Assembly (NCBI GenBank): GCA_964416275.1
Contig: CAYQDU010000003.1
Location: 1 to 62,131 of the forward strand
DNA length: 62,131 bases
Source of the DNA: an uncultured Anaerolinea sp.
GTDB taxonomy: Bacteria > Chloroflexota > Anaerolineae > Anaerolineales > UBA4823
Direction: 5' to 3'
In this document: in pieces, positions 1 through 62,131 of the stretch
Layout of the letters: every line of letters begins with the position of its first letter
Position numbering within the stretch: position 1 is the stretch's first letter
Notes under the pieces: model-generated
Told to the model about the DNA's origin: nothing
What the model saw: only the letters and a program-made list of their open reading frames with translations
Databases searched by the model: none
Made by a program: the position numbers and the translations under genes

Positions 1-928
1 TGGTCAGCGAGCCGCCTTCTTCGATGTTGCGGGCGGCGCCGAAGAAGCGCTTGGGTGGGTACAGGGCCGAGGGGTCGATGCCGCCGGAGAGGGTGCGCCC
101 GGAGGGGGTGACCACCAGGTTATAAGCCCGGGCCAGGCGGGTGATCGAGTCCATCAGGATGACTACATCGCGCCCGATTTCGACCAGGCGCTTGGCGCGC
201 TCGAGGGCCATTTCGGCCACCCGCACGTGCGAAGTCACTGGCTCGTCGAAGGTTGACGAGATCACTTCGGCGTCTACCGAGCGATCCATATCGGTCACTT
301 CTTCCGGGCGCTCGCCGATCAGGGCCACCATCAGATGCACTTCGGGGTATTTCGTGGAGATGGCATTGGCGATTTGCTTGAGGATCGTGGTTTTACCGGC
401 CTTGGGCGGCGAGACGATCAGCCCGCGCTGGCCGCGCCCGATGGGCGTGACCAGGTTGATCAAGCGGGTCGCCAGGGTGTGGCGATCCATTTCCAGGTCG
501 AAGCGCTTATCCGGGAAGATCGGCACCAGCGACTCAAACGTGGGCCGGTACTTGGCCTCTTCCGGGTTGATGCCGTTGACCGACTCGACCTTGAGCAGGC
601 CGTAGTGGCGCTCGGATTCGCGCGGCGGGCGCACGTTGCCGATCACCAGGTCGCCGTTGCGCAGGTTGTAGCGCCTGATCTGCGATTGCGAGACGTAGAC
701 ATCATACGGGCCTGGCTGATAATGCCCGGAGCGCAGGAAACCGATGCCTTCGCTCATGATTTCCAGGATGCCGCCGCGCATTTCCAGGCCCTGCCGTTCG
801 GCTTCGGCCTGCTGAATGCGCAGGATCAAATCTTCTTTCTTGAGACGGTTGGCGTTGGCAACCTCGAGGTCGCGCGCCATTTGGCGGAGCGCCGCCAGGG
901 GGACATTTTCCAGTTCTAAGACTCTCAT
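1..928 (-). CDS. rho: Transcription termination factor Rho (3' end runs off the window)
   Basis: Not in the ORF track because it is open at the edge. Manual minus-strand translation from ATG at 928: MRVLELENVPLAALRQMARDL...GILEIMSEGIGFLRSGHYQPGPYDVYVSQSQIRRYNLRNGDLV...PIGRGQRGLIVSPPKAGKTT (Walker A)...LIGERPEEVTD...ILMDSITRLARAYN...SGRTLSGGIDP...KRFFGAARNIEEGGSLT. Confidence 0.96.
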   Translation of the reverse strand, partial: MRVLELENVPLAALRQMARDLEVANANRLKKEDLILRIQQAEAERQGLEMRGGILEIMSEGIGFLRSGHYQPGPYDVYVSQSQIRRYNLRNGDLVIGNVRPPRESERHYGLLKVESVNGINPEEAKYRPTFESLVPIFPDKRFDLEMDRHTLATRLINLVTPIGRGQRGLIVSPPKAGKTTILKQIANAISTKYPEVHLMVALIGERPEEVTDMDRSVDAEVISSTFDEPVTSHVRVAEMALERAKRLVEIGRDVVILMDSITRLARAYNLVVTPSGRTLSGGIDPSALYPPKRFFGAARNIEEGGSLT

Positions 929-1160
929 GTTGACCTGTTCTGTATGGGATCGTAGGTATTCACCTGAGTGAATGGCTGTTCGAATGGGGTATAGGATAAG
1001 CTGTCACTGGCTGTCGCCCAAATTTCAGGTGAGCCAGCGGTTTTTGGGTGAAGTTGTAAAGCTCAGGAACGGATCACGAATCAGGGAAGTAGTTGGGGTA
1101 CAAGGTATGGGTGAGAACATCGGAAGGATTCAAATATATCCGAGCGCTTCCCCTGGCAAA

Positions 1161-1169
1161 ATTATACCA
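1161..1169 (-). promoter_or_regulatory. Candidate extended -10 promoter (TGgTATAAT) for rho
   Basis: The minus strand reads TGGTATAAT in the AT-rich intergenic gap, about 230 nt upstream of the rho ATG. Confidence 0.55.
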
Positions 1170-1243
1170 CAGGGAAAACAGAATATCGGGGCCTATTTGA
1201 AGTTTATCCAGGTTGCGCCGGGCAAACTCCAAAGAATAGCGCC

Positions 1244-1828
1244 CTATTCTTCCGGGCGCGTGACCCAGCGCTCCAACCCGGCCGGCGGTTGGTAGGCGGC
1301 CAGTTGGTCGAGCAGGGTTTCCGGTTCCCCGGCGGCCTGGAACAGGGCCTGGTGTTCGGCGTAGATAAAGCCCTCGCTCCGGGCGCGCGCCACCAGGGCC
1401 AGCAGAGGGGCGTAGTAATCCAGGGTATTGAGCAGGCCCACCGGCTTGGCGTGCAGGCCGATCTGGGCCCAGGTGATGATTTCGAAGAACTCCTCGAACG
1501 TGCCATAGCCGCCGGGCAGGGCCACGAACGCGTCGGCGGCCTCGGCCAGGCGGGCTTTGCGCACGTGCATGGTGGCGGTCACCTCCAGGCGGGTCAGCCC
1601 GGTGTGGCACAACTGGGGGGTGTTGAACATTTCGGGGATCACCCCCACCACCTGCCCGCCGGCGTCCAGGGCGGCCTGGGCCACCGCGCCCATCAGGCCG
1701 GTGCTGCCCGCCCCATACCACAGCGTCCAGCCGCGGCGAGCCACGGCCTGGCCCATCTGGCGAGCGGCGGCCAGGTATTCGGGCCGGATTTTATCCGAAG
1801 AACCGCAGTAAATGCAGATCGAATTCAT
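1244..1828 (-). CDS. LOG-family nucleotide phosphoribohydrolase (TIGR00730-type Rossmann fold)
   Basis: ICIYCGSS, LWYGAGSTGLMGAVA, MHVRKA and the PGGYGTFEE signature (PGGxGTxEE). Confidence 0.9.
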   Translation of the reverse strand: MNSICIYCGSSDKIRPEYLAAARQMGQAVARRGWTLWYGAGSTGLMGAVAQAALDAGGQVVGVIPEMFNTPQLCHTGLTRLEVTATMHVRKARLAEAADAFVALPGGYGTFEEFFEIITWAQIGLHAKPVGLLNTLDYYAPLLALVARARSEGFIYAEHQALFQAAGEPETLLDQLAAYQPPAGLERWVTRPEE

Positions 1829-1829
1829 G

Positions 1830-2492
1830 TCATTTTCCAGAGGCCAGGTTGTGGGCCTGGCGGGTTGTTTCGGGCAGGCGATATTTGGGCGCGCAGGCCA
1901 GGACGATTTGCAGGGCGCTTTCCAGGCTCACCCGGTGGCCGGGCGACACGTACAGCGGCTTTACGCCGGGCCGGGTGCGCAGGGCCGCGCCGATGACCTG
2001 CCCGCCGTCCAGCAGCGGTTGCCAGTCGCCGCGCGCCTCGCCCAGGGTGGCGTGCCGCCCGCTCAGGCGCGACTTCGCCACGCCGATGCTGGGCAGGCCG
2101 GTGAGCAGCCCCAGGTGGCAGGCGATCCCCAGCCGGCGCGGGTGGGCCGTCCCCTGTCCGTCGCACAGCAGTATATCCGGCAGGGCCGAGAGCCGCTCGA
2201 TCGCTTCCAGCACGGCCGGAACCTCGCGGAACGAGAGCAGCCCCGGCACATAGGGAAAGCGAGTGGGCTGGCGGGCCAGGGCGGTCTCTGCCAGGGTCAG
2301 CTCGGGGTAGCGCAGTACGGCCACCGCGGCGCGGGTGGTCTGCCCGTTGTCCTCGAAGCCGACATCGACCCCGGCCACCGTGCGCAGCAGCCCGAATTCG
2401 TCGTGTACAATCACCCGGTCGCGCAGTTCGTTCTGGATGGCGATGGCCTGTCCGATAGAGACATCCCAGGAATGCAGGGCAGGGAAAGGCAT
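1830..2492 (-). CDS. nfi: Endonuclease V (deoxyinosine 3' endonuclease)
   Basis: [71 protein letters not shown]. Start moved to the ATG at 2492 because the upstream in-frame residues look non-homologous. Confidence 0.93.
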
Positions 2493-2531
2493 GGGGGTAA
2501 TTGTACCGCGATTGGGGGCCTTCGTCGTCCA

Positions 2532-2560
2532 TTGTCCAACCCTCCCACTTATGGTATCCT
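2532..2560 (+). promoter_or_regulatory. Possible sigma70 promoter for pgm (TTGTCC-N17-TATCCT, with TG extension)
   Basis: Hexamers at 2532-2537 and 2555-2560 with a 17-nt spacer, about 40 nt upstream of the pgm start. Confidence 0.35.
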
Positions 2561-2602
2561 TCAATCCAAATTGCATGATTGGCGAGGAGAGGAGGAAAAC
2601 CC

Positions 2603-4255
2603 ATGAGTCCCGATCCTTTGGCGGGCAAGCCCGCGCCGCAATCTCTGTTGGTTAACGTCCCACGCCTGGTGACGGAGTATTACGCTCTGCACCCTGATCT
2701 ATCGCAGCCGGGCAACCTGGTTTCGTTTGGCACGTCGGGCCACCGCGGCACGTCGGGCGATGGCAGCTTCAACGAGGATCATATTCTGGCGGTGTGCCAG
2801 GCGCTGTGCGATTATCGCCGCGCCCAGGGGGTGGACGGCCCGCTTTTCCTGGGTATGGATACCCATGCCCTGTCGGAGCCGGCCTGGGCCAGCGCGGTGG
2901 AGGTGCTGGCCGCCAATGGGGTGACGCTGATGGTGCAGCCCGGCCCCGACTATACCCCCACCCCGGCGGTTTCGCACGCCATCCTGACCTATAACCGCGG
3001 CCGCACCAGCGGGCTGGCGGATGGGGTGGTGATCACCCCCTCGCATAATCCGCCTACGGATGGCGGCTTCAAATATAACCCTCCCAACGGCGGTCCGGCT
3101 GATACCGGCACCACCAAAGTGGTGCAAGAGAACGCTAACCACCTGCTGCAAGACGGGCTGAAAGGCGTGCGGCGCATGCCACTGAACCGGGCGCTGCACT
3201 GCGATACCACCCACGCATACGATTTCGTGCTGCCCTATGTGCAGGACCTCAAGAACGTGGTGCAGATGGAAGCTATCGCCAGAGCCGGGGTCAAGATCGG
3301 GGTCGATCCGATGGGCGGGGCGGCGGTGCATTACTGGGACCCGATTGCCGAGACCTACGGCCTCGACCTGGAAGTGGTCAACCGGGCGGTAGACCCCACC
3401 TTCGCCTTTATGACTGTCGATCACGACGGCAAAATTCGCATGGACTGTTCTTCGCCCTATGCTATGGCCGGGCTGATCGGGCTGCGCGAGCGCTTCCGCA
3501 TTGCCTTTGGCAACGACCCCGACGTAGACCGGCACGGCATTGTCACGCCCGAAGGCGGGCTGTTGAATCCCAACCACTACCTGGCGGCGGTGATCTGGTA
3601 TCTGTTCCAGCACCGCCCCGGCTGGCGGCCCGACGCGGCGGTGGGCAAGACCCTGGTTTCGAGCGGGATCATCGACCGGGTGGCGCGCAAGTTGGGCCGC
3701 CGCCTGGCCGAAGTGCCGGTGGGCTTTAAGTGGTTTGTGGATGGGCTGATCGATGGCTCGTACGGCTTTGGCGGCGAGGAGAGCGCCGGGGCCTCCTTCC
3801 TGCGCATGGATGGCACGGTCTGGACGACCGACAAGGACGGGATCATCCTCGACCTGGCCGCGGCCGAGATGACCGCTGTGCTGGGCGAAGACCCCGGCCA
3901 GGTATATCGCAAGCTGGAGGCCGAGTTTGGGCGCACCTATTACGCCCGCTTTGAAGCCTACGCCTCGCTGGCCCAGAAAAAGGTGCTTAGCAACCTCTCG
4001 CCCGACCTGGTGCAGGCCAGAGAGCTGGCCGGATCGCCCATCACCGCCCGCCTGGTGCGGGCCCCCGGCAATGACGCCCCGATTGGCGGGCTGAAGGTCG
4101 TCACCGAGGCGGGGTGGTTCGCCGCCCGCCCCTCGGGGACGGAGGAAATTTACAAAATCTACGCCGAAAGCTACGCGTCGGAAGAACACCTGCGCCGCTT
4201 ACAATCCGAAGCGGCCGCCCTGGTGAGCGACGTATTCAAAGCGGCCGGGGTGTAA
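2603..4255 (+). CDS. pgm: Phosphoglucomutase (alpha-D-glucose-1,6-bisphosphate-dependent)
   Basis: FGTSGHRG, catalytic TPSHNPP, metal loop [26 protein letters not shown] ribosome-binding site ahead of the ATG at 2603. Confidence 0.95.
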
Positions 4256-4338
4256 TCGCCCGACAGGGGGATGTCCTTTCGTTTTCTTGATCGCAGGCCG
4301 GCGGCGCATACAATGCGCCGCCGGCCTGCAAAAATATA

Positions 4339-4502
4339 GTTCTTCCGGCCTCGCCGGGAAAGAAGTTCACTTGTGGGGTTTGCAGATGGCGTAGCCATCT
4401 GCAAACCCCACAAGTTATCCTGCAGAAAGAAAATTCCCGCCTTTGGCGGAAGGGTATCACCGCTTGCCAGTCACACCCACCCCGGTTGCGTGGGGGGCTG
4501 CC
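4339..4502. repeat. Mosaic of intergenic palindromic modules (R3 4339-4367 minus, 22-bp perfect hairpin 4369-4415, R5 4430-4452, R1 4466-4502)
   Basis: Each module has recognisable copies elsewhere in the window (see findings). Confidence 0.75.
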
Positions 4503-4728
4503 GCCCAAGGATCCCCGTTTTATGGCGCAAAACACGCCAAACAAGGTCATCCTTGCACAGTTGTTAAGCATAAAAAGAGTGATTTTGTGTCATAAACCCA
4601 ATTTTGCCTCTTATCAATCTAGAAAAAAGCATGATAATTAGGCAATCCTACAATCAGCTTCATCCTACACATAATAATAGGTTTGCTTCCCGAGTTTCGG
4701 TCGGGCCTGTAGGTTAATACGACTGAGA

Positions 4729-5940
4729 ATGTCTGATAACAATCATTCTGATGGTTTCGCGCGGCGCGGCGCCAGGCTGTCGATCCTGGCGCTGGTCATC
4801 ATCGCCGGGGTTGGCTTGATCGCGTTGTTCGTCTACGCCCTCTCGCCTGGCCCGGCTGTTCCCGCGCCGGTGGGCAGCGATTTTCCCGGCGCTGCGTCTC
4901 CACCCACCCAGGCCCCGGTCGCCTCAGAGACGGTCCCCATCACCCAGGTGGTGGCCGACATTAACGGCCGCATTGTGACCCTGGAGACGGTGCAGACAAT
5001 GGCCCATGTCGACCAGGCCATGAGCGACCTGTTCGGCGCGCCATCTACCCCCGATTTGCTCGACCGGGCAGTGAACGGCGAGCTGGTCTGGCAGGCCGCC
5101 CAGGCGGCCGGAGAGCCGGCCGCCGCCCCGGTTTCGGATGCCGATCTGGCAGCCTGGCTGAACCAGGCCGGGCGCAGCCAGGCCGAACTGGCCGCCGCTC
5201 TTGATGCGCATGGGATCGATCTGGACGCCTTCCGGGTTTATTTTGCTCGCTTGCAGTTGGTAGAACGTTTTTCAGCCCGGCAGGCCGCTGGGCTGGGGAT
5301 CGGCCCGGAGGAATACGTGCGCCGGCTTCAGCGCCAGGCGCAGATCAGCTTTGGCCCGGCTGCAGCCGGGCTGGCAAACCAGGCCCAGGCGGTTTCTACC
5401 GCCGCTCCCAGCGGCGATCCTGGCGCGCAGACCGTTGCCGCGCCGCAGGTCAGCGTGACGACCAGCGGCGCGCCGGCCGCGCCGCCCGTCGAAGTTGGCC
5501 CGCACGAGGGTCTGCTGGCCCCGCCGTTTGAACTACCGGCCCTGGGCTCCGCTGGCCCCAGCCTGTCGCTGGCGGCGTTGAACGGTAAGCCCGCCGCGCT
5601 GACCTTCTTTGCCACCTGGTGCCCCTACTGCCGCCGCCAGACCCCGCTGTTGGTGGAGGCGGCCCGCAAATACGCCGGCTCGGTGCAGTTCGTGGGGATC
5701 GATGTGGGTGAGAATGAGGCCCAGGCCCAGGGTTACATCAAAGAGATGGGCATCTCCTACCCGGTGGCGCTGGACGACGCCAGCCAGGTGGGCGGGCTGT
5801 ACGCCGTGACCGGCTTTCCGACCACGTTTTTCATCGACGCCCAGGGGGAAATCGTCCGGGTGCAGGTGGGGTTGATGTCGGCTGAGGATTTAGAGGCGCA
5901 GTTGCAGCAATTGTTGACTTCATCCGACATAGAAAACTGA
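4729..5940 (+). CDS. Membrane-anchored SurA N-terminal-like chaperone domain fused to a TlpA/redoxin thiol-disulfide oxidoreductase
   Basis: N-terminal TM helix (LSILALVIIAGVGLIALFVYAL) and Pro-rich linker; VVADINGRIVT...LLDRAVNGELVWQAAQAAG...LRRQAQISF resembles SurA_N; the C-terminal domain has APPFEL, FFATWCPYCRRQTP (CxxC), FVGIDVGE, YPVALD and GFPTTFFID. Confidence 0.75.
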   Translation: MSDNNHSDGFARRGARLSILALVIIAGVGLIALFVYALSPGPAVPAPVGSDFPGAASPPTQAPVASETVPITQVVADINGRIVTLETVQTMAHVDQAMSDLFGAPSTPDLLDRAVNGELVWQAAQAAGEPAAAPVSDADLAAWLNQAGRSQAELAAALDAHGIDLDAFRVYFARLQLVERFSARQAAGLGIGPEEYVRRLQRQAQISFGPAAAGLANQAQAVSTAAPSGDPGAQTVAAPQVSVTTSGAPAAPPVEVGPHEGLLAPPFELPALGSAGPSLSLAALNGKPAALTFFATWCPYCRRQTPLLVEAARKYAGSVQFVGIDVGENEAQAQGYIKEMGISYPVALDDASQVGGLYAVTGFPTTFFIDAQGEIVRVQVGLMSAEDLEAQLQQLLTSSDIEN

Positions 5941-5954
5941 TGATCGATGGGGCT

Positions 5955-5988
5955 GGCCGGCATGCAGCGCGGCTGCATGCCGGCCTTT
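5955..5988 (+). terminator. Perfect 14-bp hairpin with a short T tract; possible weak terminator or processing stem
   Basis: GGCCGGCATGCAGC-GCG-GCTGCATGCCGGCC-TTT immediately after the stop at 5940. Confidence 0.35.
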
Positions 5989-6084
5989 CGATAACAATCT
6001 TTGCCGAATTCAGAAACGACCAAATATTCAGCCGGTCCGGGGGAATCGGCTCCACAATAGAAATGCGCGGCGCGGAGGTAGGGT

Positions 6085-9000
6085 ATGGATTCAAAATATA
6101 GCATTCGGTTTGTTTTGGGGCGTCTGCAGAAAGCAGCCCGGCGCACATCGGGCCGTGCGCTGCGCTTGTTCAACCTGGTGGTGGCCTGGACGATGCTGTT
6201 GAGCCAGGTCTTCCCGCTTTCGGTGGCCCTGGCGGCCGGGCTGGACGCCCCGGTTGGGCCGGCGGCGCGTCCGAACGACCCGTTCGCCTCGCTCCAGGGT
6301 GCGGCCGGAGAGTGGGAAGCCTCGCCTGCGCCCACGCTGAGCGCCCGCAGCCTGCCGGGCTGGTGGCAGCCCGCCGCCGCGCCGGTGGAAGGGCTGAATC
6401 AAAACCTGGCCCCTGCCTGGTTGAAACCAGAGTCTCCGGCGGCCCAGGCCCCGGCCGCGGCCGCCCTGGGCGGCGGTCTGACGCCCGGCTGGTTGAACGC
6501 CGCTGAAACGGCCGCGGTCGAGACGGCCAACAGTTCCCTGGGGTCTACGCTGACGCCTGGCTGGCTGGGCGCCGCTCCCGGCGGCCCGCAGGCCAGCGGC
6601 GCGCGCGGCCCGCTGAAAGCGCCCGGCGTTTGCCCGGCGGCGGCTAACCTGGCTTTGAACCTGATCCTGCCGGACTACACCATCAGCCGGGGCAACGCTG
6701 CCGGCGATGTGTATACCCTCACGGTGCGCAACACCAGCGCCATCAGCGTCCCCGAAGTCAGCCTGCTGATCGACCCGAACGCAGGCTTTTACTATCTGGC
6801 GGGCAGCGCCACGGCCAGCAGCTCGGTTTCTGGCACGCTGACCCTATCGGCCCCTCCGGCCAACACCGCCCCCGACGCGGCTTTTACCCTGACCCCGCTG
6901 GGCGCGCCCATCCCGCCTCAAAAGACCCTCCAGCCGGGCGAAATCATTACCCTGACCTTCCGCCTGGCGACTGACGCCAACGCCGCCTCTGGCCAGCAGT
7001 TGTTCGCCAGCCTGCAAAGCGGCTCGCCGGCGTCCACGTTCTGTAAAAGCACGGTCAGGAACGTGCCGACGGCGCGCGGCAACCTGGTGGTCGAGAAATC
7101 GCCCACCGTCCAGAACGGCAGTTACGGCGAGATCAAAACCTGGAACGTGACGTTGAAGAACACCGGCCTGGGCATGGTTTACGGCGGCCAGTTCGCCGAT
7201 GTAGCCGGGCCGGGGTATATCGGCCTGAATGTGGCCCCGGCGATTACGCCGGTCGATCTGGCCCCCAGCCAGATGGCCCTGTACACCGTCACCGCCCAGA
7301 TCAACGCCTGCACCAACTTGACCAATACCGTCAGCGCCTGGTGGTCGATTGGCAATTCGGACGGCACGGCCACCCTGGCGAACCCGTTGGAAGATGGGGT
7401 AGACATTTTGTATCTGCTCAGCGAGCCGGGCGTGAAGGTGGAAATGGGCGGGCTGCCCGCCCAGACCTACTGCGGCGCGTTGAGCGCCGATATTCCGATC
7501 ACCGTCACCAGCCTGGGGCCTGGCCCGGCCCGTAATCTGTCGCTGATCGCCCAGACCGGCGGGGTGAGCATTTCCACCAGCGACCCCCATTGGAGCCAGG
7601 CCGGCGACACCTTTACCTACCTGGGCGGGTCGCCGGTGGGGTCGCTGCTGGCTCATCAGGTGGTCACATTCACGCTGCATGTGACCTCGCCGCGCCTGTG
7701 CAATTCACAGACCCTGGCGGTGGACTTTACCCCTCACTTCCAGGATGCCTGCCAGCTTTTGGATTACAGCGGCGTGACGGGCAGCGCCTCCGTCTTGACC
7801 GCCAACGACGCCCCCAGCCTGGAACTGATCAAGAGCGGCCCGTCGGGGACGGTGTTGGCTGGAGACATATTTACCTACGAAGTCCACATCTCTGGTAATA
7901 ATCGGGAGATGATCGTGGCCCCCGGTGTGGTTGTGACCGACGTGGTCCCGGCCAACCTGGTGATCCAGAATGTTTCGACCACCGGCGGGCCGTTCGTGCA
8001 GGCCGGGCAGGCTATCACCTGGACGCTGCCCGCTACGGCCACGCCCGGCCCGTATAGCGAAACGCTGTATATCAAGGTACGCGTGCCGAACCAGGGCGAG
8101 CTGAGCTGCGCTGCGCCGCTGGGCATCACCAACATCGCTTATGCCCGGGCCCAGGGCTGCGCGCAGTGCGCGCCCATGGTCGTCTCGGATACGCTCACCA
8201 ATCGCCTGAACGATTACCAGCCCGGTTTGGGAGCCAGCATTACCCGCGTCACCCCGCCGGTGGAACTGTGCGCCCCGCCGACCACCTTCTCGAACCTGAT
8301 CGACATCACCAACGGCATCACCTGGGCGAACACCATTTTCAGCGACACGTTGGGCCTGGGCTTGCTCAGCCAACCGCTGCACGTGGTGGCCGGGAGCGTG
8401 AAGGTGCTGGTGAATGGCGCAGACCGCACCGCCGATGTGGCGACGACCCTGGGGCCGCCGCTGCGCATCGACTTAAGCGCCATCGGAACTTACAGTAATA
8501 CCGCCCAAATCGCCATTACCTATCAGGTGACGGCTTCTTTGGGGACGATTCCGTTCAATTCCTCCGAACAGACCATCTATTACCCAGCCGAGTTCCGGCT
8601 GGGCGGTAGCCCGCGCAGCGGCTGCCCCGGCGGCGACCTGGCCTACGCCGGTACGGAGGTGCGCCTGGTGCAGGGCGTGCTGGACTTCACCGTCACCCCC
8701 GGCGATGTATTGGCCTGTCACGTGAACAACGTGCTGCTCACGGTCAGCGGCATGAACAACAACACCCTGACCAACCACATGCAGGTCACCTTCCAGGCCG
8801 ACCCGAACGATATTTTCACGCCTACCCATTACACCCTGGGCGGTTCGTTTGCCGGGCTGACTCCAACGGTGCTGAAAGTGGGCAATGTAGTCACCTTCAC
8901 CTTCCCCACCGGGCAAGATTACGATGGGGTGGGAACTATCGTCTTCCCCCTGTTCCGCCCCTGCGGGGTGGAGACCACCCTCCAGGCGGGGGTGGTCTAT

Positions 9001-12000
9001 CAAGACCGCTGCCAGGTGACCCGCACCGGCGTCGGCACGGGCGGCAGCACCACCCTGGTCTCAAAGGTGGACCTGTTCGTTACGCCCAATAAATACACCG
9101 TCAACACCCGCGATACGGTCTGGCGCTTCTACGTGGGCAACTTCAGCAGTGTGACCGCCGAAGATGTGATCGTAACCAACACCCTGCCGCTCGGCCATAA
9201 GCTGCAGACGTATGACCTTTCCAGCACCTCGGCTCCCACCAACACGGTCTCGATGATTACCGGCACGCTGCCTTCCGGGCAAGAGGTGGTCACGTTCACC
9301 CTGTCCAGCCTGCCGCCGTATGGCCGCATTCGTTTCGACGTGTACGGTAAGATCGACAGCATCTGCAACCTGCCGACGCGGATCAACATCGCGTTGCTCG
9401 ATCAGTGTGGGATGGTAGGCGAAGGATCGGGCGTATGCCAGGGGCGTAAAGACGCCTTTGTAGACCTGCTGCCCGGCCCGGCTTTCCTGGTGACCAGCAA
9501 CGACCAGACCGCCCACCTGCCGCTGTGCGAAACCGGCTACGTGCGCCTGACGGTCAAAAACTCGTCGGCCAGCGCCGATGAGTTTAATTTCAAGATTACC
9601 GATGTGTTGACCAACGTCACTGTTACCGGGCCGGTGACGGCCACGGTAGTGGACGAAAACGGGCAGATCATCGTCGGCGAGACCTCTGGCCTGCCGCTGC
9701 AGGGGGTGGCGTTTAGTCCCAACATCGTTACCACTGGAAATCAGCAAAACCTGACCTGGGAGCAGAGCATGTTCGCCCCCGGCACGCCCGGCTATGACAT
9801 CTTGCAGCGCCGCCAGGCCAGCGATGTGATTACGATCTTCATGCGGGTGCGCACCGGCTGCACCGGCACCGATGCCCGCGTCCAGTCGTTTGTCGACGCG
9901 CGGGATGTATGCGCTCGCCCGTTGGCAAGCGCCGAAAACGCCAAGACCCTGCTGACCGACGCGCCAGCGTTGAACGCTGTCAAGCGCGGCTATAACGTCA
10001 CCCGCGGCTATCCGCTGACCAACCCGGTCTATGCCTATCCCGGCGACACCCTGCGCTGGGAAGTGGATGTGACCAACGTGGGCGACCAGCACGTGCTGAA
10101 CCTGTGGGTGACCGACACGCTGCCCGCCAACTTCACCTATGCCAACGCCAACCTGGGCGGCGCATACGCCGCCGGGCAGGTGGTCTGGAACCTGACCGGT
10201 ACGCCGGTGCTGAATATCGGCGAAACCAAGACCTTTGTCGTCACCGGCACGGTGACCAACCTGGTGTGCAGCGATACGCAGAACCGGGTTCTGGCGGTGT
10301 TTGGCTGCACCGCCGGCGACCGCTGTTCAGGCTTACCGGCCAACACCGACTTCACCCTGCAAACCCGGCCCAATGCCTTCAGCCTGACCTCCTCCGGCGA
10401 CCTCAGCACCTGCGGCGGACTGGTGACGGTCAACATCAACAACGACGGCGCGCCAGCCGCTAACGTGACCCTGACCGACACGCTGCCCACCGGCTACGTG
10501 TACGAAGCGTTTGTTTCGGCCACCGCCGCGCCGAACGTGCTGCCGGCGGCCGGGGCCGCCAAGCCGGTCTTTGGCTGGACCGGGGCTAACCTGCTGCCGC
10601 GCGGCCTGACCACCCTGGTCTTCCGGGTGCGTAATGCCGCCGCCTCCGGGGCCTGCGCTGCGCCCGGCCTGCCGCTGACCAACCAGACCGACCTGAACAT
10701 GCAGGACGGCTGCGGCAATAACTACGGCGCTGCTAACACTACCTCCAGCGGCTTCAACCTGACCACGCCCAACCTGAGTGTGACCAAGACGCCTGTCACC
10801 CAGTTCCGCAACGTAGGCGACGTAGCCAATTGGACCCTGACGGTGCGCAACACCGGCGCCGCCCCGGCCCCCAACGTGGTCATTACCGACCGGGTGGGCA
10901 GCAACTTCGGTTCGCTGAGCGCCTCGGCTGGTTCGTTTGGCGGCACCTCGGCGGTCATCGTGGGCAACACCATCCACTGGACGCCGGCCATCACGCTGCC
11001 GGTGGGCGGCCAGTGGACGGCTACCGTCAATGGCACGCTCTTGAGCGTCGGCGATAACACCAACCAGGTCACTGCCACCGCTGCCTGCGCCAGCGGCTGC
11101 CAGTACGCCGCGGTCAACACTACCGCTTACGTCACGCTGATCTCGCAGTTCGATAAAGGCCCCAATTCGATTATGACCGGTACGATTGGCGACGTGAAGG
11201 TGTTTACCTTCACGGTGGGCCTGCCGGACGTGGACGGCGTGTATCAAAACCTATCGCTGGTGGATACCCTGCCAGCCGGGTTGGGCTACGTTGGCTCGCG
11301 GGTGGTGTATCAGCAGGATATGGATAACCCCACCCCGCCCGCGCCGGTGATCGTCACCACGCCCAGTTCGGCCCCGGCCTATCTGAGCAGCGGGGTGATC
11401 CAATGGAACCTGGGGACGCTGAACGGCGTGGCTGTGGCTACCGGCGTGATTACCACCGTCATTCGCGACATTCCCACCAACTATGGCAGCCCGCAGGCGG
11501 GGTACGTGCGCCTGACCAACAACCTGAACCTGAGCTACACCGAAGACGGCCAGCCGTATACCTATAACGATACCGCCAGCGCCGATGTATACGAACCGCT
11601 GCTGCACCTGAGCAAGAATTACCGCACCGCGCAGGGCTGCGCCTCGGCCTTGCTGATCGACAACTTCAACGACGGCAACACCCTGGGCTGGACGGTGAGC
11701 GGCGGCGCGCTGGCGCTGAACGGCTACACCTTGCAGATGCCCACCGGGGCCAACCGGCGCGCCCTCGCAGGATCGACCACCTGGGGTGATGCCAGCTTCT
11801 CGGCCTTCGCCCTTTCCACCGGCGTGACCCACGCCACCGACAACGACCTGGGCCTGATCTTGCGCGCCAACAGCGTAAATACCTACTATCGCCTGTACTG
11901 GCGGCGCAACCTGGCCGGAACCACCGGCGCTTACCGCCTGGATCGGGTGGTGGGCGGCACGGCCACGAACCTGGTGAACACGGCCGCCCCGGCCGCCTAC

Positions 12001-15000
12001 GGCCTGAACCGTTGGTATCACCTGGAAGCGCGGGTGCAGGATTACGCCTTGCAGTTCTATATCGACGGGGCGCTGGTTTTGAGCTATACCGACGCCAATG
12101 CCGCCCATCTGGCCGCCGGGCAGAGCGGGTTGTTCACCCAGAACCAGACCACCGCTTACTTCGACGATGTGCTGGCCTCGCGCTATGGGCGCAGCGGCTG
12201 CCTGGTGGGGGCAGGCGATCTGGTCACCTATACCCTGACCATCTCCAACCAGCAGGTCATCACGGCCTACAACCCGCGCCTGGTGGACGTCATCCCGGCC
12301 GGGCTGAGCCTGCAATCCTATAGTTGGAAGAGCGACGACGCCGGAACCAGCCTGAGCGCCGGGCCGACCCCGGTTCCGGGCGCTGCTGGCAGCCTGACCT
12401 GGGACTTCAACCGCCTGGCGCCGCGCGTCCCGTTTGCGGCCAACCGTCACACCGCCATCACCATGACGGTAACGCTGGCGGTTTCCCCGGCTATCACCGT
12501 CAGCCAGCGCCTGGCGAACCAGGCCCACCTGACCTACGACGGCCAGGCCGGGGCGGGGCCGGTGGGCATCCAGCGCGCCTACGATGGCGGCACGCACTCT
12601 AACGGCGTGCGCACGATTGATCCCTACATTCTTAAGTCCAGTTCGCCGGCCAACGCCACGATTGGCGAGCCGGTCTACTTCACCATCACCGTGCCGTCGC
12701 ATCCCATTACGGCCACGCTGTATAACATCACCATCACCGATAATGTACCGGCCAACCTGCTGGTGCTGCCCGGTACGGTGCAGATCGTGGGTGGTACGGG
12801 AGTGGTCAACCAGACCCTGGGCAACAACCTGCGGGTGCTGTTTGGCAGCATCCCGGCTGGGACGGTGGCGTACATTCGCTACACGGCGGTGGTGCGCGAC
12901 GTCCTGGCAAACCAGGAAGGCGTGGTGGTTCCCAACACGGCCACGCTGGCCTGGGGGACGCAGACCACCACCACCCTGCCAGTCAACGTGACCCTGATCG
13001 AACCCAGCCTGGGGATCAGTAAGGTGGTTTCGCCGACCAACGCCGCCCCCGGCCAGATGGTGTTCTACACCGTCTCAGCCTATCACCTGGCGGGCGACAC
13101 CGAGACGGCCTACAACGTGACCATCAGCGATGTAGTTCCGGCCTCCCTGGCCTACCTTCCTGGCTCATGGCACATCGTCAACGGCCCGGCTGGGACGGCC
13201 AGCGACGCCGCCGACCCGACCCTGAGGGCCATCTTCCCGGTCGTTGGTCCGACCTGGACAGCGGCCAACCCGCTGCGCCTGGTGTATGCCGCCCAGGTTC
13301 GCGCCTGGGCCGCCCCCGGAGCGTTGATTACCAACACCGCCCGCCTGACTTACACCAGCACGCCCACCGACACCTACGGCGAGACCCGCGACGGCTCTGG
13401 CGGGGTGGACGATTACTTTGCCAGCCAGACGGCCGACCTGGCCCTGCCTGAAATCAGCGTGACCAAGACCGGGCCGATCACCGTCACTGCTGGCAACCTG
13501 ATTACTTACCTGGTGACGGTGCGCAACGAGGGCCCGTTCGCCGCCCCGGCCATCGTGACCGACACCCTGCCCTTCCAGGTTAGCTTTGTGAGCGCCACGC
13601 CCAGCCAGGGCAGCTGCGTCCATACGTACAATCCCACCGGCGGCCAGTTGGTCTGCAACCTCGGCTCGCTGGCCCCCGGCCAGGCTACCATCCAGGTGGT
13701 AGGGCGGGTGGACCCCAACACGCCGCTGGCCGCCGACCTGACCAACCGGGTGCGGGTGACCACCACCTCCCCAGACGGCGCGACCACCAACAACACCGCC
13801 GAAGTGGATACCGAAGTGTACACCTCGTCGGATGTGGGCCTGAATAAGTCTGGCCCAACTACCGCCATTGCCGGGCAGACCATTACCTATACCATCGCGG
13901 TCAGCAATACCGGCCCCTCCACCGCCCATACGGTAGACATCAAAGACTTGCTGCCGCCGGGCGTGTCTTACGTGGGCGCCAGCGCCAGCCAGGGCCTGTG
14001 CGTGGCCGGAATCTGCCAGTTAGGCGACCTGCCCACCGGGCAGACGGTTCACATTGTGGTGACGGCCACCGTGGGCGCTAACGTGAGCGGCACGCTGGTC
14101 AACACCGCCCAGGCTTTCTCGGTCAGCAGCGACCCGAACCCGGCCAATAACGTCGACACTCAGATCACGACGGTCAGCTCGCTGACCCGCCTGATGATTA
14201 GCAAGGTCGATCTGACCGACCCGGTGTACGCCGGCGACACCTACTTCTACGAGGTGGTCATCACCAACACCGGGCCGAGCGCGGCCCAAAACGTAGTTAT
14301 CTCTGACACGCTGCCGCCTTACGTGCATTACGAAGGCGCCAGCCCAGAGTGCTTCCACGATGGCAGCCCGGTGGGCGGACAAATCACCTGCAACCTGGGG
14401 ACGATGGCTCCCCTGGAAGTGCGCGACTACCTGATCAATGTGCGTGTGTTGAGCGATGTCATCAGCGGCACGGTGGGAATCAACCGGGTTTCGGCCACTA
14501 CCACTACCCCGCTGGCAGCCGGCAGCGTGCTGTCCGACCAGGAACCGACCACTTACCTGCAAAAGCTGGGCAACCCCATCGACTTGAGCTTGCTCAAGAG
14601 CGTGAACCCGGCCAGCGCGGTGGCAGGCAACGGTTTCTTTACCTATCACCTGACGGCCACCAATCACGGCCCGGCTCCGGCCAGCGACGTGATCCTGGTG
14701 GACGCTTACCCGCGTGAATTCAGCTTTATCTCGGCCGTCGCCAGCAATGGGGCGGTGTGTAATCAAGGCATGAGCTGCGCCCTGGGCGCGTTGGCGGTCA
14801 ACGAGACGGTATATATCACCCTGGTAGTGGCTGTGCCTTCGGACGTGCTGGCCGGGGTATATACCAACACCGCCCGCCTGACCAGCCCGGCCCCGGAAAC
14901 CGACCTGACCAATAACGACGCCCAGGCCGCCTCGACGGTAACGACCCTGGCAAACCTGGGCCTGGGCAAGCTGGCGCTTCCCAACCCGGCCACCCCCGGC

Positions 15001-18000
15001 GGCGACCTGACCTATGTCATCACCGTCACTAACACCGGCCCGTCGGATGCGGCCAACGTGACCGTGAGCGACGCCCTGCCGGTGGGCTTCATCCCCACGG
15101 CGATCTACTCCAGCCAGGGCAACTGCGCCGCTTTCCCCTGCAACCTGGGGACGCTCACACCGGGAGCTTCTGCCCTGGTGTGGGTGGTGGGTAAAGTCAG
15201 CCCCAACGCCGCGCCGGGACAGGTGGATAACACCGCCAACGCTGCCAGCAGCACGCCCGGCAGCGGCGCCAGCGACACGGTGATCGTGGGCCTGGCTGGC
15301 CTGGCCGATCTGGCCCTGGTCAAGACCGGTACGCCCACCAGCCTGCCGGGCGGCACGGTCTTCTATACCCTCACCCTGCGCAACCTGGGCCCATCCGACG
15401 CAACCGGGGTGGTCCTGACCGACACCCTGCCGGTCGGGCTGAGTTACGTGAGTATCACCCCGCCGGCTGGCTGCGGCTATCTGCTGGGGCGGATTGTGTG
15501 TACCGTTGGAACCCTGGCGGCTAACGCCCAACGCCAGTTTGTGGTGCAGGCGGTGGTGGACGGCAGCGTGCCGCCCGGCGCCAGCCTGGAAAACCAGGCC
15601 GCGGTGACGGCAACCTCGCCCGACCCCAACCCGTTGAATAACCTCGCCAACGCCGATACCTCCATCCTGGGGCAGGCGGATCTGGTGATTGCCAAGACGC
15701 AGCTCACGGCCAATCCGATCCTGGCCGGGACGCTGGTGACCTATACGATTGTGGTGACCAACACCGGGCCAGGGCTGGCGCGGCAGGTGGACGTGAAAGA
15801 CCAACTGCCGGCCGGGCTGAGCCTGGAACACATCGCGGCCTCGAGCGGTGGGGTGTGCGGTGGGACGGTGTGCCAGTTTGGAGCGCTGCTGCCGGGCGAG
15901 ACGCGCACAATCACGGTGACGGCGCGGGTGGACGAAGACGCCCCGGCCGGGACGGTAACCAACGTGGGTGCGGTGTACTCGGTGGACGAGAGTAACCCGG
16001 GCAACAACACCGCCACCACGACGACGACCCTCGTCACGAGCGCCGACCTGAGCGTGGCGAAGGTGGATTTGAGCGACCCGGTGGAACCGCTGGGTGGGTT
16101 GATCTACCAGTTGGTGGCCAGCAACGCCGGGCCGAGCGCCGCCCAGGGTGTGATCGTGACCGACACGCTGGACGCCAACGTGGTGTTCGTCAACGCCACA
16201 CCGGGCTGTGTCTATGCCGCCGGGCAGGTGGTATGCACGGTGGGAACGCTGGCGGGAGGGGCAAGCGCCTCGTTCCTGGTGGCGGTGACGGCCGGGGATG
16301 TGCCATCTGGGACGCTGCTGCACAATGCAGCGCTGGTGGCCGGGACGACGCCCGACGGCAACCCGACCAACAATCAAACGACGATCACCACGACAGTGCA
16401 AGCCCCCAATGGGCCGAGCGCCGAGGTGGGGATTGCCAAGACCGGCCTTCCGGCGAGCGTGGCGGCTGGCGACGTGGTGACCTACACGCTGACGGTGACC
16501 AACGCCGGGCCGCAGGCGGCCACTAACGTGCGGGTGCTGGAACTGATCCCGGCCGGGACGACGGCGCTGAGCCTGACGGCGGACAACCCGGATGCGGGCG
16601 ACGAACACTGCTCGCTGGGCGGGGCGTGCTACCTGGGGACGGTGTACTCGACCACTGTGGCGACGATCCAGGTGGTGCTGCGGGTGAACCCAGACTATGC
16701 CGGGAACCAGGTGGTGAACACGGCTTCGGTCTCGGCCGACCAGTTCGACCCGCTGCCGGGGAACAACATCGCTTCGGCCGCCACCGATGTGACGCAGGCC
16801 GCCGACCTGCTGCTGGCAAAGAGCGACCTGATGGACCCGGTGCTGGCGGGCGACCTGATCCTGTACCAGGTGTGGGTGACCAACACCGGGCCGTCGCTGG
16901 CCCAGGCGGTGGTGGTGACCGACGCCATCCCGGTTGGGACGGTCTTTGCCGGGGCTTCGCCGGTGTGCGCCGAGAGCAGCGGGATCGTGACCTGCGCCCT
17001 GGGCGACCTGCCGGCCGGCGCGGCGACCTCGGTGTGGGTGCAGGTGCGGGCGGATCAAAGCCTGCCCGACCCGACCGTGGTGACCAACACCGCCCGGGTC
17101 CACAGCAGCACGCCGGATAGCGACCCGAACAACAACGTCGACAGTGAGCCGACGACGGTACATCAATCGACCCTCAACCCGACCGACCTGGCGATTGTCA
17201 AGGGCGATGCGCCCGATCCGGTGATTGCCGGGAACCTGCTGACCTATACCTTAGTGGTAACCAACTACGGCCCGGCCCCCGCCAGCGGGGTGCAGGTGGC
17301 CGACGCGCTGCCGTCTGGAACCAGCCTGGTGAGCGCAATCGCTTCGCAGGGCGTGGGCTGCTATGGCAGCGTGGTGTGCCTGTTGGGCGACCTGGCGGTG
17401 AACGCTACGGCTCACATCACAATTGTGGTGCGCGTCGATCCCAACCAGCAGGTGGCGCTGAACAACCTGGCCCAGGTGTCCAGCACCAGCGTGGATAATA
17501 ATCCCAATAACAACCAGGCTTTTGCCGCCACCCAGGTGGAAACCTCGGCCGACCTGCAGCTAACCAAGACCGGCCCGGTTGCGGCTCAACCGGGCGGCAA
17601 TATCGCCTACCAGATCATCGTCCAAAACCTGGGGCCAAGCGACGCCCAGGCGGTGGTGGTGAGCGATACCCTGCCGCTGGAACTGCAATCGGCGGTCGCC
17701 AGCGCCTCGCAAGGCGCGTGCGCCATTGCGGCCGGCGTGGTGACCTGCAACCTGGGTTCGCTGCCCGCTGGCGGCCAGGCGGTGATCGACATCGCTGGCT
17801 TGCTCGACCCGCACGCCACGGCGGCCTTCGCCAACGCGGCCGAAGTGGAGAGCGCCACCCCCGACCCGAACACGGGCAATAACTGGGACGACGCCCTGAC
17901 CACCCCCACCCCGGGGGCCGATCTGGAACTGCAAAAGACCGCCACCCCCACCGCCCCGGCCGGCGGCGCGATCCTGTACAACCTGCGGGTCTACAATCAC

Positions 18001-21000
18001 GGCATTTCGCAGGCCCAGAACATCGTGGTGACCGACACGCTGCCGGCCGGCATGACCTACGCCAGCGCCAGCCCGGCCTGCGCGTTTACGGCGGGGCAGG
18101 TGATCTGCACCCTGGCCGCGCTGGATGTGAACGCCTCCGTCACCTTTACCATCCTGGTGACGGCCGCCTCCGACATCATCCCCGGCACTAGCCTGGAGAA
18201 CCGGGCCGTGGTTGGCTCCAGCACGCCGGACAGCAACCCAGAGAACAACCATGATAACGCCGATACCAGCATCATCGCCCTGGCAGACCTGGGGATCGAC
18301 AAGCGTACCGTAGCCGACCCGGTGGTGGCGGGCGACCTCGTCACCTACACCATCGTGGTGACCAACTACGGGCCGTCGTTGGCCCAGGCCGTGCAGGTGT
18401 GGGACTTCCTGCCCGCCGGGGTGACCCTGGCAAGCGTCACGCCCAGCCAGGGCATCTGCTCGCTGACGGTGTGTCTGCTGGGCGATCTGGACGTGGGCGC
18501 AACCGCTACCCTGACCCTGACCGGGCGCATCAACCCCAACCTGGCTGCTGGAACGATCCTGCGCAACCGGGCCCAGACCACCAGCGCCACGCCCGACCCC
18601 GGCCCGTATTCCAATACCGACACGGTGACTAACACCACCACCCGCCTGGCCGACCTGAGTCTCGTCAAGACCCACACCGGCCTGATGACCCCCGGCCTGC
18701 CGTTCACCTATCGACTGACCGTCTCGAACCTGGGGCCGTCGCTGGCCTCGGCGGTGGTCGTCACCGACAGTTTGCCGCTGAGCGTAACCTTCGTCTCCAG
18801 CACGGCTTCCTGCCTGCGCACGGCCAGCAACCCCGACATGGTAGCGTGCAGCCTGGGCAACCTGGCCGCCGGCGCCTCTGCCAGCTTCGACCTGCTGGTG
18901 CTGCCCGATGCTCGCCTGACCGCCGGCACGCTGACCAACCTGGCCCAAACCGCCAGCGTCACGCCCGACCCGGAGCCCACCAACAACCAGACCGGCGATC
19001 TGACCACCGTGCAACCGGCGGCCGACCTGCGCCTGTCGAAGAGCGATAACCCCGATCCGGTGGTGGCGGGCCAACTGCTGACCTACACCCTGATCGCCGC
19101 CAACCTGGGGCCGTCGTTGGCCCAGGCGGTGATCGTCACCGACACCCTGCCGCTCTCGCTGACCTACCTGAGCAGCAGCCTGCCGTGTAGCCTGATCGGG
19201 AGCCACCCGCAGGTGATTGCCTGTGCGTTGGGCGATCTGCTGCCAGGGGCCACCCAAACCTTCCAGGTGGTGACGCGGGTTGATCCAGGCGTGCCGCCGG
19301 GCGCCAGCCTGCATAACTACGCCCTGGTGGGCAGCCTCACGCCAGACACCAACCCCACCAATAACGTCGGCAGCGCCGTGACCACCGTCATCGCCCAAAG
19401 CGACCTGGCGGTGGACAAGACCTGTCCGCCCGACCCGCTGATCGCTGGCGGCATCGTCACCTACACGGTGGTGATCTCGAACAGCGGCCCCTCCACCGCC
19501 CAGGATGTGGATGTCAAGGACTTCCTGCCCATTGGGTTGATCCCGTTGGGCGCGCACACCACTGACGGGCAGCCCTGCCTGCCGAACCTGTGCCAGTTGG
19601 GCGATCTGCAGCCGGGCGAAGTGGTCACAATGGTGGTCACCGCCCAGGTAGACCCCAGTCAGCCCATCGAATCGCATCTGGATAACCAGGCCACGGGCTT
19701 TACCGACACCAACGACCCCAACCCTGGCAATAACAGCGATTCGTGCAGCAATATGATCCTGTCGGAAGCTCGCCTGGTGATCGAAAAGCACGACCTGGTG
19801 GACCCGGTGGGCCAGGGCGGCCTGTTGATCTACGCCCTGAACGTGACCAATACCGGTCCCTCCAGCGCCCAAGATGTGACCGTGATCGATACCCTGCCCG
19901 CCCAGGTGACCTACCTGAGCAGCACCGATCACTGTGTGGAAGGCCCGGCCGGCAGCCTGACCTGCTCGCTGGGGACTATCCTGCCCAACACCACCCAGAG
20001 CTTCTTGGTGACGGTGCAGGTGCCGGTGGACGTATACAGCGGCACCATCCTGCACAACCTGGCCGAAGTCAGCAGTAGCACGCCGCTGACAGACACCTCG
20101 ATCCTGACCGATAGCGAAGATACCCTGGTGATCGAACCGCCCGTGCCGCCGGCCGACCTGTCGATCGTCAAGACCGAGAACCCGGCCGTGGCGGTAGCCG
20201 GACGGGATGACGTGACCTATCATCTGCAGGTGGTCAATCACGGCCCCGGCCGGGCCACTGACGTGGAAGTGCTCGACCCGCTGCCCGCCGGACTGACCTT
20301 CGTCAGCGCCCAGCCAAGCCAGGGCTTCTGCTGGAACGCCATCCAATGCTCGCTGGGTGTGTTGGAAGTCAACGCCTCGGCCATGATTACCGTGACGGCC
20401 CACGTCAACGCCGATGTGCTGACCGGGACGCTGATTGCCAATACGGCCATCGTACGCGGCTCGCAGCCCGACCCTGACCCAACCAACAATACCAGCACCA
20501 CCACGCTCCAGATCATTACGGCGGCCGATCTAACCATCGTCAAGCTCGATCAGCCCGACCCGGCCACGCCCGGCGAGCTGATGACTTACACCCTGGCGAT
20601 CACCAATCACGGGCCGTCGGACGCCCAGAACGTGTTGGTGACCGATCCCTTGCCGCCGCAGGTCAGCTTTGTGGGCGCCCTCCCGGCCAACAGCGCCGGG
20701 CCAAACCCACTGACCTGGAACCTGGGGGCGCTGGCCGCCGGACAGACCGTCCACATCTTGCTGTGGGCGCGGGTCGATCCGAGCGTAACAGCCCCGTTCA
20801 CCAACACGGCCCTGGTCGGCTCCAGCACGCCGGAGATCAACCCGACCGATAACAGCTCTTCGACTACCACCCAGGTCGAGCCGCAGGCCGATCTGTCGCT
20901 GGCGAAGGATGGACAGCCGCACCTGGCCCTGAATGGCAGCGTTGTGACCTACACCCTGACGGTGCATAACCTGGGGCCGTCCGACGTGCAGAACGCGGTA

Positions 21001-21936
21001 GTCACCGACTGGCTGCCGGGCGAGGTGATCTTCGTCTCGGCCCAGCCCGTCCAGGTCGGCGGGCCGAACCCGCTCACCTGGAACCTGGGGACTCTGCCGG
21101 TCAACGCCACCCGCCAGATCACGGTAGTGGTGCGAGTGACCGACTGGGCCACCCAGAACTTCACCAACCTTGCCCAGGTCGATAGCAGCACGCCCGACCC
21201 TGACCCGAACAACAATCAGGATGACGAGCTGACCTACATGAACGGCGTGGCCGACCTGTCGATTGTCAAGGAGGCCCTGCCCAACCCGGTGCTGCCCGAG
21301 TCGGAGATGTACTACCTGCTGACGGTGCATAACGCCGGGCCATCGCCGGCCCAGGATGTGGTGGTGAGCGATACGCTGCCGGCCGAGGTGCGCCTGATTT
21401 CGGCCTCGCCCACCGCCGCCAGCGGCCCGCGCCCGTTCGTCTGGAACCTGGGGACGCTGCAGGTGGGCGAAACCCGCCAGATCACCCTGACGGTCTTCGT
21501 CGAGGGCTGGGCCAACGGAGCCTTTACCAACACGGCCGTAGTCGGCTCGTCTACGCCCGACCCTGACCCGGAGGATAATACCTCCACCTCGACCGTGGTG
21601 GTTGGCACGCCCACCGGGCTGACCCTGGCCGGTGTGAGCGCCGTCCCGGCCGGGCCGGGCCAGGTGCGGCTGGAATGGACGACCCTCGCCGAGGGCAACG
21701 CCCAGGGCTTCCAGGTTTACCGCTCGGCCAGCCGCGACTTCGCCTCGGCCGAACTGGTGCAGGTCGTCTCGCTGCAAGGGGCCGGGGCGCACTACCAGGC
21801 CCTGGATGTCCCGCCGGCCGCCGGGGTGTGGTACTACTGGCTGGCAACGGTGGACGCCTCCGGGCGCATAACCCAACCGGCTGTTTTGATGGTTTCGGTC
21901 TACTGGCAGTACCTGCCGGTATTGAGAAAGGAGTAG
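6085..21936 (+). CDS. Giant (5283 aa) secreted DUF11/'conserved repeat domain' surface protein with an inserted lectin-like domain, a C-terminal Fn3/Ig-like domain and a terminal YLPVLRK motif
   Basis: Long Sec-type signal (basic N-region, LFNLVVAWTMLLSQVFPLSVALA). 22 clear tandem ~120-aa repeats (DLxxxK...G..vTYtl.vtN.GPs.A..V.v.D.LP...C...C.lG.L...N.A) between ~13440 and 21600, plus about eight divergent repeats upstream. Consistent GC3-rich codon usage; GGAGG ribosome-binding site at the start. Confidence 0.9.
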   Translation: MDSKYSIRFVLGRLQKAARRTSGRALRLFNLVVAWTMLLSQVFPLSVALAAGLDAPVGPAARPNDPFASLQGAAGEWEASPAPTLSARSLPGWWQPAAAPVEGLNQNLAPAWLKPESPAAQAPAAAALGGGLTPGWLNAAETAAVETANSSLGSTLTPGWLGAAPGGPQASGARGPLKAPGVCPAAANLALNLILPDYTISRGNAAGDVYTLTVRNTSAISVPEVSLLIDPNAGFYYLAGSATASSSVSGTLTLSAPPANTAPDAAFTLTPLGAPIPPQKTLQPGEIITLTFRLATDANAASGQQLFASLQSGSPASTFCKSTVRNVPTARGNLVVEKSPTVQNGSYGEIKTWNVTLKNTGLGMVYGGQFADVAGPGYIGLNVAPAITPVDLAPSQMALYTVTAQINACTNLTNTVSAWWSIGNSDGTATLANPLEDGVDILYLLSEPGVKVEMGGLPAQTYCGALSADIPITVTSLGPGPARNLSLIAQTGGVSISTSDPHWSQAGDTFTYLGGSPVGSLLAHQVVTFTLHVTSPRLCNSQTLAVDFTPHFQDACQLLDYSGVTGSASVLTANDAPSLELIKSGPSGTVLAGDIFTYEVHISGNNREMIVAPGVVVTDVVPANLVIQNVSTTGGPFVQAGQAITWTLPATATPGPYSETLYIKVRVPNQGELSCAAPLGITNIAYARAQGCAQCAPMVVSDTLTNRLNDYQPGLGASITRVTPPVELCAPPTTFSNLIDITNGITWANTIFSDTLGLGLLSQPLHVVAGSVKVLVNGADRTADVATTLGPPLRIDLSAIGTYSNTAQIAITYQVTASLGTIPFNSSEQTIYYPAEFRLGGSPRSGCPGGDLAYAGTEVRLVQGVLDFTVTPGDVLACHVNNVLLTVSGMNNNTLTNHMQVTFQADPNDIFTPTHYTLGGSFAGLTPTVLKVGNVVTFTFPTGQDYDGVGTIVFPLFRPCGVETTLQAGVVYQDRCQVTRTGVGTGGSTTLVSKVDLFVTPNKYTVNTRDTVWRFYVGNFSSVTAEDVIVTNTLPLGHKLQTYDLSSTSAPTNTVSMITGTLPSGQEVVTFTLSSLPPYGRIRFDVYGKIDSICNLPTRINIALLDQCGMVGEGSGVCQGRKDAFVDLLPGPAFLVTSNDQTAHLPLCETGYVRLTVKNSSASADEFNFKITDVLTNVTVTGPVTATVVDENGQIIVGETSGLPLQGVAFSPNIVTTGNQQNLTWEQSMFAPGTPGYDILQRRQASDVITIFMRVRTGCTGTDARVQSFVDARDVCARPLASAENAKTLLTDAPALNAVKRGYNVTRGYPLTNPVYAYPGDTLRWEVDVTNVGDQHVLNLWVTDTLPANFTYANANLGGAYAAGQVVWNLTGTPVLNIGETKTFVVTGTVTNLVCSDTQNRVLAVFGCTAGDRCSGLPANTDFTLQTRPNAFSLTSSGDLSTCGGLVTVNINNDGAPAANVTLTDTLPTGYVYEAFVSATAAPNVLPAAGAAKPVFGWTGANLLPRGLTTLVFRVRNAAASGACAAPGLPLTNQTDLNMQDGCGNNYGAANTTSSGFNLTTPNLSVTKTPVTQFRNVGDVANWTLTVRNTGAAPAPNVVITDRVGSNFGSLSASAGSFGGTSAVIVGNTIHWTPAITLPVGGQWTATVNGTLLSVGDNTNQVTATAACASGCQYAAVNTTAYVTLISQFDKGPNSIMTGTIGDVKVFTFTVGLPDVDGVYQNLSLVDTLPAGLGYVGSRVVYQQDMDNPTPPAPVIVTTPSSAPAYLSSGVIQWNLGTLNGVAVATGVITTVIRDIPTNYGSPQAGYVRLTNNLNLSYTEDGQPYTYNDTASADVYEPLLHLSKNYRTAQGCASALLIDNFNDGNTLGWTVSGGALALNGYTLQMPTGANRRALAGSTTWGDASFSAFALSTGVTHATDNDLGLILRANSVNTYYRLYWRRNLAGTTGAYRLDRVVGGTATNLVNTAAPAAYGLNRWYHLEARVQDYALQFYIDGALVLSYTDANAAHLAAGQSGLFTQNQTTAYFDDVLASRYGRSGCLVGAGDLVTYTLTISNQQVITAYNPRLVDVIPAGLSLQSYSWKSDDAGTSLSAGPTPVPGAAGSLTWDFNRLAPRVPFAANRHTAITMTVTLAVSPAITVSQRLANQAHLTYDGQAGAGPVGIQRAYDGGTHSNGVRTIDPYILKSSSPANATIGEPVYFTITVPSHPITATLYNITITDNVPANLLVLPGTVQIVGGTGVVNQTLGNNLRVLFGSIPAGTVAYIRYTAVVRDVLANQEGVVVPNTATLAWGTQTTTTLPVNVTLIEPSLGISKVVSPTNAAPGQMVFYTVSAYHLAGDTETAYNVTISDVVPASLAYLPGSWHIVNGPAGTASDAADPTLRAIFPVVGPTWTAANPLRLVYAAQVRAWAAPGALITNTARLTYTSTPTDTYGETRDGSGGVDDYFASQTADLALPEISVTKTGPITVTAGNLITYLVTVRNEGPFAAPAIVTDTLPFQVSFVSATPSQGSCVHTYNPTGGQLVCNLGSLAPGQATIQVVGRVDPNTPLAADLTNRVRVTTTSPDGATTNNTAEVDTEVYTSSDVGLNKSGPTTAIAGQTITYTIAVSNTGPSTAHTVDIKDLLPPGVSYVGASASQGLCVAGICQLGDLPTGQTVHIVVTATVGANVSGTLVNTAQAFSVSSDPNPANNVDTQITTVSSLTRLMISKVDLTDPVYAGDTYFYEVVITNTGPSAAQNVVISDTLPPYVHYEGASPECFHDGSPVGGQITCNLGTMAPLEVRDYLINVRVLSDVISGTVGINRVSATTTTPLAAGSVLSDQEPTTYLQKLGNPIDLSLLKSVNPASAVAGNGFFTYHLTATNHGPAPASDVILVDAYPREFSFISAVASNGAVCNQGMSCALGALAVNETVYITLVVAVPSDVLAGVYTNTARLTSPAPETDLTNNDAQAASTVTTLANLGLGKLALPNPATPGGDLTYVITVTNTGPSDAANVTVSDALPVGFIPTAIYSSQGNCAAFPCNLGTLTPGASALVWVVGKVSPNAAPGQVDNTANAASSTPGSGASDTVIVGLAGLADLALVKTGTPTSLPGGTVFYTLTLRNLGPSDATGVVLTDTLPVGLSYVSITPPAGCGYLLGRIVCTVGTLAANAQRQFVVQAVVDGSVPPGASLENQAAVTATSPDPNPLNNLANADTSILGQADLVIAKTQLTANPILAGTLVTYTIVVTNTGPGLARQVDVKDQLPAGLSLEHIAASSGGVCGGTVCQFGALLPGETRTITVTARVDEDAPAGTVTNVGAVYSVDESNPGNNTATTTTTLVTSADLSVAKVDLSDPVEPLGGLIYQLVASNAGPSAAQGVIVTDTLDANVVFVNATPGCVYAAGQVVCTVGTLAGGASASFLVAVTAGDVPSGTLLHNAALVAGTTPDGNPTNNQTTITTTVQAPNGPSAEVGIAKTGLPASVAAGDVVTYTLTVTNAGPQAATNVRVLELIPAGTTALSLTADNPDAGDEHCSLGGACYLGTVYSTTVATIQVVLRVNPDYAGNQVVNTASVSADQFDPLPGNNIASAATDVTQAADLLLAKSDLMDPVLAGDLILYQVWVTNTGPSLAQAVVVTDAIPVGTVFAGASPVCAESSGIVTCALGDLPAGAATSVWVQVRADQSLPDPTVVTNTARVHSSTPDSDPNNNVDSEPTTVHQSTLNPTDLAIVKGDAPDPVIAGNLLTYTLVVTNYGPAPASGVQVADALPSGTSLVSAIASQGVGCYGSVVCLLGDLAVNATAHITIVVRVDPNQQVALNNLAQVSSTSVDNNPNNNQAFAATQVETSADLQLTKTGPVAAQPGGNIAYQIIVQNLGPSDAQAVVVSDTLPLELQSAVASASQGACAIAAGVVTCNLGSLPAGGQAVIDIAGLLDPHATAAFANAAEVESATPDPNTGNNWDDALTTPTPGADLELQKTATPTAPAGGAILYNLRVYNHGISQAQNIVVTDTLPAGMTYASASPACAFTAGQVICTLAALDVNASVTFTILVTAASDIIPGTSLENRAVVGSSTPDSNPENNHDNADTSIIALADLGIDKRTVADPVVAGDLVTYTIVVTNYGPSLAQAVQVWDFLPAGVTLASVTPSQGICSLTVCLLGDLDVGATATLTLTGRINPNLAAGTILRNRAQTTSATPDPGPYSNTDTVTNTTTRLADLSLVKTHTGLMTPGLPFTYRLTVSNLGPSLASAVVVTDSLPLSVTFVSSTASCLRTASNPDMVACSLGNLAAGASASFDLLVLPDARLTAGTLTNLAQTASVTPDPEPTNNQTGDLTTVQPAADLRLSKSDNPDPVVAGQLLTYTLIAANLGPSLAQAVIVTDTLPLSLTYLSSSLPCSLIGSHPQVIACALGDLLPGATQTFQVVTRVDPGVPPGASLHNYALVGSLTPDTNPTNNVGSAVTTVIAQSDLAVDKTCPPDPLIAGGIVTYTVVISNSGPSTAQDVDVKDFLPIGLIPLGAHTTDGQPCLPNLCQLGDLQPGEVVTMVVTAQVDPSQPIESHLDNQATGFTDTNDPNPGNNSDSCSNMILSEARLVIEKHDLVDPVGQGGLLIYALNVTNTGPSSAQDVTVIDTLPAQVTYLSSTDHCVEGPAGSLTCSLGTILPNTTQSFLVTVQVPVDVYSGTILHNLAEVSSSTPLTDTSILTDSEDTLVIEPPVPPADLSIVKTENPAVAVAGRDDVTYHLQVVNHGPGRATDVEVLDPLPAGLTFVSAQPSQGFCWNAIQCSLGVLEVNASAMITVTAHVNADVLTGTLIANTAIVRGSQPDPDPTNNTSTTTLQIITAADLTIVKLDQPDPATPGELMTYTLAITNHGPSDAQNVLVTDPLPPQVSFVGALPANSAGPNPLTWNLGALAAGQTVHILLWARVDPSVTAPFTNTALVGSSTPEINPTDNSSSTTTQVEPQADLSLAKDGQPHLALNGSVVTYTLTVHNLGPSDVQNAVVTDWLPGEVIFVSAQPVQVGGPNPLTWNLGTLPVNATRQITVVVRVTDWATQNFTNLAQVDSSTPDPDPNNNQDDELTYMNGVADLSIVKEALPNPVLPESEMYYLLTVHNAGPSPAQDVVVSDTLPAEVRLISASPTAASGPRPFVWNLGTLQVGETRQITLTVFVEGWANGAFTNTAVVGSSTPDPDPEDNTSTSTVVVGTPTGLTLAGVSAVPAGPGQVRLEWTTLAEGNAQGFQVYRSASRDFASAELVQVVSLQGAGAHYQALDVPPAAGVWYYWLATVDASGRITQPAVLMVSVYWQYLPVLRKE

Positions 21937-21938
21937 CC

Positions 21939-24866
21939 ATGCCCGTCAAATCGATCCAATCTCGATTAAGCGGCGGTGTTTTGTGGCGAGGCGTGCGCCT
22001 GGCGTTGATGGCGGCTGCGTTGATCTTGCCCCCCGGCCTGGGGCTGGCCTCGGGCCGGGCGGCGGCGGTTGAGCCGCCCGCCGCGCCGCTGGCGCAGGTC
22101 GCCGCCGATGCTTCGGGTGTGACCCTGACCTGGGAAGCGCCCGATCTGCAGATCGAAACCCTGGCCGGCGGCGACCTGCGCCTGAGCGTGGCCGGTTTCT
22201 CGAACCAGGAGACTCCCGGCCAGCCGCGCCTGCCGCTGGCAAGCGCCCTGGTGGCCCTGCCGCCCGGCGCAGCCCCGCGCCTGGATATACTGGACGAGCC
22301 GGAGACCTTTCAACCTGCCGCCGCTCCGCTGGAACTGGCCCCCTACCCGGCCGGCGTGACGCTCGACGCAGCGGGCGCGCCCCTGGCTGCTCGCACAGGG
22401 CCGGGCGCAAGCGATCTGAGCGCCGCTCGCCCGGCCCTTGACCACGCCGTGGTATGGGAGCCGCTGGGCGTGCTGCGCGGGGTGCGCCTGGCGCGGGTCA
22501 GCTTCTACCCCGTCCGGCCGGCTGCCGGCGGGCTGCTGCGGGTCAGGCGAGTCACCGCCCGCCTGGACTTTGGCCTGCCGCCCACCGCCGCCCCGGCCGC
22601 CGCTCGCCTGGCGGGCGACCCGCTGATCGAGGCGGTGCGCCAGATGGTGGTCAACCCGCAGCAGGTTCAGCCGGCGGCGCGGCTGGCCGAAGCCCGGCCG
22701 GCGGCTGGCAGCCCGGTCGTCTGGTATATCGAAGTCGTCCAGACCGGACTGACTGCCCTGGATTACGCCGACCTGCTGGCCGCCGGATACCCGGTAGATT
22801 CGGTTAACCCCGCTCACCTGCACCTCCTGCACGATGGGAGCGAAGTAGACGCCGAATGGGACGGCGACGCCGATGGCCGCTTCGAGGCCGGCGAGCGCCT
22901 GCTGTTCTACGCCGACCCGCACTCCAACCGGTGGGCCAACTTTGACACCTACGCCCTGGTAGAAACCGACACGGTCGGAGCGCGCCTGGCTTCTCGTCCG
23001 GCCAACCCGGCCGGGGCGCTGCCCGGACGCATCTTCGTCACGCAAACTTTTGAACAGAACCGCATCTACACCCCCAAGTGTTATTGCGGCTCGCTGCCTC
23101 TGGGCCGGGATGGCGAACGCTGGGCCTGGCTGGACCTGTCGCTGGGAGGCGCTAACCCGGTCAAGGCCCAGGCCGCCCTGGCCGACGTAGACATTACGCA
23201 ACCGGCCCGGCTGACCGTGTATCTGCTCAGCTATACCGAGGCGATCCAGAATCCCGATCACAAAGTGCAGATTTTCTGGAACGCCACCCTGTTGGGCGAG
23301 GAGAGCTGGAACGGTAAGCAGGCCAAAGCCTTTACCTATGACCTGCACGCCGGGCAGGTGGTGAACGGCCAGAACGAACTGGCCCTCAACTTGCCCGGCC
23401 TGAACGGGGTGAGCCGGGAGGGCGCCTGGCTGGACGCTTTCAGCGTGCAGTATGCTCTGAATACCGCCCTGGCCGCGCCCGGCGCGGCGCTGGGTTTCAC
23501 CGGCGAGGCGGTGCAGCGGGCATACAGCTTGAAGCTCGGCGCAACAGCCGGCCTGCGCGCCTATCAGGTGACCGACCCGCTTCACCCCCTGCGCCTGACC
23601 GACGTGCAGGCGACTGGGAACAACGTGGCATTCAAAGACCCCGATCCGATCGGCGCCCAGCGCTACCTGGTGACCAACGCCGATGGCGTGCTAAAGCCTC
23701 GGGGACTGAGGGCCGCCCAACCGCTGCCCGTGGTGGGCCAGGGCGGTTTCAATGGCGCGGCTTATCTGATCCTCACCCGGCCAGAGTTTGCCGCCCCGCT
23801 GCAAGAGCTGGTTGCCGTGCGCTCCGGGCAGGCTGGCAGCGCTTACCTGCAAACCCTCCAGCCGATCTACGATACCTATGCCTATGGCCGCCCAGACCCG
23901 CAGGCTATTCGCGATTACCTGGACGCCGCCTATCATACCTGGCCCACCCCGCCGCTGTATGTTGTATTAGGCGGAGATGGCACCTATGACCCCAAGCAAT
24001 ATCTGCCCACCAGCCACGCCAGCTATCTGCCGCCCTACCTGGGCGTGGTTGATCCCTGGGCAGGCGAGACGGCCGCTGATAACCGCTTCGTAACCGTGGA
24101 CGGCGACGACAAACTGCCGGATATGCTCATCGGGCGGCTGCCGATCAACTCGCTGGCCGAAGCCCGCACCCTGGTAGACAAAATCCTGGCCTACGAGGGC
24201 CAGTCGGCCGGAGCCGACTGGACTCGCCGCCTGACCCTGGTGGGCGACGACGCCGACACATCGGGCAACTTCATTTCCTACCTGGAACAGATCGCCAACG
24301 GGCTGATTGCCCCGCCCTACATCGCTGATAAGCTGTATTACCAGCCGCCGGTTACGCCAGAGCAAATGCACGCCAATACCGTGCAGCGCTTCCAGGATGG
24401 CTCGCTGCTGACCCTGTTCTTTGGCCACTCGTCGTATCATCAATGGGCCATTGAATACTTCTTCCATGTCACCGACGTGACCTCGCTGACCAACGGCGCT
24501 CGCCTGCCGGTGGTGCTGGAGATGACCTGCTTTACCAGCGAGTTCCAACTGCCCGACCTGACCGCCCTGGACGAGGCCCTGCTGCGCCAGCCAGGCGGCG
24601 GGGCCGTGGCGACCTGGGGCATGAGCGGGCTGGGCCTTTCGCAGGGCCACGCGGCCCTGGCCCAGGGCTTTGTCCAGGATGTGGATGCCGCCACTCTGCC
24701 GCTGGTGGGCAAACTGGCCCTGCAGGGCAAGCTGAACCTGGCGACCCACCTGCCCGCCTACGACTATATGCTCGATACGTTCACGTTGCTGGGCGACCCG
24801 GCTTTGCAGCTTCACGTCTCGACCCTGCCGCTGCGCAGCATCTACCTGCCGGTGGTGGCGCGCTAG
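21939..24866 (+). CDS. Secreted C25-family (gingipain/PorU-like) cysteine peptidase with C25 propeptide-like N-terminus and terminal IYLPVVAR motif
   Basis: The AAGGAG ribosome-binding site overlaps the giant gene's stop; ATG at 21939. Signal peptide ending AAA. PGQPRLP...ALPPG (propeptide-like), YLILTRPEF, PQAIRDYL..AY..W..PPLYVVLGGDG, DGDDKLPDMLIGRLP, FFGHSS (catalytic His), EMTCFTSEF (catalytic Cys), GGGAVATWG, FTLLGDPAL. Confidence 0.85.
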   Translation: MPVKSIQSRLSGGVLWRGVRLALMAAALILPPGLGLASGRAAAVEPPAAPLAQVAADASGVTLTWEAPDLQIETLAGGDLRLSVAGFSNQETPGQPRLPLASALVALPPGAAPRLDILDEPETFQPAAAPLELAPYPAGVTLDAAGAPLAARTGPGASDLSAARPALDHAVVWEPLGVLRGVRLARVSFYPVRPAAGGLLRVRRVTARLDFGLPPTAAPAAARLAGDPLIEAVRQMVVNPQQVQPAARLAEARPAAGSPVVWYIEVVQTGLTALDYADLLAAGYPVDSVNPAHLHLLHDGSEVDAEWDGDADGRFEAGERLLFYADPHSNRWANFDTYALVETDTVGARLASRPANPAGALPGRIFVTQTFEQNRIYTPKCYCGSLPLGRDGERWAWLDLSLGGANPVKAQAALADVDITQPARLTVYLLSYTEAIQNPDHKVQIFWNATLLGEESWNGKQAKAFTYDLHAGQVVNGQNELALNLPGLNGVSREGAWLDAFSVQYALNTALAAPGAALGFTGEAVQRAYSLKLGATAGLRAYQVTDPLHPLRLTDVQATGNNVAFKDPDPIGAQRYLVTNADGVLKPRGLRAAQPLPVVGQGGFNGAAYLILTRPEFAAPLQELVAVRSGQAGSAYLQTLQPIYDTYAYGRPDPQAIRDYLDAAYHTWPTPPLYVVLGGDGTYDPKQYLPTSHASYLPPYLGVVDPWAGETAADNRFVTVDGDDKLPDMLIGRLPINSLAEARTLVDKILAYEGQSAGADWTRRLTLVGDDADTSGNFISYLEQIANGLIAPPYIADKLYYQPPVTPEQMHANTVQRFQDGSLLTLFFGHSSYHQWAIEYFFHVTDVTSLTNGARLPVVLEMTCFTSEFQLPDLTALDEALLRQPGGGAVATWGMSGLGLSQGHAALAQGFVQDVDAATLPLVGKLALQGKLNLATHLPAYDYMLDTFTLLGDPALQLHVSTLPLRSIYLPVVAR

Positions 24867-24891
24867 AAAGCTGATGATAAGGAGGCTACGG

Positions 24892-25758
24892 ATGAAAAAA
24901 TTGCGATTTTGGGCTATGGCGCTGGTGATTGCCCTGTTCGCCCTGGGGCTGCTCAGCGCGATGAACAGCGTGGTGCAGGCTTCGACCGACGTGCGCCCGT
25001 TGGGGTTCACCCCCACCGAGCCGAAGGAGACCAAAGAACCGCCGCTGCCTACGGAGCCGCCTGCCACCGAGCCGCCCGAACCGACCGAGCCGCCCGAGCC
25101 AACCGAGCCGCCGGTCAAGCCCACCCGCATCAAGGAAACCGCCGTCGAGCCGCCCGAACGAGCTACGGCTACGCGCCTCCCCGGCGGATCGGGAATTTCC
25201 CCCACGCTGGGGCCGGGAACGCCGGGCGCTGGCCTGCCCACTGGCGCCCCTACTGGCGCGCCTACCGGGCTGCTTACCCCCGCCCCGCTGCCCACGCTGC
25301 CGCCTGTGCAGGTGAACAGCTGCACCGCCGGGGTGCGCTATATGGTCAAGTTTGTGTGCGGTCTGCAAGAGGAGCAGACTACCGGCGGCGAGCCGCCGGT
25401 CAAGCCGGGCAATTATGCCACCGCCCTGAACCTGCATAACTACACCGACGCGGCGGCTTGCGCCGCGGTGCGCCCGGCCCTGCACTACCTGCCCGGCGAG
25501 AACGCTCCCGCGCCGGCCAGGTGGCAAAGCCTCTCGTTGGCCCCGGCCAGCGACCTGGAAGTGGATTGCAACTACCTGTGGAAGATCACCGGAACCCGGC
25601 CCGGTTCGTTCCTCAAGGGTATGCTCGATGTGGCCCTGAGCCAGAAGCTGCCCCTGGCTGTGGTCTATACCGCCGAGATCACCGACCGCATGGGCCTGAC
25701 CGATAGCGGGGCGGGCATCAGCATTGACGTGGAGTATCTTACGCCCTTCCTGCCGTGA
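24892..25758 (+). CDS. Secreted protein: signal peptide, Pro/Thr/Glu-rich stalk and an uncharacterised C-terminal 'KFVCG...PGNYATALNLHN' domain
   Basis: AAGGAGG ribosome-binding site, MKKLRFWAMALVIALFALGLLSA signal, repeated PTEP/TEPPEP units, globular C-terminus with three Cys. Confidence 0.75.
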   Translation: MKKLRFWAMALVIALFALGLLSAMNSVVQASTDVRPLGFTPTEPKETKEPPLPTEPPATEPPEPTEPPEPTEPPVKPTRIKETAVEPPERATATRLPGGSGISPTLGPGTPGAGLPTGAPTGAPTGLLTPAPLPTLPPVQVNSCTAGVRYMVKFVCGLQEEQTTGGEPPVKPGNYATALNLHNYTDAAACAAVRPALHYLPGENAPAPARWQSLSLAPASDLEVDCNYLWKITGTRPGSFLKGMLDVALSQKLPLAVVYTAEITDRMGLTDSGAGISIDVEYLTPFLP

Positions 25759-25770
25759 GAGACTCCCGCC

Positions 25771-25852
25771 GGTACTACCCCACTTAACCGTGGGATAGCC
25801 TATAACGCTTGAAGAGCGCCAGTCACCTCCACCCCGGTTGGGTGGGGGCTAC
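25771..25852. repeat. Inverted pair of R1-type REP-like hairpins between convergent genes
   Basis: GGTACTACCCCACTTAACCGTGGGATAG (25771-25798) faces GCCAGTCACCTCCACCCCGGTTGGGTGGGGGCTAC (25818-25852). Confidence 0.7.
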
Positions 25853-25898
25853 TATAGTTGAGGGAAGTTGGGCGGTGAAACCGCCCAACTTCCCTCAA

Positions 25899-27320
25899 CT
25901 ATTTTTTGATGAAGGCTTCGCCGCGGGCGAGCCATTGATCGTGGTCGGCGGGGGGGGCGGCGGAGGCCAGCAGGTCTTGGGTCTGCTGGCGCAGGCGGTC
26001 GTCCAGGCGCGGCTGGCCCTGGGCCTGCCATTTTTCCAGGCTCCAGCGCGGGGCCAGCTTGCTGTCGTAGGTGGCGGTTTTGTACAACTGCAGGGTCAGG
26101 TCGGCGTCGAGAAAATTGCCGCCGGGGCCGCGGCGAGCGATCTCGTCCAGCCCCAGGGATTCATCGTCGAGCGCAAAGCCCTGGGAAAAGCGCAGCGCCT
26201 GGGCGATGACCTCGTGCGAGTAGACCAGCAGGCTGGGCGAGAAGGCCTTGGAGCCTAAGGCCCCGCCTACAAAAGGCGCCAGCCCCGATTTTCCCAGCAG
26301 GCTGGTAAGGTGATTGATCCACAGCAGGCCTCCGGCGGCCAGGTCAGCGCCCCAGCCGCTGCCGCTGCCGCTGCCCGATGTTCCGGCGTGGGGCAGGTGG
26401 TAATAAGCCATCATCTCGGCGCAGGCCAGGTTAATCAGCAGGGTATAGGGGTCATAAAAATCCTGCATCGTGCGCATATCGAAGAAAGCCGGCAGGCTGC
26501 CCAGAACTACCGGCGTGCCGGGGCGGGCCAGTTGGGCCAGGGTCAGCCCGGCCAGTAGTTCGGCGTTCATCAAGGCCAGCGTGCCGGCGGCGGTGATGGG
26601 GGTAGACATGCCCGCCAGGCTGTAATTCGAGTAGATGAACGGCAGGCCGCGCTCGATGGTTTCCAGCATCTTATCGGCCGTGCCTTCATTGATAATCAGC
26701 GGGGTAATGGGGTTGAAATAGGGCAGGCAGAAGGGGCGGGCGGCCAGCTCGTCGCCCTGGCCGTATTCGAGCAAATCCAGCGCCCGGCCAAACAGCTTCT
26801 CGTTCGAGATCAGCAGCACCAGCGGCTTGGTGGTGTTGGCCGCCATCTCCAGCACGGCGTACAGGTCGGCGGTTTCGGGCGGGTAATCCTGGATCACGCC
26901 GATGGTCGAAACCACGTCGAAGTGGGGCAGGGCATGGGCCAGGCGCACCGAGTCGGCCATGTGCTGGCGGGCGAAGGGAACGAGGCTGTCGTCGGCCGGG
27001 TTTTGATAATACAGGTTGGTCACTCCGGCTCCAAAGCGAGTGCGGTCGTAGCCCAGGCGGAAGGCCAGCTCGCCAGTGCGGGCGTATAGATCCACCGCTT
27101 GCGGCGCGCTCTGGATCGCCCATTCTACCAGCCGGGGGTCAAGGGCAATGCGATCTTCCGACAGGAAGCTGGCCCCATCGGCGTCGGCGAAAATCTGGCG
27201 GGCGCGAGCCGAATCGACCCGCACCCCGGCCCGCACCAGGATTTCGAGCGATCTTTCATGCACGTAGCGAACCTGTTCGCCGGTTAGAAAGGTTAGATTG
27301 GGAATGGCTAAGCGATTCAT
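25899..27320 (-). CDS. MttB/MtgB-superfamily (trimethylamine methyltransferase family) corrinoid methyltransferase, pyrrolysine-free, paralog 1
   Basis: FLTGEQVRYVHERSLEILVRAGV, YFNPITPL, AGMSTPITAAGTLALMNAELLAGL..AQLARPGTPVV, IARRGPGGNFL. GAGGT ribosome-binding site before the ATG at 27320; no internal TAG. Confidence 0.88.
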   Translation of the reverse strand: MNRLAIPNLTFLTGEQVRYVHERSLEILVRAGVRVDSARARQIFADADGASFLSEDRIALDPRLVEWAIQSAPQAVDLYARTGELAFRLGYDRTRFGAGVTNLYYQNPADDSLVPFARQHMADSVRLAHALPHFDVVSTIGVIQDYPPETADLYAVLEMAANTTKPLVLLISNEKLFGRALDLLEYGQGDELAARPFCLPYFNPITPLIINEGTADKMLETIERGLPFIYSNYSLAGMSTPITAAGTLALMNAELLAGLTLAQLARPGTPVVLGSLPAFFDMRTMQDFYDPYTLLINLACAEMMAYYHLPHAGTSGSGSGSGWGADLAAGGLLWINHLTSLLGKSGLAPFVGGALGSKAFSPSLLVYSHEVIAQALRFSQGFALDDESLGLDEIARRGPGGNFLDADLTLQLYKTATYDSKLAPRWSLEKWQAQGQPRLDDRLRQQTQDLLASAAPPADHDQWLARGEAFIKK

Positions 27321-27411
27321 CGGACCTCGTTTCGTAGTTACGGGATGCGGATTTTCACGGATGGGCATGGATAGAGATTCTTGCACAGATCACAAAGGCC
27401 CCTAAGAACCA

Positions 27412-27448
27412 GGCAGCTCCCCACCTAAGCGGGGTGAAGTTGGCTGGC
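27412..27448 (-). repeat. R1 REP-like module
   Basis: Reverse complement GCCAGCCAACTTCACCCCGCTTAGGTGGGGAGCTGCC matches the copies at 4466, 25818, 33748 and 47113. Confidence 0.7.
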
Positions 27449-27517
27449 GAGCGAAGAAGGGAGCCGTACCTCAAGAATCACAAAGAGAAGAAAAGGCAAG
27501 AAATCTTCACCCGTGGC

Positions 27518-28699
27518 CTACCTTAATAATCTCAGGGCAGTTTCTGCGAGGAGGGCCGCGCCGATGGGCAGGCAGCGCTCGTCCAGGTCGAAATACGGGT
27601 TATGCAGGTGGCGCTCGTCGCCTTCGATGCGGCAGCCCAGGCTGAACATAGCGCCCGGCACGATCTCCGAGAAGCAGCCAAAGTCCTCGGCCCCCAGGCC
27701 GTTTTCGGGCGCTACCAGATGATCTGGCCCCAGCAGGTCGCTGACGGCCTGGCGGATGACCGCGCACACCCCGGCGTCGTTAATCATCGGTGGAGTGCCG
27801 ATCTCGATCTTGAGCTGGTAATCCCCGCCAAGAGTCTTGGCGATTTGCAGCGCCCGTTCGATCTCTTCATGGATGCGGGTCTGGACTTTGGGGTCCATGA
27901 ACCGGATCGTGCCGCTCAGTTCCACCCGGTCGGGAATGACGTTTTCGGTTTGCCCGCCGTGCAGGCTGCCGATCGTGACCACCGCCGGGGCGAACGGGTC
28001 CAGCCGGCGCGAGACGATGCCGTGCAAGGCCAGGATCACATGCCCGGCGATGTAGATCGGGTCGATGCCGACGTGCGGGCTGGCCCCGTGGCAGCCAGAG
28101 CCGTAGATGGTGGCAAAGAACGAATCGACCCCGCCGGAGGCCGGGCCGGATTCAATCTCAATATCACCCACCGCAATATGGGCGGCCACGTGCAGGGCAA
28201 TGATGCTGCGCACGCCCTCCAGCGCCCCGTCTTCGATCATGCGCGGCGCGCCGCTCACGCCTTCGGCGTCGGCCACTTCCTCCGATGGTTGGATCAGGAT
28301 GCGCACCACGCCGGGCAGAGGCTGGCCGCTGGCGCGCGGGTACTGGGCCAGCAGGGCCGCCGCCCCGCAGGCCATCGCCACGTGCGAATCGTGGCCGCAG
28401 GCGTGCATCAGGCCCGGCGTCTCGGAAGCATAGGGTACGTTGGCGGCCTCCAGGATCGGCAGGGCATCCATATCGGCCCGGATGGCGACGATGGGTACCC
28501 CCGGACCCGGCTCTGGCCCGATTTCAGCCACTACACCGGTACGCCCCACCCCGGTGCGCACCCGGCAGCCCAGGCTGCGTAAAATTTCGGCCGCCCGGGC
28601 CGCAGTTTTGATCTCTTGAAAGCCCAGCTCTGGGTGGCGGTGGATTTCGCGCCGCCAGGCGCTCAGTTGTTCGGATAGCAGTTTGGCCTGCGCTAACAT
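27518..28699 (-). CDS. M20D-family amidohydrolase (N-acyl-amino-acid hydrolase-like)
   Basis: WRREIHRHPELGFQE, AIRADMDALP, MHACGHDSH, QPSEE, ALHV, NVIPD, GAEDF, LHNPYFDLDE. GGAGG ribosome-binding site before the ATG at 28699. Confidence 0.9.
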   Translation of the reverse strand: MLAQAKLLSEQLSAWRREIHRHPELGFQEIKTAARAAEILRSLGCRVRTGVGRTGVVAEIGPEPGPGVPIVAIRADMDALPILEAANVPYASETPGLMHACGHDSHVAMACGAAALLAQYPRASGQPLPGVVRILIQPSEEVADAEGVSGAPRMIEDGALEGVRSIIALHVAAHIAVGDIEIESGPASGGVDSFFATIYGSGCHGASPHVGIDPIYIAGHVILALHGIVSRRLDPFAPAVVTIGSLHGGQTENVIPDRVELSGTIRFMDPKVQTRIHEEIERALQIAKTLGGDYQLKIEIGTPPMINDAGVCAVIRQAVSDLLGPDHLVAPENGLGAEDFGCFSEIVPGAMFSLGCRIEGDERHLHNPYFDLDERCLPIGAALLAETALRLLR

Positions 28700-28701
28700 G
28701 G

Positions 28702-30147
28702 TTAGACCTCCAATTCTCGCCTGGCGGCTGCCAGAATTTCGTCCAGGGCCTGCTCTTGGGCCGGCTCCAGCGGGGGAACCCGATGCTGGGCCAGGATGCG
28801 CTCGGCCTCGGCCTGGGCTTTCTCGGCCATGCCCTGCCGCCCGCCCAGCTCCCAACCGTCCCACCCGCTGCGCTCAGCCAGTTTGGTCAGGTTGATCTCG
28901 CCGGCCCGCAAGAAGCGGCTGGTATGGCGCTGGGTGAGGAAGTTGCGGTCGGTCTGCATGGCTGCGGCGATGACCTCCACCGCCAGGCTCTCGGCGTTGG
29001 CGGCGAAACCGCGCTGCAAGCGGCGCACGCTGGCGGCGATTTCATTATCGCACACCATCTGGGCGTAAGAACCCATCACCCCGGCCTCCATCTCGCCGAT
29101 GCCAGATAGCTCGTCGGCCCCAGCCAGGGCGGGGATGGCGGCGTTTAAGGCCCGCTCGAAGCCGTTCTGGATGTCCAGGGTGTGGGCGTTGGTAGAAAAT
29201 CCGTAGACGTTGACCGGCAGGCCGTAGCGATGGGCGATCTGCACCGTGCCGGCCGAGGCCAGGCCCAGCTCGACCCCGCCCCACACCGAATAGCCGGTGC
29301 GGGGTTCCATCATCGCCAGCCGCCCGCAGTAGACGATGGGCAGCCCAGGCCGGGCCAGTTCGGCCAGGACGATGGCGGCCAGCACCTCGGCGTTTTGTTG
29401 GGCGATGGCCCCGGCGATGGACAGCGGCGCAGTGGTTCCGGCGGTGGGGCAGGGCAGGGGGGTGAAGGCCACCCCGGCGCGGGCAATCGCCAGGATGGCC
29501 GCCGCGCCGTCGTCGGGGAATGTCAGTGGGCTGACCGGCGAGACGGCCAGGGTTAACACCTCCGGCGGCGGGCCGATCACCTCAGCCATGCGCAGGACAT
29601 AACCCACCTCAGCGGCGGTCTGCACCCCCGGCCCCTGGAGCGGTTTGGTGGTATTGGATAGGGCGTGGCGGTACATCGCCAGCGACATCAACGGCCCCGG
29701 CGCATCGATGGGGGTGAAGAAGGGCGTGATGGTGGTGGCCGCCTCCAGGGCGTCGAGCAGGCGGGTGCTGTCGCGCACATCTTGCACGGTGGCCCGGCGC
29801 TGCTGGCCCAGCCGATGATCGTAGATGTTGGGCGCGCCGCCCAGGTTGTGCCAATGCTGGCTGCCGTCGCCCAGGGTTTTGGTTTGCCCGCCGCGGCCGC
29901 GCAGGCAGGTCTGTTTGCCAGCCTTTTGCAGGCAGGCCTCCACCAGTTCCGGGGGCAGGAGCAGGCGCTCGCTCTGGCTGCGGTTGGCGGCTTCGGCCGC
30001 CCCTGTACGCAGCTTGCCCCCGGCCTCCAGGATCAGCGCCCGCCCCTCCGGGTGGCTCAAGATCACGCCGGTTTCGGCCAGGATGCGCAAGCTGGCCTGG
30101 TGCAGGGCTTCGACTTCTTCGGGGGTCAGCACGGTCAGGTGAGTCAT
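28702..30147 (-). CDS. MttB-superfamily corrinoid methyltransferase, pyrrolysine-free, paralog 2
   Basis: VLTPEEVEALHQASLRILAETGV, SPVSPL, AGTTAPLSIAGAIAQQNAEVLA, ARPGLPIVY, DIQNGFE, LAGADELSGIG, QMVCDNE. Confidence 0.9.
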   Translation of the reverse strand: MTHLTVLTPEEVEALHQASLRILAETGVILSHPEGRALILEAGGKLRTGAAEAANRSQSERLLLPPELVEACLQKAGKQTCLRGRGGQTKTLGDGSQHWHNLGGAPNIYDHRLGQQRRATVQDVRDSTRLLDALEAATTITPFFTPIDAPGPLMSLAMYRHALSNTTKPLQGPGVQTAAEVGYVLRMAEVIGPPPEVLTLAVSPVSPLTFPDDGAAAILAIARAGVAFTPLPCPTAGTTAPLSIAGAIAQQNAEVLAAIVLAELARPGLPIVYCGRLAMMEPRTGYSVWGGVELGLASAGTVQIAHRYGLPVNVYGFSTNAHTLDIQNGFERALNAAIPALAGADELSGIGEMEAGVMGSYAQMVCDNEIAASVRRLQRGFAANAESLAVEVIAAAMQTDRNFLTQRHTSRFLRAGEINLTKLAERSGWDGWELGGRQGMAEKAQAEAERILAQHRVPPLEPAQEQALDEILAAARRELEV

Positions 30148-30162
30148 AGCGGGTTCCTCCTT

Positions 30163-32007
30163 CTATCGTTCAGTCTTTTTCACTGAAGGCGGGAAATCTT
30201 CCAGGACGCGCCCCAGGTAGGCTGCCCGGCGCAGTTCGTGATCGACCACATTTTCGATCTTCAGAAAGCTATGCCCCTCGTCTTCATATACGATCAGTTC
30301 GACCGGTTTGCCCAGGTGTTCCAGGATTTCTTTGGCGGCGATGGACTCGCTCGCCGGGCAGCGCGGGTCGTTGGCCCCGCCGATGAGCTGCACCGGGGCC
30401 TGGATGCGATCCAGGAAGAAGAACGGCGAGCGCTCGCGCCACCGGTCGGCGTTTTCAACCGGGTCGCCCATGTTTTCGAGGTCCCAGTGGCGCAAGTCCT
30501 GGCGCGAAGCGGCGTGCGAAGTGAACCAGTTGATGAACGGCACGACGGCCGATCCGACCGCAAATTTTTCCGGGTATTGGGTCAGGCAGCTCAGGGTGAG
30601 AAAGCCGCCGTGGCTGCGCCCGGTGACGCCGATGCGCTGCGGGTCGGCCAGGCCGTTTTGCGCCAGGTAATCGGCCCCGGCGGCCACGTCCAGGGTATCG
30701 CCGCGGCCCATCTCATAGCGGTTGGCGTACTGCCAGGCCCGCCCATAGCCGGTGGAGCCGCGATAGTTGGGAGCCAGCACCACCCAGCCCCGGCTGGCGC
30801 AGTGGGCCATGAAAGGATACCACAGGTATTGGAACAGCCAGTTCGGCCCGCCGTGGATGACGATCACCGCAGCGGGGGAAGGGGAGAGGGTGCGAGGCAG
30901 GTAGAGCAGGGCTGGAACCTGGCTGCCGTCGGGCGCATCGTACCAGATATGCCGCGGCAGGATGAAATCTGCGGGCGAGAGGCCGGGCGGCAGCGAGTGG
31001 GTCAGGGGGATGAACTGCCCGCTTGCCAGGTCAAGCTGCCACAGGTCGTCGGGGCGGCATGGGCTGTCGAAGATCAACACAATCCGCCGCCCGTCGGGGG
31101 TGAAGCGCGGGGTGAAGTGCAGCCCCGGCTCTACCTGGAAGCGCTGCCAACCGGGCGCGCCCAGGCGGTGCAGCCCCAGCCAGGTATCTGGCCCCTGGCT
31201 TACAACGCACACCAGGCTGCCCCCATCCGGCGACCAATCTGGCTGGCCCAGGTCGCAGCCTTCGATCTCCAGCCATTCGATTGGCCCGCTTGCTGCCTCC
31301 AGCAGGCCAATCTGGTAGCGCCCGGTGCGGTCAGACGAGAACGCCAGGCGCGCCCCGTCTGGCGACCAGGCTGCTTCTTTAGCGTTGAGCGGCTGCCCAT
31401 CTTGCTGGAGGGCGCAAACTGAACCGGCCGCCTGGCCGGCGGTGGTTAGCGGAATCAGATAGGTGACGTAATCCTGGCCACGGCTTTCGGCGGTTACGGC
31501 CAGCCGGGTGCCATCCGGCGACCAGGTTAGCATCGAGTGCGGGCCGCCCAGATCGCAGACCTTGCGCAGCGCGCCGCCCTCGGCCGGGAGCAGGTAGGTC
31601 TCGAATTTACCATCCCGGTCGGCCAGAATCGCCAGATGTTTGCCATCGGGCGACCAGCTTGTATTGGGTTGGAGGGCGAAAGGGGTAGCGGGGGTCAGGT
31701 TGGTATGGGCCTGAGCGGCAAAGTCCAGCCGCCACAGGTCGAACGACTCGCTCCCATCTAGGTCTACCAGGTACGTCAGGCGAGACCCATCGGGGCTGTA
31801 GCGCGGCCCGAATTTGCCGCCTGGTCCCCCGGTGAGCTGGCAGATTTGCTGCGGGTCGGCCAGCCGTAATTCGTAGATTTCCCACTGGCCGCTGCGGTTC
31901 CACGCAAAGGCGGCTTTCTGCCCATCGGGCGAGAGATCGAAGCCGGTATAGGCTTCGACATAGGGGACGCGCAGCAGGCTTTCCAGGTCTAGAACGCGGT
32001 TTTCCAT
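30163..32007 (-). CDS. S9-family serine peptidase (acylaminoacyl/dipeptidyl peptidase-like) with beta-propeller
   Basis: Repeated WSPDG blades; IHGGP, NYRGSTGYG, nucleophile GRSHGG, NDPRCP (Asp), DEGH (His). No signal peptide. Confidence 0.92.
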   Translation of the reverse strand: MENRVLDLESLLRVPYVEAYTGFDLSPDGQKAAFAWNRSGQWEIYELRLADPQQICQLTGGPGGKFGPRYSPDGSRLTYLVDLDGSESFDLWRLDFAAQAHTNLTPATPFALQPNTSWSPDGKHLAILADRDGKFETYLLPAEGGALRKVCDLGGPHSMLTWSPDGTRLAVTAESRGQDYVTYLIPLTTAGQAAGSVCALQQDGQPLNAKEAAWSPDGARLAFSSDRTGRYQIGLLEAASGPIEWLEIEGCDLGQPDWSPDGGSLVCVVSQGPDTWLGLHRLGAPGWQRFQVEPGLHFTPRFTPDGRRIVLIFDSPCRPDDLWQLDLASGQFIPLTHSLPPGLSPADFILPRHIWYDAPDGSQVPALLYLPRTLSPSPAAVIVIHGGPNWLFQYLWYPFMAHCASRGWVVLAPNYRGSTGYGRAWQYANRYEMGRGDTLDVAAGADYLAQNGLADPQRIGVTGRSHGGFLTLSCLTQYPEKFAVGSAVVPFINWFTSHAASRQDLRHWDLENMGDPVENADRWRERSPFFFLDRIQAPVQLIGGANDPRCPASESIAAKEILEHLGKPVELIVYEDEGHSFLKIENVVDHELRRAAYLGRVLEDFPPSVKKTER

Positions 32008-32097
32008 GGTTGTTTTCTCTGCGCCTGAAATGCGGCGCGAGAGCGTTGGGCCGGCGCAGCCGGCCCAACGCCCATGTGCATCATCGTTGCCCGGGGC

Positions 32098-33558
32098 CTA
32101 CGGCCCGGTTTCCGGCAGGCGATCCATTCCGGCGGCCTGGGCCAGCCGTTCGACCATGCTCACCAGCTCGGCCCGCTGGGCGGCGGGCATCTGGGGCGGC
32201 TGGTAGGCCTGCAGCAGAGCTGCCACGCGGTCCCTGGCGCGGGCAAAGGTGTCGGTGCAGCCTTCTTCCTGCCAGGCGCGCACCGAGCCGCGATCCAGCA
32301 CCGGCGAGGGCAGGTACTGCTCTTGAGAGAACAACTGGCGGGTGAGCTTCTGCTTGAGAAATTCGCCTTTGAAGGCAATGCCGCTGAACATTTCCAGGGC
32401 CAGGGTGGGTGTAGGGGTGCGCATGCCGGCCAGCAGACGTTTGGTCATGGCGATGGCTTCGGCGTCGATCACCAGCTTTTCGACGCTGAAGCAGGCCAGG
32501 AAGTCGAGCATGCCGGGGCCAGAAATCATGTTGATCCCGGCCAGGGCGCCCACCAGGGCGGTCATGCCACTTTCCAGGCCGGCCTGGGCGTCCACCAGTT
32601 TGGCGTCGGACGCGCCCAGGTAGGTGTGGGTGGGCAGGCCCAGGGCTTTGCCCACCTGGGCGTAGGCGGCGTCGATCATGGCTGTCTCGATGGCGCCCAT
32701 GGGGGTGGTGCCTTTGCGCATGTCGAAGATGGCCGGCGCGCCGCCCCACACGATGGGCGCGCCGGGGTTGGCAAGCTGGTGGATCACCACACCGCTCATA
32801 CACTCAGCGGCGTGCTGCACTACTGAGCCGACCAGCGTCACCGGGGCGGCGGCCCCGGCCAGCGGCATCGACACCATCTGAGCCGGTACGCCGGCCCGGG
32901 CCAGTTCGATCAGGTTATCGGCCCCGAAATCGCTCCAGATCAGCGGTGGGGAAGGGCAGACGTCGAACACCGCCTGGGGTTTTTCGGCCAGCGCCCGCCG
33001 CCCGCCGGCGAAGATCGCCAGCATGTCGATCATGGTTTGCAGGGTGCGGATCGAGAAGGCCCCGGTGATGATGGGCTTGTTCGAATACAGCAGCGTCAGG
33101 TACAGGCGATACAGGTCGCCGATGGCCTTGGGAATTTCATTGCACACCACCGCCGTGGATTGAGCGTCCAACTGCGGCAGCATCTCGGTGACTTTGATGA
33201 TCTTGACCAGGTCTTGGGTGTAGGCGGGGTGATGCTCCAGCGTATCAGGGTCCAGCACATGCACGCCCGATGAGCCGGGGTCGAAGGCCACCGCGTCGCC
33301 GCCATAATGGACTACCGCCTCGCCGGCGCGGTTATAGAGATCGAACTGGCCCGGCGCGGTGGACATGGCCTGGCGGGCCATACCCTCGGGGATATAGGCG
33401 ATCTCGTTGGTTTCGTCAATTCTGGCCCCGGCCTCGGCCAGCAAAGCCCGCGCGCTGGGCGACTGAACTTTTATGCCGTGTTCGTCCATCAACTGGAAGG
33501 CTTCTTCCAGAATGCGCTGCACCAGTTCGGGTTCGAGCAATCGAATTTGCGGTTGCAT
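32098..33558 (-). CDS. MttB-superfamily corrinoid methyltransferase, pyrrolysine-free, paralog 3
   Basis: SPPL, AGAAAPVTLVGSVVQHAAE, NPGAPIVWGG, GASDAKLVDAQAGLESGM, AGINMISGPGML, EKLVIDAE. Confidence 0.92.
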   Translation of the reverse strand: MQPQIRLLEPELVQRILEEAFQLMDEHGIKVQSPSARALLAEAGARIDETNEIAYIPEGMARQAMSTAPGQFDLYNRAGEAVVHYGGDAVAFDPGSSGVHVLDPDTLEHHPAYTQDLVKIIKVTEMLPQLDAQSTAVVCNEIPKAIGDLYRLYLTLLYSNKPIITGAFSIRTLQTMIDMLAIFAGGRRALAEKPQAVFDVCPSPPLIWSDFGADNLIELARAGVPAQMVSMPLAGAAAPVTLVGSVVQHAAECMSGVVIHQLANPGAPIVWGGAPAIFDMRKGTTPMGAIETAMIDAAYAQVGKALGLPTHTYLGASDAKLVDAQAGLESGMTALVGALAGINMISGPGMLDFLACFSVEKLVIDAEAIAMTKRLLAGMRTPTPTLALEMFSGIAFKGEFLKQKLTRQLFSQEQYLPSPVLDRGSVRAWQEEGCTDTFARARDRVAALLQAYQPPQMPAAQRAELVSMVERLAQAAGMDRLPETGP

Positions 33559-33607
33559 AAGTTTTCTCTTTCTGTTTTTGCTGCTTGCAGCGGCGAAGCC
33601 GGCGTCG

Positions 33608-33784
33608 CTCCATTAAACCGTGGAACAGGCATGGCGCTTTTCGAGCGCCTTCCAAAGGAGATGTTATGTGGGTTTTGGCGCCCTTTGTGCGACAAAACCC
33701 ACGCTTAACGCTCTTTCCAGGCGAACGAAGCTCGCCAAGCGCAGCTTGCCAGTCACCTCCGCCACGATTGCGTGGGGAGCTGCC
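33608..33784 (+). repeat. R2 element (copy A) followed by an R1 module, inside the MttB cluster
   Basis: CTCCATTAAACCGTGGAACAGGCATGGCGC...GCGCC...GGGTTTTGGCGC-CCTTTGT-GCGACAAAACCC...CTCTTTCCAGGCG is near-identical to 46987-47115. Confidence 0.85.
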
Positions 33785-33814
33785 GCGAAGCCAGCTGCAA
33801 GCAGCAAAAGATTT

Positions 33815-35266
33815 TTACGCGCCTTCGGCGGCGGCGATGATGCGGGCTAACTCGGCCGAAACGGCCGGGTCCAGCAGGTCGGGCTGGTGGGTTTCCATGA
33901 TCTGACGGGCTTTGGCGGTGGCCCACTCGACGGCCCCATCCTGTTTTTCTTCCCATTCATTGTAGGGGCGGCGATCCATGTACTGCGGCAGGAACATCTC
34001 GCGCATGTGGCGCAGAGTGTGCTTCTGCTTGAGGAAGTTGCCGCCGGGGCCAACGGTGTTGATCACGTCCAGGGCCAGGGTTTCGTCATCTACCACAATG
34101 CCTTGCAGCATTTTGTGGACGATGCTATAGATTTCGCAGTCCATCAGCATCTCGGCATACGACCAGATGCGGCTGCCGTGCAGGAACCCGGCCCCCAGCA
34201 GCATGTCCGACATGACGATGCAGGCCATGAAGGTGGATAGGCTGTTATCGACGCCGGCCTGCCAGTTGGGCTGTTTGGCCCCGGTGGCAAACGAGCCCAT
34301 CGAAAGCGGGATGTTGTAGTAGTCGGACAGTACGTTGGTGGCGGCCCCAAACAGGAAATCTTCCGGGCCGCCGCCGGTGTAGGCCCCGCTGCGCGGGTCG
34401 GAGGCGGTCTGGGCGGCGGCGTAGAACACCGGCGCGCCAGGGTAAGCCATCTGGATCAGGGCGGTAGCGGCCACCACCTCGGCGTTGCCCACCACCAGGT
34501 TGCCTGCCAGGGTGGCCGGGCCGGTGGTGAGCATGGAGGCCATGGTCATAAAGCCCACCGGCACGCCGGCCTCGGCCCCGATCAGGGCCGCCTCCAGGCT
34601 GCCGCCATCGTGGCCCAGGGGCGGGGCGGTGCATTGCATCAGCGACAGCACCGGGCGTTTGCGAAGCTGCTCGCGCCCGCCAGCCACGGCGGCTGCCATC
34701 TCGATGGCGGCCAGCGCTTCGGCCTCCGAGTACACGCTTTCGGTCTGGACGTGCTTGGTGGAGTGATCCCACACGGCTTTCAGCTCGTGCAGGCCGCGGG
34801 TGTGGGCGGGCTTATCCTGGGCCGAAACGGCCACCCAGTGAAAGCCGATCTCTTCCTGATAATCGGCCACTTTGGCGATGTCGGCCACGTCCTGCAGTTT
34901 GGTGCGCCGCCGCTCGCCGCTGTACAGGTCGATCACTTCCACGCCGCAGCCGTCGGTGCCGAGGAAAACATGGTTGCCGTCCAGCGGCAAGTCTTGGGAT
35001 GGGTCGCGCGCCGCCAGGGTGTAGGCGGGCGGAGCTTTCTTCAGGGCGGCTTCGATCAGGTGGCCGGGGGCTTTGACGATGGAGGTATCCCAATCGACGT
35101 TGGCGCCGTTGGCGGCCCAGATTTCCAGCGCCCGTTTGGAAGGGAAGCGCACGCCGGTCTTTTCGATCACCGCCAGGGTGGCGGTATGCAGGCGCTCGAC
35201 CTCGGCGTGGGTCAGGATGTTCAGACCCAGCTTGGGGTTGGTGATGGATTTGATTTTGCGCGCCAT
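33815..35266 (-). CDS. MttB-superfamily corrinoid methyltransferase, pyrrolysine-free, paralog 4
   Basis: ILTHAEVERLHTATLAVIEKTGV, APPL, TGPATLAGNLVVGNAEV, QMAYPGAPVFY, AKQPNWQAGVD, EMLMDCE, VGPGGNFL. Confidence 0.92.
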   Translation of the reverse strand: MARKIKSITNPKLGLNILTHAEVERLHTATLAVIEKTGVRFPSKRALEIWAANGANVDWDTSIVKAPGHLIEAALKKAPPAYTLAARDPSQDLPLDGNHVFLGTDGCGVEVIDLYSGERRRTKLQDVADIAKVADYQEEIGFHWVAVSAQDKPAHTRGLHELKAVWDHSTKHVQTESVYSEAEALAAIEMAAAVAGGREQLRKRPVLSLMQCTAPPLGHDGGSLEAALIGAEAGVPVGFMTMASMLTTGPATLAGNLVVGNAEVVAATALIQMAYPGAPVFYAAAQTASDPRSGAYTGGGPEDFLFGAATNVLSDYYNIPLSMGSFATGAKQPNWQAGVDNSLSTFMACIVMSDMLLGAGFLHGSRIWSYAEMLMDCEIYSIVHKMLQGIVVDDETLALDVINTVGPGGNFLKQKHTLRHMREMFLPQYMDRRPYNEWEEKQDGAVEWATAKARQIMETHQPDLLDPAVSAELARIIAAAEGA

Positions 35267-35278
35267 GCGTTTGTCCTT

Positions 35279-35926
35279 CTATTTGCCCAGAAGTTGTTTG
35301 GCCACCGCCACGGCGCCGATGGCGTCTTCGCTGTAGCCGTCGGCGCCGATCTCTTTGACCCAGTCGCGGGTCACCGGCGCGCCGCCCACCATCACCTTCA
35401 CCCGCTGGCGCAGGCCCATGTCTTCCAGGGCTTCCACCACGTCGCGCTGGCGCACCATGGTGGTGGTCAGCAGGGCGCTCACGCCGATGATATCGGCGTC
35501 TACCTCGCGGGCTTTTTCGACCAGCTTTTCCACCGGCACGTCTACGCCCAGGTCGTAGACCTGGAAGCCGGCCGCCGAGAGCATGGTGCCGACCAGGGTC
35601 TTGCCGATGTCGTGGATGTCGCCGTGGATTGTGCCGATCACCACCCGGCCCAACATCTCGCGGGCTGTTCCCAGGCGGGCCATCTCTGGCTCAAGGGCGC
35701 TGACGGCGGTCTTCATGGCTTCGCCGGCCATGACCAATTCAGGCAGGAAGGCGTTGCCGCACGAGAACTCGTTGCCCACGTGGTTTACGCCCACCACGAA
35801 GCCCTGGTTGATGGCCTCCAGCGGGTCGATGCCCTGGGCGATGGCCTGTTGGGCCAGGCTTTCGGCGGCTTCCGAGTCGCCGTCGATGATGCTTTGGGCC
35901 ATGGCTTGGAAAAGTTCAGCGGTCAT
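35279..35926 (-). CDS. Corrinoid (cobalamin)-binding protein, MttC/MtgC-like
   Basis: B12-binding_2 cap (GFVVGVNHVGNEF...FLPELVMAGEAMK) plus the DxHxxG motif GDIHDIGKTLV, SALLTTT and KVMVGGAPV. AAGGAG ribosome-binding site before the ATG at 35926. Confidence 0.93.
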   Translation of the reverse strand: MTAELFQAMAQSIIDGDSEAAESLAQQAIAQGIDPLEAINQGFVVGVNHVGNEFSCGNAFLPELVMAGEAMKTAVSALEPEMARLGTAREMLGRVVIGTIHGDIHDIGKTLVGTMLSAAGFQVYDLGVDVPVEKLVEKAREVDADIIGVSALLTTTMVRQRDVVEALEDMGLRQRVKVMVGGAPVTRDWVKEIGADGYSEDAIGAVAVAKQLLGK

Positions 35927-35970
35927 AGATGATCTCCTTAACAAGATTGGGATGGTGCGGTCGGTTGTAA

Positions 35971-36720
35971 TCACAGGACGGATGAAATCTGGGCTTCGCG
36001 CTCGGCCAGTTGCCTGGCCGGGATGTTGAGGAAGTCCACCAGTTCGTGGGCCAGGTTGTGGATGTGTTCGATCACGCCCAGGGCGGCCCGGCGGCTGTTA
36101 TGGGCGGCCAGGGCGTCGACGATGGCCTGGTGTTCGTCGTATTCGCGGTTCAGGCTGGTCTCCAGCAGTTCGGGATGGCGGAACATATACTCATACAGAC
36201 GCCAGTCGGGAAACTGATTGGAGGCCATCTCATAATGTTTGCTCAACAGGGCGTTGCCGCTGGCTTCGGCGATCAGCAGATGGAAGCGCTTGTTGAGCAG
36301 GCGCTGGCGCGACATATCGGCCAGGGTCATCAGGTCGCGGGTCTGCCAGACCAGGCTTTGCAGGGTTTCCAGTTGGGCGGGGCTGGCGTTGAGGGCCGCC
36401 AGGCGGGCAGCGGCGCTTTCCAGCACCAGGCGCAGGGTGTAGGCGTCGATAATCTCTTCTGGGCTTGGCTCTGGCACGCGCACGCCGCGATAGGGGACGC
36501 GCTCGGCCAGCCCGGCCGATACCAGCAGATCGAGGGCTTCGCGCACCGGGGTCTGGCTGACGCCGAGCTGAGAGGAGATGTCTTCCTGGCGCAGCCATGC
36601 GCCAGGGGCGTATTGCCCGGCTACGATGCGCTGGTGCAGGAAGTCGAACACGCTGTCTTTGAGTGACTTCTTGGGGACGAAGTCGGCCGGGGGGCTGGAG
36701 TCTGCGGGCAGGTTGGACAT
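35971..36720 (-). CDS. GntR/FadR-family transcriptional regulator (FCD domain)
   Basis: YAPGAWLRQEDISSQLGVSQTPVREALDLLVSAGL wHTH; LNKRFHLLIAEASGN and EHQAIVDAL of the FCD domain. Confidence 0.92.
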   Translation of the reverse strand: MSNLPADSSPPADFVPKKSLKDSVFDFLHQRIVAGQYAPGAWLRQEDISSQLGVSQTPVREALDLLVSAGLAERVPYRGVRVPEPSPEEIIDAYTLRLVLESAAARLAALNASPAQLETLQSLVWQTRDLMTLADMSRQRLLNKRFHLLIAEASGNALLSKHYEMASNQFPDWRLYEYMFRHPELLETSLNREYDEHQAIVDALAAHNSRRAALGVIEHIHNLAHELVDFLNIPARQLAEREAQISSVL

Positions 36721-36736
36721 ACCGGCTCCATTGATT

Positions 36737-36749
36737 ATGTATTATACAT
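36737..36749. promoter_or_regulatory. Candidate GntR/FadR operator (ATGTAT-T-ATACAT palindrome)
   Basis: Perfect 6-1-6 inverted repeat in an AT-rich patch between the divergent gntR and MFS genes. Confidence 0.55.
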
Positions 36750-36848
36750 TATATATAATCTGGCGAGGTGATTATATCATAAGCCGCAGGACTCAAACCC
36801 CCAATTGCCATTCGTTTAGTACAATACACTACCATAGGAGACCCTCTC

Positions 36849-38078
36849 ATGAGCCAACCCCAACCCATATCTCCCCTGCCCGGCGGCGAAGCGCCGAAAA
36901 AGGACGCTGTTCCAGGCTACGCCTGGGTGATCCTGGCGGTGGCGTTTATCGCCAGCGTGGCCGCGCCGCTCAACCAGTTCAAAGTATCGCCGGTGATGCC
37001 GGTTTTGATGCAAGTGTTTAACCTGAGCCTGAGCAGCGCCGGGATGTTGATGTCGGTGTTTGCCGTCACCGGGTTCGTCCTGGCCCTGCCGGCCGGGCTG
37101 ATCTTGCAGCGCCTGGGGTTGAAGATCACCGGGCTGCTGGCGATGGGCTGCCTGGTGATTGGGTCGCTGGTGGGCGGGCTGTCGGCTTCGGCCGGGCTGA
37201 TGTTGTTCAGCCGGATCATCGAGGGGGTCGGGATGGGGTTGATCGCAGTCGTTGCCCCGGCGGCCATTGCCATGTGGTTCCCGCCCCACAAACAGGGTGC
37301 GCCGATGGGCCTGTGGGCCACCTGGGTGCCGGTGGGGGCCATCCTCATGTTCGTCCTGGCCCCGGCGATGGCCGACGCGTTTGGCTGGCAGTCGATCTGG
37401 TGGTTTGGGGCGGGGTTTGCCGCCCTGGCCTTCGGGCTGGTGCTGGTCTTCATGCGCACGCCCCCGGCCCTGGAAGCCGGGCGGTCGGCTGGCCTGCCGG
37501 TGGAGCCGCCGGATATGAAGCAAGCCCTGAGGAACCGGAATATGTGGCTGTTGGCTGCCCTGTTTGGGCTGTTCAACCTGGGCACCATGCCCATGAGCAC
37601 CTATTACCCCACCTTCCTCAACACAGTCCGCAATTATGACATGGCAAGCGCTTCCTTCGTCGCCAGCCTTACGATGATGACCATCCTCCTTTCGGCCCCC
37701 CTGGCGGGGGCGCTGCTGGATCGCCTGGGGTCGCGCCGGGCGCTGCTCACCTGGCCGTTCCTGGGGGCGGCCGTGATGATGCTGCTGCCGTTCACCGTCA
37801 CCGGGGCGCTGATCCCGCTGCTGCTGATCCTGATGGGAATCAACTCTGGCGCGGTCCCCACAGCCACGTTCTCGGCCGTGCCGGAAATCATGCGCAAACC
37901 GGAGCTGGCCGGGCTGGGCATGGGGGCGGTGAGCCTGGGGCAGAATTTGGGGATGTTCCTGGGGCCGATCCTGTTTGGGGCGCTGGCCGAGCGCCTGGGC
38001 TGGGCCGCAGCCGGGTTTGCCATGGCGCCGATTCTGCTGGCCGGGCTGTTTATCGGGCGCATGATCCGGGTGCGCTGA
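36849..38078 (+). CDS. MFS transporter (CynX/NimT-like)
   Basis: About 12 hydrophobic helices; ILQRLGLK and LLDRLGSRR loop motifs; WFPPHKQGAPMGLW. Confidence 0.88.
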   Translation: MSQPQPISPLPGGEAPKKDAVPGYAWVILAVAFIASVAAPLNQFKVSPVMPVLMQVFNLSLSSAGMLMSVFAVTGFVLALPAGLILQRLGLKITGLLAMGCLVIGSLVGGLSASAGLMLFSRIIEGVGMGLIAVVAPAAIAMWFPPHKQGAPMGLWATWVPVGAILMFVLAPAMADAFGWQSIWWFGAGFAALAFGLVLVFMRTPPALEAGRSAGLPVEPPDMKQALRNRNMWLLAALFGLFNLGTMPMSTYYPTFLNTVRNYDMASASFVASLTMMTILLSAPLAGALLDRLGSRRALLTWPFLGAAVMMLLPFTVTGALIPLLLILMGINSGAVPTATFSAVPEIMRKPELAGLGMGAVSLGQNLGMFLGPILFGALAERLGWAAAGFAMAPILLAGLFIGRMIRVR

Positions 38079-38147
38079 AAGCCGGTCGATCGCCGGGGGC
38101 CTGGCTTTGCCGCGCCAGGCAGGCCGAAGGCGGAAGAGTCGCCATTC

Positions 38148-39275
38148 TCAAATGTACTGCCGGGCGGCGGGGACGACCTGCGCGTACAGGTGCAGCAACT
38201 CATCACGCCAGCGCTCGCGGCTGTAGCAGCGCCGCACGCGGTCCAGGGCGGCCTGGCCGTATTGCTGGCGCTCGGTGGGCGATTGCAGCAGGCGCAGCAG
38301 GGCGGCGGCCAGCTCGGCCGGCTGGTGGGGGGCCACCAGCAAACCGGCGTTTTCTTCCAATAAGAAGGGGCTTTCGCCCACCCGGGTGGCTACGACCGGC
38401 AGGCCGCTTGCCATGGCTTCCAGCACCGTCACCGGCGTGCCTTCGATGTTCGATGAATTGGCGTATACATCGGCGCAAGCCATCAACCGGCGGGCATCGT
38501 CGCGGTGGCCCAGCAGGAAGATGTGATCGTGCATTTGCAGCCCATCGATCTGGGCTTGCAGCGTGGGCTGCAAATCGCCGCGCCCGGCGATGACCAGGGC
38601 GCTGGGGGGTGCTTTCGACTGGATGCGGGCGTAGGCTTCGATCAGGTCGTGAAAGCTTTTTTGTTCTACCAGCCGGCCAACCGATAAGACCATCAGCCGG
38701 GCAGGATCGCCCATTAACTGGCGGCGCAGGGCCTGGCGCTCGCCGGCCTCCAGGATGGGCAGCGGTTCGATGGCGTTGGGAATGACCACCAGGGGCGCTT
38801 TTGGCCCCAACCGGGCGCGGGCAAACTCTCCGACCATGCGGCCGTTTGCCATGATCACATTTGCCAGATAGCGCATGCTCAGCCGTTCCAGCAGCTCGCG
38901 CCGGCGGGTGTAGGTCTTGTACTCGAAATCGGCGTTGCGCAGTGAGGCGATGACTGGCGTGCCGCTCAAGACCCCGGCGGCCGGGCCAATGATGTTGGCA
39001 TAGGTCAGGTAAGTGTGCAGCAGGTCGAACTTTTCGGCCCGCAGAAAGCGGGTCAGCCGGGCAAAGCTGCCTGGGCTAAACAGGACGTCGAACGGGAAGG
39101 AGACCACCGGCGCACCCAGTTCGTTCAACCGGGCCGGGACGGTCGAATCGGATGAATCGCTCAGGTCGATTACGGTGATCTCGATGCCCAGCGGGCGCAG
39201 AGTCTCCACCAGGAAGATCTGCATCCGCTGGGCGCCGCCCCAATACAGGGTGTCAAGCATCTGGGCAATTCGCAT
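38148..39275 (-). CDS. GT4 (GT-B fold) glycosyltransferase
   Basis: LYWGGAQR, DLLHTYL, VIPNAI, SVGRLVEQKS, DVYANSSNIEGTPVTVLEAMASGLPVVAT (E-x7-E). Confidence 0.92.
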   Translation of the reverse strand: MRIAQMLDTLYWGGAQRMQIFLVETLRPLGIEITVIDLSDSSDSTVPARLNELGAPVVSFPFDVLFSPGSFARLTRFLRAEKFDLLHTYLTYANIIGPAAGVLSGTPVIASLRNADFEYKTYTRRRELLERLSMRYLANVIMANGRMVGEFARARLGPKAPLVVIPNAIEPLPILEAGERQALRRQLMGDPARLMVLSVGRLVEQKSFHDLIEAYARIQSKAPPSALVIAGRGDLQPTLQAQIDGLQMHDHIFLLGHRDDARRLMACADVYANSSNIEGTPVTVLEAMASGLPVVATRVGESPFLLEENAGLLVAPHQPAELAAALLRLLQSPTERQQYGQAALDRVRRCYSRERWRDELLHLYAQVVPAARQYI

Positions 39276-39288
39276 AGGTTTACCTGGC

Positions 39289-45090
<5,802 letters not shown>

Positions 45091-45144
45091 GTTAACTCCT
45101 CATCAACAATCAAACCGGTATAGTTTAGCCGCCTGGACCCGCTT

Positions 45145-46614
45145 TTATTGCTCCTGAAACGCGCCGCGTAACTGCCGCCAGCCAAAAGCAAGCGCCTCAG
45201 GTTTGAGGATCAACAAGGCCGCCAGATAAAGAATACCACCCGTGAGGATGCTCACGGTCATTTGCAGCCAGGGGTTCAATGCCTGGCTGAAGCTCAAAAC
45301 GATTTGGGTTCCCAGGGCCATCAGCCCGCCGGCCGCAAAGGCCGGCCAGAGCGCTTCGAACAGCCGGGCCAGGCTGATCCGAATCAGGCGGGTGGCGACG
45401 TACAGGCTGAGGACAGCCCCCACCAGGGCCGCCGCAGCCTGCATCTGCCCGACGGCGGTGATGGAGCGAGCCACGCTCACGGCCCACCATAGGGCCGGGA
45501 AGAGGATCCCCAGCCGCGCCAGCCCCACCCAGGTGAGGATCTGCGGCCGGCCTTCGGCCTTGTAGATGCTCCCGGCCGGGTAGGCCAGCGAGATAAACAG
45601 GGTGTACAGGGCCAACATCTGAATAACCGGCGCGGCCGGCGCCCATTTTTCGGAGAAGATCGCCACAGTGAGCGGGTGGGCGATGATCGCCAATCCAAAG
45701 GCCAGCGGAACGGTGACCAGGGCCAGATAGCGGCTGGTGAGATAGAAGCCCCGCCCCAGGCTGTCTGGCTCGGAGCGCATGTGGGTATAGATGGGGAACA
45801 GCACATAGCCCAGGATGCGGGCGAATTGCAAGATCAGCAGGTCGGGCAGGCGGAAGGCAATCGTATACACGCCCAGGGCCGCCGAACCCAGATAGCGCCC
45901 TACCAGCAGGTAATCCAGATTGACCAGCAAGATGGCAACGATATCGACCCCCAGGATTTTGACCCCATAGCGGAGCAGCTCGCGCGCCATACGCCGGTCG
46001 AACTCGAAAGCCGGCTGCCAGGGGGTGATGATCCAGTAGGCCAGGGCTGCAACCAGGGTGCCGCTCAGGTAGCCCCAGATCAGGCTCCAGGCCCCATACC
46101 CCAGCCAGGCGAACAACATGGAAGCCAGGCCCTTGACCAACCCTTGCAGGGCGTCGGGCAGGAAAATACGCCCGAACATCAGCCGCTTGGTCAAAACGGC
46201 ATCGTGCGTGTCGCCCAGCGAGCGCAGCGGATAAACGAAGCCCAATATGCGCAGCACGGGCGTCACGCGCGGGTCATTGAAATACAGGCTTGCCAGCGGC
46301 GCCACCAGCCAGGTGAGGCCAAACACCAGCAGGCCGATCAGCAGGTTGAGCCAGAAGCCCGTAGAAGCGGTGCGCTTGTTTTCGGGGTAGTAGATCAGGG
46401 CCGGGCCTACGCCCAGGTCGCTGACCACGTCGAGAAACGAGATGGCGGTTAGCGCATAGCCTACTACCCCGAAGTCATCCTGGCTGAGCAGGCGCGCCAG
46501 AAAAGCTGTGCTGATTAGCACCATCAGCTTCCCGGAAAAGAAAGTGAGATAGTGCCAGGCAGCCCCCTGGAGGGTGGATTTCCCTAAATTGGCGCGCCGC
46601 TCTGCTTCAGCCAT
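45145..46614 (-). CDS. Wzx/PST-family polysaccharide flippase
   Basis: LARLLSQDDFGVVG, SDLGVGPALI, GYGAWSLIWG, LVNLDYLLVGRYLGSAALGVYTIAFRL, IFSEKWAPAAP; many TM helices. Start set at ATG 46614 (GGAG ribosome-binding site). Confidence 0.9.
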   Translation of the reverse strand: MAEAERRANLGKSTLQGAAWHYLTFFSGKLMVLISTAFLARLLSQDDFGVVGYALTAISFLDVVSDLGVGPALIYYPENKRTASTGFWLNLLIGLLVFGLTWLVAPLASLYFNDPRVTPVLRILGFVYPLRSLGDTHDAVLTKRLMFGRIFLPDALQGLVKGLASMLFAWLGYGAWSLIWGYLSGTLVAALAYWIITPWQPAFEFDRRMARELLRYGVKILGVDIVAILLVNLDYLLVGRYLGSAALGVYTIAFRLPDLLILQFARILGYVLFPIYTHMRSEPDSLGRGFYLTSRYLALVTVPLAFGLAIIAHPLTVAIFSEKWAPAAPVIQMLALYTLFISLAYPAGSIYKAEGRPQILTWVGLARLGILFPALWWAVSVARSITAVGQMQAAAALVGAVLSLYVATRLIRISLARLFEALWPAFAAGGLMALGTQIVLSFSQALNPWLQMTVSILTGGILYLAALLILKPEALAFGWRQLRGAFQEQ

Positions 46615-46689
46615 AGTCTCCCTGGCAAGATGCCCCATGCAAATAGATTGAAGCGCCTGGAACCGCTAAAATCTGGCGAAGTCTGACCG

Positions 46690-47204
46690 GTAGTTGGGAG
46701 TTTGCAGATGGCTGCGCCGCCCGCAAACTCCCAACTACAGAAATTTTCCCGGCGAAGCCGGAACAACCTTTATTCGATAGCCGAGGGATGCCAACCGCGA
46801 CCCTCCAGAGAAAAAACTTTCTTCGGGTCAAACCGAAAAGATTGCACTATTTTCCGGTATGGAAACGAACGGGCCTGAATTGCCCCGCTTCAGGCCGCCC
46901 GGCTGCGAAACCAATTTGGGCTCTTCCGCTGAAGGCGGAGTTGACCTATCTTTTGGGGGTTGCGGTTGGCTACACCAACGGTACCACTCCATTAAACCGT
47001 GGAACAGGCATGGCGCTCTGCGAGCGCCTTCAAAAAGAGTTGTTTCGTGAATTTTGTCGCCCGAAGTGCGACAAAATCCACGATTCATCCTCTTTCCAGG
47101 CGAGCTTCGCTCGCCAGTCCTCTCCACCCCGGTTAAGTGGGGAGCTACCACATCAACTGCAACCCCAAAAAGATAGAAATTTTCCCGGCCAAGCCGGAAG
47201 AACC
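46690..47204. repeat. Large intergenic mosaic: GTAG-initiated 16-bp hairpin (46690-46738), R3 (46741-46768), R5 minus (46923-46942), R2 copy B (46987-47115), R1 (47113-47149), R3 (47177-47204)
   Basis: Direct sequence matches to modules at 4339-4502, 33608-33784, 55656-55804 and 60012-60036. Confidence 0.85.
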
Positions 47205-47209
47205 CCAAT

Positions 47210-48190
47210 TTACTTCTCGAAAGGCATTTCCATCCAAATCAGAGTCTGGTGAGCCCAGAAGCCGGCCTGGCGGATAGCCTCATCGAAGTGACGCGCCGGG
47301 TAGTCGATCATCAGAGCGCGCCGGGAAGCCAGGTCGGTGCGGGCTTTCACCAACAGGGCCTGCACCACGCGCTCGTCGATTATCGCCGGGGCGGCCAGCC
47401 ACAAGGCGTTGGCGTAGCCGGCGGTGGTTTGCCAGGCCAGGGCGGCCTGCAGCTTGCCATCCCGCAGCGCCGCCCACTGGCGGGTGGTGATGGCATACAA
47501 AAATCGGTACACGCCCCCCACCAGGCCGGGCCGCAAGGCGGCGATTTTGATCGGCATATGCCAGGAGAGCCGGTCTGGGTAGCTGCGCTCCAGCCAGGCT
47601 CGCTGGTAGTTCCACGCTTTGCCGGGCGGGGCGCCAAAGCTGTAGCCAGGCGGCAGCGCGGCGGGCGGTATTTCGGGCTGGCTGAACCAGGTCGTGCGCC
47701 GGGCGCGCTCTAAAAAGCCTAATCCCTGGTACAGCCGGATCGCTCCGGGGTTATCTTCGCGCACGTGCAGCCAGACTGCCGGGCAGCTCCGCAGGCGGGC
47801 ATGTTCGGCCGCTTTGGCGGTCAGTTCTTTTGCAATTCCACGCCGCCGATATTCAGGATGCACAGCCACGTTGGCGATCAGAAAATAGCGCCGGCCCTTG
47901 AGAAAATAAGGGATCAGACTGACATTGCCCACCAGCCGCCCATCCTCCAGCCATACATACCCCTGCATGGCCGGCGCGGCCCACTCGGCTGAATTGATCC
48001 AGCTCGTCCAGGAGGCGTTGTTGGCCGCGCTGCGCATGCGGCCCAAATAATCCCGCCCGTCGGGGTCGAGCGTATCGGAGAAACAAATCTCGACCAGGTC
48101 GGCCACAGCGCCTAAATCTCGCCGCACATCGAATGGGCGGATGTGGGTCTCGGCCGCAGCAGAAGGATGAACATCGGCGATTGCAGTCAT
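47210..48190 (-). CDS. GNAT-family N-acetyltransferase
   Basis: GRLVGNVSL, IANVAVHPEYRRRGIAKEL (acetyl-CoA motif A), LHVREDNPGAIRLYQGLGF; a second degenerate GNAT-like half follows. Confidence 0.88.
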   Translation of the reverse strand: MTAIADVHPSAAAETHIRPFDVRRDLGAVADLVEICFSDTLDPDGRDYLGRMRSAANNASWTSWINSAEWAAPAMQGYVWLEDGRLVGNVSLIPYFLKGRRYFLIANVAVHPEYRRRGIAKELTAKAAEHARLRSCPAVWLHVREDNPGAIRLYQGLGFLERARRTTWFSQPEIPPAALPPGYSFGAPPGKAWNYQRAWLERSYPDRLSWHMPIKIAALRPGLVGGVYRFLYAITTRQWAALRDGKLQAALAWQTTAGYANALWLAAPAIIDERVVQALLVKARTDLASRRALMIDYPARHFDEAIRQAGFWAHQTLIWMEMPFEK

Positions 48191-48253
48191 GCGCTACTCT
48201 CTCCACCATTTTACCGCATTTTGCTCTGAATTCTCTTTCTCACCCCCGGCTAA

Positions 48254-48262
48254 TGATATAAT
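48254..48262 (+). promoter_or_regulatory. Candidate extended -10 promoter (TGaTATAAT) for the nurA operon
   Basis: TGATATAAT about 100 nt upstream of the nurA start. Confidence 0.5.
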
Positions 48263-48360
48263 GTCAAACGCTTGTGCTAAAAAAGCAGTAGCTTGGTGGG
48301 GTGGTGCTTCGTGGGCGCGGCTCACGAAAGACCGGCGCATCAATGACGATACGGACCCCT

Positions 48361-49557
48361 ATGTCAATTGATTTTCAGCAAGTACGCCAGCAAATCAAGA
48401 CCCTGGGAGAAGGGGCCAGGCTGCGCGCTGCGCGCCTGATCGAACTGCGCCAGCAGGCCGAGGCCTTGCTGGCCCAACATGCCGACAACCCGGCGTTCTT
48501 AGAGCAGCGCGCCGTGCGCATCATGCGCCTGTATGACCCTAACCTGCGCTGCGCTTTGCCCGCCCGCCAGAACCCCGAACCGCTCAACGCCCATTTTCCT
48601 CAGCCCAATCTGCCGGTGGAGGCGACCCTGTTGGCCGCCGATGGCTCGCAGATTGCGCCCGACCGCAACGTCGAGGTCAACTATGGCCTGATTAACGTCG
48701 GCGCAATCCAGATGCGTTTGCAGACCCCCCACGCGCCCCAGGTGAGCATCCAGAGCCGCCTGCTGTACGATGAGCTGATCCAGGGGCCGGGCGGCGGGCT
48801 GATGGCCGAAGACCGCCTGGCCCTGGAGCGCGACCTGAGCGAGCGCATCCGCCTGGCCGAGTTGGCCGAGCAGGCCCCTCCGCCGATAGTCAGCCTCACC
48901 GATGGCCCGCTGGAGCTGTGGGGAGCTAAGGAGACGCAAGACGGCGAGTTCCTCAACAGCCTGGAGCAGTACCAGGCTGCCCTGCTGCGCCTGTGTCGCA
49001 TTGGCGCGACCACCGCCGGATATGTGGATAAGCCGGCCGCCAACCTGCTGGTGCGCCTGTTAGAAATCGCCTCGCTGAGCGAAGAAGAGCTTCCCGAAGT
49101 CAAAAAAAGCTACCCCCTGCAAGGGGTGACCGATCGCTATTTGTTCAACCGGCTGCTTGCGCCGGGCGAGCGTTCGGCCGTGTTTGCCATGCAGTCGCGC
49201 TCGGCCCAGCGCTACCAGGATGAGCTGGCGCTGCATTTCTTCTATTTGAATGTGGGCCGCCAGCAGCATCCCTGGGTGGCGCGGGTCGAGATCCCGGCCT
49301 GGGTAGCCCAAGACTGCGCCCTGCTGGACGGGCTGCACGCCGTGTTGATGGCTCAAAGCCGGGCCTTAGGCGCGCATCCCTATCCCTATATTCTGCACCG
49401 CGCGCATGAAGCCGCCGTGGTGACGTTTGAGGAAAAAGCCGAAGTCACCCAGATGATCGTTCTGGAGCTGCGCAACCGGGGGGTCGAGGTGGACGAAGGC
49501 TCGCAAAAGCAGGCCAACAAGAACGTCAGTGGTGGGCGCACTTCATTTCCAAACTAG
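48361..49557 (+). CDS. nurA: NurA-family 5'-3' nuclease
   Basis: LLAADGSQI (first catalytic Asp), LTDGPL (second Asp), AGYVDKP, FFYLNVG, RVEIPAW, YPYILHRAHEAAVV. Confidence 0.88.
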   Translation: MSIDFQQVRQQIKTLGEGARLRAARLIELRQQAEALLAQHADNPAFLEQRAVRIMRLYDPNLRCALPARQNPEPLNAHFPQPNLPVEATLLAADGSQIAPDRNVEVNYGLINVGAIQMRLQTPHAPQVSIQSRLLYDELIQGPGGGLMAEDRLALERDLSERIRLAELAEQAPPPIVSLTDGPLELWGAKETQDGEFLNSLEQYQAALLRLCRIGATTAGYVDKPAANLLVRLLEIASLSEEELPEVKKSYPLQGVTDRYLFNRLLAPGERSAVFAMQSRSAQRYQDELALHFFYLNVGRQQHPWVARVEIPAWVAQDCALLDGLHAVLMAQSRALGAHPYPYILHRAHEAAVVTFEEKAEVTQMIVLELRNRGVEVDEGSQKQANKNVSGGRTSFPN

Positions 49558-49573
49558 TCATGAGGAAACTGCA

Positions 49574-50179
49574 ATGACGCATACCATTCCCATCGGCCGC
49601 TTGCTGCGGGCAGGTACGGCCGGCTTTGTGGTTGGCTGCCGGGTGTCTCAGTTGGATGATCCATCCTTTGGCGCGCTGGTAATCGCGCCGGTCAGCCGCA
49701 GTTACCAGATTTATGGCCTCATTTACGATATTCATATCGACGACGATGGGCTTGTGCGCCAGTTGGTGACCGCCGACCGGGTGGACGACGACATCATCAA
49801 CGATAATCGCCAGAACCGCAACGTGCCGTTGGAGATCAGCGTGCTTTCGGTGGGCTACCGCTTGGATGGGCGCGTCTATCACCTGCTGCCGCCCCGCCCG
49901 CCCCTCAGCCTGGATGTGATCTGCCTGTGCAGCGACGATGAAATGTGTGAATTTACTGGCGCGGGGCGCTTTGGCTATTTTCGCCACCTGCTGCGTGCCG
50001 CCGACCTGCCCCTGGGCGAGCTGCTGGCCGCCCACATCCAGCAGGTGCAGGATTGCCAGGCTCAACACGGCCGCCCCGCCTGGACTCAGGCTGCTGTGCA
50101 AGAGCTGATTACCTTGCTGCGCGACGATTACCCCCGCCTGATGGACGTGCTGCGAGGCATCGGAGAAGTTTCCGATTGA
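49574..50179 (+). CDS. Stand-alone HAS-barrel-like protein (no ATPase domain)
   Basis: IGRLLRAGTAGFVVGC...PSFGALV...IYGLIYDI resembles the N-terminal barrel of the adjacent HerA (IGYIVGGS...QEGGFVVV...FYGLITDL); no Walker motifs. Confidence 0.6.
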   Translation: MTHTIPIGRLLRAGTAGFVVGCRVSQLDDPSFGALVIAPVSRSYQIYGLIYDIHIDDDGLVRQLVTADRVDDDIINDNRQNRNVPLEISVLSVGYRLDGRVYHLLPPRPPLSLDVICLCSDDEMCEFTGAGRFGYFRHLLRAADLPLGELLAAHIQQVQDCQAQHGRPAWTQAAVQELITLLRDDYPRLMDVLRGIGEVSD

Positions 50180-50302
50180 GGCGGATGAGGGCGCCGCCGC
50201 GCCGCGGCTGCACCCTCATCCGCCTCAATCCGGTGGGGAGTTGCCGGCCGCGGGGCGGCCGGTAAAACCTTCGCCGGCCAATCACACCAATCGGAGGCCG
50301 CT

Positions 50303-52036
50303 GTGTTTCCCAATCCTAAATCAGCAATCGACAATCATCAATCTGAGATCGGCTACATCGTAGGCGGCAGCCTCAAAGATAACCTGTACGCCCGGCTGGT
50401 AGCGCCGTCGCAGACGGTGCAGGAGGGCGGGTTTGTGGTGGTGGAGAGCGGCGAGTGGCTGTTCTATGGCCTGATTACCGACTTGCAGCTTGGCGCAACC
50501 GACCCGCGCTTTGCCGACGAGCAGAGCGAGCTGCGCCTGCCCGCCAACCTGGCCCACCTGCTGCACGGGCAGACCCTCTATACGAACCTGGTGATCCTGC
50601 CGGCCCTGATGCTGGAGCGCGGGCCAGAGCCGGGCGGCCCGGAATACGCCGCCTGGCTGGAACGCCTGCGCCTGAACCTGCAGGACACGCCCCGCCCCAT
50701 CCCTATCAAGACTATCCCACCCCACCATGCCAGGGTGCGCTTGGCTGGGCCGGGCGACATTGCCGAAATCTTCGGCCAGGCCGATAGCAAATCGAACTTC
50801 GTCATCGGCTATACCCGTGAGCAGGGTCACCCGGTGTGCCTGAACCTGGAGAAGTTCGTCCAGCGCTCGTCGGGCATCTTTGGGGCCACCGGCACGGGCA
50901 AATCCTTCCTTACCCGCATCATCCTGGCCGGGCTGATCCATTACAACCGGGCCTCGGTGCTGGTGTACGATATGCACAACGAATACGGCCTGGACGATAC
51001 CGCCTCCGATACAGGGAAAAAGGTGGTCGGGCTGCGCACCAAGTTCCCCGGCAAGCTGCAGGTGGTGGGCCTGGGGCGCGGGGCGCGCATCCGCGGCCAG
51101 GCCCCCGATTTCAACCTGGAAATCGCCCAGCGCGATATTCAACCGGGCGATATTGAGATGCTCAGCCGCGAACTGAACCTGAAAGAAACCACCCCCACCA
51201 CCCTGGATGCCCTGTGGCACGACTTCGGCCCCAACTGGTTTGCCGAGTTCCGGGCGATGAAGGTGGGATCGGTGATCGAAGACCCGGAGACGGGCAAGAA
51301 AATTCCCGCCCCCGACAGCGTTGCCTTCTGGTGCAACCGGACCGGGGTGAACCAGATGGCCGCCGAGGGGCTGCACAGCAAGCTGAGTCGGGTGTTCAAC
51401 CTGCAATACATCGTCGAGCAACCGGCCGCCGACAGCGTGGGCCAGGTCATCCAGGCCCTGGAGGCCGGGCGGCACGTGGTGCTGTCGTTTGGCGAGCATG
51501 AGAGCGACCTGGACTATCTGCTGGTGAGCAACCTGCTCACCCGGCGCATCCGAGAAGCCTGGGAGAAACGCACCAACGAGTTTCGCACCCACGGCGAGAA
51601 GGAACCCCGCCCGCTGGTGATTGTGGTGGAGGAGGCGCACAAGCTGCTCAACCGCGAGCTGGCCGCCCAGACCACTTTCAGCACCATCGCGCGCGAGCTG
51701 CGCAAATATTACGTCACCCTGCTGGTGGTCGATCAGCGCCCGTCACAAATCTACGACGAGGTGATGTCGCAGTTGGGGACGCGCGTCTCCGGCTGGCTGG
51801 GCGACGAAGACGACATCCGGGCGGTGCTTTCGGGGCTGGCCGGGCGGGAGGCGCTGCGCGGTATGCTGGCCCGTCTACAGCCCAAGGAAGAAGTGCTGCT
51901 GTTGGGGTGGGGCATGCCGATGCCCCTGCCGGTGCGCTCGCGCCGCTACGATGACCTGTTTTGGGCTGAACTGCTGGGCGGCAAGCCGGAGGGCAAAGTG
52001 ACCGAGGCGGATTTGTTAAAGGATTTAGGCTTCTAA
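50303..52036 (+). CDS. herA: HerA-family (DUF87) ATPase/DNA translocase
   Basis: N-terminal HAS barrel; Walker A GATGTGKS; VYDMHNEYG; Walker B VVEEAH; IARELRKYYVTLLVVDQRPS. GTG start with GGAGG ribosome-binding site. Confidence 0.88.
   Translation: MFPNPKSAIDNHQSEIGYIVGGSLKDNLYARLVAPSQTVQEGGFVVVESGEWLFYGLITDLQLGATDPRFADEQSELRLPANLAHLLHGQTLYTNLVILPALMLERGPEPGGPEYAAWLERLRLNLQDTPRPIPIKTIPPHHARVRLAGPGDIAEIFGQADSKSNFVIGYTREQGHPVCLNLEKFVQRSSGIFGATGTGKSFLTRIILAGLIHYNRASVLVYDMHNEYGLDDTASDTGKKVVGLRTKFPGKLQVVGLGRGARIRGQAPDFNLEIAQRDIQPGDIEMLSRELNLKETTPTTLDALWHDFGPNWFAEFRAMKVGSVIEDPETGKKIPAPDSVAFWCNRTGVNQMAAEGLHSKLSRVFNLQYIVEQPAADSVGQVIQALEAGRHVVLSFGEHESDLDYLLVSNLLTRRIREAWEKRTNEFRTHGEKEPRPLVIVVEEAHKLLNRELAAQTTFSTIARELRKYYVTLLVVDQRPSQIYDEVMSQLGTRVSGWLGDEDDIRAVLSGLAGREALRGMLARLQPKEEVLLLGWGMPMPLPVRSRRYDDLFWAELLGGKPEGKVTEADLLKDLGF
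50312..50350 (+). repeat. Heptamer-period AATCnnn tandem repeat in the 5' end of herA
   Basis: AATC at 50312, 50319, 50326, 50333 and 50340, and GATC at 50347 (exact 7-nt period). Confidence 0.7.
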
Positions 52037-52078
52037 GCCTTTGGGTTGGGCAGCCTCACTCAATCGGGGAGAAAGACT

Positions 52079-52128
52079 AGATTGGGGGATCGTGGTGTGG
52101 CTTAGCTAACACCACGATCCCCCAATCT
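52079..52128. repeat. Perfect 20-bp inverted repeat downstream of herA
   Basis: AGATTGGGGGATCGTGGTGT-GGCTTAGCTA-ACACCACGATCCCCCAATCT; no U tract. Confidence 0.75.
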
Positions 52129-52286
52129 GGGCCCCCCCGCCATCGGCGGAATAGCCGCAGCTATAGAAAGATTCCCGCCGGCAGAAGACCTATCAAGGAG
52201 AAGATGAGACGATTCTATAAATATTTTGCCGGGCGGTTAATCCTGGTAAAATAATGATGTATTTCAAGTCAACTAAGGAGGTTTAC

Positions 52287-52778
52287 GTGATTAGCAATTC
52301 CCTGATGGAAGCCATCAACGAACAAATCAACGCCGAGTTGTACTCGGCCTACCTGTACCTGGCGATGTCGGCCCACTTCGAGGCGGCCAACCTGCCCGGT
52401 TTCGCCAAGTGGACCCGCATGCAGGCCCAGGAAGAAACCGAGCATGCCATGAAGTTCTTTGACTTCATCAACGATCGCGGCGGGCGGGTTCACCTGCACG
52501 TCATCCAGGCGCCGCCGACCAGCTTTGGCACGACCCTGGAAGTCTACGAGCAGATCCTGGAACATGAAATGAAAGTCACCGGCCTGATCAACGCCCTGTA
52601 CGAGAAGGCCCTGGCCGAAAAGGACTACGCTGCCCAGGTGCTGCTGCACTGGTACATCGCGGAGCAGGTCGAAGAAGAAAAGAATGCCAGCGCAATTGTC
52701 GAACAACTGCGCATGGCGGGCGACCGGCCAGGCAACCTCATGTATTTGGATCGCCACGTAGGCAAGCGCGAAGACTGA
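52287..52778 (+). CDS. ftn: Non-heme ferritin
   Basis: AINEQINAELYSAYLYLAMS, QAQEETEHAMKF, EHEMKVT, WYIAEQVEEE ferroxidase residues. AAGGAGG ribosome-binding site before the GTG at 52287. Confidence 0.94.
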   Translation: MISNSLMEAINEQINAELYSAYLYLAMSAHFEAANLPGFAKWTRMQAQEETEHAMKFFDFINDRGGRVHLHVIQAPPTSFGTTLEVYEQILEHEMKVTGLINALYEKALAEKDYAAQVLLHWYIAEQVEEEKNASAIVEQLRMAGDRPGNLMYLDRHVGKRED

Positions 52779-52803
52779 TCTTGATGACCAGCCGCGGCAG
52801 GCT

Positions 52804-52915
52804 GGCCTGAAAAAGTATCGACCAGGGGATTTTTGTCGCGCAGAGTGCGACGAGATCCCCTGGCCCTCTCTTTTCTGGGGCGCTTCTCAAGCGCCCCTGC
52901 CTCCCCACAATGGAG
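52804..52915 (-). repeat. R2 element (copy D, divergent, reverse orientation)
   Basis: Reverse complement CTCCATT-GTGGGGAGGCAGGGGCGC..GCGCCCCAGAAAAGAG...GGGGATCTCGTCGC-ACTCTGC-GCGACAAAAATCCCC...TTTTTCAGGC keeps the same modules as copies A-C. Confidence 0.65.
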
Positions 52916-52966
52916 CGGAACGATAGTGCGTAGGGTTGCCGTTTTGGATGAACAGGGGAGATGCCC

Positions 52967-53857
52967 ATGGATCTACAGCAGGCGATCGATGCTTTTGCCC
53001 TGGCGACCGTCAACCTGACCGAGGCCGACCTGGAACGCCCCTGGGACTGGGAAGAGTACGACGAAGGAGTGCGCTTCGCTTTCTTCCGCACCTATGAAGA
53101 ACTGCGCGATTTATCGTCGCGCCTGTTTGCTCAGCGCTTGCAGATGGGCCGCCCGCGCACTCTGGCCCAACACTGCCTGGCGCAGTACCACGCCGCTTAT
53201 CAAGACCTGCGGGCAGTGACCCAGGGCGTGGACGACGCGTTGGCGTCTCGCGCCCCTGCCGAGGGCGAATGGTCGCTGCGCGAAACCCTGGTGCATATGC
53301 TGCGCGCCGAGCGTTCTTTCTTCGCCATCTGCCATTACGCCGTCGAGCGCGAGCGGGCCATCGGGCGGGGCGAGCCGGAACGCCCCCCTGCCTTGACCGA
53401 CGAAGACTGGGATGCGTTTTGGGCTGCGTCTAACGATCCTTTCAGTGGTTTGCGCGACCAGGCCCCCTTTTCGATCCTGATGGATTATTTCGCCGGGCTG
53501 CACCAACGCGTCCTCTCTTACTTTGCCGACCTGAGCGAGGCCGAATTGGAAACGCCTTCGATTTATTGGGAAAGCACTCCCATGCCGCTGATCTTCCGCC
53601 TGCACCGTTTCGATTCGCACCTGCGCCAGCATACAATCCAGATGGAGAAGTGCCTGCAAACCCTGGTCGGGCCGCCCGGCGAGGCCCGCCGCTTGCTGCG
53701 CCTGATCTATACCGCCCTGGCCGAATTGCAAGGGACACAGATCGTGGCCGCGGCTTCCGGCATCGCCGGATACGGCGACGCAGCCTGTGAGCGCCTGGCG
53801 GCCGAGATCGAGCGCCGCACAGCCGAGGTCCTGGCCGCACTAGAAGATAAAGCTTGA
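52967..53857 (+). CDS. DinB/YfiT-like putative metalloenzyme
   Basis: PAEGEWSLRETLVHML and FRLHRFDSHLRQHTIQ carry the DinB His ligands. Confidence 0.75.
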   Translation: MDLQQAIDAFALATVNLTEADLERPWDWEEYDEGVRFAFFRTYEELRDLSSRLFAQRLQMGRPRTLAQHCLAQYHAAYQDLRAVTQGVDDALASRAPAEGEWSLRETLVHMLRAERSFFAICHYAVERERAIGRGEPERPPALTDEDWDAFWAASNDPFSGLRDQAPFSILMDYFAGLHQRVLSYFADLSEAELETPSIYWESTPMPLIFRLHRFDSHLRQHTIQMEKCLQTLVGPPGEARRLLRLIYTALAELQGTQIVAAASGIAGYGDAACERLAAEIERRTAEVLAALEDKA

Positions 53858-53867
53858 AAGCCTGTTT

Positions 53868-54812
53868 ATGACTCTGGATACCCCTCCCCAGTCCCCTGCC
53901 TATTGCTCCGATCTATCGCTGGCGGCCGGCGAGCCGTTGATCGGCAGCGCCACCCAGACCGCTGGCTATATCTTGATCGAATATCCAGACGCCTGGGGAG
54001 AGAAGGCCCTGGACGAGTCGACCATCCCGCCGGCGGTCAAAAATCACCTCAAGGCGTTTGGCCGGGCCTATCCGTTGGTCAAGACCCTGCTGGTGCGCCC
54101 GGCTTCGCTGGCCCAGGCTGGCGAGCGGCGCTGTTTTTTGGTCGTGACGCACGAGCGTCAACCGGCTATCTACGCCTTCCCTCTACCAACCTATGAAAGC
54201 CTGCTCGACCTGGACCTGGCCGATATTTTGAGCGGCGACGTCGATGGCGTGGACCCTTACCATGCTTATCGCCGCAGCCAGCCGCTCTTCCTGGTCTGCA
54301 CCAATGGCCGGCGCGATATCTGCTGCGCTCGCCACGGCGCGCCGGTAGTGAGCGCCCTGCTCTCGTTGGCCCAGGACAGCCCCGAACCGCTGGTCTGGCA
54401 TTCGACCCACCTGGGAGGGCATCGTTTTGCGGCCAATCTGTTGTGTCTGCCGCATGGCCTGCTGTATGGCCGGGTGCGAGCAGAATTGGCCGGGCCTATT
54501 TTCGAAGCCTACCGCGCCGGGCAGATTTTTCTGCCTAACCTGCGCGGGCGCACGGCTTACCCCCCGCCGGTGCAGGCTGGCGAGCATTTTCTGCGCCTGG
54601 AGACGGGTCTGTCCTCGCTGGAAGCCCTCTACCTGCACGAAGCCCATGCGGTGGAACCCGATCATTGGACGGCGCAGTTCTTCTCTGAAGTGAGCGGCGA
54701 GACCTACCGGCTGGATATTCGCCTTATTTCTTCAGGCGAAGAGCGGGTTTTCGAAAGCTGTCGCCTGGATAAGACTACGCCCGTGCTGCGCTATCAGGTG
54801 TCGTTGATATGA
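53868..54812 (+). CDS. Sucrase/ferredoxin-like (thioredoxin-like [2Fe-2S], Apd1/Aim32-type 2Cys-2His) protein
   Basis: LVCTNGRRDICC (C-x8-C), STHLGGHRFAANL (HxGGH), YGRV. Confidence 0.88.
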   Translation: MTLDTPPQSPAYCSDLSLAAGEPLIGSATQTAGYILIEYPDAWGEKALDESTIPPAVKNHLKAFGRAYPLVKTLLVRPASLAQAGERRCFLVVTHERQPAIYAFPLPTYESLLDLDLADILSGDVDGVDPYHAYRRSQPLFLVCTNGRRDICCARHGAPVVSALLSLAQDSPEPLVWHSTHLGGHRFAANLLCLPHGLLYGRVRAELAGPIFEAYRAGQIFLPNLRGRTAYPPPVQAGEHFLRLETGLSSLEALYLHEAHAVEPDHWTAQFFSEVSGETYRLDIRLISSGEERVFESCRLDKTTPVLRYQVSLI

Positions 54813-55282
54813 AACTGGCCACCCTGTGCTACGTTCGTAAAGATCATCAAACCCTGATGGTGCATCGGAATAAGAAAGCTAACGACATGCACCTGGGGAA
54901 ATGGAACGGCCTGGGCGGCAAACTGGAGCCTGGCGAGACCCCCGAAGAGTGCGTCATCCGCGAGCTGTACGAAGAAACGGGTTTGAGCGTCCGCAGCCCG
55001 CAGCTCAAGGGCGTGCTGACCTTCCCCGGCTTTGCTAACGACGAAGACTGGTACGCCTTTGTGTTTATCGTGACCGATTTCAGCGGCGAATTGATCGATT
55101 CGCCCGAAGGCGCCCTGGCCTGGGTAGAGGATGCTCGCCTGTTAGACCTCAACCTGTGGGAAGGCGACCGCATCTTCATCCCCTGGCTTGACCAGCCCGG
55201 CTTCTTTTCCGGCAAGTTCACCTATCGGGATGGGCGGTTGGTCGATCACACTGGGGTCTTCTATGCTTCTGAGGCGGTTTAG
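54809..55282 (+). CDS. Nudix hydrolase, 8-oxo-dGTP diphosphatase (MTH1/MutT-like)
   Basis: WNGLGGKLEPGETPEECVIRELYEETGL Nudix box; SPEGALAW; LWEGDR. ATGA overlap with the upstream gene. Confidence 0.9.
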   Translation: MKLATLCYVRKDHQTLMVHRNKKANDMHLGKWNGLGGKLEPGETPEECVIRELYEETGLSVRSPQLKGVLTFPGFANDEDWYAFVFIVTDFSGELIDSPEGALAWVEDARLLDLNLWEGDRIFIPWLDQPGFFSGKFTYRDGRLVDHTGVFYASEAV

Positions 55283-55630
55283 GTGCTGGCCCTGGCCCGC
55301 TCTCGCCTGGGAGGGCGCCTGGCAGCCTGGGCGTTTGCCCGGATGAGCTTTGCCATCCCCGTTCATCGTCTGTACGATACGCCCACCCTGCTGGCCTTTG
55401 AACACCCCCGGCCCAGCTACCGGGTGCATATCTTGCTGACGCCGAAGCGAGCCATTTCCAGCCTGGAGGCTTTAGGTCCCCAGGACGCCGACTTCCTGGC
55501 CGATCTGTTTGCTGTGGTGCAGAGCCTGGTTGCCGAGCGCGGCTTATCCGCATCGGGCTATCGCCTGATTGCCAACGGCGGCGCTTACCAGGACTTTCCT
55601 CTCTTGCATTTCCACCTGATCGCCGATTAA
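55283..55630 (+). CDS. HIT-family protein (first triad His replaced)
   Basis: AFEHPRPSYRVHILLTPK; YRLIANGGAYQDFPLLHFHL. GTG start abuts the Nudix stop. Confidence 0.75.
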   Translation: MLALARSRLGGRLAAWAFARMSFAIPVHRLYDTPTLLAFEHPRPSYRVHILLTPKRAISSLEALGPQDADFLADLFAVVQSLVAERGLSASGYRLIANGGAYQDFPLLHFHLIAD

Positions 55631-55655
55631 ACCTCCTTTGTCCGTGGGCAAAATT

Positions 55656-55804
55656 GTAGGGCGCCACCCCATTAAACCGTGAAACAGGCAGGGCGTTCTT
55701 CAAGCGCCTTCAAGAAAGAGATGCTGGATGGAGTTTGTCGCACTTCGGGCGATAAACTCCACGATTACCCCGATAACTTTTCCCTGGGCGAAGCCGGAAG
55801 AACC
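55656..55804 (+). repeat. GTAG-initiated R2 element (copy C) plus R3 module between convergent genes
   Basis: GTAGGGCGCCACCCCATTAAACCGTGAAACAGGCAGGGCG...GCGCC...AAAGAG...GGAGTTTGTCGC-ACTTCGG-GCGATAAACTCC...AACTTTTCCCTGGGCGAAGCCGGAAGAACC. Confidence 0.8.
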
Positions 55805-55887
55805 TGAAATAACTTGGGCTGAAGAAAGCGACAGCGGGCTTTGGAGCAATCTCCAAAGCCCGCTGTCGTCTAAGCGGCCGGTCATTC

Positions 55888-56781
55888 TCAGCGAGGAAAC
55901 TGACGCGGGTTGTTATTGTTGTTGCGGGCGTAACTGGTGCGGTTGGGCGTCATCGGCCCGGTGTTACCCGGGCGGCTGCCGCCGGGGTGACTGCTGCTCG
56001 CTACATCCACATAAGTGGCCTCTTCGGGTTCGGGCGGGTCGATGTGGATCGTCTCGGCGCGCGGCGATTCGAACTTGACCTGCTGGCCGGGGCGATTGTT
56101 CCCGGCGGTGTGCATCGAGCGGTAGCCGCCGTTCTTGGGCTGGGTGGCGGCGATGGGCATTGGCGCCTGGCTGCGCTGCCCGGCGGCGGTCGATGGGATC
56201 GTCGGGCGGGGCTGCGGAGCGGCCTGGACGCGCTGTGTAGAAGCGGCGCGTGCCGGAACGACGGCCTGGGGCGCATCCTGGCCGAACAGCCGGTCGCCCG
56301 AAACCGAGAACGTGCCGATAATCAGCACCCGGATGAGCCAGACCAGCACGGCCACAAAGACGGGGACAACGTGCAGCAGCGTCTCGCGGCCCACCACTTC
56401 GTTGCCCAGGGTCTGGTGGCCCATCACCGCCAGGGCCACGCCCCACCAGGTGAGCATGGCGTTCATGGTGGCGGCCAGCAGCCAGGCCCCAAACAGGTAC
56501 CAGTTTTCATTGTGCGCCACCGGCGTGCCAGGCTCATGCTCGCCGGGTGAGAACAGGCGGGCGATGCCGGCAAAGTCGATGCCGCAGAAGGCGATTGCCA
56601 GGATGGTGGACCAGCGCAGGCCCATGAATTTGAGATCACCCAACAGGTCCGACAGGGCGTAATCGGTGGTGCTGTAGTTGAAAATCTCAAATGCCAGCAA
56701 TGCTGTCACGATGATAACGCCGAAGACAAGCCCGCGGCGAATACGAAGATCACGCACAAATTGCGATTGGTTGGTAGTCAT
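55888..56781 (-). CDS. Uncharacterised membrane protein (about 4 TM helices and a long Pro/Gln/Arg-rich disordered C-tail)
   Basis: GAGGAGG ribosome-binding site before the ATG at 56781; hydrophobic segments GLVFGVIIVTALLAF, WSTILAIAFCGIDFAGIA, WYLFGAWLLAATMNAMLTWWGVALA and VVPVFVAVLVWLIRVLIIGTF. Confidence 0.75.
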   Translation of the reverse strand: MTTNQSQFVRDLRIRRGLVFGVIIVTALLAFEIFNYSTTDYALSDLLGDLKFMGLRWSTILAIAFCGIDFAGIARLFSPGEHEPGTPVAHNENWYLFGAWLLAATMNAMLTWWGVALAVMGHQTLGNEVVGRETLLHVVPVFVAVLVWLIRVLIIGTFSVSGDRLFGQDAPQAVVPARAASTQRVQAAPQPRPTIPSTAAGQRSQAPMPIAATQPKNGGYRSMHTAGNNRPGQQVKFESPRAETIHIDPPEPEEATYVDVASSSHPGGSRPGNTGPMTPNRTSYARNNNNNPRQFPR

Positions 56782-56857
56782 ACGTTTAGCCTCCTCAAGA
56801 CCGATCCGAACTTGCTTCCGCACTGTGTCTGAGAGGCAGGTACCTGAGGCAAGTCTG

Positions 56858-56886
56858 TTGACAATGCATTGAACTGTCGTTATAAT
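56858..56886 (+). promoter_or_regulatory. Consensus sigma70 promoter TTGACA-N17-TATAAT for the lytic transglycosylase gene
   Basis: TTGACA at 56858-56863, 17-nt spacer, TATAAT at 56881-56886. Confidence 0.85.
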
Positions 56887-56887
56887 A

Positions 56888-56916
56888 ATCATAGAACATA
56901 AATTCTATTATGTCAA
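56888..56916 (-). promoter_or_regulatory. Near-consensus sigma70 promoter TTGACA-N17-TATGAT for the membrane-protein gene
   Basis: Minus-strand TTGACA at 56916-56911, 17-nt spacer, TATGAT at 56893-56888. Confidence 0.8.
56893..56906. promoter_or_regulatory. LexA (SOS)-like box 1, AGAAC-ATAA-ATTCT
   Basis: One mismatch to the AGAAC-N4-GTTCT box of Gram-positive/Chloroflexota LexA; it overlaps both promoters. Confidence 0.6.
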
Positions 56917-56925
56917 GAGCCAATT

Positions 56926-56939
56926 AGAACGTTTATTCT
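56926..56939. promoter_or_regulatory. LexA (SOS)-like box 2, AGAAC-GTTT-ATTCT
   Basis: Same AGAAC-N4-ATTCT variant, 33 nt (about 3 helical turns) from box 1. Confidence 0.6.
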
Positions 56940-56965
56940 GTTTTTGTGCGACTTGTGAACCCGAT

Positions 56966-57775
56966 ATGACCAGAAGACTCCGCTGCCCAGACGAATATTT
57001 CTCTGCGCCAGACTCGGCCCCCGAACCAGACGTTTATGAAGACGTCGACTTGGACGATGACGCTTTCCTGGAGGACGAAAACATCTACCTGCCGGCGGCT
57101 TACGACCAGCCAGCCGAAGTCGGGCCAGGGATAACGCTCTCGCTGTCCAATGGGCCGGGGCCGGGGTTGATTGCGACGGTAACGGTGGTGGTGTGTATGC
57201 TGATGGGGTTGGGCCTGTTTGCGCTTTCCGGCGGGGCCAGGGCGGCCATGTTGGCCGCCAGCGAGGCCTCGGCGGCAATCGCTACCCAGGCGGCGCAGCC
57301 GGCTGCGCCGCCCGCGGCCCAGGCTGCCGCGCCCGCCGTCCCGGTTGTATCGGCCGATTGCTCGGTGAGCGACCTGTTTCCTGGCCAGGTACGCCGGTGG
57401 TGTGGGTTGATTACCCCATATGCCCACAAGCACGGCCTGGCGCCCGACCTGGTGGCGGCCCTGATCTGGCTGGAAAGTGGGGGGGATGAAGTGGCCTACT
57501 CAAAGAGCGGCGCGGTGGGGCTGATGCAGGTCATGCCCAGCGATGGGCTGTCGGCGTCTTTCATGTGCATCAATGGGCCCTGTTTTAGCGACCGGCCGAC
57601 CACGGCGCAACTGCAAGACCCAGAGTTCAACATCGCCTACGGCACGCGCATGCTGGCCGGCCTGCTGCGCAAGAACGGCGACCTGCGCGAAGCGCTCAAA
57701 TCCTATGGCCCCATGAACGCCGGGTATAGCTATGCCGATAAAGTCCTGGGCATCTTCCAACGCTATGGCAAATAG
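56966..57775 (+). CDS. Membrane-anchored lytic transglycosylase (SLT domain)
   Basis: Acidic N-terminus, TM helix (LIATVTVVVCMLMGLGLFAL), Ala/Pro linker, then LVAALIWLESGG (catalytic Glu), SGAVGLMQVMP, DPEFNIAYGTRML and ALKSYG. Confidence 0.88.
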   Translation: MTRRLRCPDEYFSAPDSAPEPDVYEDVDLDDDAFLEDENIYLPAAYDQPAEVGPGITLSLSNGPGPGLIATVTVVVCMLMGLGLFALSGGARAAMLAASEASAAIATQAAQPAAPPAAQAAAPAVPVVSADCSVSDLFPGQVRRWCGLITPYAHKHGLAPDLVAALIWLESGGDEVAYSKSGAVGLMQVMPSDGLSASFMCINGPCFSDRPTTAQLQDPEFNIAYGTRMLAGLLRKNGDLREALKSYGPMNAGYSYADKVLGIFQRYGK

Positions 57776-57779
57776 CGGG

Positions 57780-59162
57780 TCAGTTTTTTTCGCAGCTTTG
57801 CGGGGCCAGCGGCAGCCAGACGCAGAAGGTAGCGCCGTGTTCCGATGAAGAGACTTCTACCTGCCCACCGTGATTGCGCACGATCCAGTAGGCAATCGAC
57901 AGTCCCAGGCCGAAGCCTTTGCCTTCACGCGTGCGGGTGCGCGATTTTTCGCCCCGGTAGAAGCGCTCGAAGATATGGGGCAGGTCCTCGGCCGGGATGC
58001 CCGGCCCGTTATCGCTGACGGTCACCCGGCCGCGCTCATTCTCTTTCCCCACGCTTACGATCACTTCACCGCCCAGCGGGGTGTATTTGATGGCATTGCC
58101 GATCAGGTTGACCAGCACCTGTTTGAGGCGATCTTTGTCGCCGCATACCTGCACTTGGTCGAAGTCGCCCAGTTTGAGCGTCAGGCGGTCTTTTGCCAGG
58201 ACGCGCATTTGCTTCAATACTTCCAGAACGATTGAATCCAGCTCGACCACTTCATTCGCCAGGGGCAGCTTGCCCGATTCGGCCTGCGCCAGCAGCAGCA
58301 GATCGCCCACCAGGCGGGTGAGGCGGTCGGTCTCGCTTTCGATGCTGTCCATCGACTCTACGTCGGCGCAGTTCATGCGCCGCATCAGGTCGACGTTGCC
58401 TTTGATGACGGTGAGCGGTGTGCGCAGTTCGTGGCCCACGTCGGTCAGGAAGCGGCGCTGGGTGTTGAACAGGTTTTCCAGGCGGCCCAGGGTCTGGTTG
58501 AATGCGGTAATCAACTGGCCCACTTCATCGTCAGGCGGGCCGCTGTAGGGGATGCGCCGCGATAGGTCGTCGGCATGGGTAATTTGCAGGGCGGTCTGGG
58601 TTACGGCCTCCAATGGGGAGAGCGCCTGGTAGGTGCTGTACCAGCCGGCTACCCCGGCGATTAACATCGAGACCGCCGCGCCGATGAACAGGACAATCAG
58701 CAGCACGCTCTGCGTCGTCTTGAGGCTCGACAGGCCGATTCCGATTTGCAAAATGCCCACTACCCGGCGGGTATTGCTGTAGACCATCGGCACCGTCAGG
58801 ACGCGCATGGGGATGTCTCCCACCACCACATCGCGATAGACAGTGCGCCCCAGGCGCAGGCCCAGGGTGTCGAGCGGGGCGGTGTAGCCGGTCATGTTTT
58901 GGGAGTTGGATACGATGCGCTGGTCGCGGCTCCAGACCTGGATGAAAACGTCGCTGAACTGATCTAATTCGGGGATGCTGGTCACGCCCATATCGCCGGC
59001 GCGCACCCGGCTGAGGATCAGGCCGGCGGTCCATTCCAGCCTGGCGTCAACCTGGTTGGTTAGCGTAACGCTGACCGCCACGTAGACGGCCATGCCAAAC
59101 AAGAACAGGATGCCACCGACAATGGAAGTGTAGAGCAACGCCAGGCGGGCGCGCAAGGACAT
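57780..59162 (-). CDS. HAMP-domain sensor histidine kinase
   Basis: Two TM helices, HAMP (DEVGQLITAFNQTL), H-box DVGHELRTPL, N-box NLIGNAIKY, G1 DNGPGI, FERFYR, G2 GFGLGL. Confidence 0.95.
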   Translation of the reverse strand: MSLRARLALLYTSIVGGILFLFGMAVYVAVSVTLTNQVDARLEWTAGLILSRVRAGDMGVTSIPELDQFSDVFIQVWSRDQRIVSNSQNMTGYTAPLDTLGLRLGRTVYRDVVVGDIPMRVLTVPMVYSNTRRVVGILQIGIGLSSLKTTQSVLLIVLFIGAAVSMLIAGVAGWYSTYQALSPLEAVTQTALQITHADDLSRRIPYSGPPDDEVGQLITAFNQTLGRLENLFNTQRRFLTDVGHELRTPLTVIKGNVDLMRRMNCADVESMDSIESETDRLTRLVGDLLLLAQAESGKLPLANEVVELDSIVLEVLKQMRVLAKDRLTLKLGDFDQVQVCGDKDRLKQVLVNLIGNAIKYTPLGGEVIVSVGKENERGRVTVSDNGPGIPAEDLPHIFERFYRGEKSRTRTREGKGFGLGLSIAYWIVRNHGGQVEVSSSEHGATFCVWLPLAPQSCEKN

Positions 59163-59180
59163 ACGGGTTTCCTGGCCGGG

Positions 59181-59858
59181 CTAGGCGGCTTCGCGCAGCA
59201 CGTAGCCCATCCCGCGTACGGTATGGATCAGCCGCTGCTCGTTCTCCGACTCCAGCTTCTGGCGTAAATAGCGGATATAGACTTCAATGATGTTGCTCTC
59301 GCCGCCGAAATCATAGCCCCACACCCGGTCGAAGATCATGTCGCGGGTCAATACCTGGCGGGGATGACGCAGGAACAACTCCAGCAGTTCGTATTCTTTG
59401 GCGGTCAGCGAGATCATGCGCTCGCCGCGCGAGGCCATGCGGGTGCCGGTGTCGAGGGTCAGGTCGGCAAAACGCAAGACCTGGGGGCGGCTAGGTTGCG
59501 CCCGGCGCAGCAAGGCCCGGATGCGGGCCAGCAGCTCATCCAGGTTGAAGGGTTTGACCATGTAGTCGTCGGCGCCCATATCCAGGCCTTGGATGCGGTC
59601 GTTCACGGTGTCTTTGGCGGTCAGGATCAGGATTGGAACCGGTCCGCCGGCGCGCAGGCGGCGGCAGACTTCCAGGCCATCCATGCCGGGCAGCATCAGA
59701 TCCAGCACCACCAGATCGGGCGGGTTATCGCGAGCCAGGGTCAGCCCCGACGGGCCATCAACGGCGGTATCGACCTGATAGCCGTCATAAGCCAGCCCCC
59801 GGCGCAGAAACTTGAGAATTGCCTCATCGTCTTCAATGATCAAGATCCTCGCGCTCAT
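59181..59858 (-). CDS. OmpR/MprA-family response regulator
   Basis: [61 protein letters not shown]. Confidence 0.95.
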
Positions 59859-60011
59859 AAGCCCTCCAGAATTGTTTTTAATATACCACAGGCTTAGAAA
59901 AAATTAAGAGAAGTTTTTGTCGGCCAGAACTTGCCTCTTGCGCAGCCTCTCTTATTTGATCTTTCCATCCTTAACATCGGTAGGGGCGGGTTTCACGAAC
60001 TTCAAAAATAG

Positions 60012-60036
60012 AAAAAATTCCCGCCTTCGGCGGAAG
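60012..60036 (+). repeat. R5 module (AAATTCCCGCCTTCGGCGGAAG)
   Basis: Matches 4430-4452 and, in reverse, 46923-46942. A GTAGGGGCGGGTTT half-REP lies just upstream at ~59980. Confidence 0.65.
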
Positions 60037-60045
60037 AGCCTTAAA

Positions 60046-60080
60046 TAAAAAACGGGCCGGTTACACCGGCCCGTTTTTTA
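60046..60080. terminator. Intrinsic terminator of the rplJL operon (symmetric A/T tracts)
   Basis: TAAAAAACGGGCCGGT-TAC-ACCGGCCCGTTTTTTA, 10 nt past the rplL stop. Confidence 0.9.
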
Positions 60081-60090
60081 TCCTTAAAAA

Positions 60091-60474
60091 CTAGGCAACT
60101 TCGACCACGGCGCCAGCGGCTTCCAGCTTGCCCTTGGCGTCGGCGGCGGCTTCCTTGCTCACGGCCTCCAGCACTTTGCTGCCGGCGGTCTCGGCCACAT
60201 CCTTGGCCTCCTTCAGGCCCAGGTTGGTGAGCTGGCGGATGGTCTTGATGACCTCGATCTTCTTGGGGCCGGCGTCTTTGATGATGACGTCGAACTCGGT
60301 CTTCTCTTCGACCGGCTCAGCGGCGGCGGCGGGGCCGGCGGCGGGCATAGCGGCCATCGCCACCGGAGCGGCGGCGGAAACGCCCCAGGTCTCTTCCAGC
60401 TTCTTTACCAGTTGCGCAGCCTCGAGAACGGACAGCTTGCCCAGTTCCTCAACGAGTTTTTCCAGATCAGCCAT
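60091..60474 (-). CDS. rplL: 50S ribosomal protein L7/L12
   Basis: [57 protein letters not shown]. Confidence 0.98.
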
Positions 60475-60627
60475 TGTAATACTCCTTCTTTCTTCCTGAA
60501 ACCGCAGGGTTTCTGCGGGGGTTTTGTCTTCGGTCTAATCAACTTCATTCACGCAGCGGGCCAGGCGGTCGGCCTGCTCAATGCGCTCGAGACGCACTCC
60601 CAACTGCGCCACGGGGCCGAGGTTCGG

Positions 60628-61164
60628 CTAGGCGGCCGCGGGGGCGGCGTCTTTATCGGCAAAAGCCTGCAATACGGCCGCGATCTGGCGGCCCGGCTCG
60701 GCCAGGGTGCGGACGAGCTTGCTGGCCGGGGCGTTTAACACGCCCAGCAGCTGGGCTCGCATGACCGGCAGCGGCGGCAGATCGGCCAGGGCCTGTACGT
60801 CGCGCGCTTCGATCGGCCGGCGGTCGAGATAGCCGCCTTTGACCTTGACGAACTCGGACTTGTTCGAGTATTCCGAGATCACCTTTGCCATTTCGGCCGC
60901 GCTGCGGAATGCAAACACCACCGCGGTGCTGCCTTCGAGCTGCTTTTCGTTGATGGGCATGCCGGCCTGTTCCAGCGCAACCCGCCCCAGCGTATTCTTG
61001 ACGACGTGGAATTCGCCGCCCGCCTCGCGCACCTTTGCGCGCAGTTCATCAATCTGCTTCATCGACAGACCGGTGTACTGGGTCAGGAACATGGCTTGAC
61101 TGCGATTTGCCCAGTCGACATACTGCTGGACCAATTCGTTCTTGCGTTCTTTCGAGATTGCCAA
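60628..61164 (-). CDS. rplJ: 50S ribosomal protein L10
   Basis: YTGLSMKQIDELRAKVR, VVKNTL, VKGGYL, LADLP, RAQLLGVLNAP. TTG start at 61164 with AAGGAGGTG ribosome-binding site. Confidence 0.96.
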   Translation of the reverse strand: MAISKERKNELVQQYVDWANRSQAMFLTQYTGLSMKQIDELRAKVREAGGEFHVVKNTLGRVALEQAGMPINEKQLEGSTAVVFAFRSAAEMAKVISEYSNKSEFVKVKGGYLDRRPIEARDVQALADLPPLPVMRAQLLGVLNAPASKLVRTLAEPGRQIAAVLQAFADKDAAPAAA

Positions 61165-61185
61165 AGTAGTTTCACCTCCTTCCAA

Positions 61186-61325
61186 ATAAAAAGTCTTTGC
61201 CTCGCATCGTCGGCAAAGACCTTTCGCCTGTACAGGCGACTCAGGAGGAAACTCTCTGAGGATTGGGTCTTCACCTCGGCAGGGGATTAAGCATCTCTAG
61301 GAGTGCGCCTGCTGTCTCTGGCGAA
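61186..61325 (-). ncRNA. L10 (rplJ) leader, autogenous ribosomal-protein regulatory RNA, ending in a terminator-like hairpin
   Basis: Minus strand CCAGAGACAGCAGG...CTTAAT..CCTGCCGAGGT resembles the L10-leader core (CCGAAGACxGxAGG...UUAA...CCUxCxGAGG); then GTCTTTGCC-loop-GGCAAAGAC-TTTTT just before the rplJ ribosome-binding site. Confidence 0.8.
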
Positions 61326-61351
61326 GCGAGTTATTCACTTGTTTGGGCGAA

Positions 61352-61390
61352 CTTTACAAGCCGCGCCCGCGCCGGGCGCGGCTTGTAAAG
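61352..61390. terminator. Perfect 18-bp hairpin at the rplA 3' end
   Basis: CTTTACAAGCCGCGCCCG-CGC-CGGGCGCGGCTTGTAAAG, 4 nt from the rplA stop; no clear U tract. Confidence 0.5.
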
Positions 61391-61394
61391 GAGC

Positions 61395-62114
61395 TTACTC
61401 TTTGATTTCCATCGCCTGCGACAGGTTGGGGTCAACCCGTACACCGGGGCCCATCGTCGAGGTCAGGGTAACTTTCTTGATGTACGTACCCTTGGCGGCT
61501 GCGGGGCGGGCTTTCTTCACCGCTTCCATCAGGGCAGCCAGGTTTTCGTACAGCTTCTTGTGTTCGAACGATACCTTGCCAAGCGGCACGTGCAGGTTGG
61601 AGGTCTTGTCGACCCGGAATTCCACCCGGCCAGCCTTGGATTCGTTCACCACGCGGGCGATGTCTTCGGGGGGGATGACGGTACCGGCCTTGGGGCTGGG
61701 CATCAGGCCACGCGGGCCTAAGATGCGGCCCAGGCGACCGACCTTACCCATCATATCGGGGGTAGCGATGGCAACGTCGAAGTCGGTCCAACCACCCTGG
61801 ATGCGAGTGATGATCTCGTCATCGTCGGCCACGTAGTCGGCCCCGGCTTCGCGGGCTGCGGTCGCGCCAGCGCCCTGGGCAAATACCAGGACGCGCACCG
61901 TCTTGCCCAGGCCGTGCGGCAGCACGACTACATCGCGCACCTGCTGATCGGCGTGGCGGGGATCAACCCCCAGGCGCATGTGAACTTCAACCGTGCCATC
62001 GAACTTGGTGATGGATGTGTCTTTGACCAGCGCCAGCGCTTCGGCCGGATTGTAGCTGCGATTGCGATCTACTTTCGCCGCAGCGTCTGTATATTTCTTA
62101 CCGTGTTTCGGCAT
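61395..62114 (-). CDS. rplA: 50S ribosomal protein L1
   Basis: [68 protein letters not shown]. Confidence 0.98.
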
Positions 62115-62131
62115 CTTAACTCCTTTGTGGT

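Follow-up and report, generated by a model that had tools for sequence, protein, structure and literature searches.

C-terminal sorting systems, including sortase/LPXTG, exosortase/PEP-CTERM, archaeosortase/PGF-CTERM and PorU/T9SS-CTD, organise bacterial and archaeal cell surfaces. PorU, a C25-family cysteine peptidase, is the C-terminal signal peptidase and sortase of the Bacteroidota type IX secretion system (T9SS); it cleaves a beta-sandwich C-terminal domain (CTD) of approximately 70-100 aa, the extreme C-terminal motif of which is essential, and transfers the cargo, while itself keeping a CTD (PMC5445135; PMC11285876). PorU-type C25 enzymes are known to perform this role only inside the T9SS, and Chloroflexota are generally regarded as lacking an outer membrane. 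A further C-terminal tag, the "YLP-box putative sorting motif", is curated in NCBIfam (NF050076 and NF053834) in models of only 10-11 residues which name no enzyme.

Here we describe a locus in a 62,131-nt stretch of DNA from an uncultured Anaerolinea sp., referred to below as the window, in which a giant adhesin gene is directly followed by a gene for a PorU-like C25 peptidase. Both products end in a very short Y-L-P tail, although that of the adhesin is recognised by alignment and not by the NCBIfam models. The pairing recurs across Anaerolineae, which gives the motif a candidate enzyme, candidate substrates and a candidate anchor. Literature searches for C25 peptidases or PorU in Chloroflexi or Anaerolineae, for the YLP-box, and for Chloroflexota sorting signals found nothing relevant, and we found no enzyme model.

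Gene content of the region

The features of the region, all on the + strand, are as follows.

4729-5940 (+), membrane-anchored TlpA/ResA-like thioredoxin protein, 403 aa, WCPYC
5955-5985 (+), perfect 14-bp GC-rich hairpin followed by UUUCG, probably a terminator or transcript boundary
6085-21936 (+), giant secreted fibrillar adhesin (export inferred from sequence), 5283 aa
21607-21933 (+), C-terminal cargo domain of the giant: FN3-like domain of about 90 aa, linker and YLP-box tail
21910-21933 (+), YLP-box tail of the giant, assigned by alignment (YLPVLRKE-COOH)
21939-24866 (+), PorU-like C25 cysteine peptidase, 975 aa
24426-24530 (+), predicted catalytic dyad, His830 (24426-24428, FFGHSS) and Cys864 (24528-24530, MTCF)
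24843-24863 (+), YLP-box tail of the peptidase (YLPVVAR-COOH)
24892-25758 (+), stalk protein, 288 aa
25856-25900 (+), strong intrinsic-terminator-like hairpin (20-bp stem plus T-run) ending the giant-C25-stalk operon

The original prediction had described four same-strand genes with export signals, a giant adhesin without classical anchors and a C25 protein with an intact catalytic dyad, and every one of these observations was confirmed. The junction between the giant and the peptidase reads gagaaAGGAGTAGccATG, with the TAG of the giant at 21934-21936 and the peptidase ATG at 21939 (not 21940). The second junction is a 25-nt gap holding AAGGAGG 6 nt before the ATG at 24892. Each protein begins with a basic stretch followed by a hydrophobic one, from which the export signals were read, and the AF2 model of the stalk places residues 2-32 in a helix.

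The giant possesses an N-terminal signal peptide, as read from the sequence, and a mixed N-terminal region including an RrgB-type isopeptide domain (TIGR04226 hits the N-terminal half). There follow about 27 DUF11/CLIPPER repeats, each with a Cys pair; PF01345 matched 27 stretches (7 + 20), and TIGR01451 also hits. DUF11 is the CLIPPER isopeptide stalk domain (PMC12617251), and the protein qualifies as a fibrillar adhesin of this type. It contains no LPxTG motif, no hydrophobic 19-mer in the last 60 aa and no SLH hit in Pfam, and since its first Cys is residue 183 there is no lipobox. The C-terminal domain matches no Pfam or NCBIfam family, including T9SS CTD models, so that membership of the T9SS-type CTDs was rejected; only weak FN3 matches were found in PDB. 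The tail gave no NCBIfam YLP-box hit at E <= 10, while in an alignment with the C-terminal domains of upstream genes from related loci its L104 and P105 fall in nearly invariant and invariant columns, respectively.

The peptidase consists, in order, of a predicted signal peptide, a gingipain-type prodomain (aa ~50-210), beta-rich middle domains, the catalytic domain (aa 609-958) and the YLP-box tail. It belongs to peptidase family C25 (PF01364, 263.5 bits against a gathering cutoff of 23). His830 and Cys864 are invariant in 24 homologs and align with the catalytic motifs of PorU and RgpB. A profile search of PDB gave PorU (6za2) at E = 5e-35, RgpB at about 1e-32 and the Kgp prodomain at 1e-16. 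With the AF2 model (pLDDT 82.7) Foldseek returned PorU as the best hit, aligned over 820 columns at E = 1.6e-24, although the global TM was only 0.41 and the identity 14%; RgpB (1cvr and 4ief) gave E 1e-16 to 1e-17 with TM on the target of 0.64-0.66, so that the modelled catalytic fold is gingipain-like. By these searches the enzyme resembles PorU more than gingipains. It scores, however, below the NCBIfam cutoffs for PorU (NF033707, 202.9 bits against 420) and PorU2 (142.6 against 450), and only about 20 residues follow the catalytic domain, with no T9SS CTD model hit. The tail, disordered in the AF2 model, passes NF053834 (12.8 bits, cutoff 10) but not NF050076 (12.6, cutoff 15).

The stalk protein, for which no Pfam family was found, comprises a predicted signal peptide, the N-terminal motif RPLGFTPTEP (nt 24997-25014 = P36-P41), about 100 aa of P/T/E-rich spacer and a predicted C-terminal beta-sandwich domain (aa ~145-288, nt 25324-25755). 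AF2 gives a pLDDT of about 95 for aa 145-288 and disorder for aa 33-140. A fold search with the beta-sandwich produced only weak, uninformative matches (TM1070 and the sensory rhodopsin transducer). About 50 proteins share this domain, and its distant homologs are not next to C25 genes; it is therefore not specific to the module.

The first gene had been proposed to encode a SurA-N/TlpA fusion that folds and oxidises the Cys-rich repeats. No SurA family was detected on aa 63-218 even at E <= 10, and only the TlpA/ResA-like thioredoxin domain (aa 263-391) is supported (Redoxin 66 bits and AhpC-TSA 65 bits, both above cutoff). The specific ResA, DsbE and TlpA models score below their cutoffs, ResA at 85 bits against 170. 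TlpA/ResA-type proteins are usually reductants rather than oxidases. The hairpin right after its stop codon (-34 kcal/mol, z = -5.1, 0 of 200 shuffles as stable) separates this gene from the giant, though its T-run is too short for the consensus terminator scan.

Distribution and gene neighborhoods

A search of one-genome-per-species contigs revealed 344 relatives of the C25 protein, and the best 80 loci are all from Chloroflexota, mostly Anaerolineae-class. In tblastn the last 130 aa of the giant hit 53 of these 80 loci, mostly ending just before the C25 gene, within about 2 kb upstream in a few loci and downstream in one. Of the 68 loci with at least 500 nt upstream, 52 have a cargo with the conserved C-terminal domain and YLP tail beside the C25 gene. 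In the reverse direction, four cargo-domain proteins that did not come from the C25-based locus search (P0064, P0075, P0093 and P0126) all lie beside a C25 gene and a sortase. A word-index search with the cargo-domain profile returned only fragments of 210 aa or less, which could not be used to count cargo per genome. The FN3-like domain belongs to a very large repeat superfamily (78,333 hits), and only its C-terminal position together with the tail is specific.

The passengers differ while the C-terminal domain is conserved; they include DUF11 giants, Ice_binding proteins and others, from 131 to 4361 aa among database proteins and over 5,000 aa here. The YLP-box ([YF]-L-P-h-h-x-[RK]) lies at or within 3 residues of the C-terminus, and 91 of 107 members of the C25 family end in it, including orphan copies with no cargo nearby. 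Tails of related cargo and C25 proteins hit NF050076, all below its cutoff, and one cargo tail also passes NF053834. One MAG holds two modules (loci L001 and L014), each with its own C25 gene. The closest relative keeps the giant-C25-stalk order but has a different flank, and the stalk gene follows C25 in the closest relatives L001, L050 and L088. The thioredoxin gene, in contrast, has a homolog in only one of the 80 loci, on the opposite strand.

Many relatives add a small protein with a signal peptide, a P/T-rich spacer and LPXTG, and a sortase. The stalk of the window takes the position of this protein and shares its N-terminal motif, but has the beta-sandwich domain instead of LPXTG. Sortases, confirmed as PF04203, follow the C25 gene in 24 of 80 loci. 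Of 46 loci with at least 3 kb on both sides, 22 have a stalk or a sortase, whereas 8 have a C25 gene with no cargo, stalk or sortase nearby. The 62-kb window has no TLxTC sortase motif and no LPXTG-type end. The related neighborhoods hold monoderm-type sortases and LPXTG proteins, and no PorV, PorZ or PorQ, nor any other T9SS component, is listed in the five loci that came with gene tables, which fits independence from the T9SS.

Proposed function

The original interpretation is thus partly supported: the linkage of C25 to C-terminally tagged cargo, the PorU-like enzyme, the tail and a recurring stalk-type protein hold, while the thioredoxin gene is not part of the system. The proposed four-gene unit is a three-gene operon (6085-25758) with a two-gene conserved core. 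The presence of the same tail on the peptidase, and the sortase and LPXTG stalk of relatives, had been missed.

What the sequence comparisons establish is the gene pair itself: a passenger of any type or size, with a predicted Sec export signal, ending in a ~110-aa FN3-like domain plus a YLP-box tail, and immediately after it, often translationally coupled, a ~950-aa C25 peptidase with an intact His/Cys dyad, a gingipain-type prodomain and the same box. Everything concerning its action, including catalysis, cleavage, transpeptidation and the acceptor, is inferred. In our preferred reading, to which we assign a probability of about 0.45, this is a T9SS-independent, PorU-like C-terminal processing and anchoring module. 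After export, the C25 enzyme would recognise the C-terminal domain and YLP-box of its neighbor and act as a dedicated C-terminal signal peptidase, possibly a transpeptidase as PorU is, whereby the adhesin would be fixed to, or matured at, the cell surface. The stalk would be the wall-side partner, fixed in relatives by a sortase through LPXTG, a job that the beta-sandwich domain would do in the window. The enzyme's own YLP-box would place it at the same site, as PorU shares the CTD of its cargo. The absence of a sortase and LPXTG protein from the window, the sub-cutoff PorU score, the lack of a T9SS-type CTD, the 8 loci without partners, the failure of the giant's tail to reach the NCBIfam models, the presence of the same tail on enzyme and cargo and the very large repeat superfamily to which the FN3-like domain belongs all count against this reading, and the prodomain would also fit an ordinary zymogen protease.

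A more far-reaching version, which we consider unlikely, is that the enzyme is a true transpeptidase or "YLP-sortase", cutting the adhesin at its C-terminal domain or YLP-box and joining it covalently to the N-terminal tip (the conserved G-h-T-x-T-P motif) of a P/T-rich stalk, which a classical sortase would in turn fix to peptidoglycan. This would be a two-enzyme relay for surface display in monoderm Chloroflexota and an evolutionary sibling of the T9SS attachment complex.

The strongest alternative, although less likely than the preferred reading, is that adhesin and peptidase are both clients of an unidentified YLP-box machinery, the C25 enzyme being a co-localised maturation or shedding protease for its neighbor, much like LapG releasing the giant adhesin LapA or gingipains processing surface proteins, and not the sorting enzyme. 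This is suggested by the box on the peptidase itself, orphan copies included, by the gingipain-type prodomain typical of zymogen proteases, and by NCBIfam, which has no model for a matching enzyme and of which the C25 protein hits only PorU models, below cutoff. Also, a third protein type in the same clusters (DUF3344-like, no FN3 domain) ends in an LLP variant of the box. However, no other candidate sorter is conserved in the neighborhoods, the tight one-to-one adjacency, frequent start/stop overlap and paralogous modules are what dedicated enzyme-substrate pairs look like, and PorU, the closest relative, is both a CTD bearer and the CTD peptidase.

It is improbable that the C25 protein is a general extracellular protease for nutrient acquisition which merely shares an operon and a surface-retention tag with adhesins. 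The C25 family does include broad-use proteases such as gingipains, some family members stand alone among housekeeping genes, and the window also encodes M20 and S9 peptidases nearby; but the linkage to one specific C-terminal domain holds across very different passengers, the reverse test found a C25 gene in 4 of 4 cases, and a genome can carry several modules, each with its own enzyme. Least likely is that the sortase reads the YLP-box, with its L-P core, as a degenerate LPxxx signal and that the C25 protein is only another substrate, since, although a sortase occurs in the 24 loci and in all four reached from outside the C25-based search, the box has no T-G and no TM segment or basic anchor after it, a canonical LPXTG substrate lies beside the sortase in a majority of these loci (13 of the 24 in the tabulation), and 56 of 80 loci and the window have no sortase nearby.

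If confirmed, the module would explain how filamentous Anaerolineae, abundant in activated sludge and sediments, display giant adhesins and ice-binding-like proteins, and it could provide a new peptide-tag and enzyme pair for protein ligation.

Comparison with described systems

LapG/LapA resembles this locus in that a giant repeat adhesin is controlled by a dedicated cysteine protease, here by analogy only; LapG belongs to a different protease family and cuts an N-terminal retention module in the periplasm of diderm bacteria, with export by a type I secretion system. In the YLP-box models the link to a C25 peptidase, an FN3-like pre-domain, LPXTG stalks and sortases is not expressed in any model that we could query. 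Sortase/LPXTG anchoring in monoderm bacteria likewise pairs a C-terminal tag with a Cys transpeptidase encoded beside its substrate, and is itself part of many related loci, but the candidate enzyme here is C25, not C60. The gingipains RgpB and Kgp share the catalytic domain fold and the prodomain, but the present enzyme has a large extra beta-rich middle region, no Ig-like domain or T9SS CTD after the catalytic domain, and a specific linkage to one neighbor gene. PorU is the best match by sequence and fold, with a His/Cys dyad, a cargo carrying a ~100-aa beta-sandwich C-terminal domain whose extreme C-terminus matters, and an enzyme sharing the C-terminal signal of its cargo (PMC11285876). 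In our case the cargo domain is FN3-like, the host belongs to Chloroflexota with sortases and LPXTG proteins as neighbors in related loci, and the enzyme is encoded one-to-one beside its cargo rather than once per genome.

Gene organization

Four open reading frames on the + strand, as the original prediction described them, were confirmed in the region, and these are bounded and divided by two hairpins.

4729-5940 (+), 403 aa, thioredoxin-domain protein
5955-5985, perfect 14-bp hairpin
6085-21936 (+), 5283 aa, giant DUF11 adhesin
21939-24866 (+), 975 aa, C25 peptidase
24892-25758 (+), 288 aa, stalk-type protein
25856-25900, 20-bp-stem hairpin with a T-run

The TAG stop codon of the giant gene (21934-21936) lies inside gagaaAGGAGTAGccATG, so that the ribosome-binding site of the peptidase is in the last codons of the giant. 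The next gap is 25 nt and holds AAGGAGG. The 20-bp-stem hairpin, which lies between the convergent stalk gene and the first MttB gene, probably ends the stalk-gene transcript, and its position would let it serve the MttB gene as well.

The giant protein contains about 27 DUF11 repeats plus an RrgB-type isopeptide domain, and its Cys residues come mostly in pairs. No LPxTG, hydrophobic C-terminus or SLH hit was found. DUF11 has been renamed CLIPPER, an isopeptide-bonded stalk domain of fibrillar adhesins (PMC12617251). The peptidase is a clear member of family C25 (263 bits) in which the FFGHSS and MTCF motifs are intact, and H830 and C864 are invariant in 24 homologs.

The first gene, which the original prediction had included as a SurA-N/TlpA foldase/oxidase, is a bystander. 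Only its thioredoxin half is supported, with Redoxin and AhpC-TSA scoring above cutoff and the specific ResA, TlpA and DsbE models below cutoff, while the proposed SurA-N part gives no SurA hit even at E <= 10. The 14-bp hairpin (-34 kcal/mol, z = -5.1) separates this gene from the giant, and among 80 related loci a single one possesses a homolog, on the other strand.

On the - strand, positions 25899-36097 hold four MttB-family methyltransferase genes and a B12-binding corrinoid protein interleaved with M20 and S9 peptidase genes, which suggests methylated-amine or betaine demethylation. Further along the same strand (39289-45099) is a 1936-aa two-module NRPS (A-T-C-A-T-TE), next to what look, from sequence alone and without a domain search, like a glycosyltransferase, an MFS transporter and a flippase.

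A conserved pair of tagged proteins

Homologs of the peptidase (40-85% identity; the source names, where given, are Anaerolineales or Thermoflexales) almost all end in [YF]LP[LIV][VI]x[RQN]-COOH. The enzyme in the window ends in IYLPVVAR and the giant in QYLPVLRKE. A scan of one genome per species revealed 344 relatives, the best 80 loci of which (numbered here with the prefix L) are all from Chloroflexota MAGs, most of them labelled Anaerolineae, Anaerolineales, Thermoflexales, Caldilineales, Ardenticatenaceae or Promineifilaceae, or named Leptofilum, Amarolinea or Litorilinea. The last 130 aa of the giant hit 53 of these 80 loci, mostly ending just before the C25 gene, within about 2 kb upstream in a few loci and downstream in one, and both ORFs end in the box. 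Using an HMM of the cargo domain, 52 of the 68 loci with at least 500 nt upstream were found to carry it.

The cargo C-terminal unit is about 110 aa in length, as judged from two alignments, with the consensus PTAVELLYF...V.L.WATA.E.DNFGFNLYRA...A..IHFEP...G.GA.Y.Y.DT.P..G.WWYWL.DVDT.G.E..HGP, followed by 8-15 residues and then YLPLV.R. It belongs to no Pfam or NCBIfam family and gives only weak FN3 matches in PDB. The passengers, in contrast, differ completely, and include DUF11 giants, Ice_binding (PF11999) proteins of 350-520 aa, an unknown 350-aa type, and proteins of 900-3300 aa.

A profile search of 1.84 billion representatives returned 78,333 hits, showing that the FN3-like fold is a very large repeat superfamily. 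Of the 146 new proteins among the 150 best hits, 85 end in a YLP-type tail by a loose pattern (a few are chance matches); nearly all of those carry a single C-terminal copy of the domain, and their lengths range from 131 to 4361 aa. The same FN3-like domain type also occurs in other proteins from this search (P0089, P0131, P0136, P0179; P0097, P0134, P0164, P0195 and others), some of which end in a TM segment plus a basic tail, while others have many tandem copies and end in T9SS-type tails (...GIYFYRL....KKMVLIK). The domain seems to be a general module placed before an anchor and used with several sorting systems.

The tail logo of the enzyme is T-[IL]-V-P-W-x(3-4)-[YF]-L-P-[LIV]-[VI]-x-R-COOH, and that of the cargo is L-P-[YF]-[RQ]-h-[YF]-L-P-[LVI]-[VIL]-h-[KR], with 0-3 more residues. 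NCBIfam already holds two models of 10-11 residues, NF050076 (sort_motif_YLP) and NF053834 (ultrashort_CTERM), both described as "YLP-box putative sorting motif-containing protein." The tail of the window enzyme passes NF053834 (12.8 against a cutoff of 10). Related cargo and enzyme tails hit NF050076, all below its cutoff of 15, and one cargo tail also passes NF053834, whereas the tail of the giant itself hits neither model. The tag has therefore been noticed, though our literature searches revealed no paper on it and none on C25 enzymes in Chloroflexota, and no NCBIfam model exists for this enzyme family.

The linkage was also examined in reverse. Four cargo-domain proteins which did not come from the C25-based locus search (P0064, P0075, P0093 and P0126) all lie beside a C25 gene and a sortase. 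One MAG (CAZHFU01) carries two paralogous modules, each with its own C25 gene: a giant-adhesin type with a globular stalk (L001) and an ice-binding type with a sortase (L014). The closest relative, at 85% identity, keeps the order giant-C25-stalk but has KaiC and KaiB downstream instead of the flank seen in the window; the three genes therefore travel as a unit. Orphan C25 genes that keep the YLP-box were found in L008, L032, L057, L060, L066, L069 and L055, with no cargo, stalk or sortase within reach, among what look, from ORF sequences alone, like housekeeping genes (a recurring "...FRRRFGGSPIARIG.ERL.RNAR" ORF).

Stalk-type proteins and sortases

A sortase is located just after the C25 gene in 24 of the 80 loci; it is confirmed as PF04203 but scores far below every sortase class cutoff. 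About 20 loci have a protein of 140-250 aa with a signal peptide, a P/T-rich spacer (sometimes with one CLIPPER domain), LPXTG or LPxxG, a TM segment and a basic tail. Of the 46 loci with at least 3 kb on both sides, 35 have cargo, 16 an LPXTG stalk, 13 a sortase, 22 a stalk or a sortase, and eight none of these.

The 288-aa protein of the window sits at the stalk position, and shares the signal peptide, the P/T/E-rich disordered spacer and a short motif just after the signal peptide, P-[LVM]-G-[IVLF]-T-x-T-P, which here reads RPLGFTPTEP (24997-25014 for P36-P41). This motif is found in the stalk-type proteins of L002, L004, L007, L013, L015, L019, L021, L039, L047, L083, L087 and others, and in several of these the predicted AxA cleavage site would leave an N-terminal Gly (GFTETP, GFTPTP, GFTSTP). 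It also occurs in two proteins that are not next to a C25 gene (P0248 and P0251). In two loci (L052, 12718-13593; L064, 12636-13523) the sortase ORF itself begins with a signal or TM segment, the same motif as G-F-T-N-T-P and a P/T-rich linker before the sortase domain, so that stalk and sortase appear to be fused.

The window protein does not end in LPXTG but in a confidently predicted beta-sandwich (25324-25755; pLDDT about 95), and the window has no sortase. The beta-sandwich defines an uncatalogued family of about 50 small secreted proteins (P0242-P0291) with no Pfam hit and the signature Y.VKFVCG...GEPPVKPGNYAT.INIHN...DCN.IW...GISIDVE. A fold search gave no informative structural match, and in distant members the domain is not tied to C25 genes.

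A further protein of about 560 aa follows the sortase in L009 (13797-15488) and L082 (14473-16152). In L082 it is listed as DUF3344; the L009 protein has no FN3-like domain hit and ends in ...VLLPLIFR, a variant of the YLP-box. It may be a third class of tagged protein in the same clusters.

The C25 peptidase

A profile search against PDB matched the enzyme to PorU (6za2, E = 5e-35), RgpB (about 1e-32) and, over aa 50-201, the Kgp prodomain (1e-16). The AF2 model is good (pLDDT 82.7, pTM 0.84), although the last 15 residues, including the tail, are disordered. Foldseek ranks PorU first over 820 columns (E = 1.6e-24), followed by RgpB and Kgp on the catalytic part, with the gingipain prodomains matching the N-terminus. 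The protein is not a PorU equivalog, since it scores 203 bits against a cutoff of 420, and it also lacks a T9SS CTD.

Proposed function and comparison with PorU

The observation behind the original prediction is thus confirmed. Its interpretation is supported in part: the idea of a C25 enzyme linked to its cargo stands, the data fit independence from T9SS, with no T9SS component listed in the five loci that came with gene tables, the stalk protein stands in modified form, and the foldase/oxidase component falls. What the analysis demonstrates is the gene linkage, the shared tail, the intact dyad, the best match to PorU in sequence and fold over most of the length, and the sortase and LPXTG partners. 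From these we surmise, with a probability of about 0.45, that the C25 enzyme acts on the C-terminal unit of its neighbour as a C-terminal signal peptidase, possibly a transpeptidase; catalysis of either kind is inferred, as is the role of the stalk, which would be the wall-side partner.

The main alternative, which we consider less likely, is that both proteins are clients of an unknown YLP-box sorter and that the enzyme is a maturation or shedding protease. Three findings favour this reading: the orphan C25 copies keep the box, the enzyme has a zymogen-type prodomain, and the DUF3344-like protein type, which is without the FN3 domain, ends in ...LLPLIFR. A general nutritional protease, or the sortase as the reader of the box, is less likely still.

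In the proposed model the module would combine a C-terminal sorting tag with a dedicated cysteine enzyme, an arrangement for which there is precedent. The tag itself is already catalogued; the enzyme, the FN3-like pre-domain and the link to stalk and sortase are not described in anything that we could search. The precedent of PorU fits on three points (PMC5445135; PMC11285876): a beta-sandwich C-terminal domain of about 70-110 aa is removed from the cargo, the enzyme carries the same kind of signal, uncleaved, and the last residues of the signal are essential.

Follow-up and report, generated by a model that had tools for sequence, protein, structure and literature searches.

Background

In type IX secretion (by the T9SS) of Bacteroidota and the wider FCB group, varied surface proteins end in an Fn3/Ig-like domain and a type A C-terminal domain (CTD; PF18962), the latter a beta-sandwich of about 75 aa, and are processed by the sortase PorU, a multi-domain C25 peptidase that keeps its own CTD. 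PorU, a sortase-like C25 enzyme of the cell surface, is itself among the listed T9SS cargo, and it is not strict about its cleavage site, favouring a small residue at P1 and a polar one at P1' (PMC5445135). C-terminal tags on varied secreted passengers are likewise found in the sortase-LPXTG, exosortase-PEP-CTERM, rhombosortase-GlyGly-CTERM and archaeosortase-PGF-CTERM pairs, in which the enzyme gene adjoins that of its target, the position of the tag is constrained with respect to the C-terminus, and its last residue is basic. Fibrillar adhesins stalked with the isopeptide-bonded CLIPPER domain, formerly DUF11, combine a signal peptide, a head, a long tandem stalk and a C-terminal sorting or anchoring end, such as LPXTG, an OmpA-like domain or a T9SS CTD (bioRxiv 10.1101/2025.04.25.650565).

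Here we report a locus from a wastewater Chloroflexota bacterium (uncultured Anaerolinea sp.), in which a giant predicted surface protein and a PorU-like peptidase end in the same short tail. The 62,131-nt stretch of DNA analysed (the window) contains no T9SS genes, and Chloroflexota are not known to possess either a T9SS or an LPS outer membrane. No description of this combination of an Fn3-fold domain and a YLP tail was found in the literature searched.

A giant cargo protein coupled to a PorU-like peptidase

The cargo gene (6085..21936, + strand) encodes 5283 aa according to the ORF list and its translation. An N-terminal signal/anchor sequence is followed by a head with a ConA/LamG-like domain (weak Pfam matches to LamG and 3-keto-disaccharide-hydrolase), a stalk of about 30 CLIPPER repeats in Pfam stretches of 1+6+13+10, and a C-terminal module comprising the last 108 aa, which consists of an Fn3-fold domain and a short tail. 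The protein is thus predicted to be secreted and fibrillar-adhesin-like, differing from described CLIPPER adhesins in its Fn3-plus-YLP anchoring end. An orthologue of 5281 aa shares 52% identity across the C-terminal module, and RNA support for expression is limited to a few low-depth metatranscriptome contigs.

Immediately downstream lies a C25 cysteine peptidase gene (21939..24866, + strand; 975 aa with a signal peptide; Pfam Peptidase_C25, 5.6e-78), whose gene call is confirmed by the protein P0203. Its His830 (nt 24426-24428) and Cys864 (nt 24528-24530) align to the catalytic His and Cys of RgpB, and the dyad is invariant across 37 homologues. The NCBIfam PorU model matches it at 9e-60 over aligned positions 63-736, with a score of 202 bits that, unlike in T9SS, falls far under the model cutoff of 420. 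The AlphaFold2 (AF2) model (pLDDT 84.5) has PorU (6za2) as its best Foldseek match, with an E-value of 9e-25 over 837 columns, and by this predicted fold the peptidase is PorU-like. The two reading frames meet at a translational coupling site (21928..21941, + strand), read directly from the sequence: a Shine-Dalgarno AAGGAG lies within the last cargo codons (K-E), the stop TAG occupies 21934-21936, and after 2 nt the peptidase ATG begins at 21939. The spacing is identical in the orthologous locus L080.

This pairing recurs across related genomes. From 79 Anaerolineae-class loci, 81 module genes have 1 kb or more of sequence downstream, and 59 of these are followed on the same strand by a C25 orthologue no more than 3 kb away: in 43 it is directly adjacent and in a further 16 it lies within 3 kb, while the remaining 22 have none within that distance. 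The peptidase gene is upstream of a module gene in only a few loci, as cargo-C25-cargo clusters; one metagenome-assembled genome carries two separate pairs, and one locus encodes a C25-module fusion. The passengers are varied (DUF11/CLIPPER, SdrD_B, Ice_binding), and in this the module behaves as a sorting tag would. Anaerolineae-class Chloroflexota conserve the order in which a C25 gene with the tail comes after a varied passenger that carries Fn3 domain and tail; because the genome scan patterns were taken from Chloroflexota copies, the restriction to Anaerolineae may partly reflect search bias. The link to C25/PorU made in the initial annotation is borne out by these counts and by the character of the enzyme. 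The peptidase is encoded beside each cargo as a dedicated pair, whereas at L082, the sole T9SS cargo locus inspected, no C25 gene was found within 6 kb of the cargo.

Two flanking genes on the same strand deserve mention. A 294-aa protein (24874..25758, + strand), secreted and with a Pro/Thr-rich linker, has no Pfam or NCBIfam family match; its counterpart at the equivalent place in L080 is 52% identical, and the other 79 loci lack it. It is possibly a member of the operon, though it does not belong to the conserved core of the system. Upstream, a membrane-anchored thioredoxin/redoxin-like protein (4729..5940, + strand; Pfam Redoxin, AhpC-TSA and Thioredoxin) has a homologue upstream of the giant orthologue in another locus (L018); a tie to the system is possible but weak.

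A C-terminal tail common to cargo and peptidase

The cargo ends in YWQYLPVLRKE (21901..21933, + strand), 11 aa followed directly by the stop codon, in which the core YLPVL-R fits the family motif [YF]LP[LVI][VI]x[RK]-COOH, set 4-6 residues from the C-terminus. The C25 peptidase has the same tail, with SIYLPVVAR as its final residues (IYLPVVAR-COOH, 24840..24863, + strand), and its orthologues typically finish in VPWAxxxYLP[LI][VI]xR. The tail is present in 78 of 84 cargo proteins and in 49 of 54 complete C25 orthologues, compared with 7 of 3945 other ORFs of the related loci; within the window only two ORFs carry it. Most of these 78 cargo and 49 C25 tails stop 4-6 aa past the Pro. A YLP tail had been noted before at about 20 aa; the tail is indeed there, but counts 11 aa beyond the last predicted strand. 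In the initial annotation it was given too little weight, since by sequence comparison it is the tail that cargo and peptidase actually have in common.

That the peptidase and its presumed substrates carry one kind of C-terminal signal is also a feature of T9SS, where PorU appears in the CTD cargo list (PMC5445135), although an 11-aa linear tail replaces the CTD sandwich here. Compared with the sortase-type pairs, the tail has no membrane-spanning helix, with 3-4 hydrophobic residues after LP, and the enzyme belongs to family C25, rather than being a C60 sortase or a polytopic exo/archaeosortase, and is itself tagged. With about 7 hydrophobic residues overall, the tail is by its composition too short to span a membrane. 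It resembles no tripartite sorting signal known to us.

The tail could instead be a mere localisation or anchoring motif, for example for non-covalent binding of an envelope polymer, S-layer or sheath component, with the C25 enzyme a co-localised maturation or nutritional protease that neither acts on the tail nor sorts the cargo. Several observations are consistent with this: both enzymes and structural proteins bear the tail, among them an S15 peptidase-like ORF and ice-binding-like proteins; the tail is a coil in the AF2 model of the cargo, and disordered and exposed in the models of both cargo and peptidase; some C25 homologues have the propeptide domain PF08126, as in gingipains; and environmental studies, in their titles and abstracts, regard Chloroflexi C25 enzymes as extracellular peptidases. 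The peptidase gene lies next to highly varied cargo strictly one to one, on the same strand and often with translational coupling, which argues otherwise: such adjacency typifies the enzyme-substrate pairs of dedicated sorting systems and would not be expected of a nutritional protease. The whole-length architecture of the enzyme, moreover, is PorU-like, not gingipain-like. Taking both parts of this explanation together, we regard it as rather unlikely.

A putative pre-anchor domain related to those of T9SS cargo

Frame 1 of nt 21601-21900 reads VGTPTGLTLAGVSAVPAGPGQVRLEWTTLAEGNAQGFQVYRSASRDFASAELVQVVSLQGAGAHYQALDVPPAAGVWYYWLATVDASGRITQPAVLMVSV (aa 5173-5272 of the cargo ORF), identical to the translation quoted in the initial annotation. 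The last folded domain of the cargo (21610..21900, + strand; aa 5176-5272) opens with PTGLTL (family consensus PTAVxL) and is modelled by AF2 as a confident seven-strand sandwich (pLDDT 87.4). Its structural neighbours in Foldseek are Fn3 domains (TM 0.5-0.64), so the fold is that of a generic Fn3 rather than the Ig domain first named. With generic Fn3 (PF00041) it has in common the seven-strand fold, the strand B Trp, a Y-x-D motif and the YYW/YYR "tyrosine corner" region. The domain belongs to no Pfam or NCBIfam family (no match at E<=10 or E<=1), and PF00041 matches neither it nor any of 42 aligned Chloroflexota copies at E<=1, whereas a few of its relatives do match. An exhaustive phmmer search of 1.84e9 representatives returned 1769 matches at E<=1e-3, of which 86 reached E<=1e-10, a likeness that, on sequence, is far above chance. 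We suggest that it is a distinct and so far unannotated Fn3 subfamily, with the hallmarks PTAVxLxxFxA in strand A, W-x-T-A-x-E-x-D-N-x-G-F-N-L-Y-R and WWYWLxDVDTxG.

The closest relatives stand next to T9SS CTDs. In the profile-profile comparison that had been proposed, run here with hhalign, the profile of Chloroflexota copies matched tandem copies lying 10-30 aa ahead of Pfam Por_Secre_tail (the T9SS CTD) in other bacteria with a probability of 99.9 (E 9.5e-31), against 98.5 (E 3e-15) for generic Fn3 repeats. Scored per copy with the A1 profile, Por_Secre_tail-adjacent copies reach 40-80 bits over the full length and generic repeats 8-30. The pre-CTD relatives include a protein of Puia (a Bacteroidota genus) named by NCBI as a T9SS type A sorting domain protein. 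These profile matches indicate that the domain is specifically homologous to those directly preceding the CTD in cargo of T9SS-bearing bacteria, in the same place before the C-terminal signal. The module has no similarity to the CTDs themselves, either in Pfam and NCBIfam or by hhalign against a CTD alignment (probability 0.7%), in agreement with the reported lack of a CTD.

A survey of what follows the last copy in 72 representative proteins with a subfamily-grade copy, also suggested at the outset, found that 43 continue with the YLP tail, 13 with a T9SS CTD and 3 with a TM-plus-basic anchor; other contexts occur as well. The subfamily thus looks like a general pre-anchor domain, and the proposed common ancestry with T9SS cargo C-termini holds for the pre-CTD domain without being exclusive to T9SS. 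That the domain is an ordinary Fn3 spacer ending an adhesin, its T9SS likeness and C25 neighbour both coincidental, is effectively refuted. Its generic structural neighbours, marginal profile matches in the PDB (E 0.03-0.2) and two T9SS-type proteins with copies that also match Pfam fn3 would fit such a spacer, but T9SS-adjacent copies score twice as high as generic repeats in the profile-profile comparison, and the downstream position of C25 and the near-confinement of the tail to cargo and peptidase are specific, however generic the fold.

Proposed C-terminal processing

On balance, we think it somewhat probable that the cargo and a dedicated PorU-like peptidase share the tail as a signal for sorting or recognition, with processing independent of T9SS and the Fn3 domain as an envelope-proximal spacer. 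After Sec export, the tail would gather cargo and peptidase at one envelope site, where the enzyme would process the cargo C-terminus in a PorU/sortase-like manner, cutting within the variable linker or tail or close to them, and perhaps transferring the product to an envelope acceptor. The mature protein would keep the Fn3 domain, as T9SS cargo keeps its homologues, to form the envelope-proximal base of the stalk, and the whole process would take place without a T9SS translocon. The multiple cargo-C25 pairs in one genome count against this reading when set beside the one-PorU-many-cargo logic of T9SS, as do the 22 module genes that have no C25 nearby, the sub-cutoff PorU score, and a tail so short and so unlike known sorting signals.

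Alternatively, domain and tail together may be a removable, CTD-like signal, with C25 cutting at PT(A/G)(V/L) on the N-terminal edge of the domain, so that the CLIPPER stalk is released or transferred and about 110 aa are discarded, as PorU does with the T9SS CTD. PTAV is 90-97% conserved in Chloroflexota modules, compared with 46% for P and 76% for V at these columns in T9SS-type tandem copies, and the PTGLTL junction may therefore have a role, as first proposed; the G|T junction in the window suits the PorU preference (PMC5445135). TM-anchored variants have a second PTAV(T/G)LxGxxA between domain and TM helix, the classical position of a sorting motif, and tail-only proteins such as C25 itself lack PTAV and would thus escape cleavage, much as PorU keeps its own CTD. 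Against this, a Pro opening strand A is a general Fn3 feature and PTGLTL a canonical strand A start; the motif is found at every internal tandem copy of T9SS cargo, where terminal cleavage is impossible; the homologous T9SS-cargo domain sits upstream of the region that PorU cleaves and would stay on the protein; the module is unlike T9SS CTDs; and PTAV is not the element common with the peptidase. We consider such removal improbable. The tail is separable from the domain, as the existence of tail-only surface proteins indicates, and the sorting-signal reading assigns recognition to the tail. Based on these observations, an Fn3 domain and tail beside a tail-bearing PorU-like peptidase point to an undescribed system for C-terminal sorting or processing in bacteria that lack type IX secretion.

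A giant surface protein and its last folded unit

The window sequence, with a GC content of about 65%, is found almost only in wastewater and biofilm metagenomes, as judged by a search of sequencing runs, and expression of the locus appears in a few low-depth metatranscriptome contigs, which are weak evidence. Its 15.9-kb open reading frame at 6085-21936 (+ strand) encodes a giant surface protein of 5283 aa, here called the cargo. A basic-hydrophobic signal or anchor sequence at the N-terminus is followed by a head region with weak ConA/LamG-like matches and by a stalk of about 30 DUF11 stretches. DUF11 has now been named CLIPPER and shown to be a CnaA-like domain with isopeptide bonds that forms the stalks of fibrillar adhesins (bioRxiv 10.1101/2025.04.25.650565). 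The peptide quoted in the initial annotation is the exact translation of 21601-21900 (aa 5173-5272) and forms the final folded unit of the cargo; beyond aa 5272 there is just YWQYLPVLRKE, and then the stop.

Two further features of the locus were observed. In one contig of DNA run X1, 405 nt of the stalk are missing at 20843-21249, exactly one 135-aa DUF11/CLIPPER repeat, which is either strain variation in repeat number or assembly collapse. Upstream of the giant gene lies a membrane-anchored thioredoxin/redoxin-like gene (4729-5940), and in L018 a homologue likewise precedes the giant orthologue (L-numbers denote related loci); the product of the window gene may help disulfide formation in the cargo, which has 70 Cys residues.

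The C-terminal domain (21610-21900) is predicted by AF2, from a 48-sequence alignment, to be a seven-strand sandwich (pLDDT 87.4, pTM 0.77), with strands at residues 12-22, 25-34, 38-46, 55-61, 68-73, 79-89 and 94-104 of the 115-aa query and the final 11 residues as coil. The top Foldseek matches are the Fn3 domains of CD148, Dscam and fibronectin ED-B and the N-terminal domain of PelI (TM 0.5-0.64, prob 1.00); a T9SS CTD is absent among the matches listed. Because the model has seven strands and Foldseek places it among ordinary Fn3 domains, we assign the domain to the Fn3 fold; the earlier label of "Ig" domain does not apply in the strict sense. Pfam fn3 (PF00041) matched neither the window domain at E<=10 nor any of 42 aligned family members at E<=1, and neither Pfam nor NCBIfam gave a family for the domain or for these 42 members. 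A word-indexed homologue search with a 110-aa domain query returned no match. When 1.84 billion representative proteins were searched exhaustively with HMMER, 1769 matches at E<=1e-3 were obtained. Searches of the PDB by sequence and profile yielded marginal Fn3 matches only, and Pfam, NCBIfam and the PDB contain no entry for the domain subfamily or for the tail that follows it.

Relation of the domain to T9SS cargo

The database matches form two classes: (i) multi-copy proteins and (ii) single-copy modules, in which the domain stands at the extreme C-terminus. The Chloroflexota copies share the consensus PTAVxLxxFxA...QVxLxWxTAxExDNxGFNLYRA...Y.Y.DT.P..G.WWYWL.DVDT.G.ET.HGPV and are separated from the tail by a variable stretch of 8-20 aa. 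Some members of class (i) end in Por_Secre_tail, CHU_C or FlgD_ig, that is, in Pfam-confirmed T9SS CTDs. These are P0022 and the eight proteins P0003, P0004, P0043, P0044, P0078, P0084, P0085 and P0131 (P-numbers denote related proteins from the database search), one of which, P0004, carries the NCBI name "T9SS type A sorting domain-containing protein [Puia sp.]", Puia being a genus of Bacteroidota. They hold 2-4 tandem copies of the domain, the last stopping 10-30 aa ahead of the CTD, with the consensus LPVELSSFTA..V.L.WTT.SE.NN.GF.V.RS...Y.F.D...YYYWL/YYRL..VD.dG.

A profile built from Chloroflexota copies only (A1) aligns over its positions 5-110 to the copies of those eight proteins. CTD-adjacent copies score 40-80 bits each over the full length, strand A included (hhalign prob 99.9%, E 9.5e-31, score 170); in generic Fn3 repeats each copy reaches 8-30 bits, mostly without strand A (prob 98.5%, E 2.9e-15, score 85). 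The window domain thus shows the full-length profile similarity, strand A included, that marks an unnamed "pre-CTD" Fn3-like subfamily of T9SS cargo, and the initial annotation was right to link it to a specific kind of domain preceding T9SS CTDs. It had also described the cargo as lacking such a CTD, which is borne out by Pfam, NCBIfam and an hhalign probability of 0.7% against an alignment of ten Pfam-verified T9SS CTDs. In particular, neither Pfam nor NCBIfam finds in the module, meaning domain plus tail, the ~75-aa beta-sandwich of the type A CTD (Por_Secre_tail PF18962 / TIGR04183). The idea that the module is itself a T9SS CTD was rejected on the same hhalign value, and no T9SS component (SprA/Sov, PorV, PorK-N or others) occurs among the ORFs of the 62-kb window.

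What follows the domain, a question already singled out as worth a survey, varies among representatives between a YLP tail, a T9SS CTD and a TM anchor. In the best 150 representatives, a ranking that favours relatives of the window protein, 72 carry one or more subfamily-grade copies; after the last of these comes a short [YF]LP tail in 43, a T9SS CTD in 13, a TM helix with a basic cluster in 3, something else in 11 and nothing in 2. Even with that ranking, the picture is one of a "pre-anchor" domain standing beside whichever C-terminal sorting or anchoring device a lineage uses.

The TM-anchored relatives (P0160, P0188, P0192, P0198, P0079, P0102 and P0146; loci L083-L085) have no YLP tail. 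Their C-terminus consists of a second motif, PTAV(T/G)LxG(V/L)xA, an Ala/Gly-rich TM helix and an RRR cluster, and so looks like a classical tripartite sorting signal. Strand A of the window domain, PTGLTLAGVSA, closely resembles this post-domain motif. No C25 neighbours of these variants were found on their short contigs.

A PorU-like peptidase encoded next to the cargo

Only 2 nt separate the cargo stop codon TAG (21934-21936) from the ATG, at 21939, of a peptidase gene (21939-24866, + strand), whose Shine-Dalgarno sequence, AAGGAG, lies in the final codons of the cargo gene; the two genes are translationally coupled. The 975-aa product belongs to family C25: it matches Pfam Peptidase_C25 (PF01364) above threshold (263 bits, 5.6e-78), and His830 and Cys864 align with the catalytic dyad of RgpB and are invariant in 37 homologues. 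The NCBIfam PorU model NF033707 matches over model positions 63-736 of 1095 (E 9e-60) with 202 bits, below the equivalog cutoff of 420 bits, and by this score the protein is a PorU relative, not an equivalog. An AF2 model (pLDDT 84.5) has PorU 6za2 as its best Foldseek match (E 9e-25), aligned over 837 columns; the gingipain alignments span 370-400 columns, in the catalytic domain only, at E 5e-17 or weaker. The model shows a PorU-like architecture that extends beyond the catalytic domain. That the similarity to T9SS cargo and the neighbouring C25 gene are coincidental is effectively excluded. Our literature searches found nothing on C25 or PorU-like proteins as sorting enzymes in Chloroflexi.

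A C-terminal tail common to cargo and peptidase

For cargo tails the family consensus is L-P-Y-R-[LIV]-Y-L-P-[LVI]-[VI]-[LIV]-[RK]-COOH, and 63 of 78 cargo tails stop 4-6 residues past the Pro. Within the window the tail is found on two ORFs only, the cargo and the C25 gene, whose product has the same tail at its C-terminus (...STLPLRSIYLPVVAR) and ends in IYLPVVAR. Nearly all complete C25 orthologues (49/54) end in ...LLGDPAxRxNxTxVPWAxxxYLP[LI][VI]xR. The tail is thus the element that cargo and peptidase have in common. Of the 3945 other ORFs in the related loci that are 100 aa or longer, 7 carry it, and several of these encode surface proteins with no Fn3 domain, such as an 879-aa DUF7507/DUF11/LamG protein (L013:15969-18605, - strand), ending in IAKIYLPVVLKSP, and an ice-binding-like protein (L074:2091-2909), ending in LIYLPMMIR. 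Because such proteins bear the tail without the domain, the two are separable.

The tail is not the last strand of the sandwich: the G strand stops at ...LMVSV, the tail is coil in the AF2 model, and it is present on C25 and other proteins that have no such domain. Conservation at the nucleotide level, conceivable where the Shine-Dalgarno sequence of the next gene overlaps the last cargo codons, was rejected because the same amino-acid motif ends C25 genes with unrelated downstream DNA. Nor is the tail a classical tripartite signal of the LPXTG or PEP-CTERM type; these comprise a motif, a TM helix of ~20 aa and a C-terminal basic cluster, whereas the window tail has no TM helix and just 4-6 residues lie between the LP motif and the stop. 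The literature searched contained no description of the motif.

Conservation of the pair across Anaerolineae

We surveyed one genome per GTDB species by a pattern and tblastn scan, which gave 109 confirmed matches, of which 79 loci, all from MAGs, were kept. Since the patterns came from nine closer sequences and are biased to canonical WWYWL-type copies, the taxonomic breadth of the survey is a lower bound. The 79 loci fall without exception in orders within class Anaerolineae (Thermoflexales, Anaerolineales, Caldilineales, Ardenticatenales and Promineifilales); one is labelled as an "Acidobacteria" MAG. Taxa with names among them are Ca. Amarolinea, Leptofilum, Brachythrix, Roseilinea and Litorilinea, and the module is present in MAGs assigned to Litorilinea aerophila and to a Thermoflexus species, both cultivable relatives. 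The passengers of the module vary, among them ice-binding-like domains, CLIPPER/DUF11 repeats and SdrD-B repeats, and such variety ahead of a conserved C-terminal unit is the signature of a sorting tag.

For 81 module genes in these loci the available sequence extends 1 kb or more downstream. A full-length C25 orthologue is directly adjacent on the same strand in 43 and within 3 kb in 16 more, leaving 22 with no C25 gene within 3 kb. Cargo-C25-cargo clusters occur in L021, L041 and L078, and one MAG holds two separate cargo-C25 pairs (L015 and L080). In L009 a single ORF (6581-10369) joins a C25 domain to eight PKD domains, the Fn3 module and a YFP/YLP-type tail, so the peptidase can bear the whole module and not the tail alone. 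The clusters, the fusion, the two pairs in one MAG and the common tail fit a dedicated pairing. Another reading of the shared tail, in which it is a non-enzymatic co-localisation motif and C25 a maturation or nutritional protease, strikes us as unlikely.

We propose an "Fn3-YLP tail / C25" module, defined by a C-terminal [YF]LP[LVI][VI]x[RK] 4-9 aa from the stop, a PTAV-type Fn3 domain before it and a tail-bearing C25 gene downstream. The window contains one such module, with the domain at 21610-21900, the tail at 21901-21933 and C25 at 21939-24866. Directly 3' of the C25 gene, 24874-25758 encodes a secreted protein of 294 aa whose linker is rich in Pro and Thr and whose C-terminal domain contains Cys; the protein matches no family and returned no record in an exact-sequence look-up. 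Among the surveyed loci it was found only in the closest orthologous one, L080 (same position, 52% identity), and it was rejected as a conserved third component.

A possible C-terminal processing system

PorU, a C25 enzyme located at the surface, cuts the CTD from T9SS cargo and joins A-LPS to it in a sortase-like manner, with loose cleavage specificity, and is itself listed among T9SS cargo proteins (PMC5445135). By analogy, the tail would act as a C-terminal signal common to cargo and C25 in these Chloroflexota, the C25 enzyme would process, close to the tail, the cargo encoded beside it, and the Fn3 domain would be retained as a stalk base. On balance we lean towards this combination. Such a system would process C-termini in the manner of PorU and sortases, but with a minimal linear tag and outside T9SS.

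The site of cleavage may be considered separately. The initial annotation had put forward the PTGLTL junction, where the window domain begins, as a candidate cleavage or recognition site. The corresponding family motif, PTAV (21610-21621 in the window), is 90-97% conserved in Chloroflexota modules, against 46% for P and 76% for V at the equivalent columns of T9SS-type tandem copies, and it recurs between domain and TM helix in the TM-anchored variants; however, Fn3 strand A ordinarily begins with this motif, which internal tandem copies have as well. We regard C25 cleavage at this junction as improbable.

A wider scheme we offer only tentatively. Chloroflexota of the class Anaerolineae might possess a sorting system that does not need a type IX translocon, in which a PorU-like C25 transpeptidase would recognise a minimal [YF]LPxx[RK]-COOH tail, usually on a PTAV-type Fn3 domain, and would link surface proteins, giant isopeptide-bonded adhesins among them, covalently to the envelope or sheath.

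Other genes in the window

Further along the window, the region 38148-46638 (- strand) holds the gene for a 1933-aa two-module NRPS (A-T-C-A-T-TE), flanked by a GT4 glycosyltransferase gene and a polysaccharide-biosynthesis (flippase-like) gene. What looks like a quaternary-amine demethylation locus at 25899-36720 (- strand) holds four apparent MttB-family methyltransferase paralogues (one Pfam-confirmed, three judged by eye), a B12-binding corrinoid protein and a GntR/FCD regulator, together with an apparent amidohydrolase (M20-type) and prolyl oligopeptidase (S9), both also judged by eye. At 48301-52036 a NurA nuclease gene adjoins a HerA-type (DUF87) ATPase gene.

Implications for surface attachment in Chloroflexota

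Filamentous Anaerolineae such as Ca. Amarolinea, Promineifilum and Leptofilum are dominant in activated sludge. To our knowledge, how proteins are attached to the surface in Chloroflexota, these filaments included, is poorly understood. Thousands of proteins are "hypothetical" at their C-termini because the Fn3 subfamily and the tail have no Pfam or NCBIfam model. A conserved pair of tag and enzyme is a directly testable handle on this problem, and would allow surface proteomes to be predicted from sequence. The presence here of a PorU-type sortase together with a pre-CTD Fn3 domain, with no CTDs, suggests that processing module and translocon are evolutionarily separable. If translocon-independent sorting proves true, the sortase half of T9SS, PorU with the pre-CTD Fn3 domain, would have a history separate from that of the translocon.

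Follow-up and report, generated by a model that had tools for sequence, protein, structure and literature searches.

C-terminal sorting signals of surface proteins

Several prokaryotic lineages mark their surface proteins at the C terminus, and LPXTG/sortase, PEP-CTERM/exosortase, PGF-CTERM/archaeosortase, GlyGly-CTERM/rhombosortase, and MYXO-CTERM/myxosortase follow, as far as the available descriptions of these systems extend, the same logic as the motif treated here, the YLP box: within one lineage, a short signature shared by a large number of otherwise unrelated exported surface proteins, in the order signature, hydrophobic residues, basic residue. In these tripartite domains, the hydrophobic part is a membrane-spanning helix and the basic part a terminal cluster, whereas the YLP box offers two to three hydrophobic residues, too few for such a helix, which places it outside the tripartite class, and a single arginine or lysine, sometimes RR or RK. 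No cognate enzyme is known for it, in contrast to the dedicated enzymes of the tripartite systems, and as far as we know, a transmembrane (TM) helix defines every such signal to which a sortase-type enzyme has been assigned. A C-terminal TM anchor (tail anchor plus basic cluster) likewise spans the bilayer, as the YLP box cannot.

The T9SS of Bacteroidota provides a different likeness. With the YLP box as well, large tagged surface proteins are genetically linked to a C25 peptidase, a PorU homologue, that carries their tag; PorU keeps its own CTD. The T9SS CTD is, however, a domain of some 80 residues folded as a beta-sandwich, whereas the YLP tag, with about 10 residues, is disordered and does not qualify as such a domain.

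The YLP motif itself is not new. NCBI already curates it as a putative protein-sorting motif through two NCBIfam models, NF053834 (ultrashort_CTERM) and NF050076 (sort_motif_YLP), both described as 'YLP-box putative sorting motif'. They capture the same C-terminal motif of 10–11 residues, and the consensus derived independently here is equal in length. These models are devices for annotation; the literature yielded neither experiments nor a publication on the YLP box, in line with the remark in the initial annotation that no demonstrated function was known. Its further proposal of a lineage-specific sorting or assembly signal is sound but is the NCBI curators' own reading, and hence not new; the particular mechanisms it named, beta-strand addition or a transpeptidase tag, are possible ones. 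What is new here is the occurrence of YLP tails on genes directly upstream of PorU-like peptidases, together with internal YLP boxes in peptidase orthologues.

Gene organisation and the two tails

The window (the whole 62,131-nucleotide stretch of Anaerolinea DNA analysed) encodes the genes described below on its forward (+) strand. A TlpA-like thioredoxin/redoxin (4729–5940; Pfam Redoxin 3e-18, AhpC-TSA 6e-18), membrane-anchored by a hydrophobic N-terminal segment, lies directly upstream of the giant and is given as a context gene that need not belong to the system. The giant itself (6085–21936; 5283 aa) is a secreted DUF11/CLIPPER-repeat protein of the fibrillar-adhesin type, as judged from Pfam and NCBIfam matches and a signal-peptide-like N terminus, with around 27 matched DUF11 stretches in addition to DUF7507, CARDB, and an isopeptide-forming domain. 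DUF11 is an isopeptide stalk domain of fibrillar adhesins, which normally end in a sorting domain (PMC12617251); on proteins of the adhesin type, the YLP box stands where the tripartite domains otherwise do.

The giant ends in an Fn3-like module (21595–21897; ...RLEWTT....GFQVYR....GVWYYWLATVDASG...), which drew 1753 matches in an exhaustive phmmer search and belongs to no Pfam family. This is followed by an atypical YLP box read from the sequence, V-Y-W-Q-[Y-L-P-V-L-R-K]-E (21898–21933; core YLPVLRK at 21910–21930), so that the open reading frame (ORF) closes with VYWQYLPVLRKE and a stop codon at 21934–21936. The atypical features are glutamine at position −1, lysine at the basic position, and one trailing residue, glutamate. 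The ORF of the PorU-like C25 cysteine peptidase (21939–24866; 975 aa; Pfam Peptidase_C25 5e-78) starts 2 nt past this stop codon, with its AAGGAG ribosome-binding site inside the giant's last codons, AGA-AAG-GAG. It ends LRSIYLPVVAR; its YLP box, I-[Y-L-P-V-V-A-R] (24840–24863; core YLPVVAR at 24843–24863), is canonical by NCBIfam score and orthologue conservation and ends exactly at the C terminus. The initial annotation had reported this shared tail, and both sequences are exactly as it gave them.

Against NF053834 (cut-off 10), the peptidase tail scored 10.2 bits over the last 100 residues, 12.8 over the last 30, and 14.0 over the last 20, with the model not listed for the full-length peptidase at E ≤ 1; against NF050076, it reached 11.5–14.1 bits, just under the cut-off of 15. 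The alignments span positions 2–10 of 10 and 3–11 of 11, respectively. The giant's tail, with its atypical residues, matched neither model, and thus only the peptidase reaches a curated cut-off, that of NF053834. An operational definition was also applied: [YFW]-L-P-hydrophobic-hydrophobic-x-[RK] ending no more than five residues from the C terminus, conservation in orthologues, and an exported carrier. Giant and peptidase both fall within it, orthologues of both keeping the tail and both N termini showing a basic n-region followed by a hydrophobic h-region (by hydrophobicity heuristic only). The window has 495 six-frame ORFs of 60 aa or longer, and apart from these two, none carries [YF]LP[VLIM] among its final 15 residues. 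Neither protein has a hydrophobic stretch of 18 or more residues at its C terminus, and with two to three hydrophobic residues after L-P, the tail is indeed too short to span a membrane, as had been supposed.

Two further points fared less well. The third operon gene (24892–25758; 288 aa), preceded at 6 nt by an AAGGAGG ribosome-binding site, encodes a small protein secreted via a classical signal peptide, and its end, DVEYLTPFLP, had been put forward as a possible variant. It falls outside the operational definition and is rejected: its orthologues, found only at L002 and L015 among the loci compared, end EYVQPFWP and EYLEPFNPR, the end forms part of a conserved GAGISIDVEY.xPF.P domain end without the L-P-hydrophobic-hydrophobic-x-R register, and no YLP model matches. 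The gene has no Pfam or NCBIfam match at all. The DNA identity between the two tails, which the initial annotation had also pointed out, is confined to an 11-mer, TACCTGCCGGT, with no similarity beyond it; this match is uninformative because it reflects the preferred Y-L-P-V codons of a 64% GC genome, which unrelated carriers use as well.

A selected terminal motif on exported proteins

The consensus of the YLP box is [RKQ]-[VIL]-[YF]-L-P-[LVI]-[VI]-x-[RK] followed by 0–5 residues, with positions −1 and −2 conserved in the extended logo. The basic position is a single arginine (53 of 77 tails) or lysine (15), sometimes RR or RK, and 45% of tails end exactly at arginine. In six-frame ORFs from 1.29 Mb of Chloroflexota loci, strict [YF]LP[VLIMA]..[RK] occurred 60 times within four residues of the stop against 0.47 expected from 21 occurrences at 981,190 interior positions, an enrichment of more than 100-fold, uncorrected for shared ancestry. 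Among 764 complete called genes, 47 strict copies were C-terminal, none N-terminal, and 10 interior. An unbiased metagenome scan, in which carriers were counted without taxonomic assignment, found YLPLVxR followed by a stop in 110 cases and by tryptophan in 10 (pattern YLPLVxR then TRR). Of the 40 closest homologues of the peptidase, about 35 retain its tail, at identities as low as around 39%, although the 15–20-residue linker ahead of it varies. The giant's orthologue at L002 ends VYWRFLPVLRKE, and other members of the giant family end YRVYLPIVVR or YRLWLPLIGKDGQE.

The resemblance could be put down to chance, to codon bias, or to the last beta-strand of the preceding domain, and codon usage does account for the shared 11-mer. 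That explanation is already refuted by the terminal enrichment, by conservation across orthologues, and by the occurrence of the box on proteins matching 103 unrelated Pfam families; moreover, the YLP region is modelled as low-confidence coil outside any fold. The tail is thus a genuine selected motif, which supports the initial annotation's interpretation on this point, and the YLP box is shown to be a real and modular C-terminal motif, disordered and under selection, on exported proteins.

That such tails are common on secreted proteins of Chloroflexota, as the initial annotation stated, is borne out by the carriers. A signal-peptide-like N terminus, called throughout by hydrophobicity heuristic only, was seen in 21 of 26 non-peptidase carriers but in only 200 of 686 other genes (Fisher p 1.4e-7), and 37 of 58 complete metagenomic carriers passed the same crude test. 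The 103 Pfam families, matched by 75 carriers, are all of extracellular types and include CARDB, SdrD_B, SpaA, Beta_helix, Peptidase_S8, DUF11, PKD, Chlam_PMP, and PPC. A few carriers, such as Zot-like ATPases, have no signal peptide; the same is true of an actinobacterial-looking 258-aa family ending YLPLVER, which is probably a chance match. On large proteins, the usual carrier of YLP tails is the Fn3-like module: where it stands at the C terminus, 38 of 45 representatives have a YLP-like tail and one or two have a TM helix plus basic anchor. Three homologues (L054, L073, and P0151) bear a TM helix and basic cluster in place of the box, and in a fourth (P0121) WLP runs into a full TM helix and then RNR. 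This replacement on homologous modules suggests the same outcome for both, namely retention at the cell.

In AlphaFold2 models, the peptidase tail is coil (residues 961–975; block-mean pLDDT 42–46), as is that of P0013 (48–67), whose internal loop scores about 31–33. A short, mostly hydrophobic, disordered C-terminal peptide is what tail-specific proteases recognise, and the box might on that account be an extracytoplasmic turnover or quality-control tag for a C-terminal processing protease rather than a localisation signal. We consider this very unlikely: the box ends in arginine or lysine and not in a non-polar residue, the 0–5 variable trailing residues and the internal copies speak against a free-carboxylate reading, TM anchors stand in for the box in homologues, and a constitutive degron on some 3% of genes in the loci, giant adhesins included, would be hard to explain.

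The PorU-like peptidase and its neighbours

Membership of the peptidase in family C25 is clear from a match to the full PF01364 model (263.5 bits). The T9SS sortase PorU model (NF033707) aligned over positions 63–736 of 1095 with 202.9 bits (E 6.5e-60), below its cut-off of 420, and by sequence the protein is a PorU homologue and not an equivalog. PorU 6za2 is its best PDB relative (HMM E 1e-38; Foldseek E 4e-25), and in structure it comes closest to RgpB, Kgp, and PorU; its AlphaFold2 model has a pLDDT of 82.8. The catalytic dyad (24426–24530), His830 (24426–24428) and Cys864 (24528–24530), is invariant in 29 homologues and aligns with the His/Cys region of gingipain R; the catalytic domain ends near residue 958, and the remaining 17 residues are coil. 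Arg specificity of the gingipain R type is not supported, as an invariant phenylalanine, Phe778, stands where the acidic S1 residue (Asp163 of RgpB) is expected in a loop alignment of moderate reliability.

About 13 loci have Pfam Sortase genes (families f2 and f20) next to the peptidase, and at two of these (L040 and L070) the sortases' LPXTG substrates are themselves ultrashort, ending in LPxTGRR at the stop without a TM helix. The YLP box could accordingly be a variant L-P sortase signal, but the probability of this is slight: the flanking sortases already have adjoining canonical LPXTG or [LV]P[ND]TG substrates, the box has no T-G or equivalent, and no sortase adjoins the window's operon. 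T9SS components were likewise not seen in the window or in the compared loci.

The same-strand gene directly upstream of the peptidase is YLP-tailed at 21 of 51 loci compared with 20 of 692 other genes (2.9%; odds ratio 23.5, p 5e-16, shared ancestry again being ignored). All eight mid-protein strict boxes in the 764 complete genes fall in a loop insertion of about 30 residues in peptidase orthologues, the remaining two interior copies lying in extended C termini. The insertion, aligned in 10 orthologues (with cysteine for arginine in L033), bears SLP[YH]R[LV]YLPLV[VL]R, the extended motif of the partner tails (ALPYRVYLPLVLR), and is modelled by AlphaFold2 as disordered and exposed; one orthologue (P0035) has the internal copy only. 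The upstream tails and the internal boxes together make the peptidase a testable candidate processing enzyme.

With PorU as the closest curated and solved relative and the dyad invariant, the box may be the recognition or processing site of these peptidases, which share their substrates' tag; cleavage at or next to it would then serve trimming, maturation, or PorU-style transpeptidation. We regard this as possible but rather improbable. With 45% of tails ending at arginine, a cut after that residue removes nothing and leaves no acyl donor for transpeptidation, and Phe778 leaves Arg specificity without support. Neither YLP copy docks in cis in the AlphaFold2 models, the loop insertion probably arose once and was inherited, and the window's own peptidase does not have it. 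No C25 gene was found near any of 120 YLP-seeded loci, which at an average of 5.6 kb excludes general tight linkage only and not genome-level co-occurrence. A fuller version, in which the Anaerolineae PorU-like peptidases would be dedicated YLP-box processing enzymes in a T9SS-independent, PorU-type sorting system whose ultrashort tag replaces the 80-residue CTD, is likewise doubtful. Equally tentative is its corollary that the enzyme, co-transcribed with its largest client, bears that client's tag, with the internal copy of one subfamily acting as an autoprocessing or latency loop.

A putative sorting and retention signal

The reading that we favour, with a probability of around 60%, is that Anaerolineae-type Chloroflexota use the YLP box as an ultrashort signal, at the C terminus, for sorting or retention; its independent curation in two NCBIfam models also speaks for this. 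The box would follow a flexible linker on Sec-exported surface proteins, and beyond the cytoplasmic membrane a partner, which may be an enzyme or a receptor, would read it as a free linear peptide; recognition would keep or place the carrier on the cell surface. It would thereby do the job performed elsewhere by a C-terminal TM anchor or by a sorting domain of motif, TM helix, and basic residues. Giant and peptidase, encoded in one operon, would be delivered to the same place because both carry the tag, and the peptidase would there most likely process the giant, the tag, or both. Recognition in trans, the anchoring that results from it, cleavage of whatever kind, and the nature of the partner are inferred. 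Several findings count against the sorting reading: the internal copies in peptidase loops, by which a free C terminus is not strictly needed; the absence from the box of the TM helix found in sorting signals with a known sortase-type enzyme; the 120 YLP-seeded loci, beside which neither a partner nor any recurring gene family was found; the few carriers that have no signal peptide; and the giant's tail, which matches neither NCBIfam model.

Chloroflexota occur in abundance in wastewater sludge, sediments, and hot springs, and to our knowledge, next to nothing has been established on how proteins are fixed to their unusual envelope. Apparently present on around 3% of genes in the examined loci, giant adhesins and proteases among them, the YLP box gives a computational handle on their surface proteome. 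If the sorting reading is true, the box would be shorter than any other known prokaryotic sorting tag and the first to lack a membrane-spanning part, and for want of that part, it must work in another way than the sortase and exosortase paradigms. The coupling to a PorU homologue provides a specific and cheap biochemical test of the machinery behind it.

The operon and its proteins

Three co-directional genes, arranged head to tail, encode a giant protein of 5283 aa (6085-21936, an ORF of the window), a peptidase of 975 aa (21939-24866), whose ATG falls 2 nt past the stop codon of the giant, and a third protein of 288 aa (24892-25758), whose gene has an AAGGAGG ribosome-binding site 6 nt 5′. 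All three proteins have signal-peptide-like N-termini, and a gene for a membrane-anchored TlpA-like redoxin lies upstream of the operon (4729-5940). The giant contains about 27 matched DUF11 stretches, with DUF7507, CARDB, and isopeptide-domain matches besides. DUF11, since renamed CLIPPER, is a stalk domain with isopeptide bonds from fibrillar adhesins; such proteins as a rule have a signal peptide at one terminus and a sorting domain at the opposite terminus (PMC12617251).

The peptidase belongs to cysteine peptidase family C25 (Pfam 5e-78). Among curated families it comes closest to the T9SS sortase PorU, which it matches at 202.9 bits (cut-off 420); among solved structures PorU 6za2 ranks first, ahead of gingipains R and K. 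The segment of residues 45-202 is similar to the gingipain prodomain, and His830 and Cys864 are invariant in the 29 homologues compared. AlphaFold2 gave a confident model (pLDDT 82.8, pTM 0.84) in which the last 15 residues are coil, with a block-mean pLDDT of 42-46. The nearest genomic relatives are all Chloroflexota, of the class Anaerolineae in the broad sense, and comprise Anaerolineales, Caldilineales, Thermoflexales, Ca. Amarolinea, Ca. Leptofilum, and Litorilinea.

Elsewhere in the window, four paralogous genes of 481-495 aa are clustered on the minus strand (25899-27386, 28702-30147, 32098-33558, and 33815-35266), with an M20 peptidase gene among them; the first matches Pfam MTTB (trimethylamine methyltransferase family), and BLAST places the other three with it. 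On the same strand, an ORF of 1933 aa (39289-45090) adjoins genes of 375 and 497 aa and, judged by its N-terminal sequence, may be of the NRPS or adenylation type.

Two YLP-box tails

The giant and the peptidase end in VYWQ-YLPVLRK-E and RSI-YLPVVAR, letter for letter as the initial annotation recorded, and among the 495 six-frame ORFs of the window they alone carry [YF]LP[VLIM] within the last 15 residues. The DNA match that had been remarked upon is real as an 11-mer common to both tails but reflects codon usage only (TAC-CTG-CCG-GT); the string was rejected as a mark of duplication or recombination, as it consists of favoured codons and recurs in unrelated carriers. The end of the third gene, once proposed as a possible variant, is not one: the protein ends in GISIDVEYLTPFLP, and its only orthologues end in EYVQPFWP and EYLEPFNPR, a conserved pattern of another sort, which extends the signature of a folded domain.

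The box of the giant departs from the consensus: position -1 is Q, the basic residue is Lys, and one Glu follows the core. Within its final codons AGA-AAG-GAG (R-K-E) lies the AAGGAG that serves as ribosome-binding site for the peptidase gene (ATG at 21939; the whole stretch spans 21925-21941), and the DNA of the orthologue at related locus L002 is identical over this end. Since these codons double as a ribosome-binding site, the deviation may reflect a dual-coding constraint.

NCBIfam release 20 holds two small models, both named 'YLP-box putative sorting motif-containing protein'. Against NF053834 ('ultrashort_CTERM'; 10 positions, cut-off 10), the tail of the peptidase reaches 10.2-14.0 bits, and against NF050076 ('sort_motif_YLP'; 11 positions) 11.5-14.1 bits, below the cut-off of 15; the giant tail gives no score against either. 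NCBI thus already curates motifs of this kind as putative sorting signals, to which the window adds one canonical and one atypical member. A literature search on the motif (YLPLV and similar strings) or on Chloroflexota sorting signals found nothing relevant.

A C-terminal motif of exported proteins

The core consensus from 77 tails (81 Chloroflexota sources) is [Y51 F24]-L-P-[L35 V16 I12]-[V35 I19 L8]-x-[R53 K15]; ALPYRVYLPLVLRGG is a synthetic example of a YLP-box peptide sequence. The core is followed by no residue in 35 of these tails, by one in 18, by two in 11, and by three to five in 13, the longer extensions frequently ending in Pro. Among 107 independent metagenomic tails, position -1 is V, I, or L in 89, position -2 is often R, K, Q, or T, and position -3 often Y, H, Q, R, or N.

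Terminal copies number 60, against 0.47 expected. Within the 764 complete genes called in the related Chloroflexota loci, 47 copies are C-terminal, none is N-terminal, and 10 are interior. An unbiased metagenome scan for YLPLVxR followed by TRR recovered 120 loci, in which the next codon is a true stop in 110 and Trp in 10. With Trp at only about 1% of codons, these 10 cases point to a few hundred chance matches at internal sites across all phyla; these notwithstanding, a stop follows far more commonly than the roughly 1 in 300 expected. The same DNA pattern gave five matches in IMG/VR, all in ORFs of 16-23 codons from two repeated sequences, and these were uninformative. Three loci (L092, L143, and L157), on contigs of 70-71% GC, encode a conserved 258-aa protein that lacks a signal peptide and ends in NYLPLVER, a resemblance that is probably coincidental and outside the Chloroflexota; the bare regular expression thus yields false positives.

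In the Chloroflexota loci, the box is found on about 3% of non-peptidase genes, and 21 of 26 such carriers have a signal-peptide-like N-terminus, against 200 of 686 other genes (p 1.4e-7); the test is a threshold, and several of its 'failures', the giant included, are visibly signal peptides just under it. The same test was passed by 37 of 58 complete metagenomic carriers. Matches to 103 Pfam families were obtained for 75 carriers, dominated by extracellular modules: CARDB, SdrD_B, SpaA, Beta_helix, subtilases, DUF11, PKD, Chlam_PMP, PPC, and NHL.

A separate group of carriers (L082; L106, 47-952; L110, 1556-2440, minus strand; L168) comprises P-loop proteins that resemble Zot (Pfam PF05707, 25.2 bits) and are of the inovirus pI type of assembly ATPase. 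These lack a signal peptide and end in NAPVPVQSLP...YTIYLPLV[AS]R; the YLP tag of the host may here be in use by a morphogenesis protein of the filamentous-phage type.

Link to the C25 peptidase

The link to the peptidase is the new part of this analysis. Among close orthologues of the peptidase, almost every one retains the tail. Across the 82 complete members of the family, it is strict in 45 and degenerate in about 15, and a distant C25 subfamily of 1100-1700 aa is mostly without it. In 21 of 51 loci, the same-strand gene immediately upstream of the peptidase encodes a YLP-type tail, against 20 of 692 other genes there (odds ratio 23.5, p 5e-16, a statistic that ignores phylogeny), and these upstream partners are for the most part very large proteins of the DUF11, SdrD_B, or GEVED type.

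The mid-protein strict boxes among the 764 genes all (8/8) fall in one insertion of about 30 residues that the peptidase has in a beta-hairpin loop, the remaining two interior copies lying near extended C-termini of peptidase family members. The insertion maps to residue ~527 of the window's own peptidase (about nt 23517), from which it is absent. It was aligned in nine loci (L003, L006, L019, L020, L023, L024, L026, L030, and L033), and the scan of called genes adds an internal box in L027. Related proteins P0013 (residues 528-551) and P0035 (around residue 478) have it too, the latter having the internal copy only and no C-terminal one. Its sequence, SLP[YH]R[LV]YLPLV[VL]R, is the extended motif of the partner-giant tails (ALPYRVYLPLVLR). 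In the AlphaFold2 model of P0013, the loop has a pLDDT below 50 (block means about 31-33) and is accordingly exposed and disordered. That the protease bears an exposed copy of a motif also present on its genetically linked partners hints that the two are enzyme and substrate, or at autoprocessing.

The most interesting reading, in which the PorU-like peptidase would be the cognate enzyme that processes the box, is rather unlikely. In its simplest form the enzyme would cut after Arg; yet 45% of YLP tails end at Arg, and Asp163 of the gingipain R S1 pocket aligns with the invariant Phe778 of the peptidase, so a gingipain-R-like pocket with Arg-specific cleavage after the box is unsupported. Nor was docking in cis of the tail or the internal loop seen in two AlphaFold2 models, as judged by pLDDT and secondary structure rather than contacts. 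A C25 gene is present in none of the 120 YLP-seeded loci, which, at an average of 5.6 kb, exclude general tight linkage only.

In seven loci (L056, L062, L063, L066, L067, L074, and L079), members of the distant C25 subfamily (1000-1660 aa) lie downstream of a conserved four-gene set, whose members by eye look like an S24/S26-like peptidase, a PqqD-like protein, a radical SAM/SPASM enzyme, and an HPr-kinase-like protein. Judged likewise, the arrangement is typical of peptide-maturation (RiPP) clusters.

A possible shortened sorting domain

Sortases are the other candidates. In about 13 loci, the peptidase is flanked by Pfam Sortase genes that have LPXTG substrates beside them, but these sortases have canonical substrates of their own, and none lies beside the window operon. 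No neighbour family recurs near carriers in the 120 metagenome loci beyond near-duplicate contigs.

In the large proteins, an Fn3-like end module (LEWxT..E.DN.GF.LYR......WWYWL.DVDT.G.E..HGPVS) is followed by a linker of 10-15 residues and then the box. Homologues of the module came from an exhaustive phmmer search, a word-indexed search with the last 113 residues of the giant having given none, and 38 of 45 cluster representatives with the module at the C-terminus have a YLP-like tail. In L054, L073, and P0151, the module is followed instead by a hydrophobic helix and a basic cluster, and P0121 ends in AWLPLLLVLAALAGTAVVVIGRNRAN, that is, W-L-P, a full-length transmembrane helix, and a basic end. 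Such ends take the place of the box after the same module; the box thus looks like the classical motif-helix-basic sorting domain, in the same slot, with the transmembrane segment shrunk to two or three residues. The best-supported mechanism, to which we assign a probability of about 0.6, is that the YLP box is a surface sorting or retention tag recognised in trans on exported proteins; its recognition, its anchoring, and any cleavage are steps that we infer.

Small DUF11 proteins encoded beside a sortase (L040, 3619-4308; L070, 9923-10672) end in LPETGRR or LPGTGRR, that is, LPXTG and two Arg only, with no transmembrane helix, whereas their homologues in L007, L029, and L031 have LPxTG, a transmembrane helix, and a basic tail. 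Shortened sorting signals may thus be a wider habit of these lineages.

Follow-up and report, generated by a model that had tools for sequence, protein, structure and literature searches.

In a contig of an uncultured Anaerolinea species, four divergent MttB-type methyltransferase genes are interleaved with genes for a serine peptidase and an amidohydrolase, which raises the question of whether these hydrolases and methyltransferases serve one pathway or only share a location. The whole stretch of DNA that was analysed, 62,131 nucleotides, is referred to here as the window. With a probability of roughly 0.5, the locus is a catabolic operon under GntR control with which Anaerolineae break down methylammonium compounds arriving amide-linked, which would be imported, hydrolysed at the amide bond and demethylated in a corrinoid-dependent manner.

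Gene content and ends of the operon

All nine genes of the locus were found where a preliminary description of this DNA had placed them (Table 1). The minus-strand run reads GntR/FCD, corrinoid protein, mttB4, mttB3, S9, mttB2, M20 and mttB1, and the gene order, the 15-nt and 2-nt gaps around mttB2 and the divergent MFS gene are all present as that description had it. The gap between S9 and mttB2 contains the RBS AAGGAGG, and the ATG of M20 (28699) follows 2 nt past the mttB2 stop, so that M20 is probably translationally coupled to mttB2. The start of mttB1 is probably at 27320, based on gene calls of 473 aa (same-species contig L002) and 471 aa (L001). The hairpin past mttB1 is probably the operon end and possibly a bidirectional terminator, common to the convergent plus-strand ORF at 24874-25758.

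Table 1. Features of the methyltransferase-hydrolase locus (positions within the window).
Feature	Position	Strand	Evidence and remarks
20-bp G+C-rich hairpin	25856..25900		Directly past mttB1 stop; terminator-like scan and sequence
mttB1	25899..27320	-	ORF reaches 27386; most divergent MttB-superfamily paralog; PF06253, 194 bits
M20D-type amidohydrolase	27518..28699	-	TIGR01891, 338.8 bits (cutoff 153.75)
mttB2	28702..30147	-	PF06253, 219 bits; between both hydrolases
S9 serine peptidase	30163..32007	-	PF00326 and PF07676
mttB3	32098..33558	-	PF06253, 309 bits
mttB4	33815..35266	-	PF06253, full-length match
Corrinoid protein	35279..35974	-	PF02310/PF02607; TIGR02370, 232.5 bits (cutoff 215.3)
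GntR/FCD (FadR-type) regulator	35971..36720	-	PF00392 and PF07729; first operon gene
Predicted AT-rich operator/promoter element	36733..36760		Between gntR and MFS gene
MFS transporter	36849..38078	+	PF07690; divergent from operon

The corrinoid protein combines a B12-binding_2 cap with a B12-binding Rossmann domain, in which the DxHxxG motif reads DIHDIG. Its start is probably at 35926, resulting in a protein of 215 aa, the same length as in relatives. It is the only corrinoid-protein gene in the 62 kb window, consistent with the earlier claim that four paralogs share one corrinoid protein. In 22 related loci, too, the GntR/FCD regulator is the first operon gene. The predicted operator contains the palindrome ATGTATTATACAT (36737-36749), and members of the same motif family, TTATATATAATGTATTATACAT / ATAATATATAATATATAATATAT, are found upstream of gntR in related species. 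Here, the MFS gene and the operon are plausibly co-regulated through this common operator region. The MFS gene is present as previously claimed but is not conserved beside the operon, as no homologue was found in 80 related loci (tblastn, E <= 1e-10, at least 40% of the query covered), and it is an uncertain member of the system; relatives have Dpp/Opp ABC, PotD-type ABC or APC permeases in its stead. Overall, the associated transporters vary and include Dpp ABC, PotD-type ABC, APC, lactate-permease-like and MFS types.

The S9 protein is acylaminoacyl-peptidase-like (S9C-like), with an N-terminal PD40 beta-propeller and no signal peptide. By inspection, it has a GRSHGG nucleophile motif, the Asp in GANDP and the His in EGH, and its closest structures are 8wt1, 5l8s, 3azo and the Aeropyrum pernix acylamino-acid-releasing enzyme 1ve6. 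The M20 protein is classed as an M20D-type N-acyl-amino-acid amidohydrolase/dipeptidase and is predicted to be cytoplasmic; its metal motif MHACGHD is invariant among orthologues, and its closest structures are ILL2 (1xmb), YxeP (1ysj), 4ewt and the N-acyl-Gln aminoacylase 6slf. S9C acylaminoacyl-peptide hydrolases and M20 aminoacylases (mammalian APEH and ACY1, archaeal AAPs) degrade N-blocked peptides. By analogy with that pair, the S9 enzyme, nearest to acylamino-acid-releasing enzymes, and the M20 N-acyl-amino-acid amidohydrolase may release a blocked residue and then de-block it. Unlike APEH and ACY1, both are encoded in an operon with corrinoid methyltransferases, and the M20 enzyme is of the M20D (ILR1/YxeP-like) type and not M20A.

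The four methyltransferases and their binding positions

All four MttB proteins give full-length PF06253 matches (194-309 bits), and their pairwise identity of 25-30% bears out the earlier view of mutually divergent paralogs. They are also pyrrolysine-free, as had been proposed: no in-frame stop occurs inside any of the four ORFs, and the pyrrolysine (Pyl) position is occupied by Ala or Ser. In mttB3, the paralog locally nearest to Pyl-MttB around this site, a PYLIS_3 match spans 32514-32613 and the UAG codon aligns to GCG, corresponding to Ala316. In mttB1, a conserved loop, PHAGTSGSGxGWGxDL, replaces the Pyl loop. The paralogs belong to the same fold family as the Pyl-containing trimethylamine methyltransferase MttB of Methanosarcina barkeri (TIGR02369; 27-31% identity), and the coding similarity of mttB3 runs through the PYLIS region. 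Unlike M. barkeri MttB, none of the four has the UAG codon, and at 220-429 bits they score under the TIGR02369 equivalog cutoff of 525 bits.

A close functional comparison is with the glycine-betaine:tetrahydrofolate system of Desulfitobacterium hafniense (MtgB/MtgC/MtgA and RamA) and with MtcB, MtpB, MtyB and MthB of E. limosum, which are non-Pyl MttB-superfamily MT1s (PMC13080624). These systems share with the present operon a dedicated B12-binding corrinoid protein and also, in orthologous loci only, a pterin-binding methyl-corrinoid:tetrahydrofolate methyltransferase (MT2) and a reductive activase. They differ in that four divergent MT1s occur here with one corrinoid protein, in that no MT2, activase or ABC importer was found within the window, and in that a peptidase and an amidohydrolase are embedded in the operon, with a peptide-type ABC importer added in relatives, where the known systems have betaine transporters.

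A further difference lies in the substrate pocket. The four paralogs are only 27-33% identical to MtgB or MttB, with mttB4 being the best match to both (33% and 30%, respectively), and none of them keeps Y97, R312, H348 or F356 of MtgB. Instead, the MtgB binding positions are filled by invariant residues particular to each orthologue group. At Y97/R312/L317/H348/F356, mttB2 has G/N/S/S/G, and its pocket residues are invariant in 26 orthologues; mttB4 has G/S/A/L/S at the binding positions. R312 is reported to bind the acidic group of the substrate and to be retained by every characterised member that uses quaternary amines (PMC13080624). Its loss in all four MttB proteins fits substrates in which the carboxylate is masked or absent. 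A database search with mttB2 returned 2477 proteins at E <= 1e-20; the 120 matches listed are 67-93% identical, and those named are from Chloroflexota/Anaerolineales only. The four proteins are putatively active N-demethylases.

Linkage of hydrolases and methyltransferases across Anaerolineae

The preliminary description held that the coupling would fail if the hydrolases were not conserved beside these methyltransferases. In mttB2-anchored comparisons of 80 species-level Anaerolineae genomes, with counts that ignore phylogenetic kinship, both are conserved: M20 lies directly downstream of mttB2 at 56 of 74 loci and S9 directly upstream at 46 of 67, which favours coupling. Orthologues of mttB3 and mttB4 occur upstream at 40/54 and 37/54 loci, respectively. 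Those of mttB1 are less frequent (15/69), and its position in relatives is otherwise taken by MT2, which directly follows M20 at 25 loci, with scores exceeding the NF005719 cutoff. An RACo activase is found at nine related loci. This arrangement is beyond chance, since it recurs in dozens of species with proteins only 44-78% identical and with differing outer flanks. Look-ups anchored on S9 and on M20 found the genes linked at 3/3 and 2/3 loci, respectively, and, in a negative control, no MttB gene was present beside other M20D homologues (32-59% identical) at 79 of 80 loci. In two loci (L032 and L033), an unrelated C45/AAT amidase is found in the place of M20, and creatininase-family amidase genes occur in L082 and L032.

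A Dpp/Opp-type ABC importer is encoded within the operon in about 30-40 related loci, and its presence tracks that of S9 (25/13/3/9; OR 5.8, p 0.02, kinship ignored). SBP_bac_5 proteins also bind ligands other than peptides, for example nickel, opines and sugars, which counts against the preferred reading.

Multiple loci count against a single pathway. mttB3-mttB2-M20 occurs without S9 at 11 loci, M20 is absent from the stretch searched at 15 of 74, orphan mttB2 orthologues are present in L010, L049 and L079, and mttB2 and M20 are unlinked within one MAG (L079 and L169). In the close relatives L166 and L165, S9 is followed by M20 with no mttB2 in between. In L164, the S9/mttB2/M20 module stands apart from the corrinoid protein/mttB4/mttB3 module, suggesting that the chemical tie to the hydrolases does not extend to all of the paralogs.

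A candidate route and competing explanations

In the proposed route, candidate substrates include short peptides, molecules resembling dipeptides and conjugates of N-acyl amino acids. Import in most relatives would use the Dpp/Opp-type importer, and in this genome perhaps the divergent MFS protein or a transporter encoded elsewhere. The cytoplasmic S9 and M20D enzymes would then cut the amide bonds, after which the MttB-superfamily MT1s, mttB2 foremost and mttB1, mttB3 and mttB4 for further substrates or methylation states, would load the one corrinoid protein with N-methyl groups. From there, MT2 would pass the methyl group to tetrahydrofolate, and the RACo-type activase would repair oxidised corrinoid; both must be encoded elsewhere in this genome. 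Conceivably, N-methylated amino acids are the substrates, hydrolysis comes before demethylation and the paralogs act stepwise.

The genes could also be co-localised without chemical coupling, with the methyltransferases demethylating free small methylamines or betaines while S9, M20 and the peptide ABC importer serve general peptide scavenging under the same regulator. The modular make-up fits this, as S9-mttB2-M20 stands alone with Dpp in L164 and the corrinoid protein-mttB4-mttB3 set is found without S9; so do the orphan mttB2 genes and an unlinked M20, and the mixed transporters, including a PotD-type ABC adjoining a fifth MttB type. A precedent is the Firmicute 'Ca. Formimonas warabiya' DCMF, which uses multi-MttB clusters for free glycine betaine and dimethylglycine (PMC9768040). 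Its glycine-betaine-induced cluster likewise joins multiple MttB MT1s, proposed to demethylate one substrate stepwise, with a corrinoid protein, transporters and MT2 (here in relatives only), and has a hydrolase-type gene, an N-methylhydantoinase/oxoprolinase; unlike the present operon, it has BCCT-type betaine transporters, a free betaine substrate and neither an S9/M20 pair nor a peptide ABC importer (PMC9768040). In the Anaerolineae, however, mttB2 is inserted between the hydrolases with very short gaps across dozens of species, and the linkage is limited to one orthologous M20 clade instead of M20D enzymes generally. In some loci, M20 is replaced by unrelated amidases and not merely lost, none of the four proteins has the Arg to which free betaines bind through their acid group, and no BCCT or OpuA-type betaine transporter was found in the cluster. 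Mere co-localisation is rated fairly unlikely.

The order of events could also be reversed, with the MttB proteins demethylating imported methylated, possibly quaternary, peptides or conjugates at N-terminal or side-chain amines, and this deprotection allowing S9 and M20 to hydrolyse resistant bonds. The synteny speaks equally for this order, mttB4 and mttB3 precede S9, and the small pocket residues of mttB2 and, similarly, of the others, together with the Arg loss, appear compatible with larger carboxylate-free substrates. No MttB-family member is known to use peptides, though, and S9C and M20D enzymes typically take N-blocked substrates, for which an earlier deprotection step is no obvious requirement; this order is distinctly doubtful. 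Highly improbable is the use of other methyl donors (S-methyl or O-methyl compounds, halomethanes, methylated metalloids), or no methyltransferase activity at all, with the hydrolases in unrelated chemistry. The low identity to MtgB and MttB and the missing of all known substrate-binding residues leave room for it. In addition, a corrinoid-dependent chloromethane methyltransferase system is described in the literature, which does not imply an MttB-family enzyme, and DCMF, which encodes 82 MttB-superfamily genes, degrades dichloromethane by a mec cassette, again with no implication that the mec enzyme is an MttB (PMC9768040). Against it stand the full-length Pfam matches, the exact amine-demethylating architecture formed by the cognate corrinoid protein with MT2 and RACo in orthologous operons, and the characterised non-Pyl MttB members listed in PMC13080624, all of which use quaternary amines.

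Hydrolysis and demethylation of amide-linked compounds in one pathway is the preferred reading. The interpretation in the preliminary description is supported in part: the hydrolase-MttB coupling that it put forward is favoured by synteny, by amidase substitution, by the Dpp/Opp importer in many relatives and by the missing Arg, with the MFS transporter falling outside its conserved part. The operon suggests an undescribed anaerobic route for demethylating amines that are amide-linked or come from peptides.

Organization and conservation of the operon

ORF listing and profile searches of the window recovered every gene named in the preliminary description, including the divergent MFS gene. The spacings it gave, 15 nt between the S9 peptidase gene and mttB2 (with AAGGAGG inside) and 2 nt between mttB2 and the M20 amidohydrolase gene, are correct, and the four MttB paralogs (mttB1-mttB4) are indeed mutually divergent, with pairwise identities of 25-30%. 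They are accompanied by a single corrinoid protein (CoP), as had been described, and no second gene of this type is found in the 62 kb. CoP contains a B12-binding cap and a Rossmann domain, reaches 232.5 bits with TIGR02370 (cutoff 215.3) and carries a DIHDIG motif that fits DxHxxG; in the NCBIfam profile search, its score lies under the MtgC cutoffs.

Genes of the MttB operon and its divergent neighbor
Gene	Position	Strand	Profiles or remarks
GntR/FCD regulator	35971-36720	-	first gene, 5' end of the run
Corrinoid protein	35279-35974 (probable start 35926)	-	PF02607, PF02310
mttB4	33815-35266	-	PF06253
mttB3	32098-33558	-	PF06253
S9 peptidase with PD40 beta-propeller	30163-32007	-	PF07676, PF00326
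mttB2	28702-30147	-	PF06253
M20 amidohydrolase	27518-28699	-	PF01546, PF07687
mttB1	25899-27320 (ORF to 27386)	-	PF06253
MFS gene	36849-38078	+	divergent from the operon

By its homologues, the contig falls within Chloroflexota, Anaerolineae/Anaerolineales. A scan of species-representative genomes with the mttB2 alignment yielded 80 loci, all from Anaerolineae-type MAGs and with mttB2 identities of 63-78%. Their synteny was studied by tblastn of the window proteins and by de novo ORF clustering. The recurrent gene order is GntR, CoP, mttB4, mttB3, an optional Dpp/Opp ABC insert, S9, mttB2 and M20, followed by either a pterin-binding protein or mttB1. Among loci with enough flanking sequence, counted as related MAGs with kinship ignored, M20 lies directly downstream of mttB2 in 56/74 and S9 directly upstream in 46/67. 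mttB3 and mttB4 are found upstream of mttB2 in 40/54 and 37/54 loci, respectively, and mttB1 is found downstream in 15/69. Conservation of the hydrolases beside mttB2, which had been set as a check, was thus observed and favors coupling; the earlier interpretation finds partial support.

The linkage was also approached from the hydrolases. All three S9 orthologues on long contigs accompany MttB and M20, and two of three M20 orthologues accompany MttB. The exception (L169) belongs to the same MAG, assembly JADBJJ01, as an orphan mttB2 (L079), and the two genes lie on different contigs with unrelated neighbors, indicating that the mttB2-M20 linkage is not obligatory. A metagenome scan with the M20 alignment was rejected as a reciprocal synteny test: the motifs back-translated from it, MHACGHD and RADMDALP, occur in M20D enzymes generally, and the matches listed were mostly paralogs of 35-45% identity. 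It was kept as a negative control: among the 80 loci listed, 79 are without an MttB neighbor, their M20D proteins showing 32-59% identity to the window M20, and the sole locus with such a neighbor is the closest of these matches, at 61% identity.

The outer flanks of the window (DUF11 giant protein, C25 peptidase, MFS, GT4 and NRPS) are not shared with the 80 loci, so the conserved block is exactly the run from gntR to mttB1. The NRPS, GT4, C25 peptidase and DUF11 giant protein were rejected as members of the system because they are not conserved beside the operon. No MFS homologue was detected in the related loci at the thresholds used, and its membership is left uncertain.

Several other features of the window were observed. 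The giant ORF at 6085-21936 (+) encodes 5283 aa and consists mostly of DUF11 repeats, at least 25 of them, along with CARDB/bMG10-like domains, and the ORF at 21675-24866 (+), of 1063 aa, has a gingipain-type C25 peptidase domain at its C-terminus; together they probably represent a surface protein with its cognate processing or sorting protease. They separate the operon from genes for phosphoglucomutase, endonuclease V and a LOG-like protein (1244-4255), located about 20 kb away. The latter two adjoin the operon in L166 and L170, and phosphoglucomutase in L166 only, and the intervening ORFs look like an insertion. At 38148-46638 (-), a bimodular NRPS (A-T-C-A-T-TE, 1933 aa) has a GT4 glycosyltransferase and a Wzx-like polysaccharide biosynthesis protein as neighbors; none of the three shows conserved proximity to the operon. 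At 48301-52036 (+), genes for a NurA nuclease and a HerA (DUF87) helicase share one orientation, with a gap of about 750 nt between the called ORFs. An ordinary Rfam L10_leader match at 61178-61339 (-), with 47.3 against 44 bits, closely follows the gene for ribosomal protein L1 (61395-62114) and lies upstream of the next minus-strand ORF, at 60628-61185.

Pyrrolysine-free MttB paralogs and their binding-site residues

The MttB superfamily contains thousands of uncharacterised non-pyrrolysine members. All four window paralogs belong to this branch, as they match PF06253 over nearly its full length (about 460-475 of 500 model positions; 194, 219, 309 and 286 bits for mttB1 to mttB4; GA 25) and lack in-frame UAG or other internal stop codons. 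They are 27-33% identical to Desulfitobacterium hafniense MtgB and Methanosarcina barkeri MttB. The pyrrolysine position holds a sense codon, for Ser in mttB1 and mttB2 and for Ala in mttB3 and mttB4, in agreement with the earlier reading of these genes as pyrrolysine-free. In mttB1, a conserved Gly/Ser-rich loop, PHAGTSGSGxGWGxDL, replaces the pyrrolysine loop. An identity as pyrrolysine-dependent trimethylamine (TMA) methyltransferase is ruled out by the absence of UAG and by the TIGR02369 scores of 220.5, 319.7, 373.9 and 428.9 bits, all below the cutoff of 525. None of the four reaches any NCBIfam equivalog cutoff that would give a curated specificity. An Rfam PYLIS_3 match inside mttB3, at 32514-32613 (-), scores 41.3 bits against a gathering threshold of 38. 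It was rejected as a functional pyrrolysine insertion element: the UAG of the model aligns to GCG (Ala316), by which mttB3 is confirmed to be pyrrolysine-free, and the majority of the pairs in the model are disrupted. The match reflects coding-sequence homology to pyrrolysine-dependent mttB.

In MtgB, glycine betaine is held by cation-pi contacts with Y97 and F356, and its carboxylate by R312 and H348 (Picking et al., PMC13080624). R312 is reported to be shared by every functionally characterised member, namely MtgB and the Eubacterium limosum enzymes MtcB, MtpB, MtyB and MthB, the substrates of which are all acidic quaternary amines (PMC13080624). Only six substrates are known for the superfamily, namely TMA, glycine betaine, proline betaine, carnitine, gamma-butyrobetaine and phosphocholine/choline, and missing active-site rules are regarded by the same authors as the chief obstacle to reading metagenomes (PMC13080624). 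The four window MttBs, with 13-26 orthologues each, were aligned to MtgB and MttB, whose sequences were recovered from PDB alignments. This direct comparison covers these two references.

Residues at the MtgB binding-site tetrad (D. hafniense numbering)
Paralog	Y97	R312	H348	F356
mttB1	V	A	P	S
mttB2	G	N	S	G
mttB3	S	H	S	L
mttB4	G	S	L	S

The MtgB tetrad is found in none of the four paralogs, and an arginine equivalent to R312 is absent throughout. Within each orthologue group, the residues are invariant, with the exception of one mttB1 orthologue that has C for A in the R312 column. This invariance indicates four distinct, conserved specificities, predicted from the alignment to include no glycine-betaine-type site; pocket size is judged from residue identities alone. 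Four orthologue groups, each with its own invariant pocket residues, are now defined.

Hydrolases, transport, methyl transfer and regulation

The M20 protein is assigned to the M20D amidohydrolases (ILR1/HipO/YxeP type) by its TIGR01891 score of 338.8 bits (cutoff 153.75), its catalytic (PF01546) and dimerisation (PF07687) domains and its metal ligands, of which the MHACGHD, EE and His columns are invariant in 19 orthologues. Its nearest matches are ILL2, YxeP, Staphylococcus aureus 4EWT and a Corynebacterium N-acyl-glutamine aminoacylase. M20D relatives of this kind hydrolyse N-acyl amino acids or unusual dipeptides, a substrate type that is putative for the window enzyme. The S9 peptidase has the propeller, catalytic triad and nearest relatives of an S9C acylaminoacyl-peptidase, with a putative preference for N-acylated N-termini. 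By inspection, the GRSHGG nucleophile, GANDP Asp and EGH His motifs are all intact. The best PDB matches (8wt1, 5l8s, 3azo, 1ve6 and 4hxe), acylamino-acid-releasing enzymes and related aminopeptidases, score only 110-144 bits and span mainly the catalytic domain. No signal peptide was seen on either hydrolase when the N-termini were inspected by eye, and their substrates are therefore probably cleaved in the cytoplasm after import. Acylaminoacyl-peptidases and aminoacylases act in the degradation of N-blocked peptides, and the S9-M20 pair recalls this logic, a comparison that may serve as a lead.

In several relatives, other amidases are found. A C45/AAT Ntn-hydrolase (PF03417) takes the place of M20 beside mttB2 in L032 (11419-12486) and L033 (10971-12095). 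A creatininase-family amidase (PF02633) lies between S9 and M20 in L082 (19152-19973), and another is encoded on the strand opposite to the cluster in L032 (8898-9827, -). That non-homologous amidases repeatedly replace M20 is regarded as the best indication that the mttB2 pathway includes amide hydrolysis. The L033 cluster also holds a PRK-Amidohydro_3 fusion and an APC permease.

Many loci contain an insert of about 6 kb between mttB3 and S9, which encodes a complete Dpp/Opp-type ABC importer: an SBP_bac_5 protein nearest to AppA, DppA and NikA, two Opp/Dpp permeases and two oligo_HPY ATPases. Its presence correlates with that of S9 (25/13/3/9, OR 5.8, p 0.02, kinship ignored). In L165 (4425-9966), from a close relative, a PotD-type ABC system (SBP_bac_1/8, TOBE_2 ATPase) is inserted between mttB3 and S9 and has behind it a fifth type of MttB with 29% identity to mttB3, which suggests modular transporter-plus-MttB cassettes.

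In 25 loci, M20 is followed by a gene for a 290-aa methyl-corrinoid:tetrahydrofolate methyltransferase (MT2; PF00809; NF005719 290 bits against 259), and a RACo-type corrinoid activase is present in 9 loci. Orthologous operons thus carry the MT2 and activase of a three-component system and, with the ABC genes, encode complete MttB-type methyltransferase (MT1)-CoP-MT2-activase systems together with an importer and two hydrolases. In the 62-kb window, no homologue of MT2, RACo or SBP was found anywhere; MT2 and activase functions must be encoded elsewhere in this genome, and transport may likewise be encoded elsewhere or be left to the MFS protein. MT2 (for example L076:12767-13639) and mttB1 (for example L015:12599-14011) occupy the same slot after M20 in loci ranging from L004 to L083, and never co-occur in one locus (0/20/11/19, Fisher p 0.0016, kinship ignored).

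Between gntR and the MFS gene lies an AT-rich element that includes the palindrome ATGTATTATACAT at 36737-36749 and overlaps a sigma-70-like promoter of the MFS gene. The same motif family precedes gntR in related loci despite protein divergence, and the element is a plausible candidate GntR operator that would co-regulate the MFS gene in this genome. At Rfam gathering thresholds, the operon gave no match to a cobalamin riboswitch or any other regulatory RNA. Between mttB4 and mttB3 lies a gap of 256 nt (33559-33814) that has a very stable predicted fold (-119.6 kcal/mol, z -6.0) and a 16-bp inverted repeat, TTTTGCTGCTTGCAGC...GCTGCAAGCAGCAAAA, at its borders. The region after mttB1 resembles this gap over about 45 nt and has the 13-mer GGAGGTGACTGGC in common with it (25818-25830). 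Relatives such as L047 and L050 have only about 10-15 nt between mttB4 and mttB3, and the window sequence looks like either an insertion of the MITE/REP type or a structured intercistronic RNA.

A proposed pathway for amide-linked methylammonium compounds

The best-supported model, with a probability of about 0.5, is that the operon is a regulon for importing, cleaving and demethylating an amide-linked methylammonium compound. Examples of such compounds are N-acyl-amino-acid conjugates, small peptides and dipeptide-like molecules. Once imported, the compound would be cleaved by S9 and M20, after which the MT1s would hand its N-methyl groups over to the single CoP, to be passed on to tetrahydrofolate. 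The paralog tied most tightly to the hydrolases is mttB2. Other substrates or methylation states may be the task of mttB1 and of the CoP-mttB4-mttB3 module.

Mere co-localization, in which hydrolases and MttBs are not chemically coupled, would accord with the unlinked genes of JADBJJ01 and sits less easily with the exchange of one amidase for another beside mttB2; it is considered unlikely. The same enzymes could act in the reverse order, with demethylation preceding hydrolysis, which is held to be less likely again, and a methyl donor of a different class is very improbable. A bolder reading is also considered unlikely: the operon would salvage, anaerobically, methyl groups on peptide-bound or peptide-derived amines, such as methyl-lysines, alpha-N-methylated N-termini and betainyl or N-acyl conjugates from necromass. 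Its MttBs would form new subfamilies for amide-linked substrates without a free carboxylate, and mttB1, given its mutual exclusivity with MT2 at the same operon position, would perhaps have a role other than MT1.

Clusters with several MttBs, as in the window operon, and a proposed stepwise demethylation by paralogs have been described in strain DCMF (PMC9768040). Having several MttBs is therefore nothing new in itself. What is new are the pocket signatures and the fact that S9, M20 and peptide-ABC genes are embedded in a conserved way; no description of the operon was found in the searchable literature.

Given the strongly conserved context of amidases, peptide-type importer, MT2 and activase, the search for a substrate can be focused on methylammonium compounds in amide linkage. 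If the salvage of peptide-derived methyl groups is true, it would be the first corrinoid-dependent demethylation route for protein-derived methylamines. It would also give the MttB superfamily a new substrate class, in a lineage that ranks among the most abundant of sediment, soil and sludge. Sediments, soils and digesters harbor Anaerolineae in great abundance, and a dedicated route for such methyl groups into the folate pool would have consequences for the anaerobic turnover of carbon and nitrogen and for the competition with methylotrophic methanogens.
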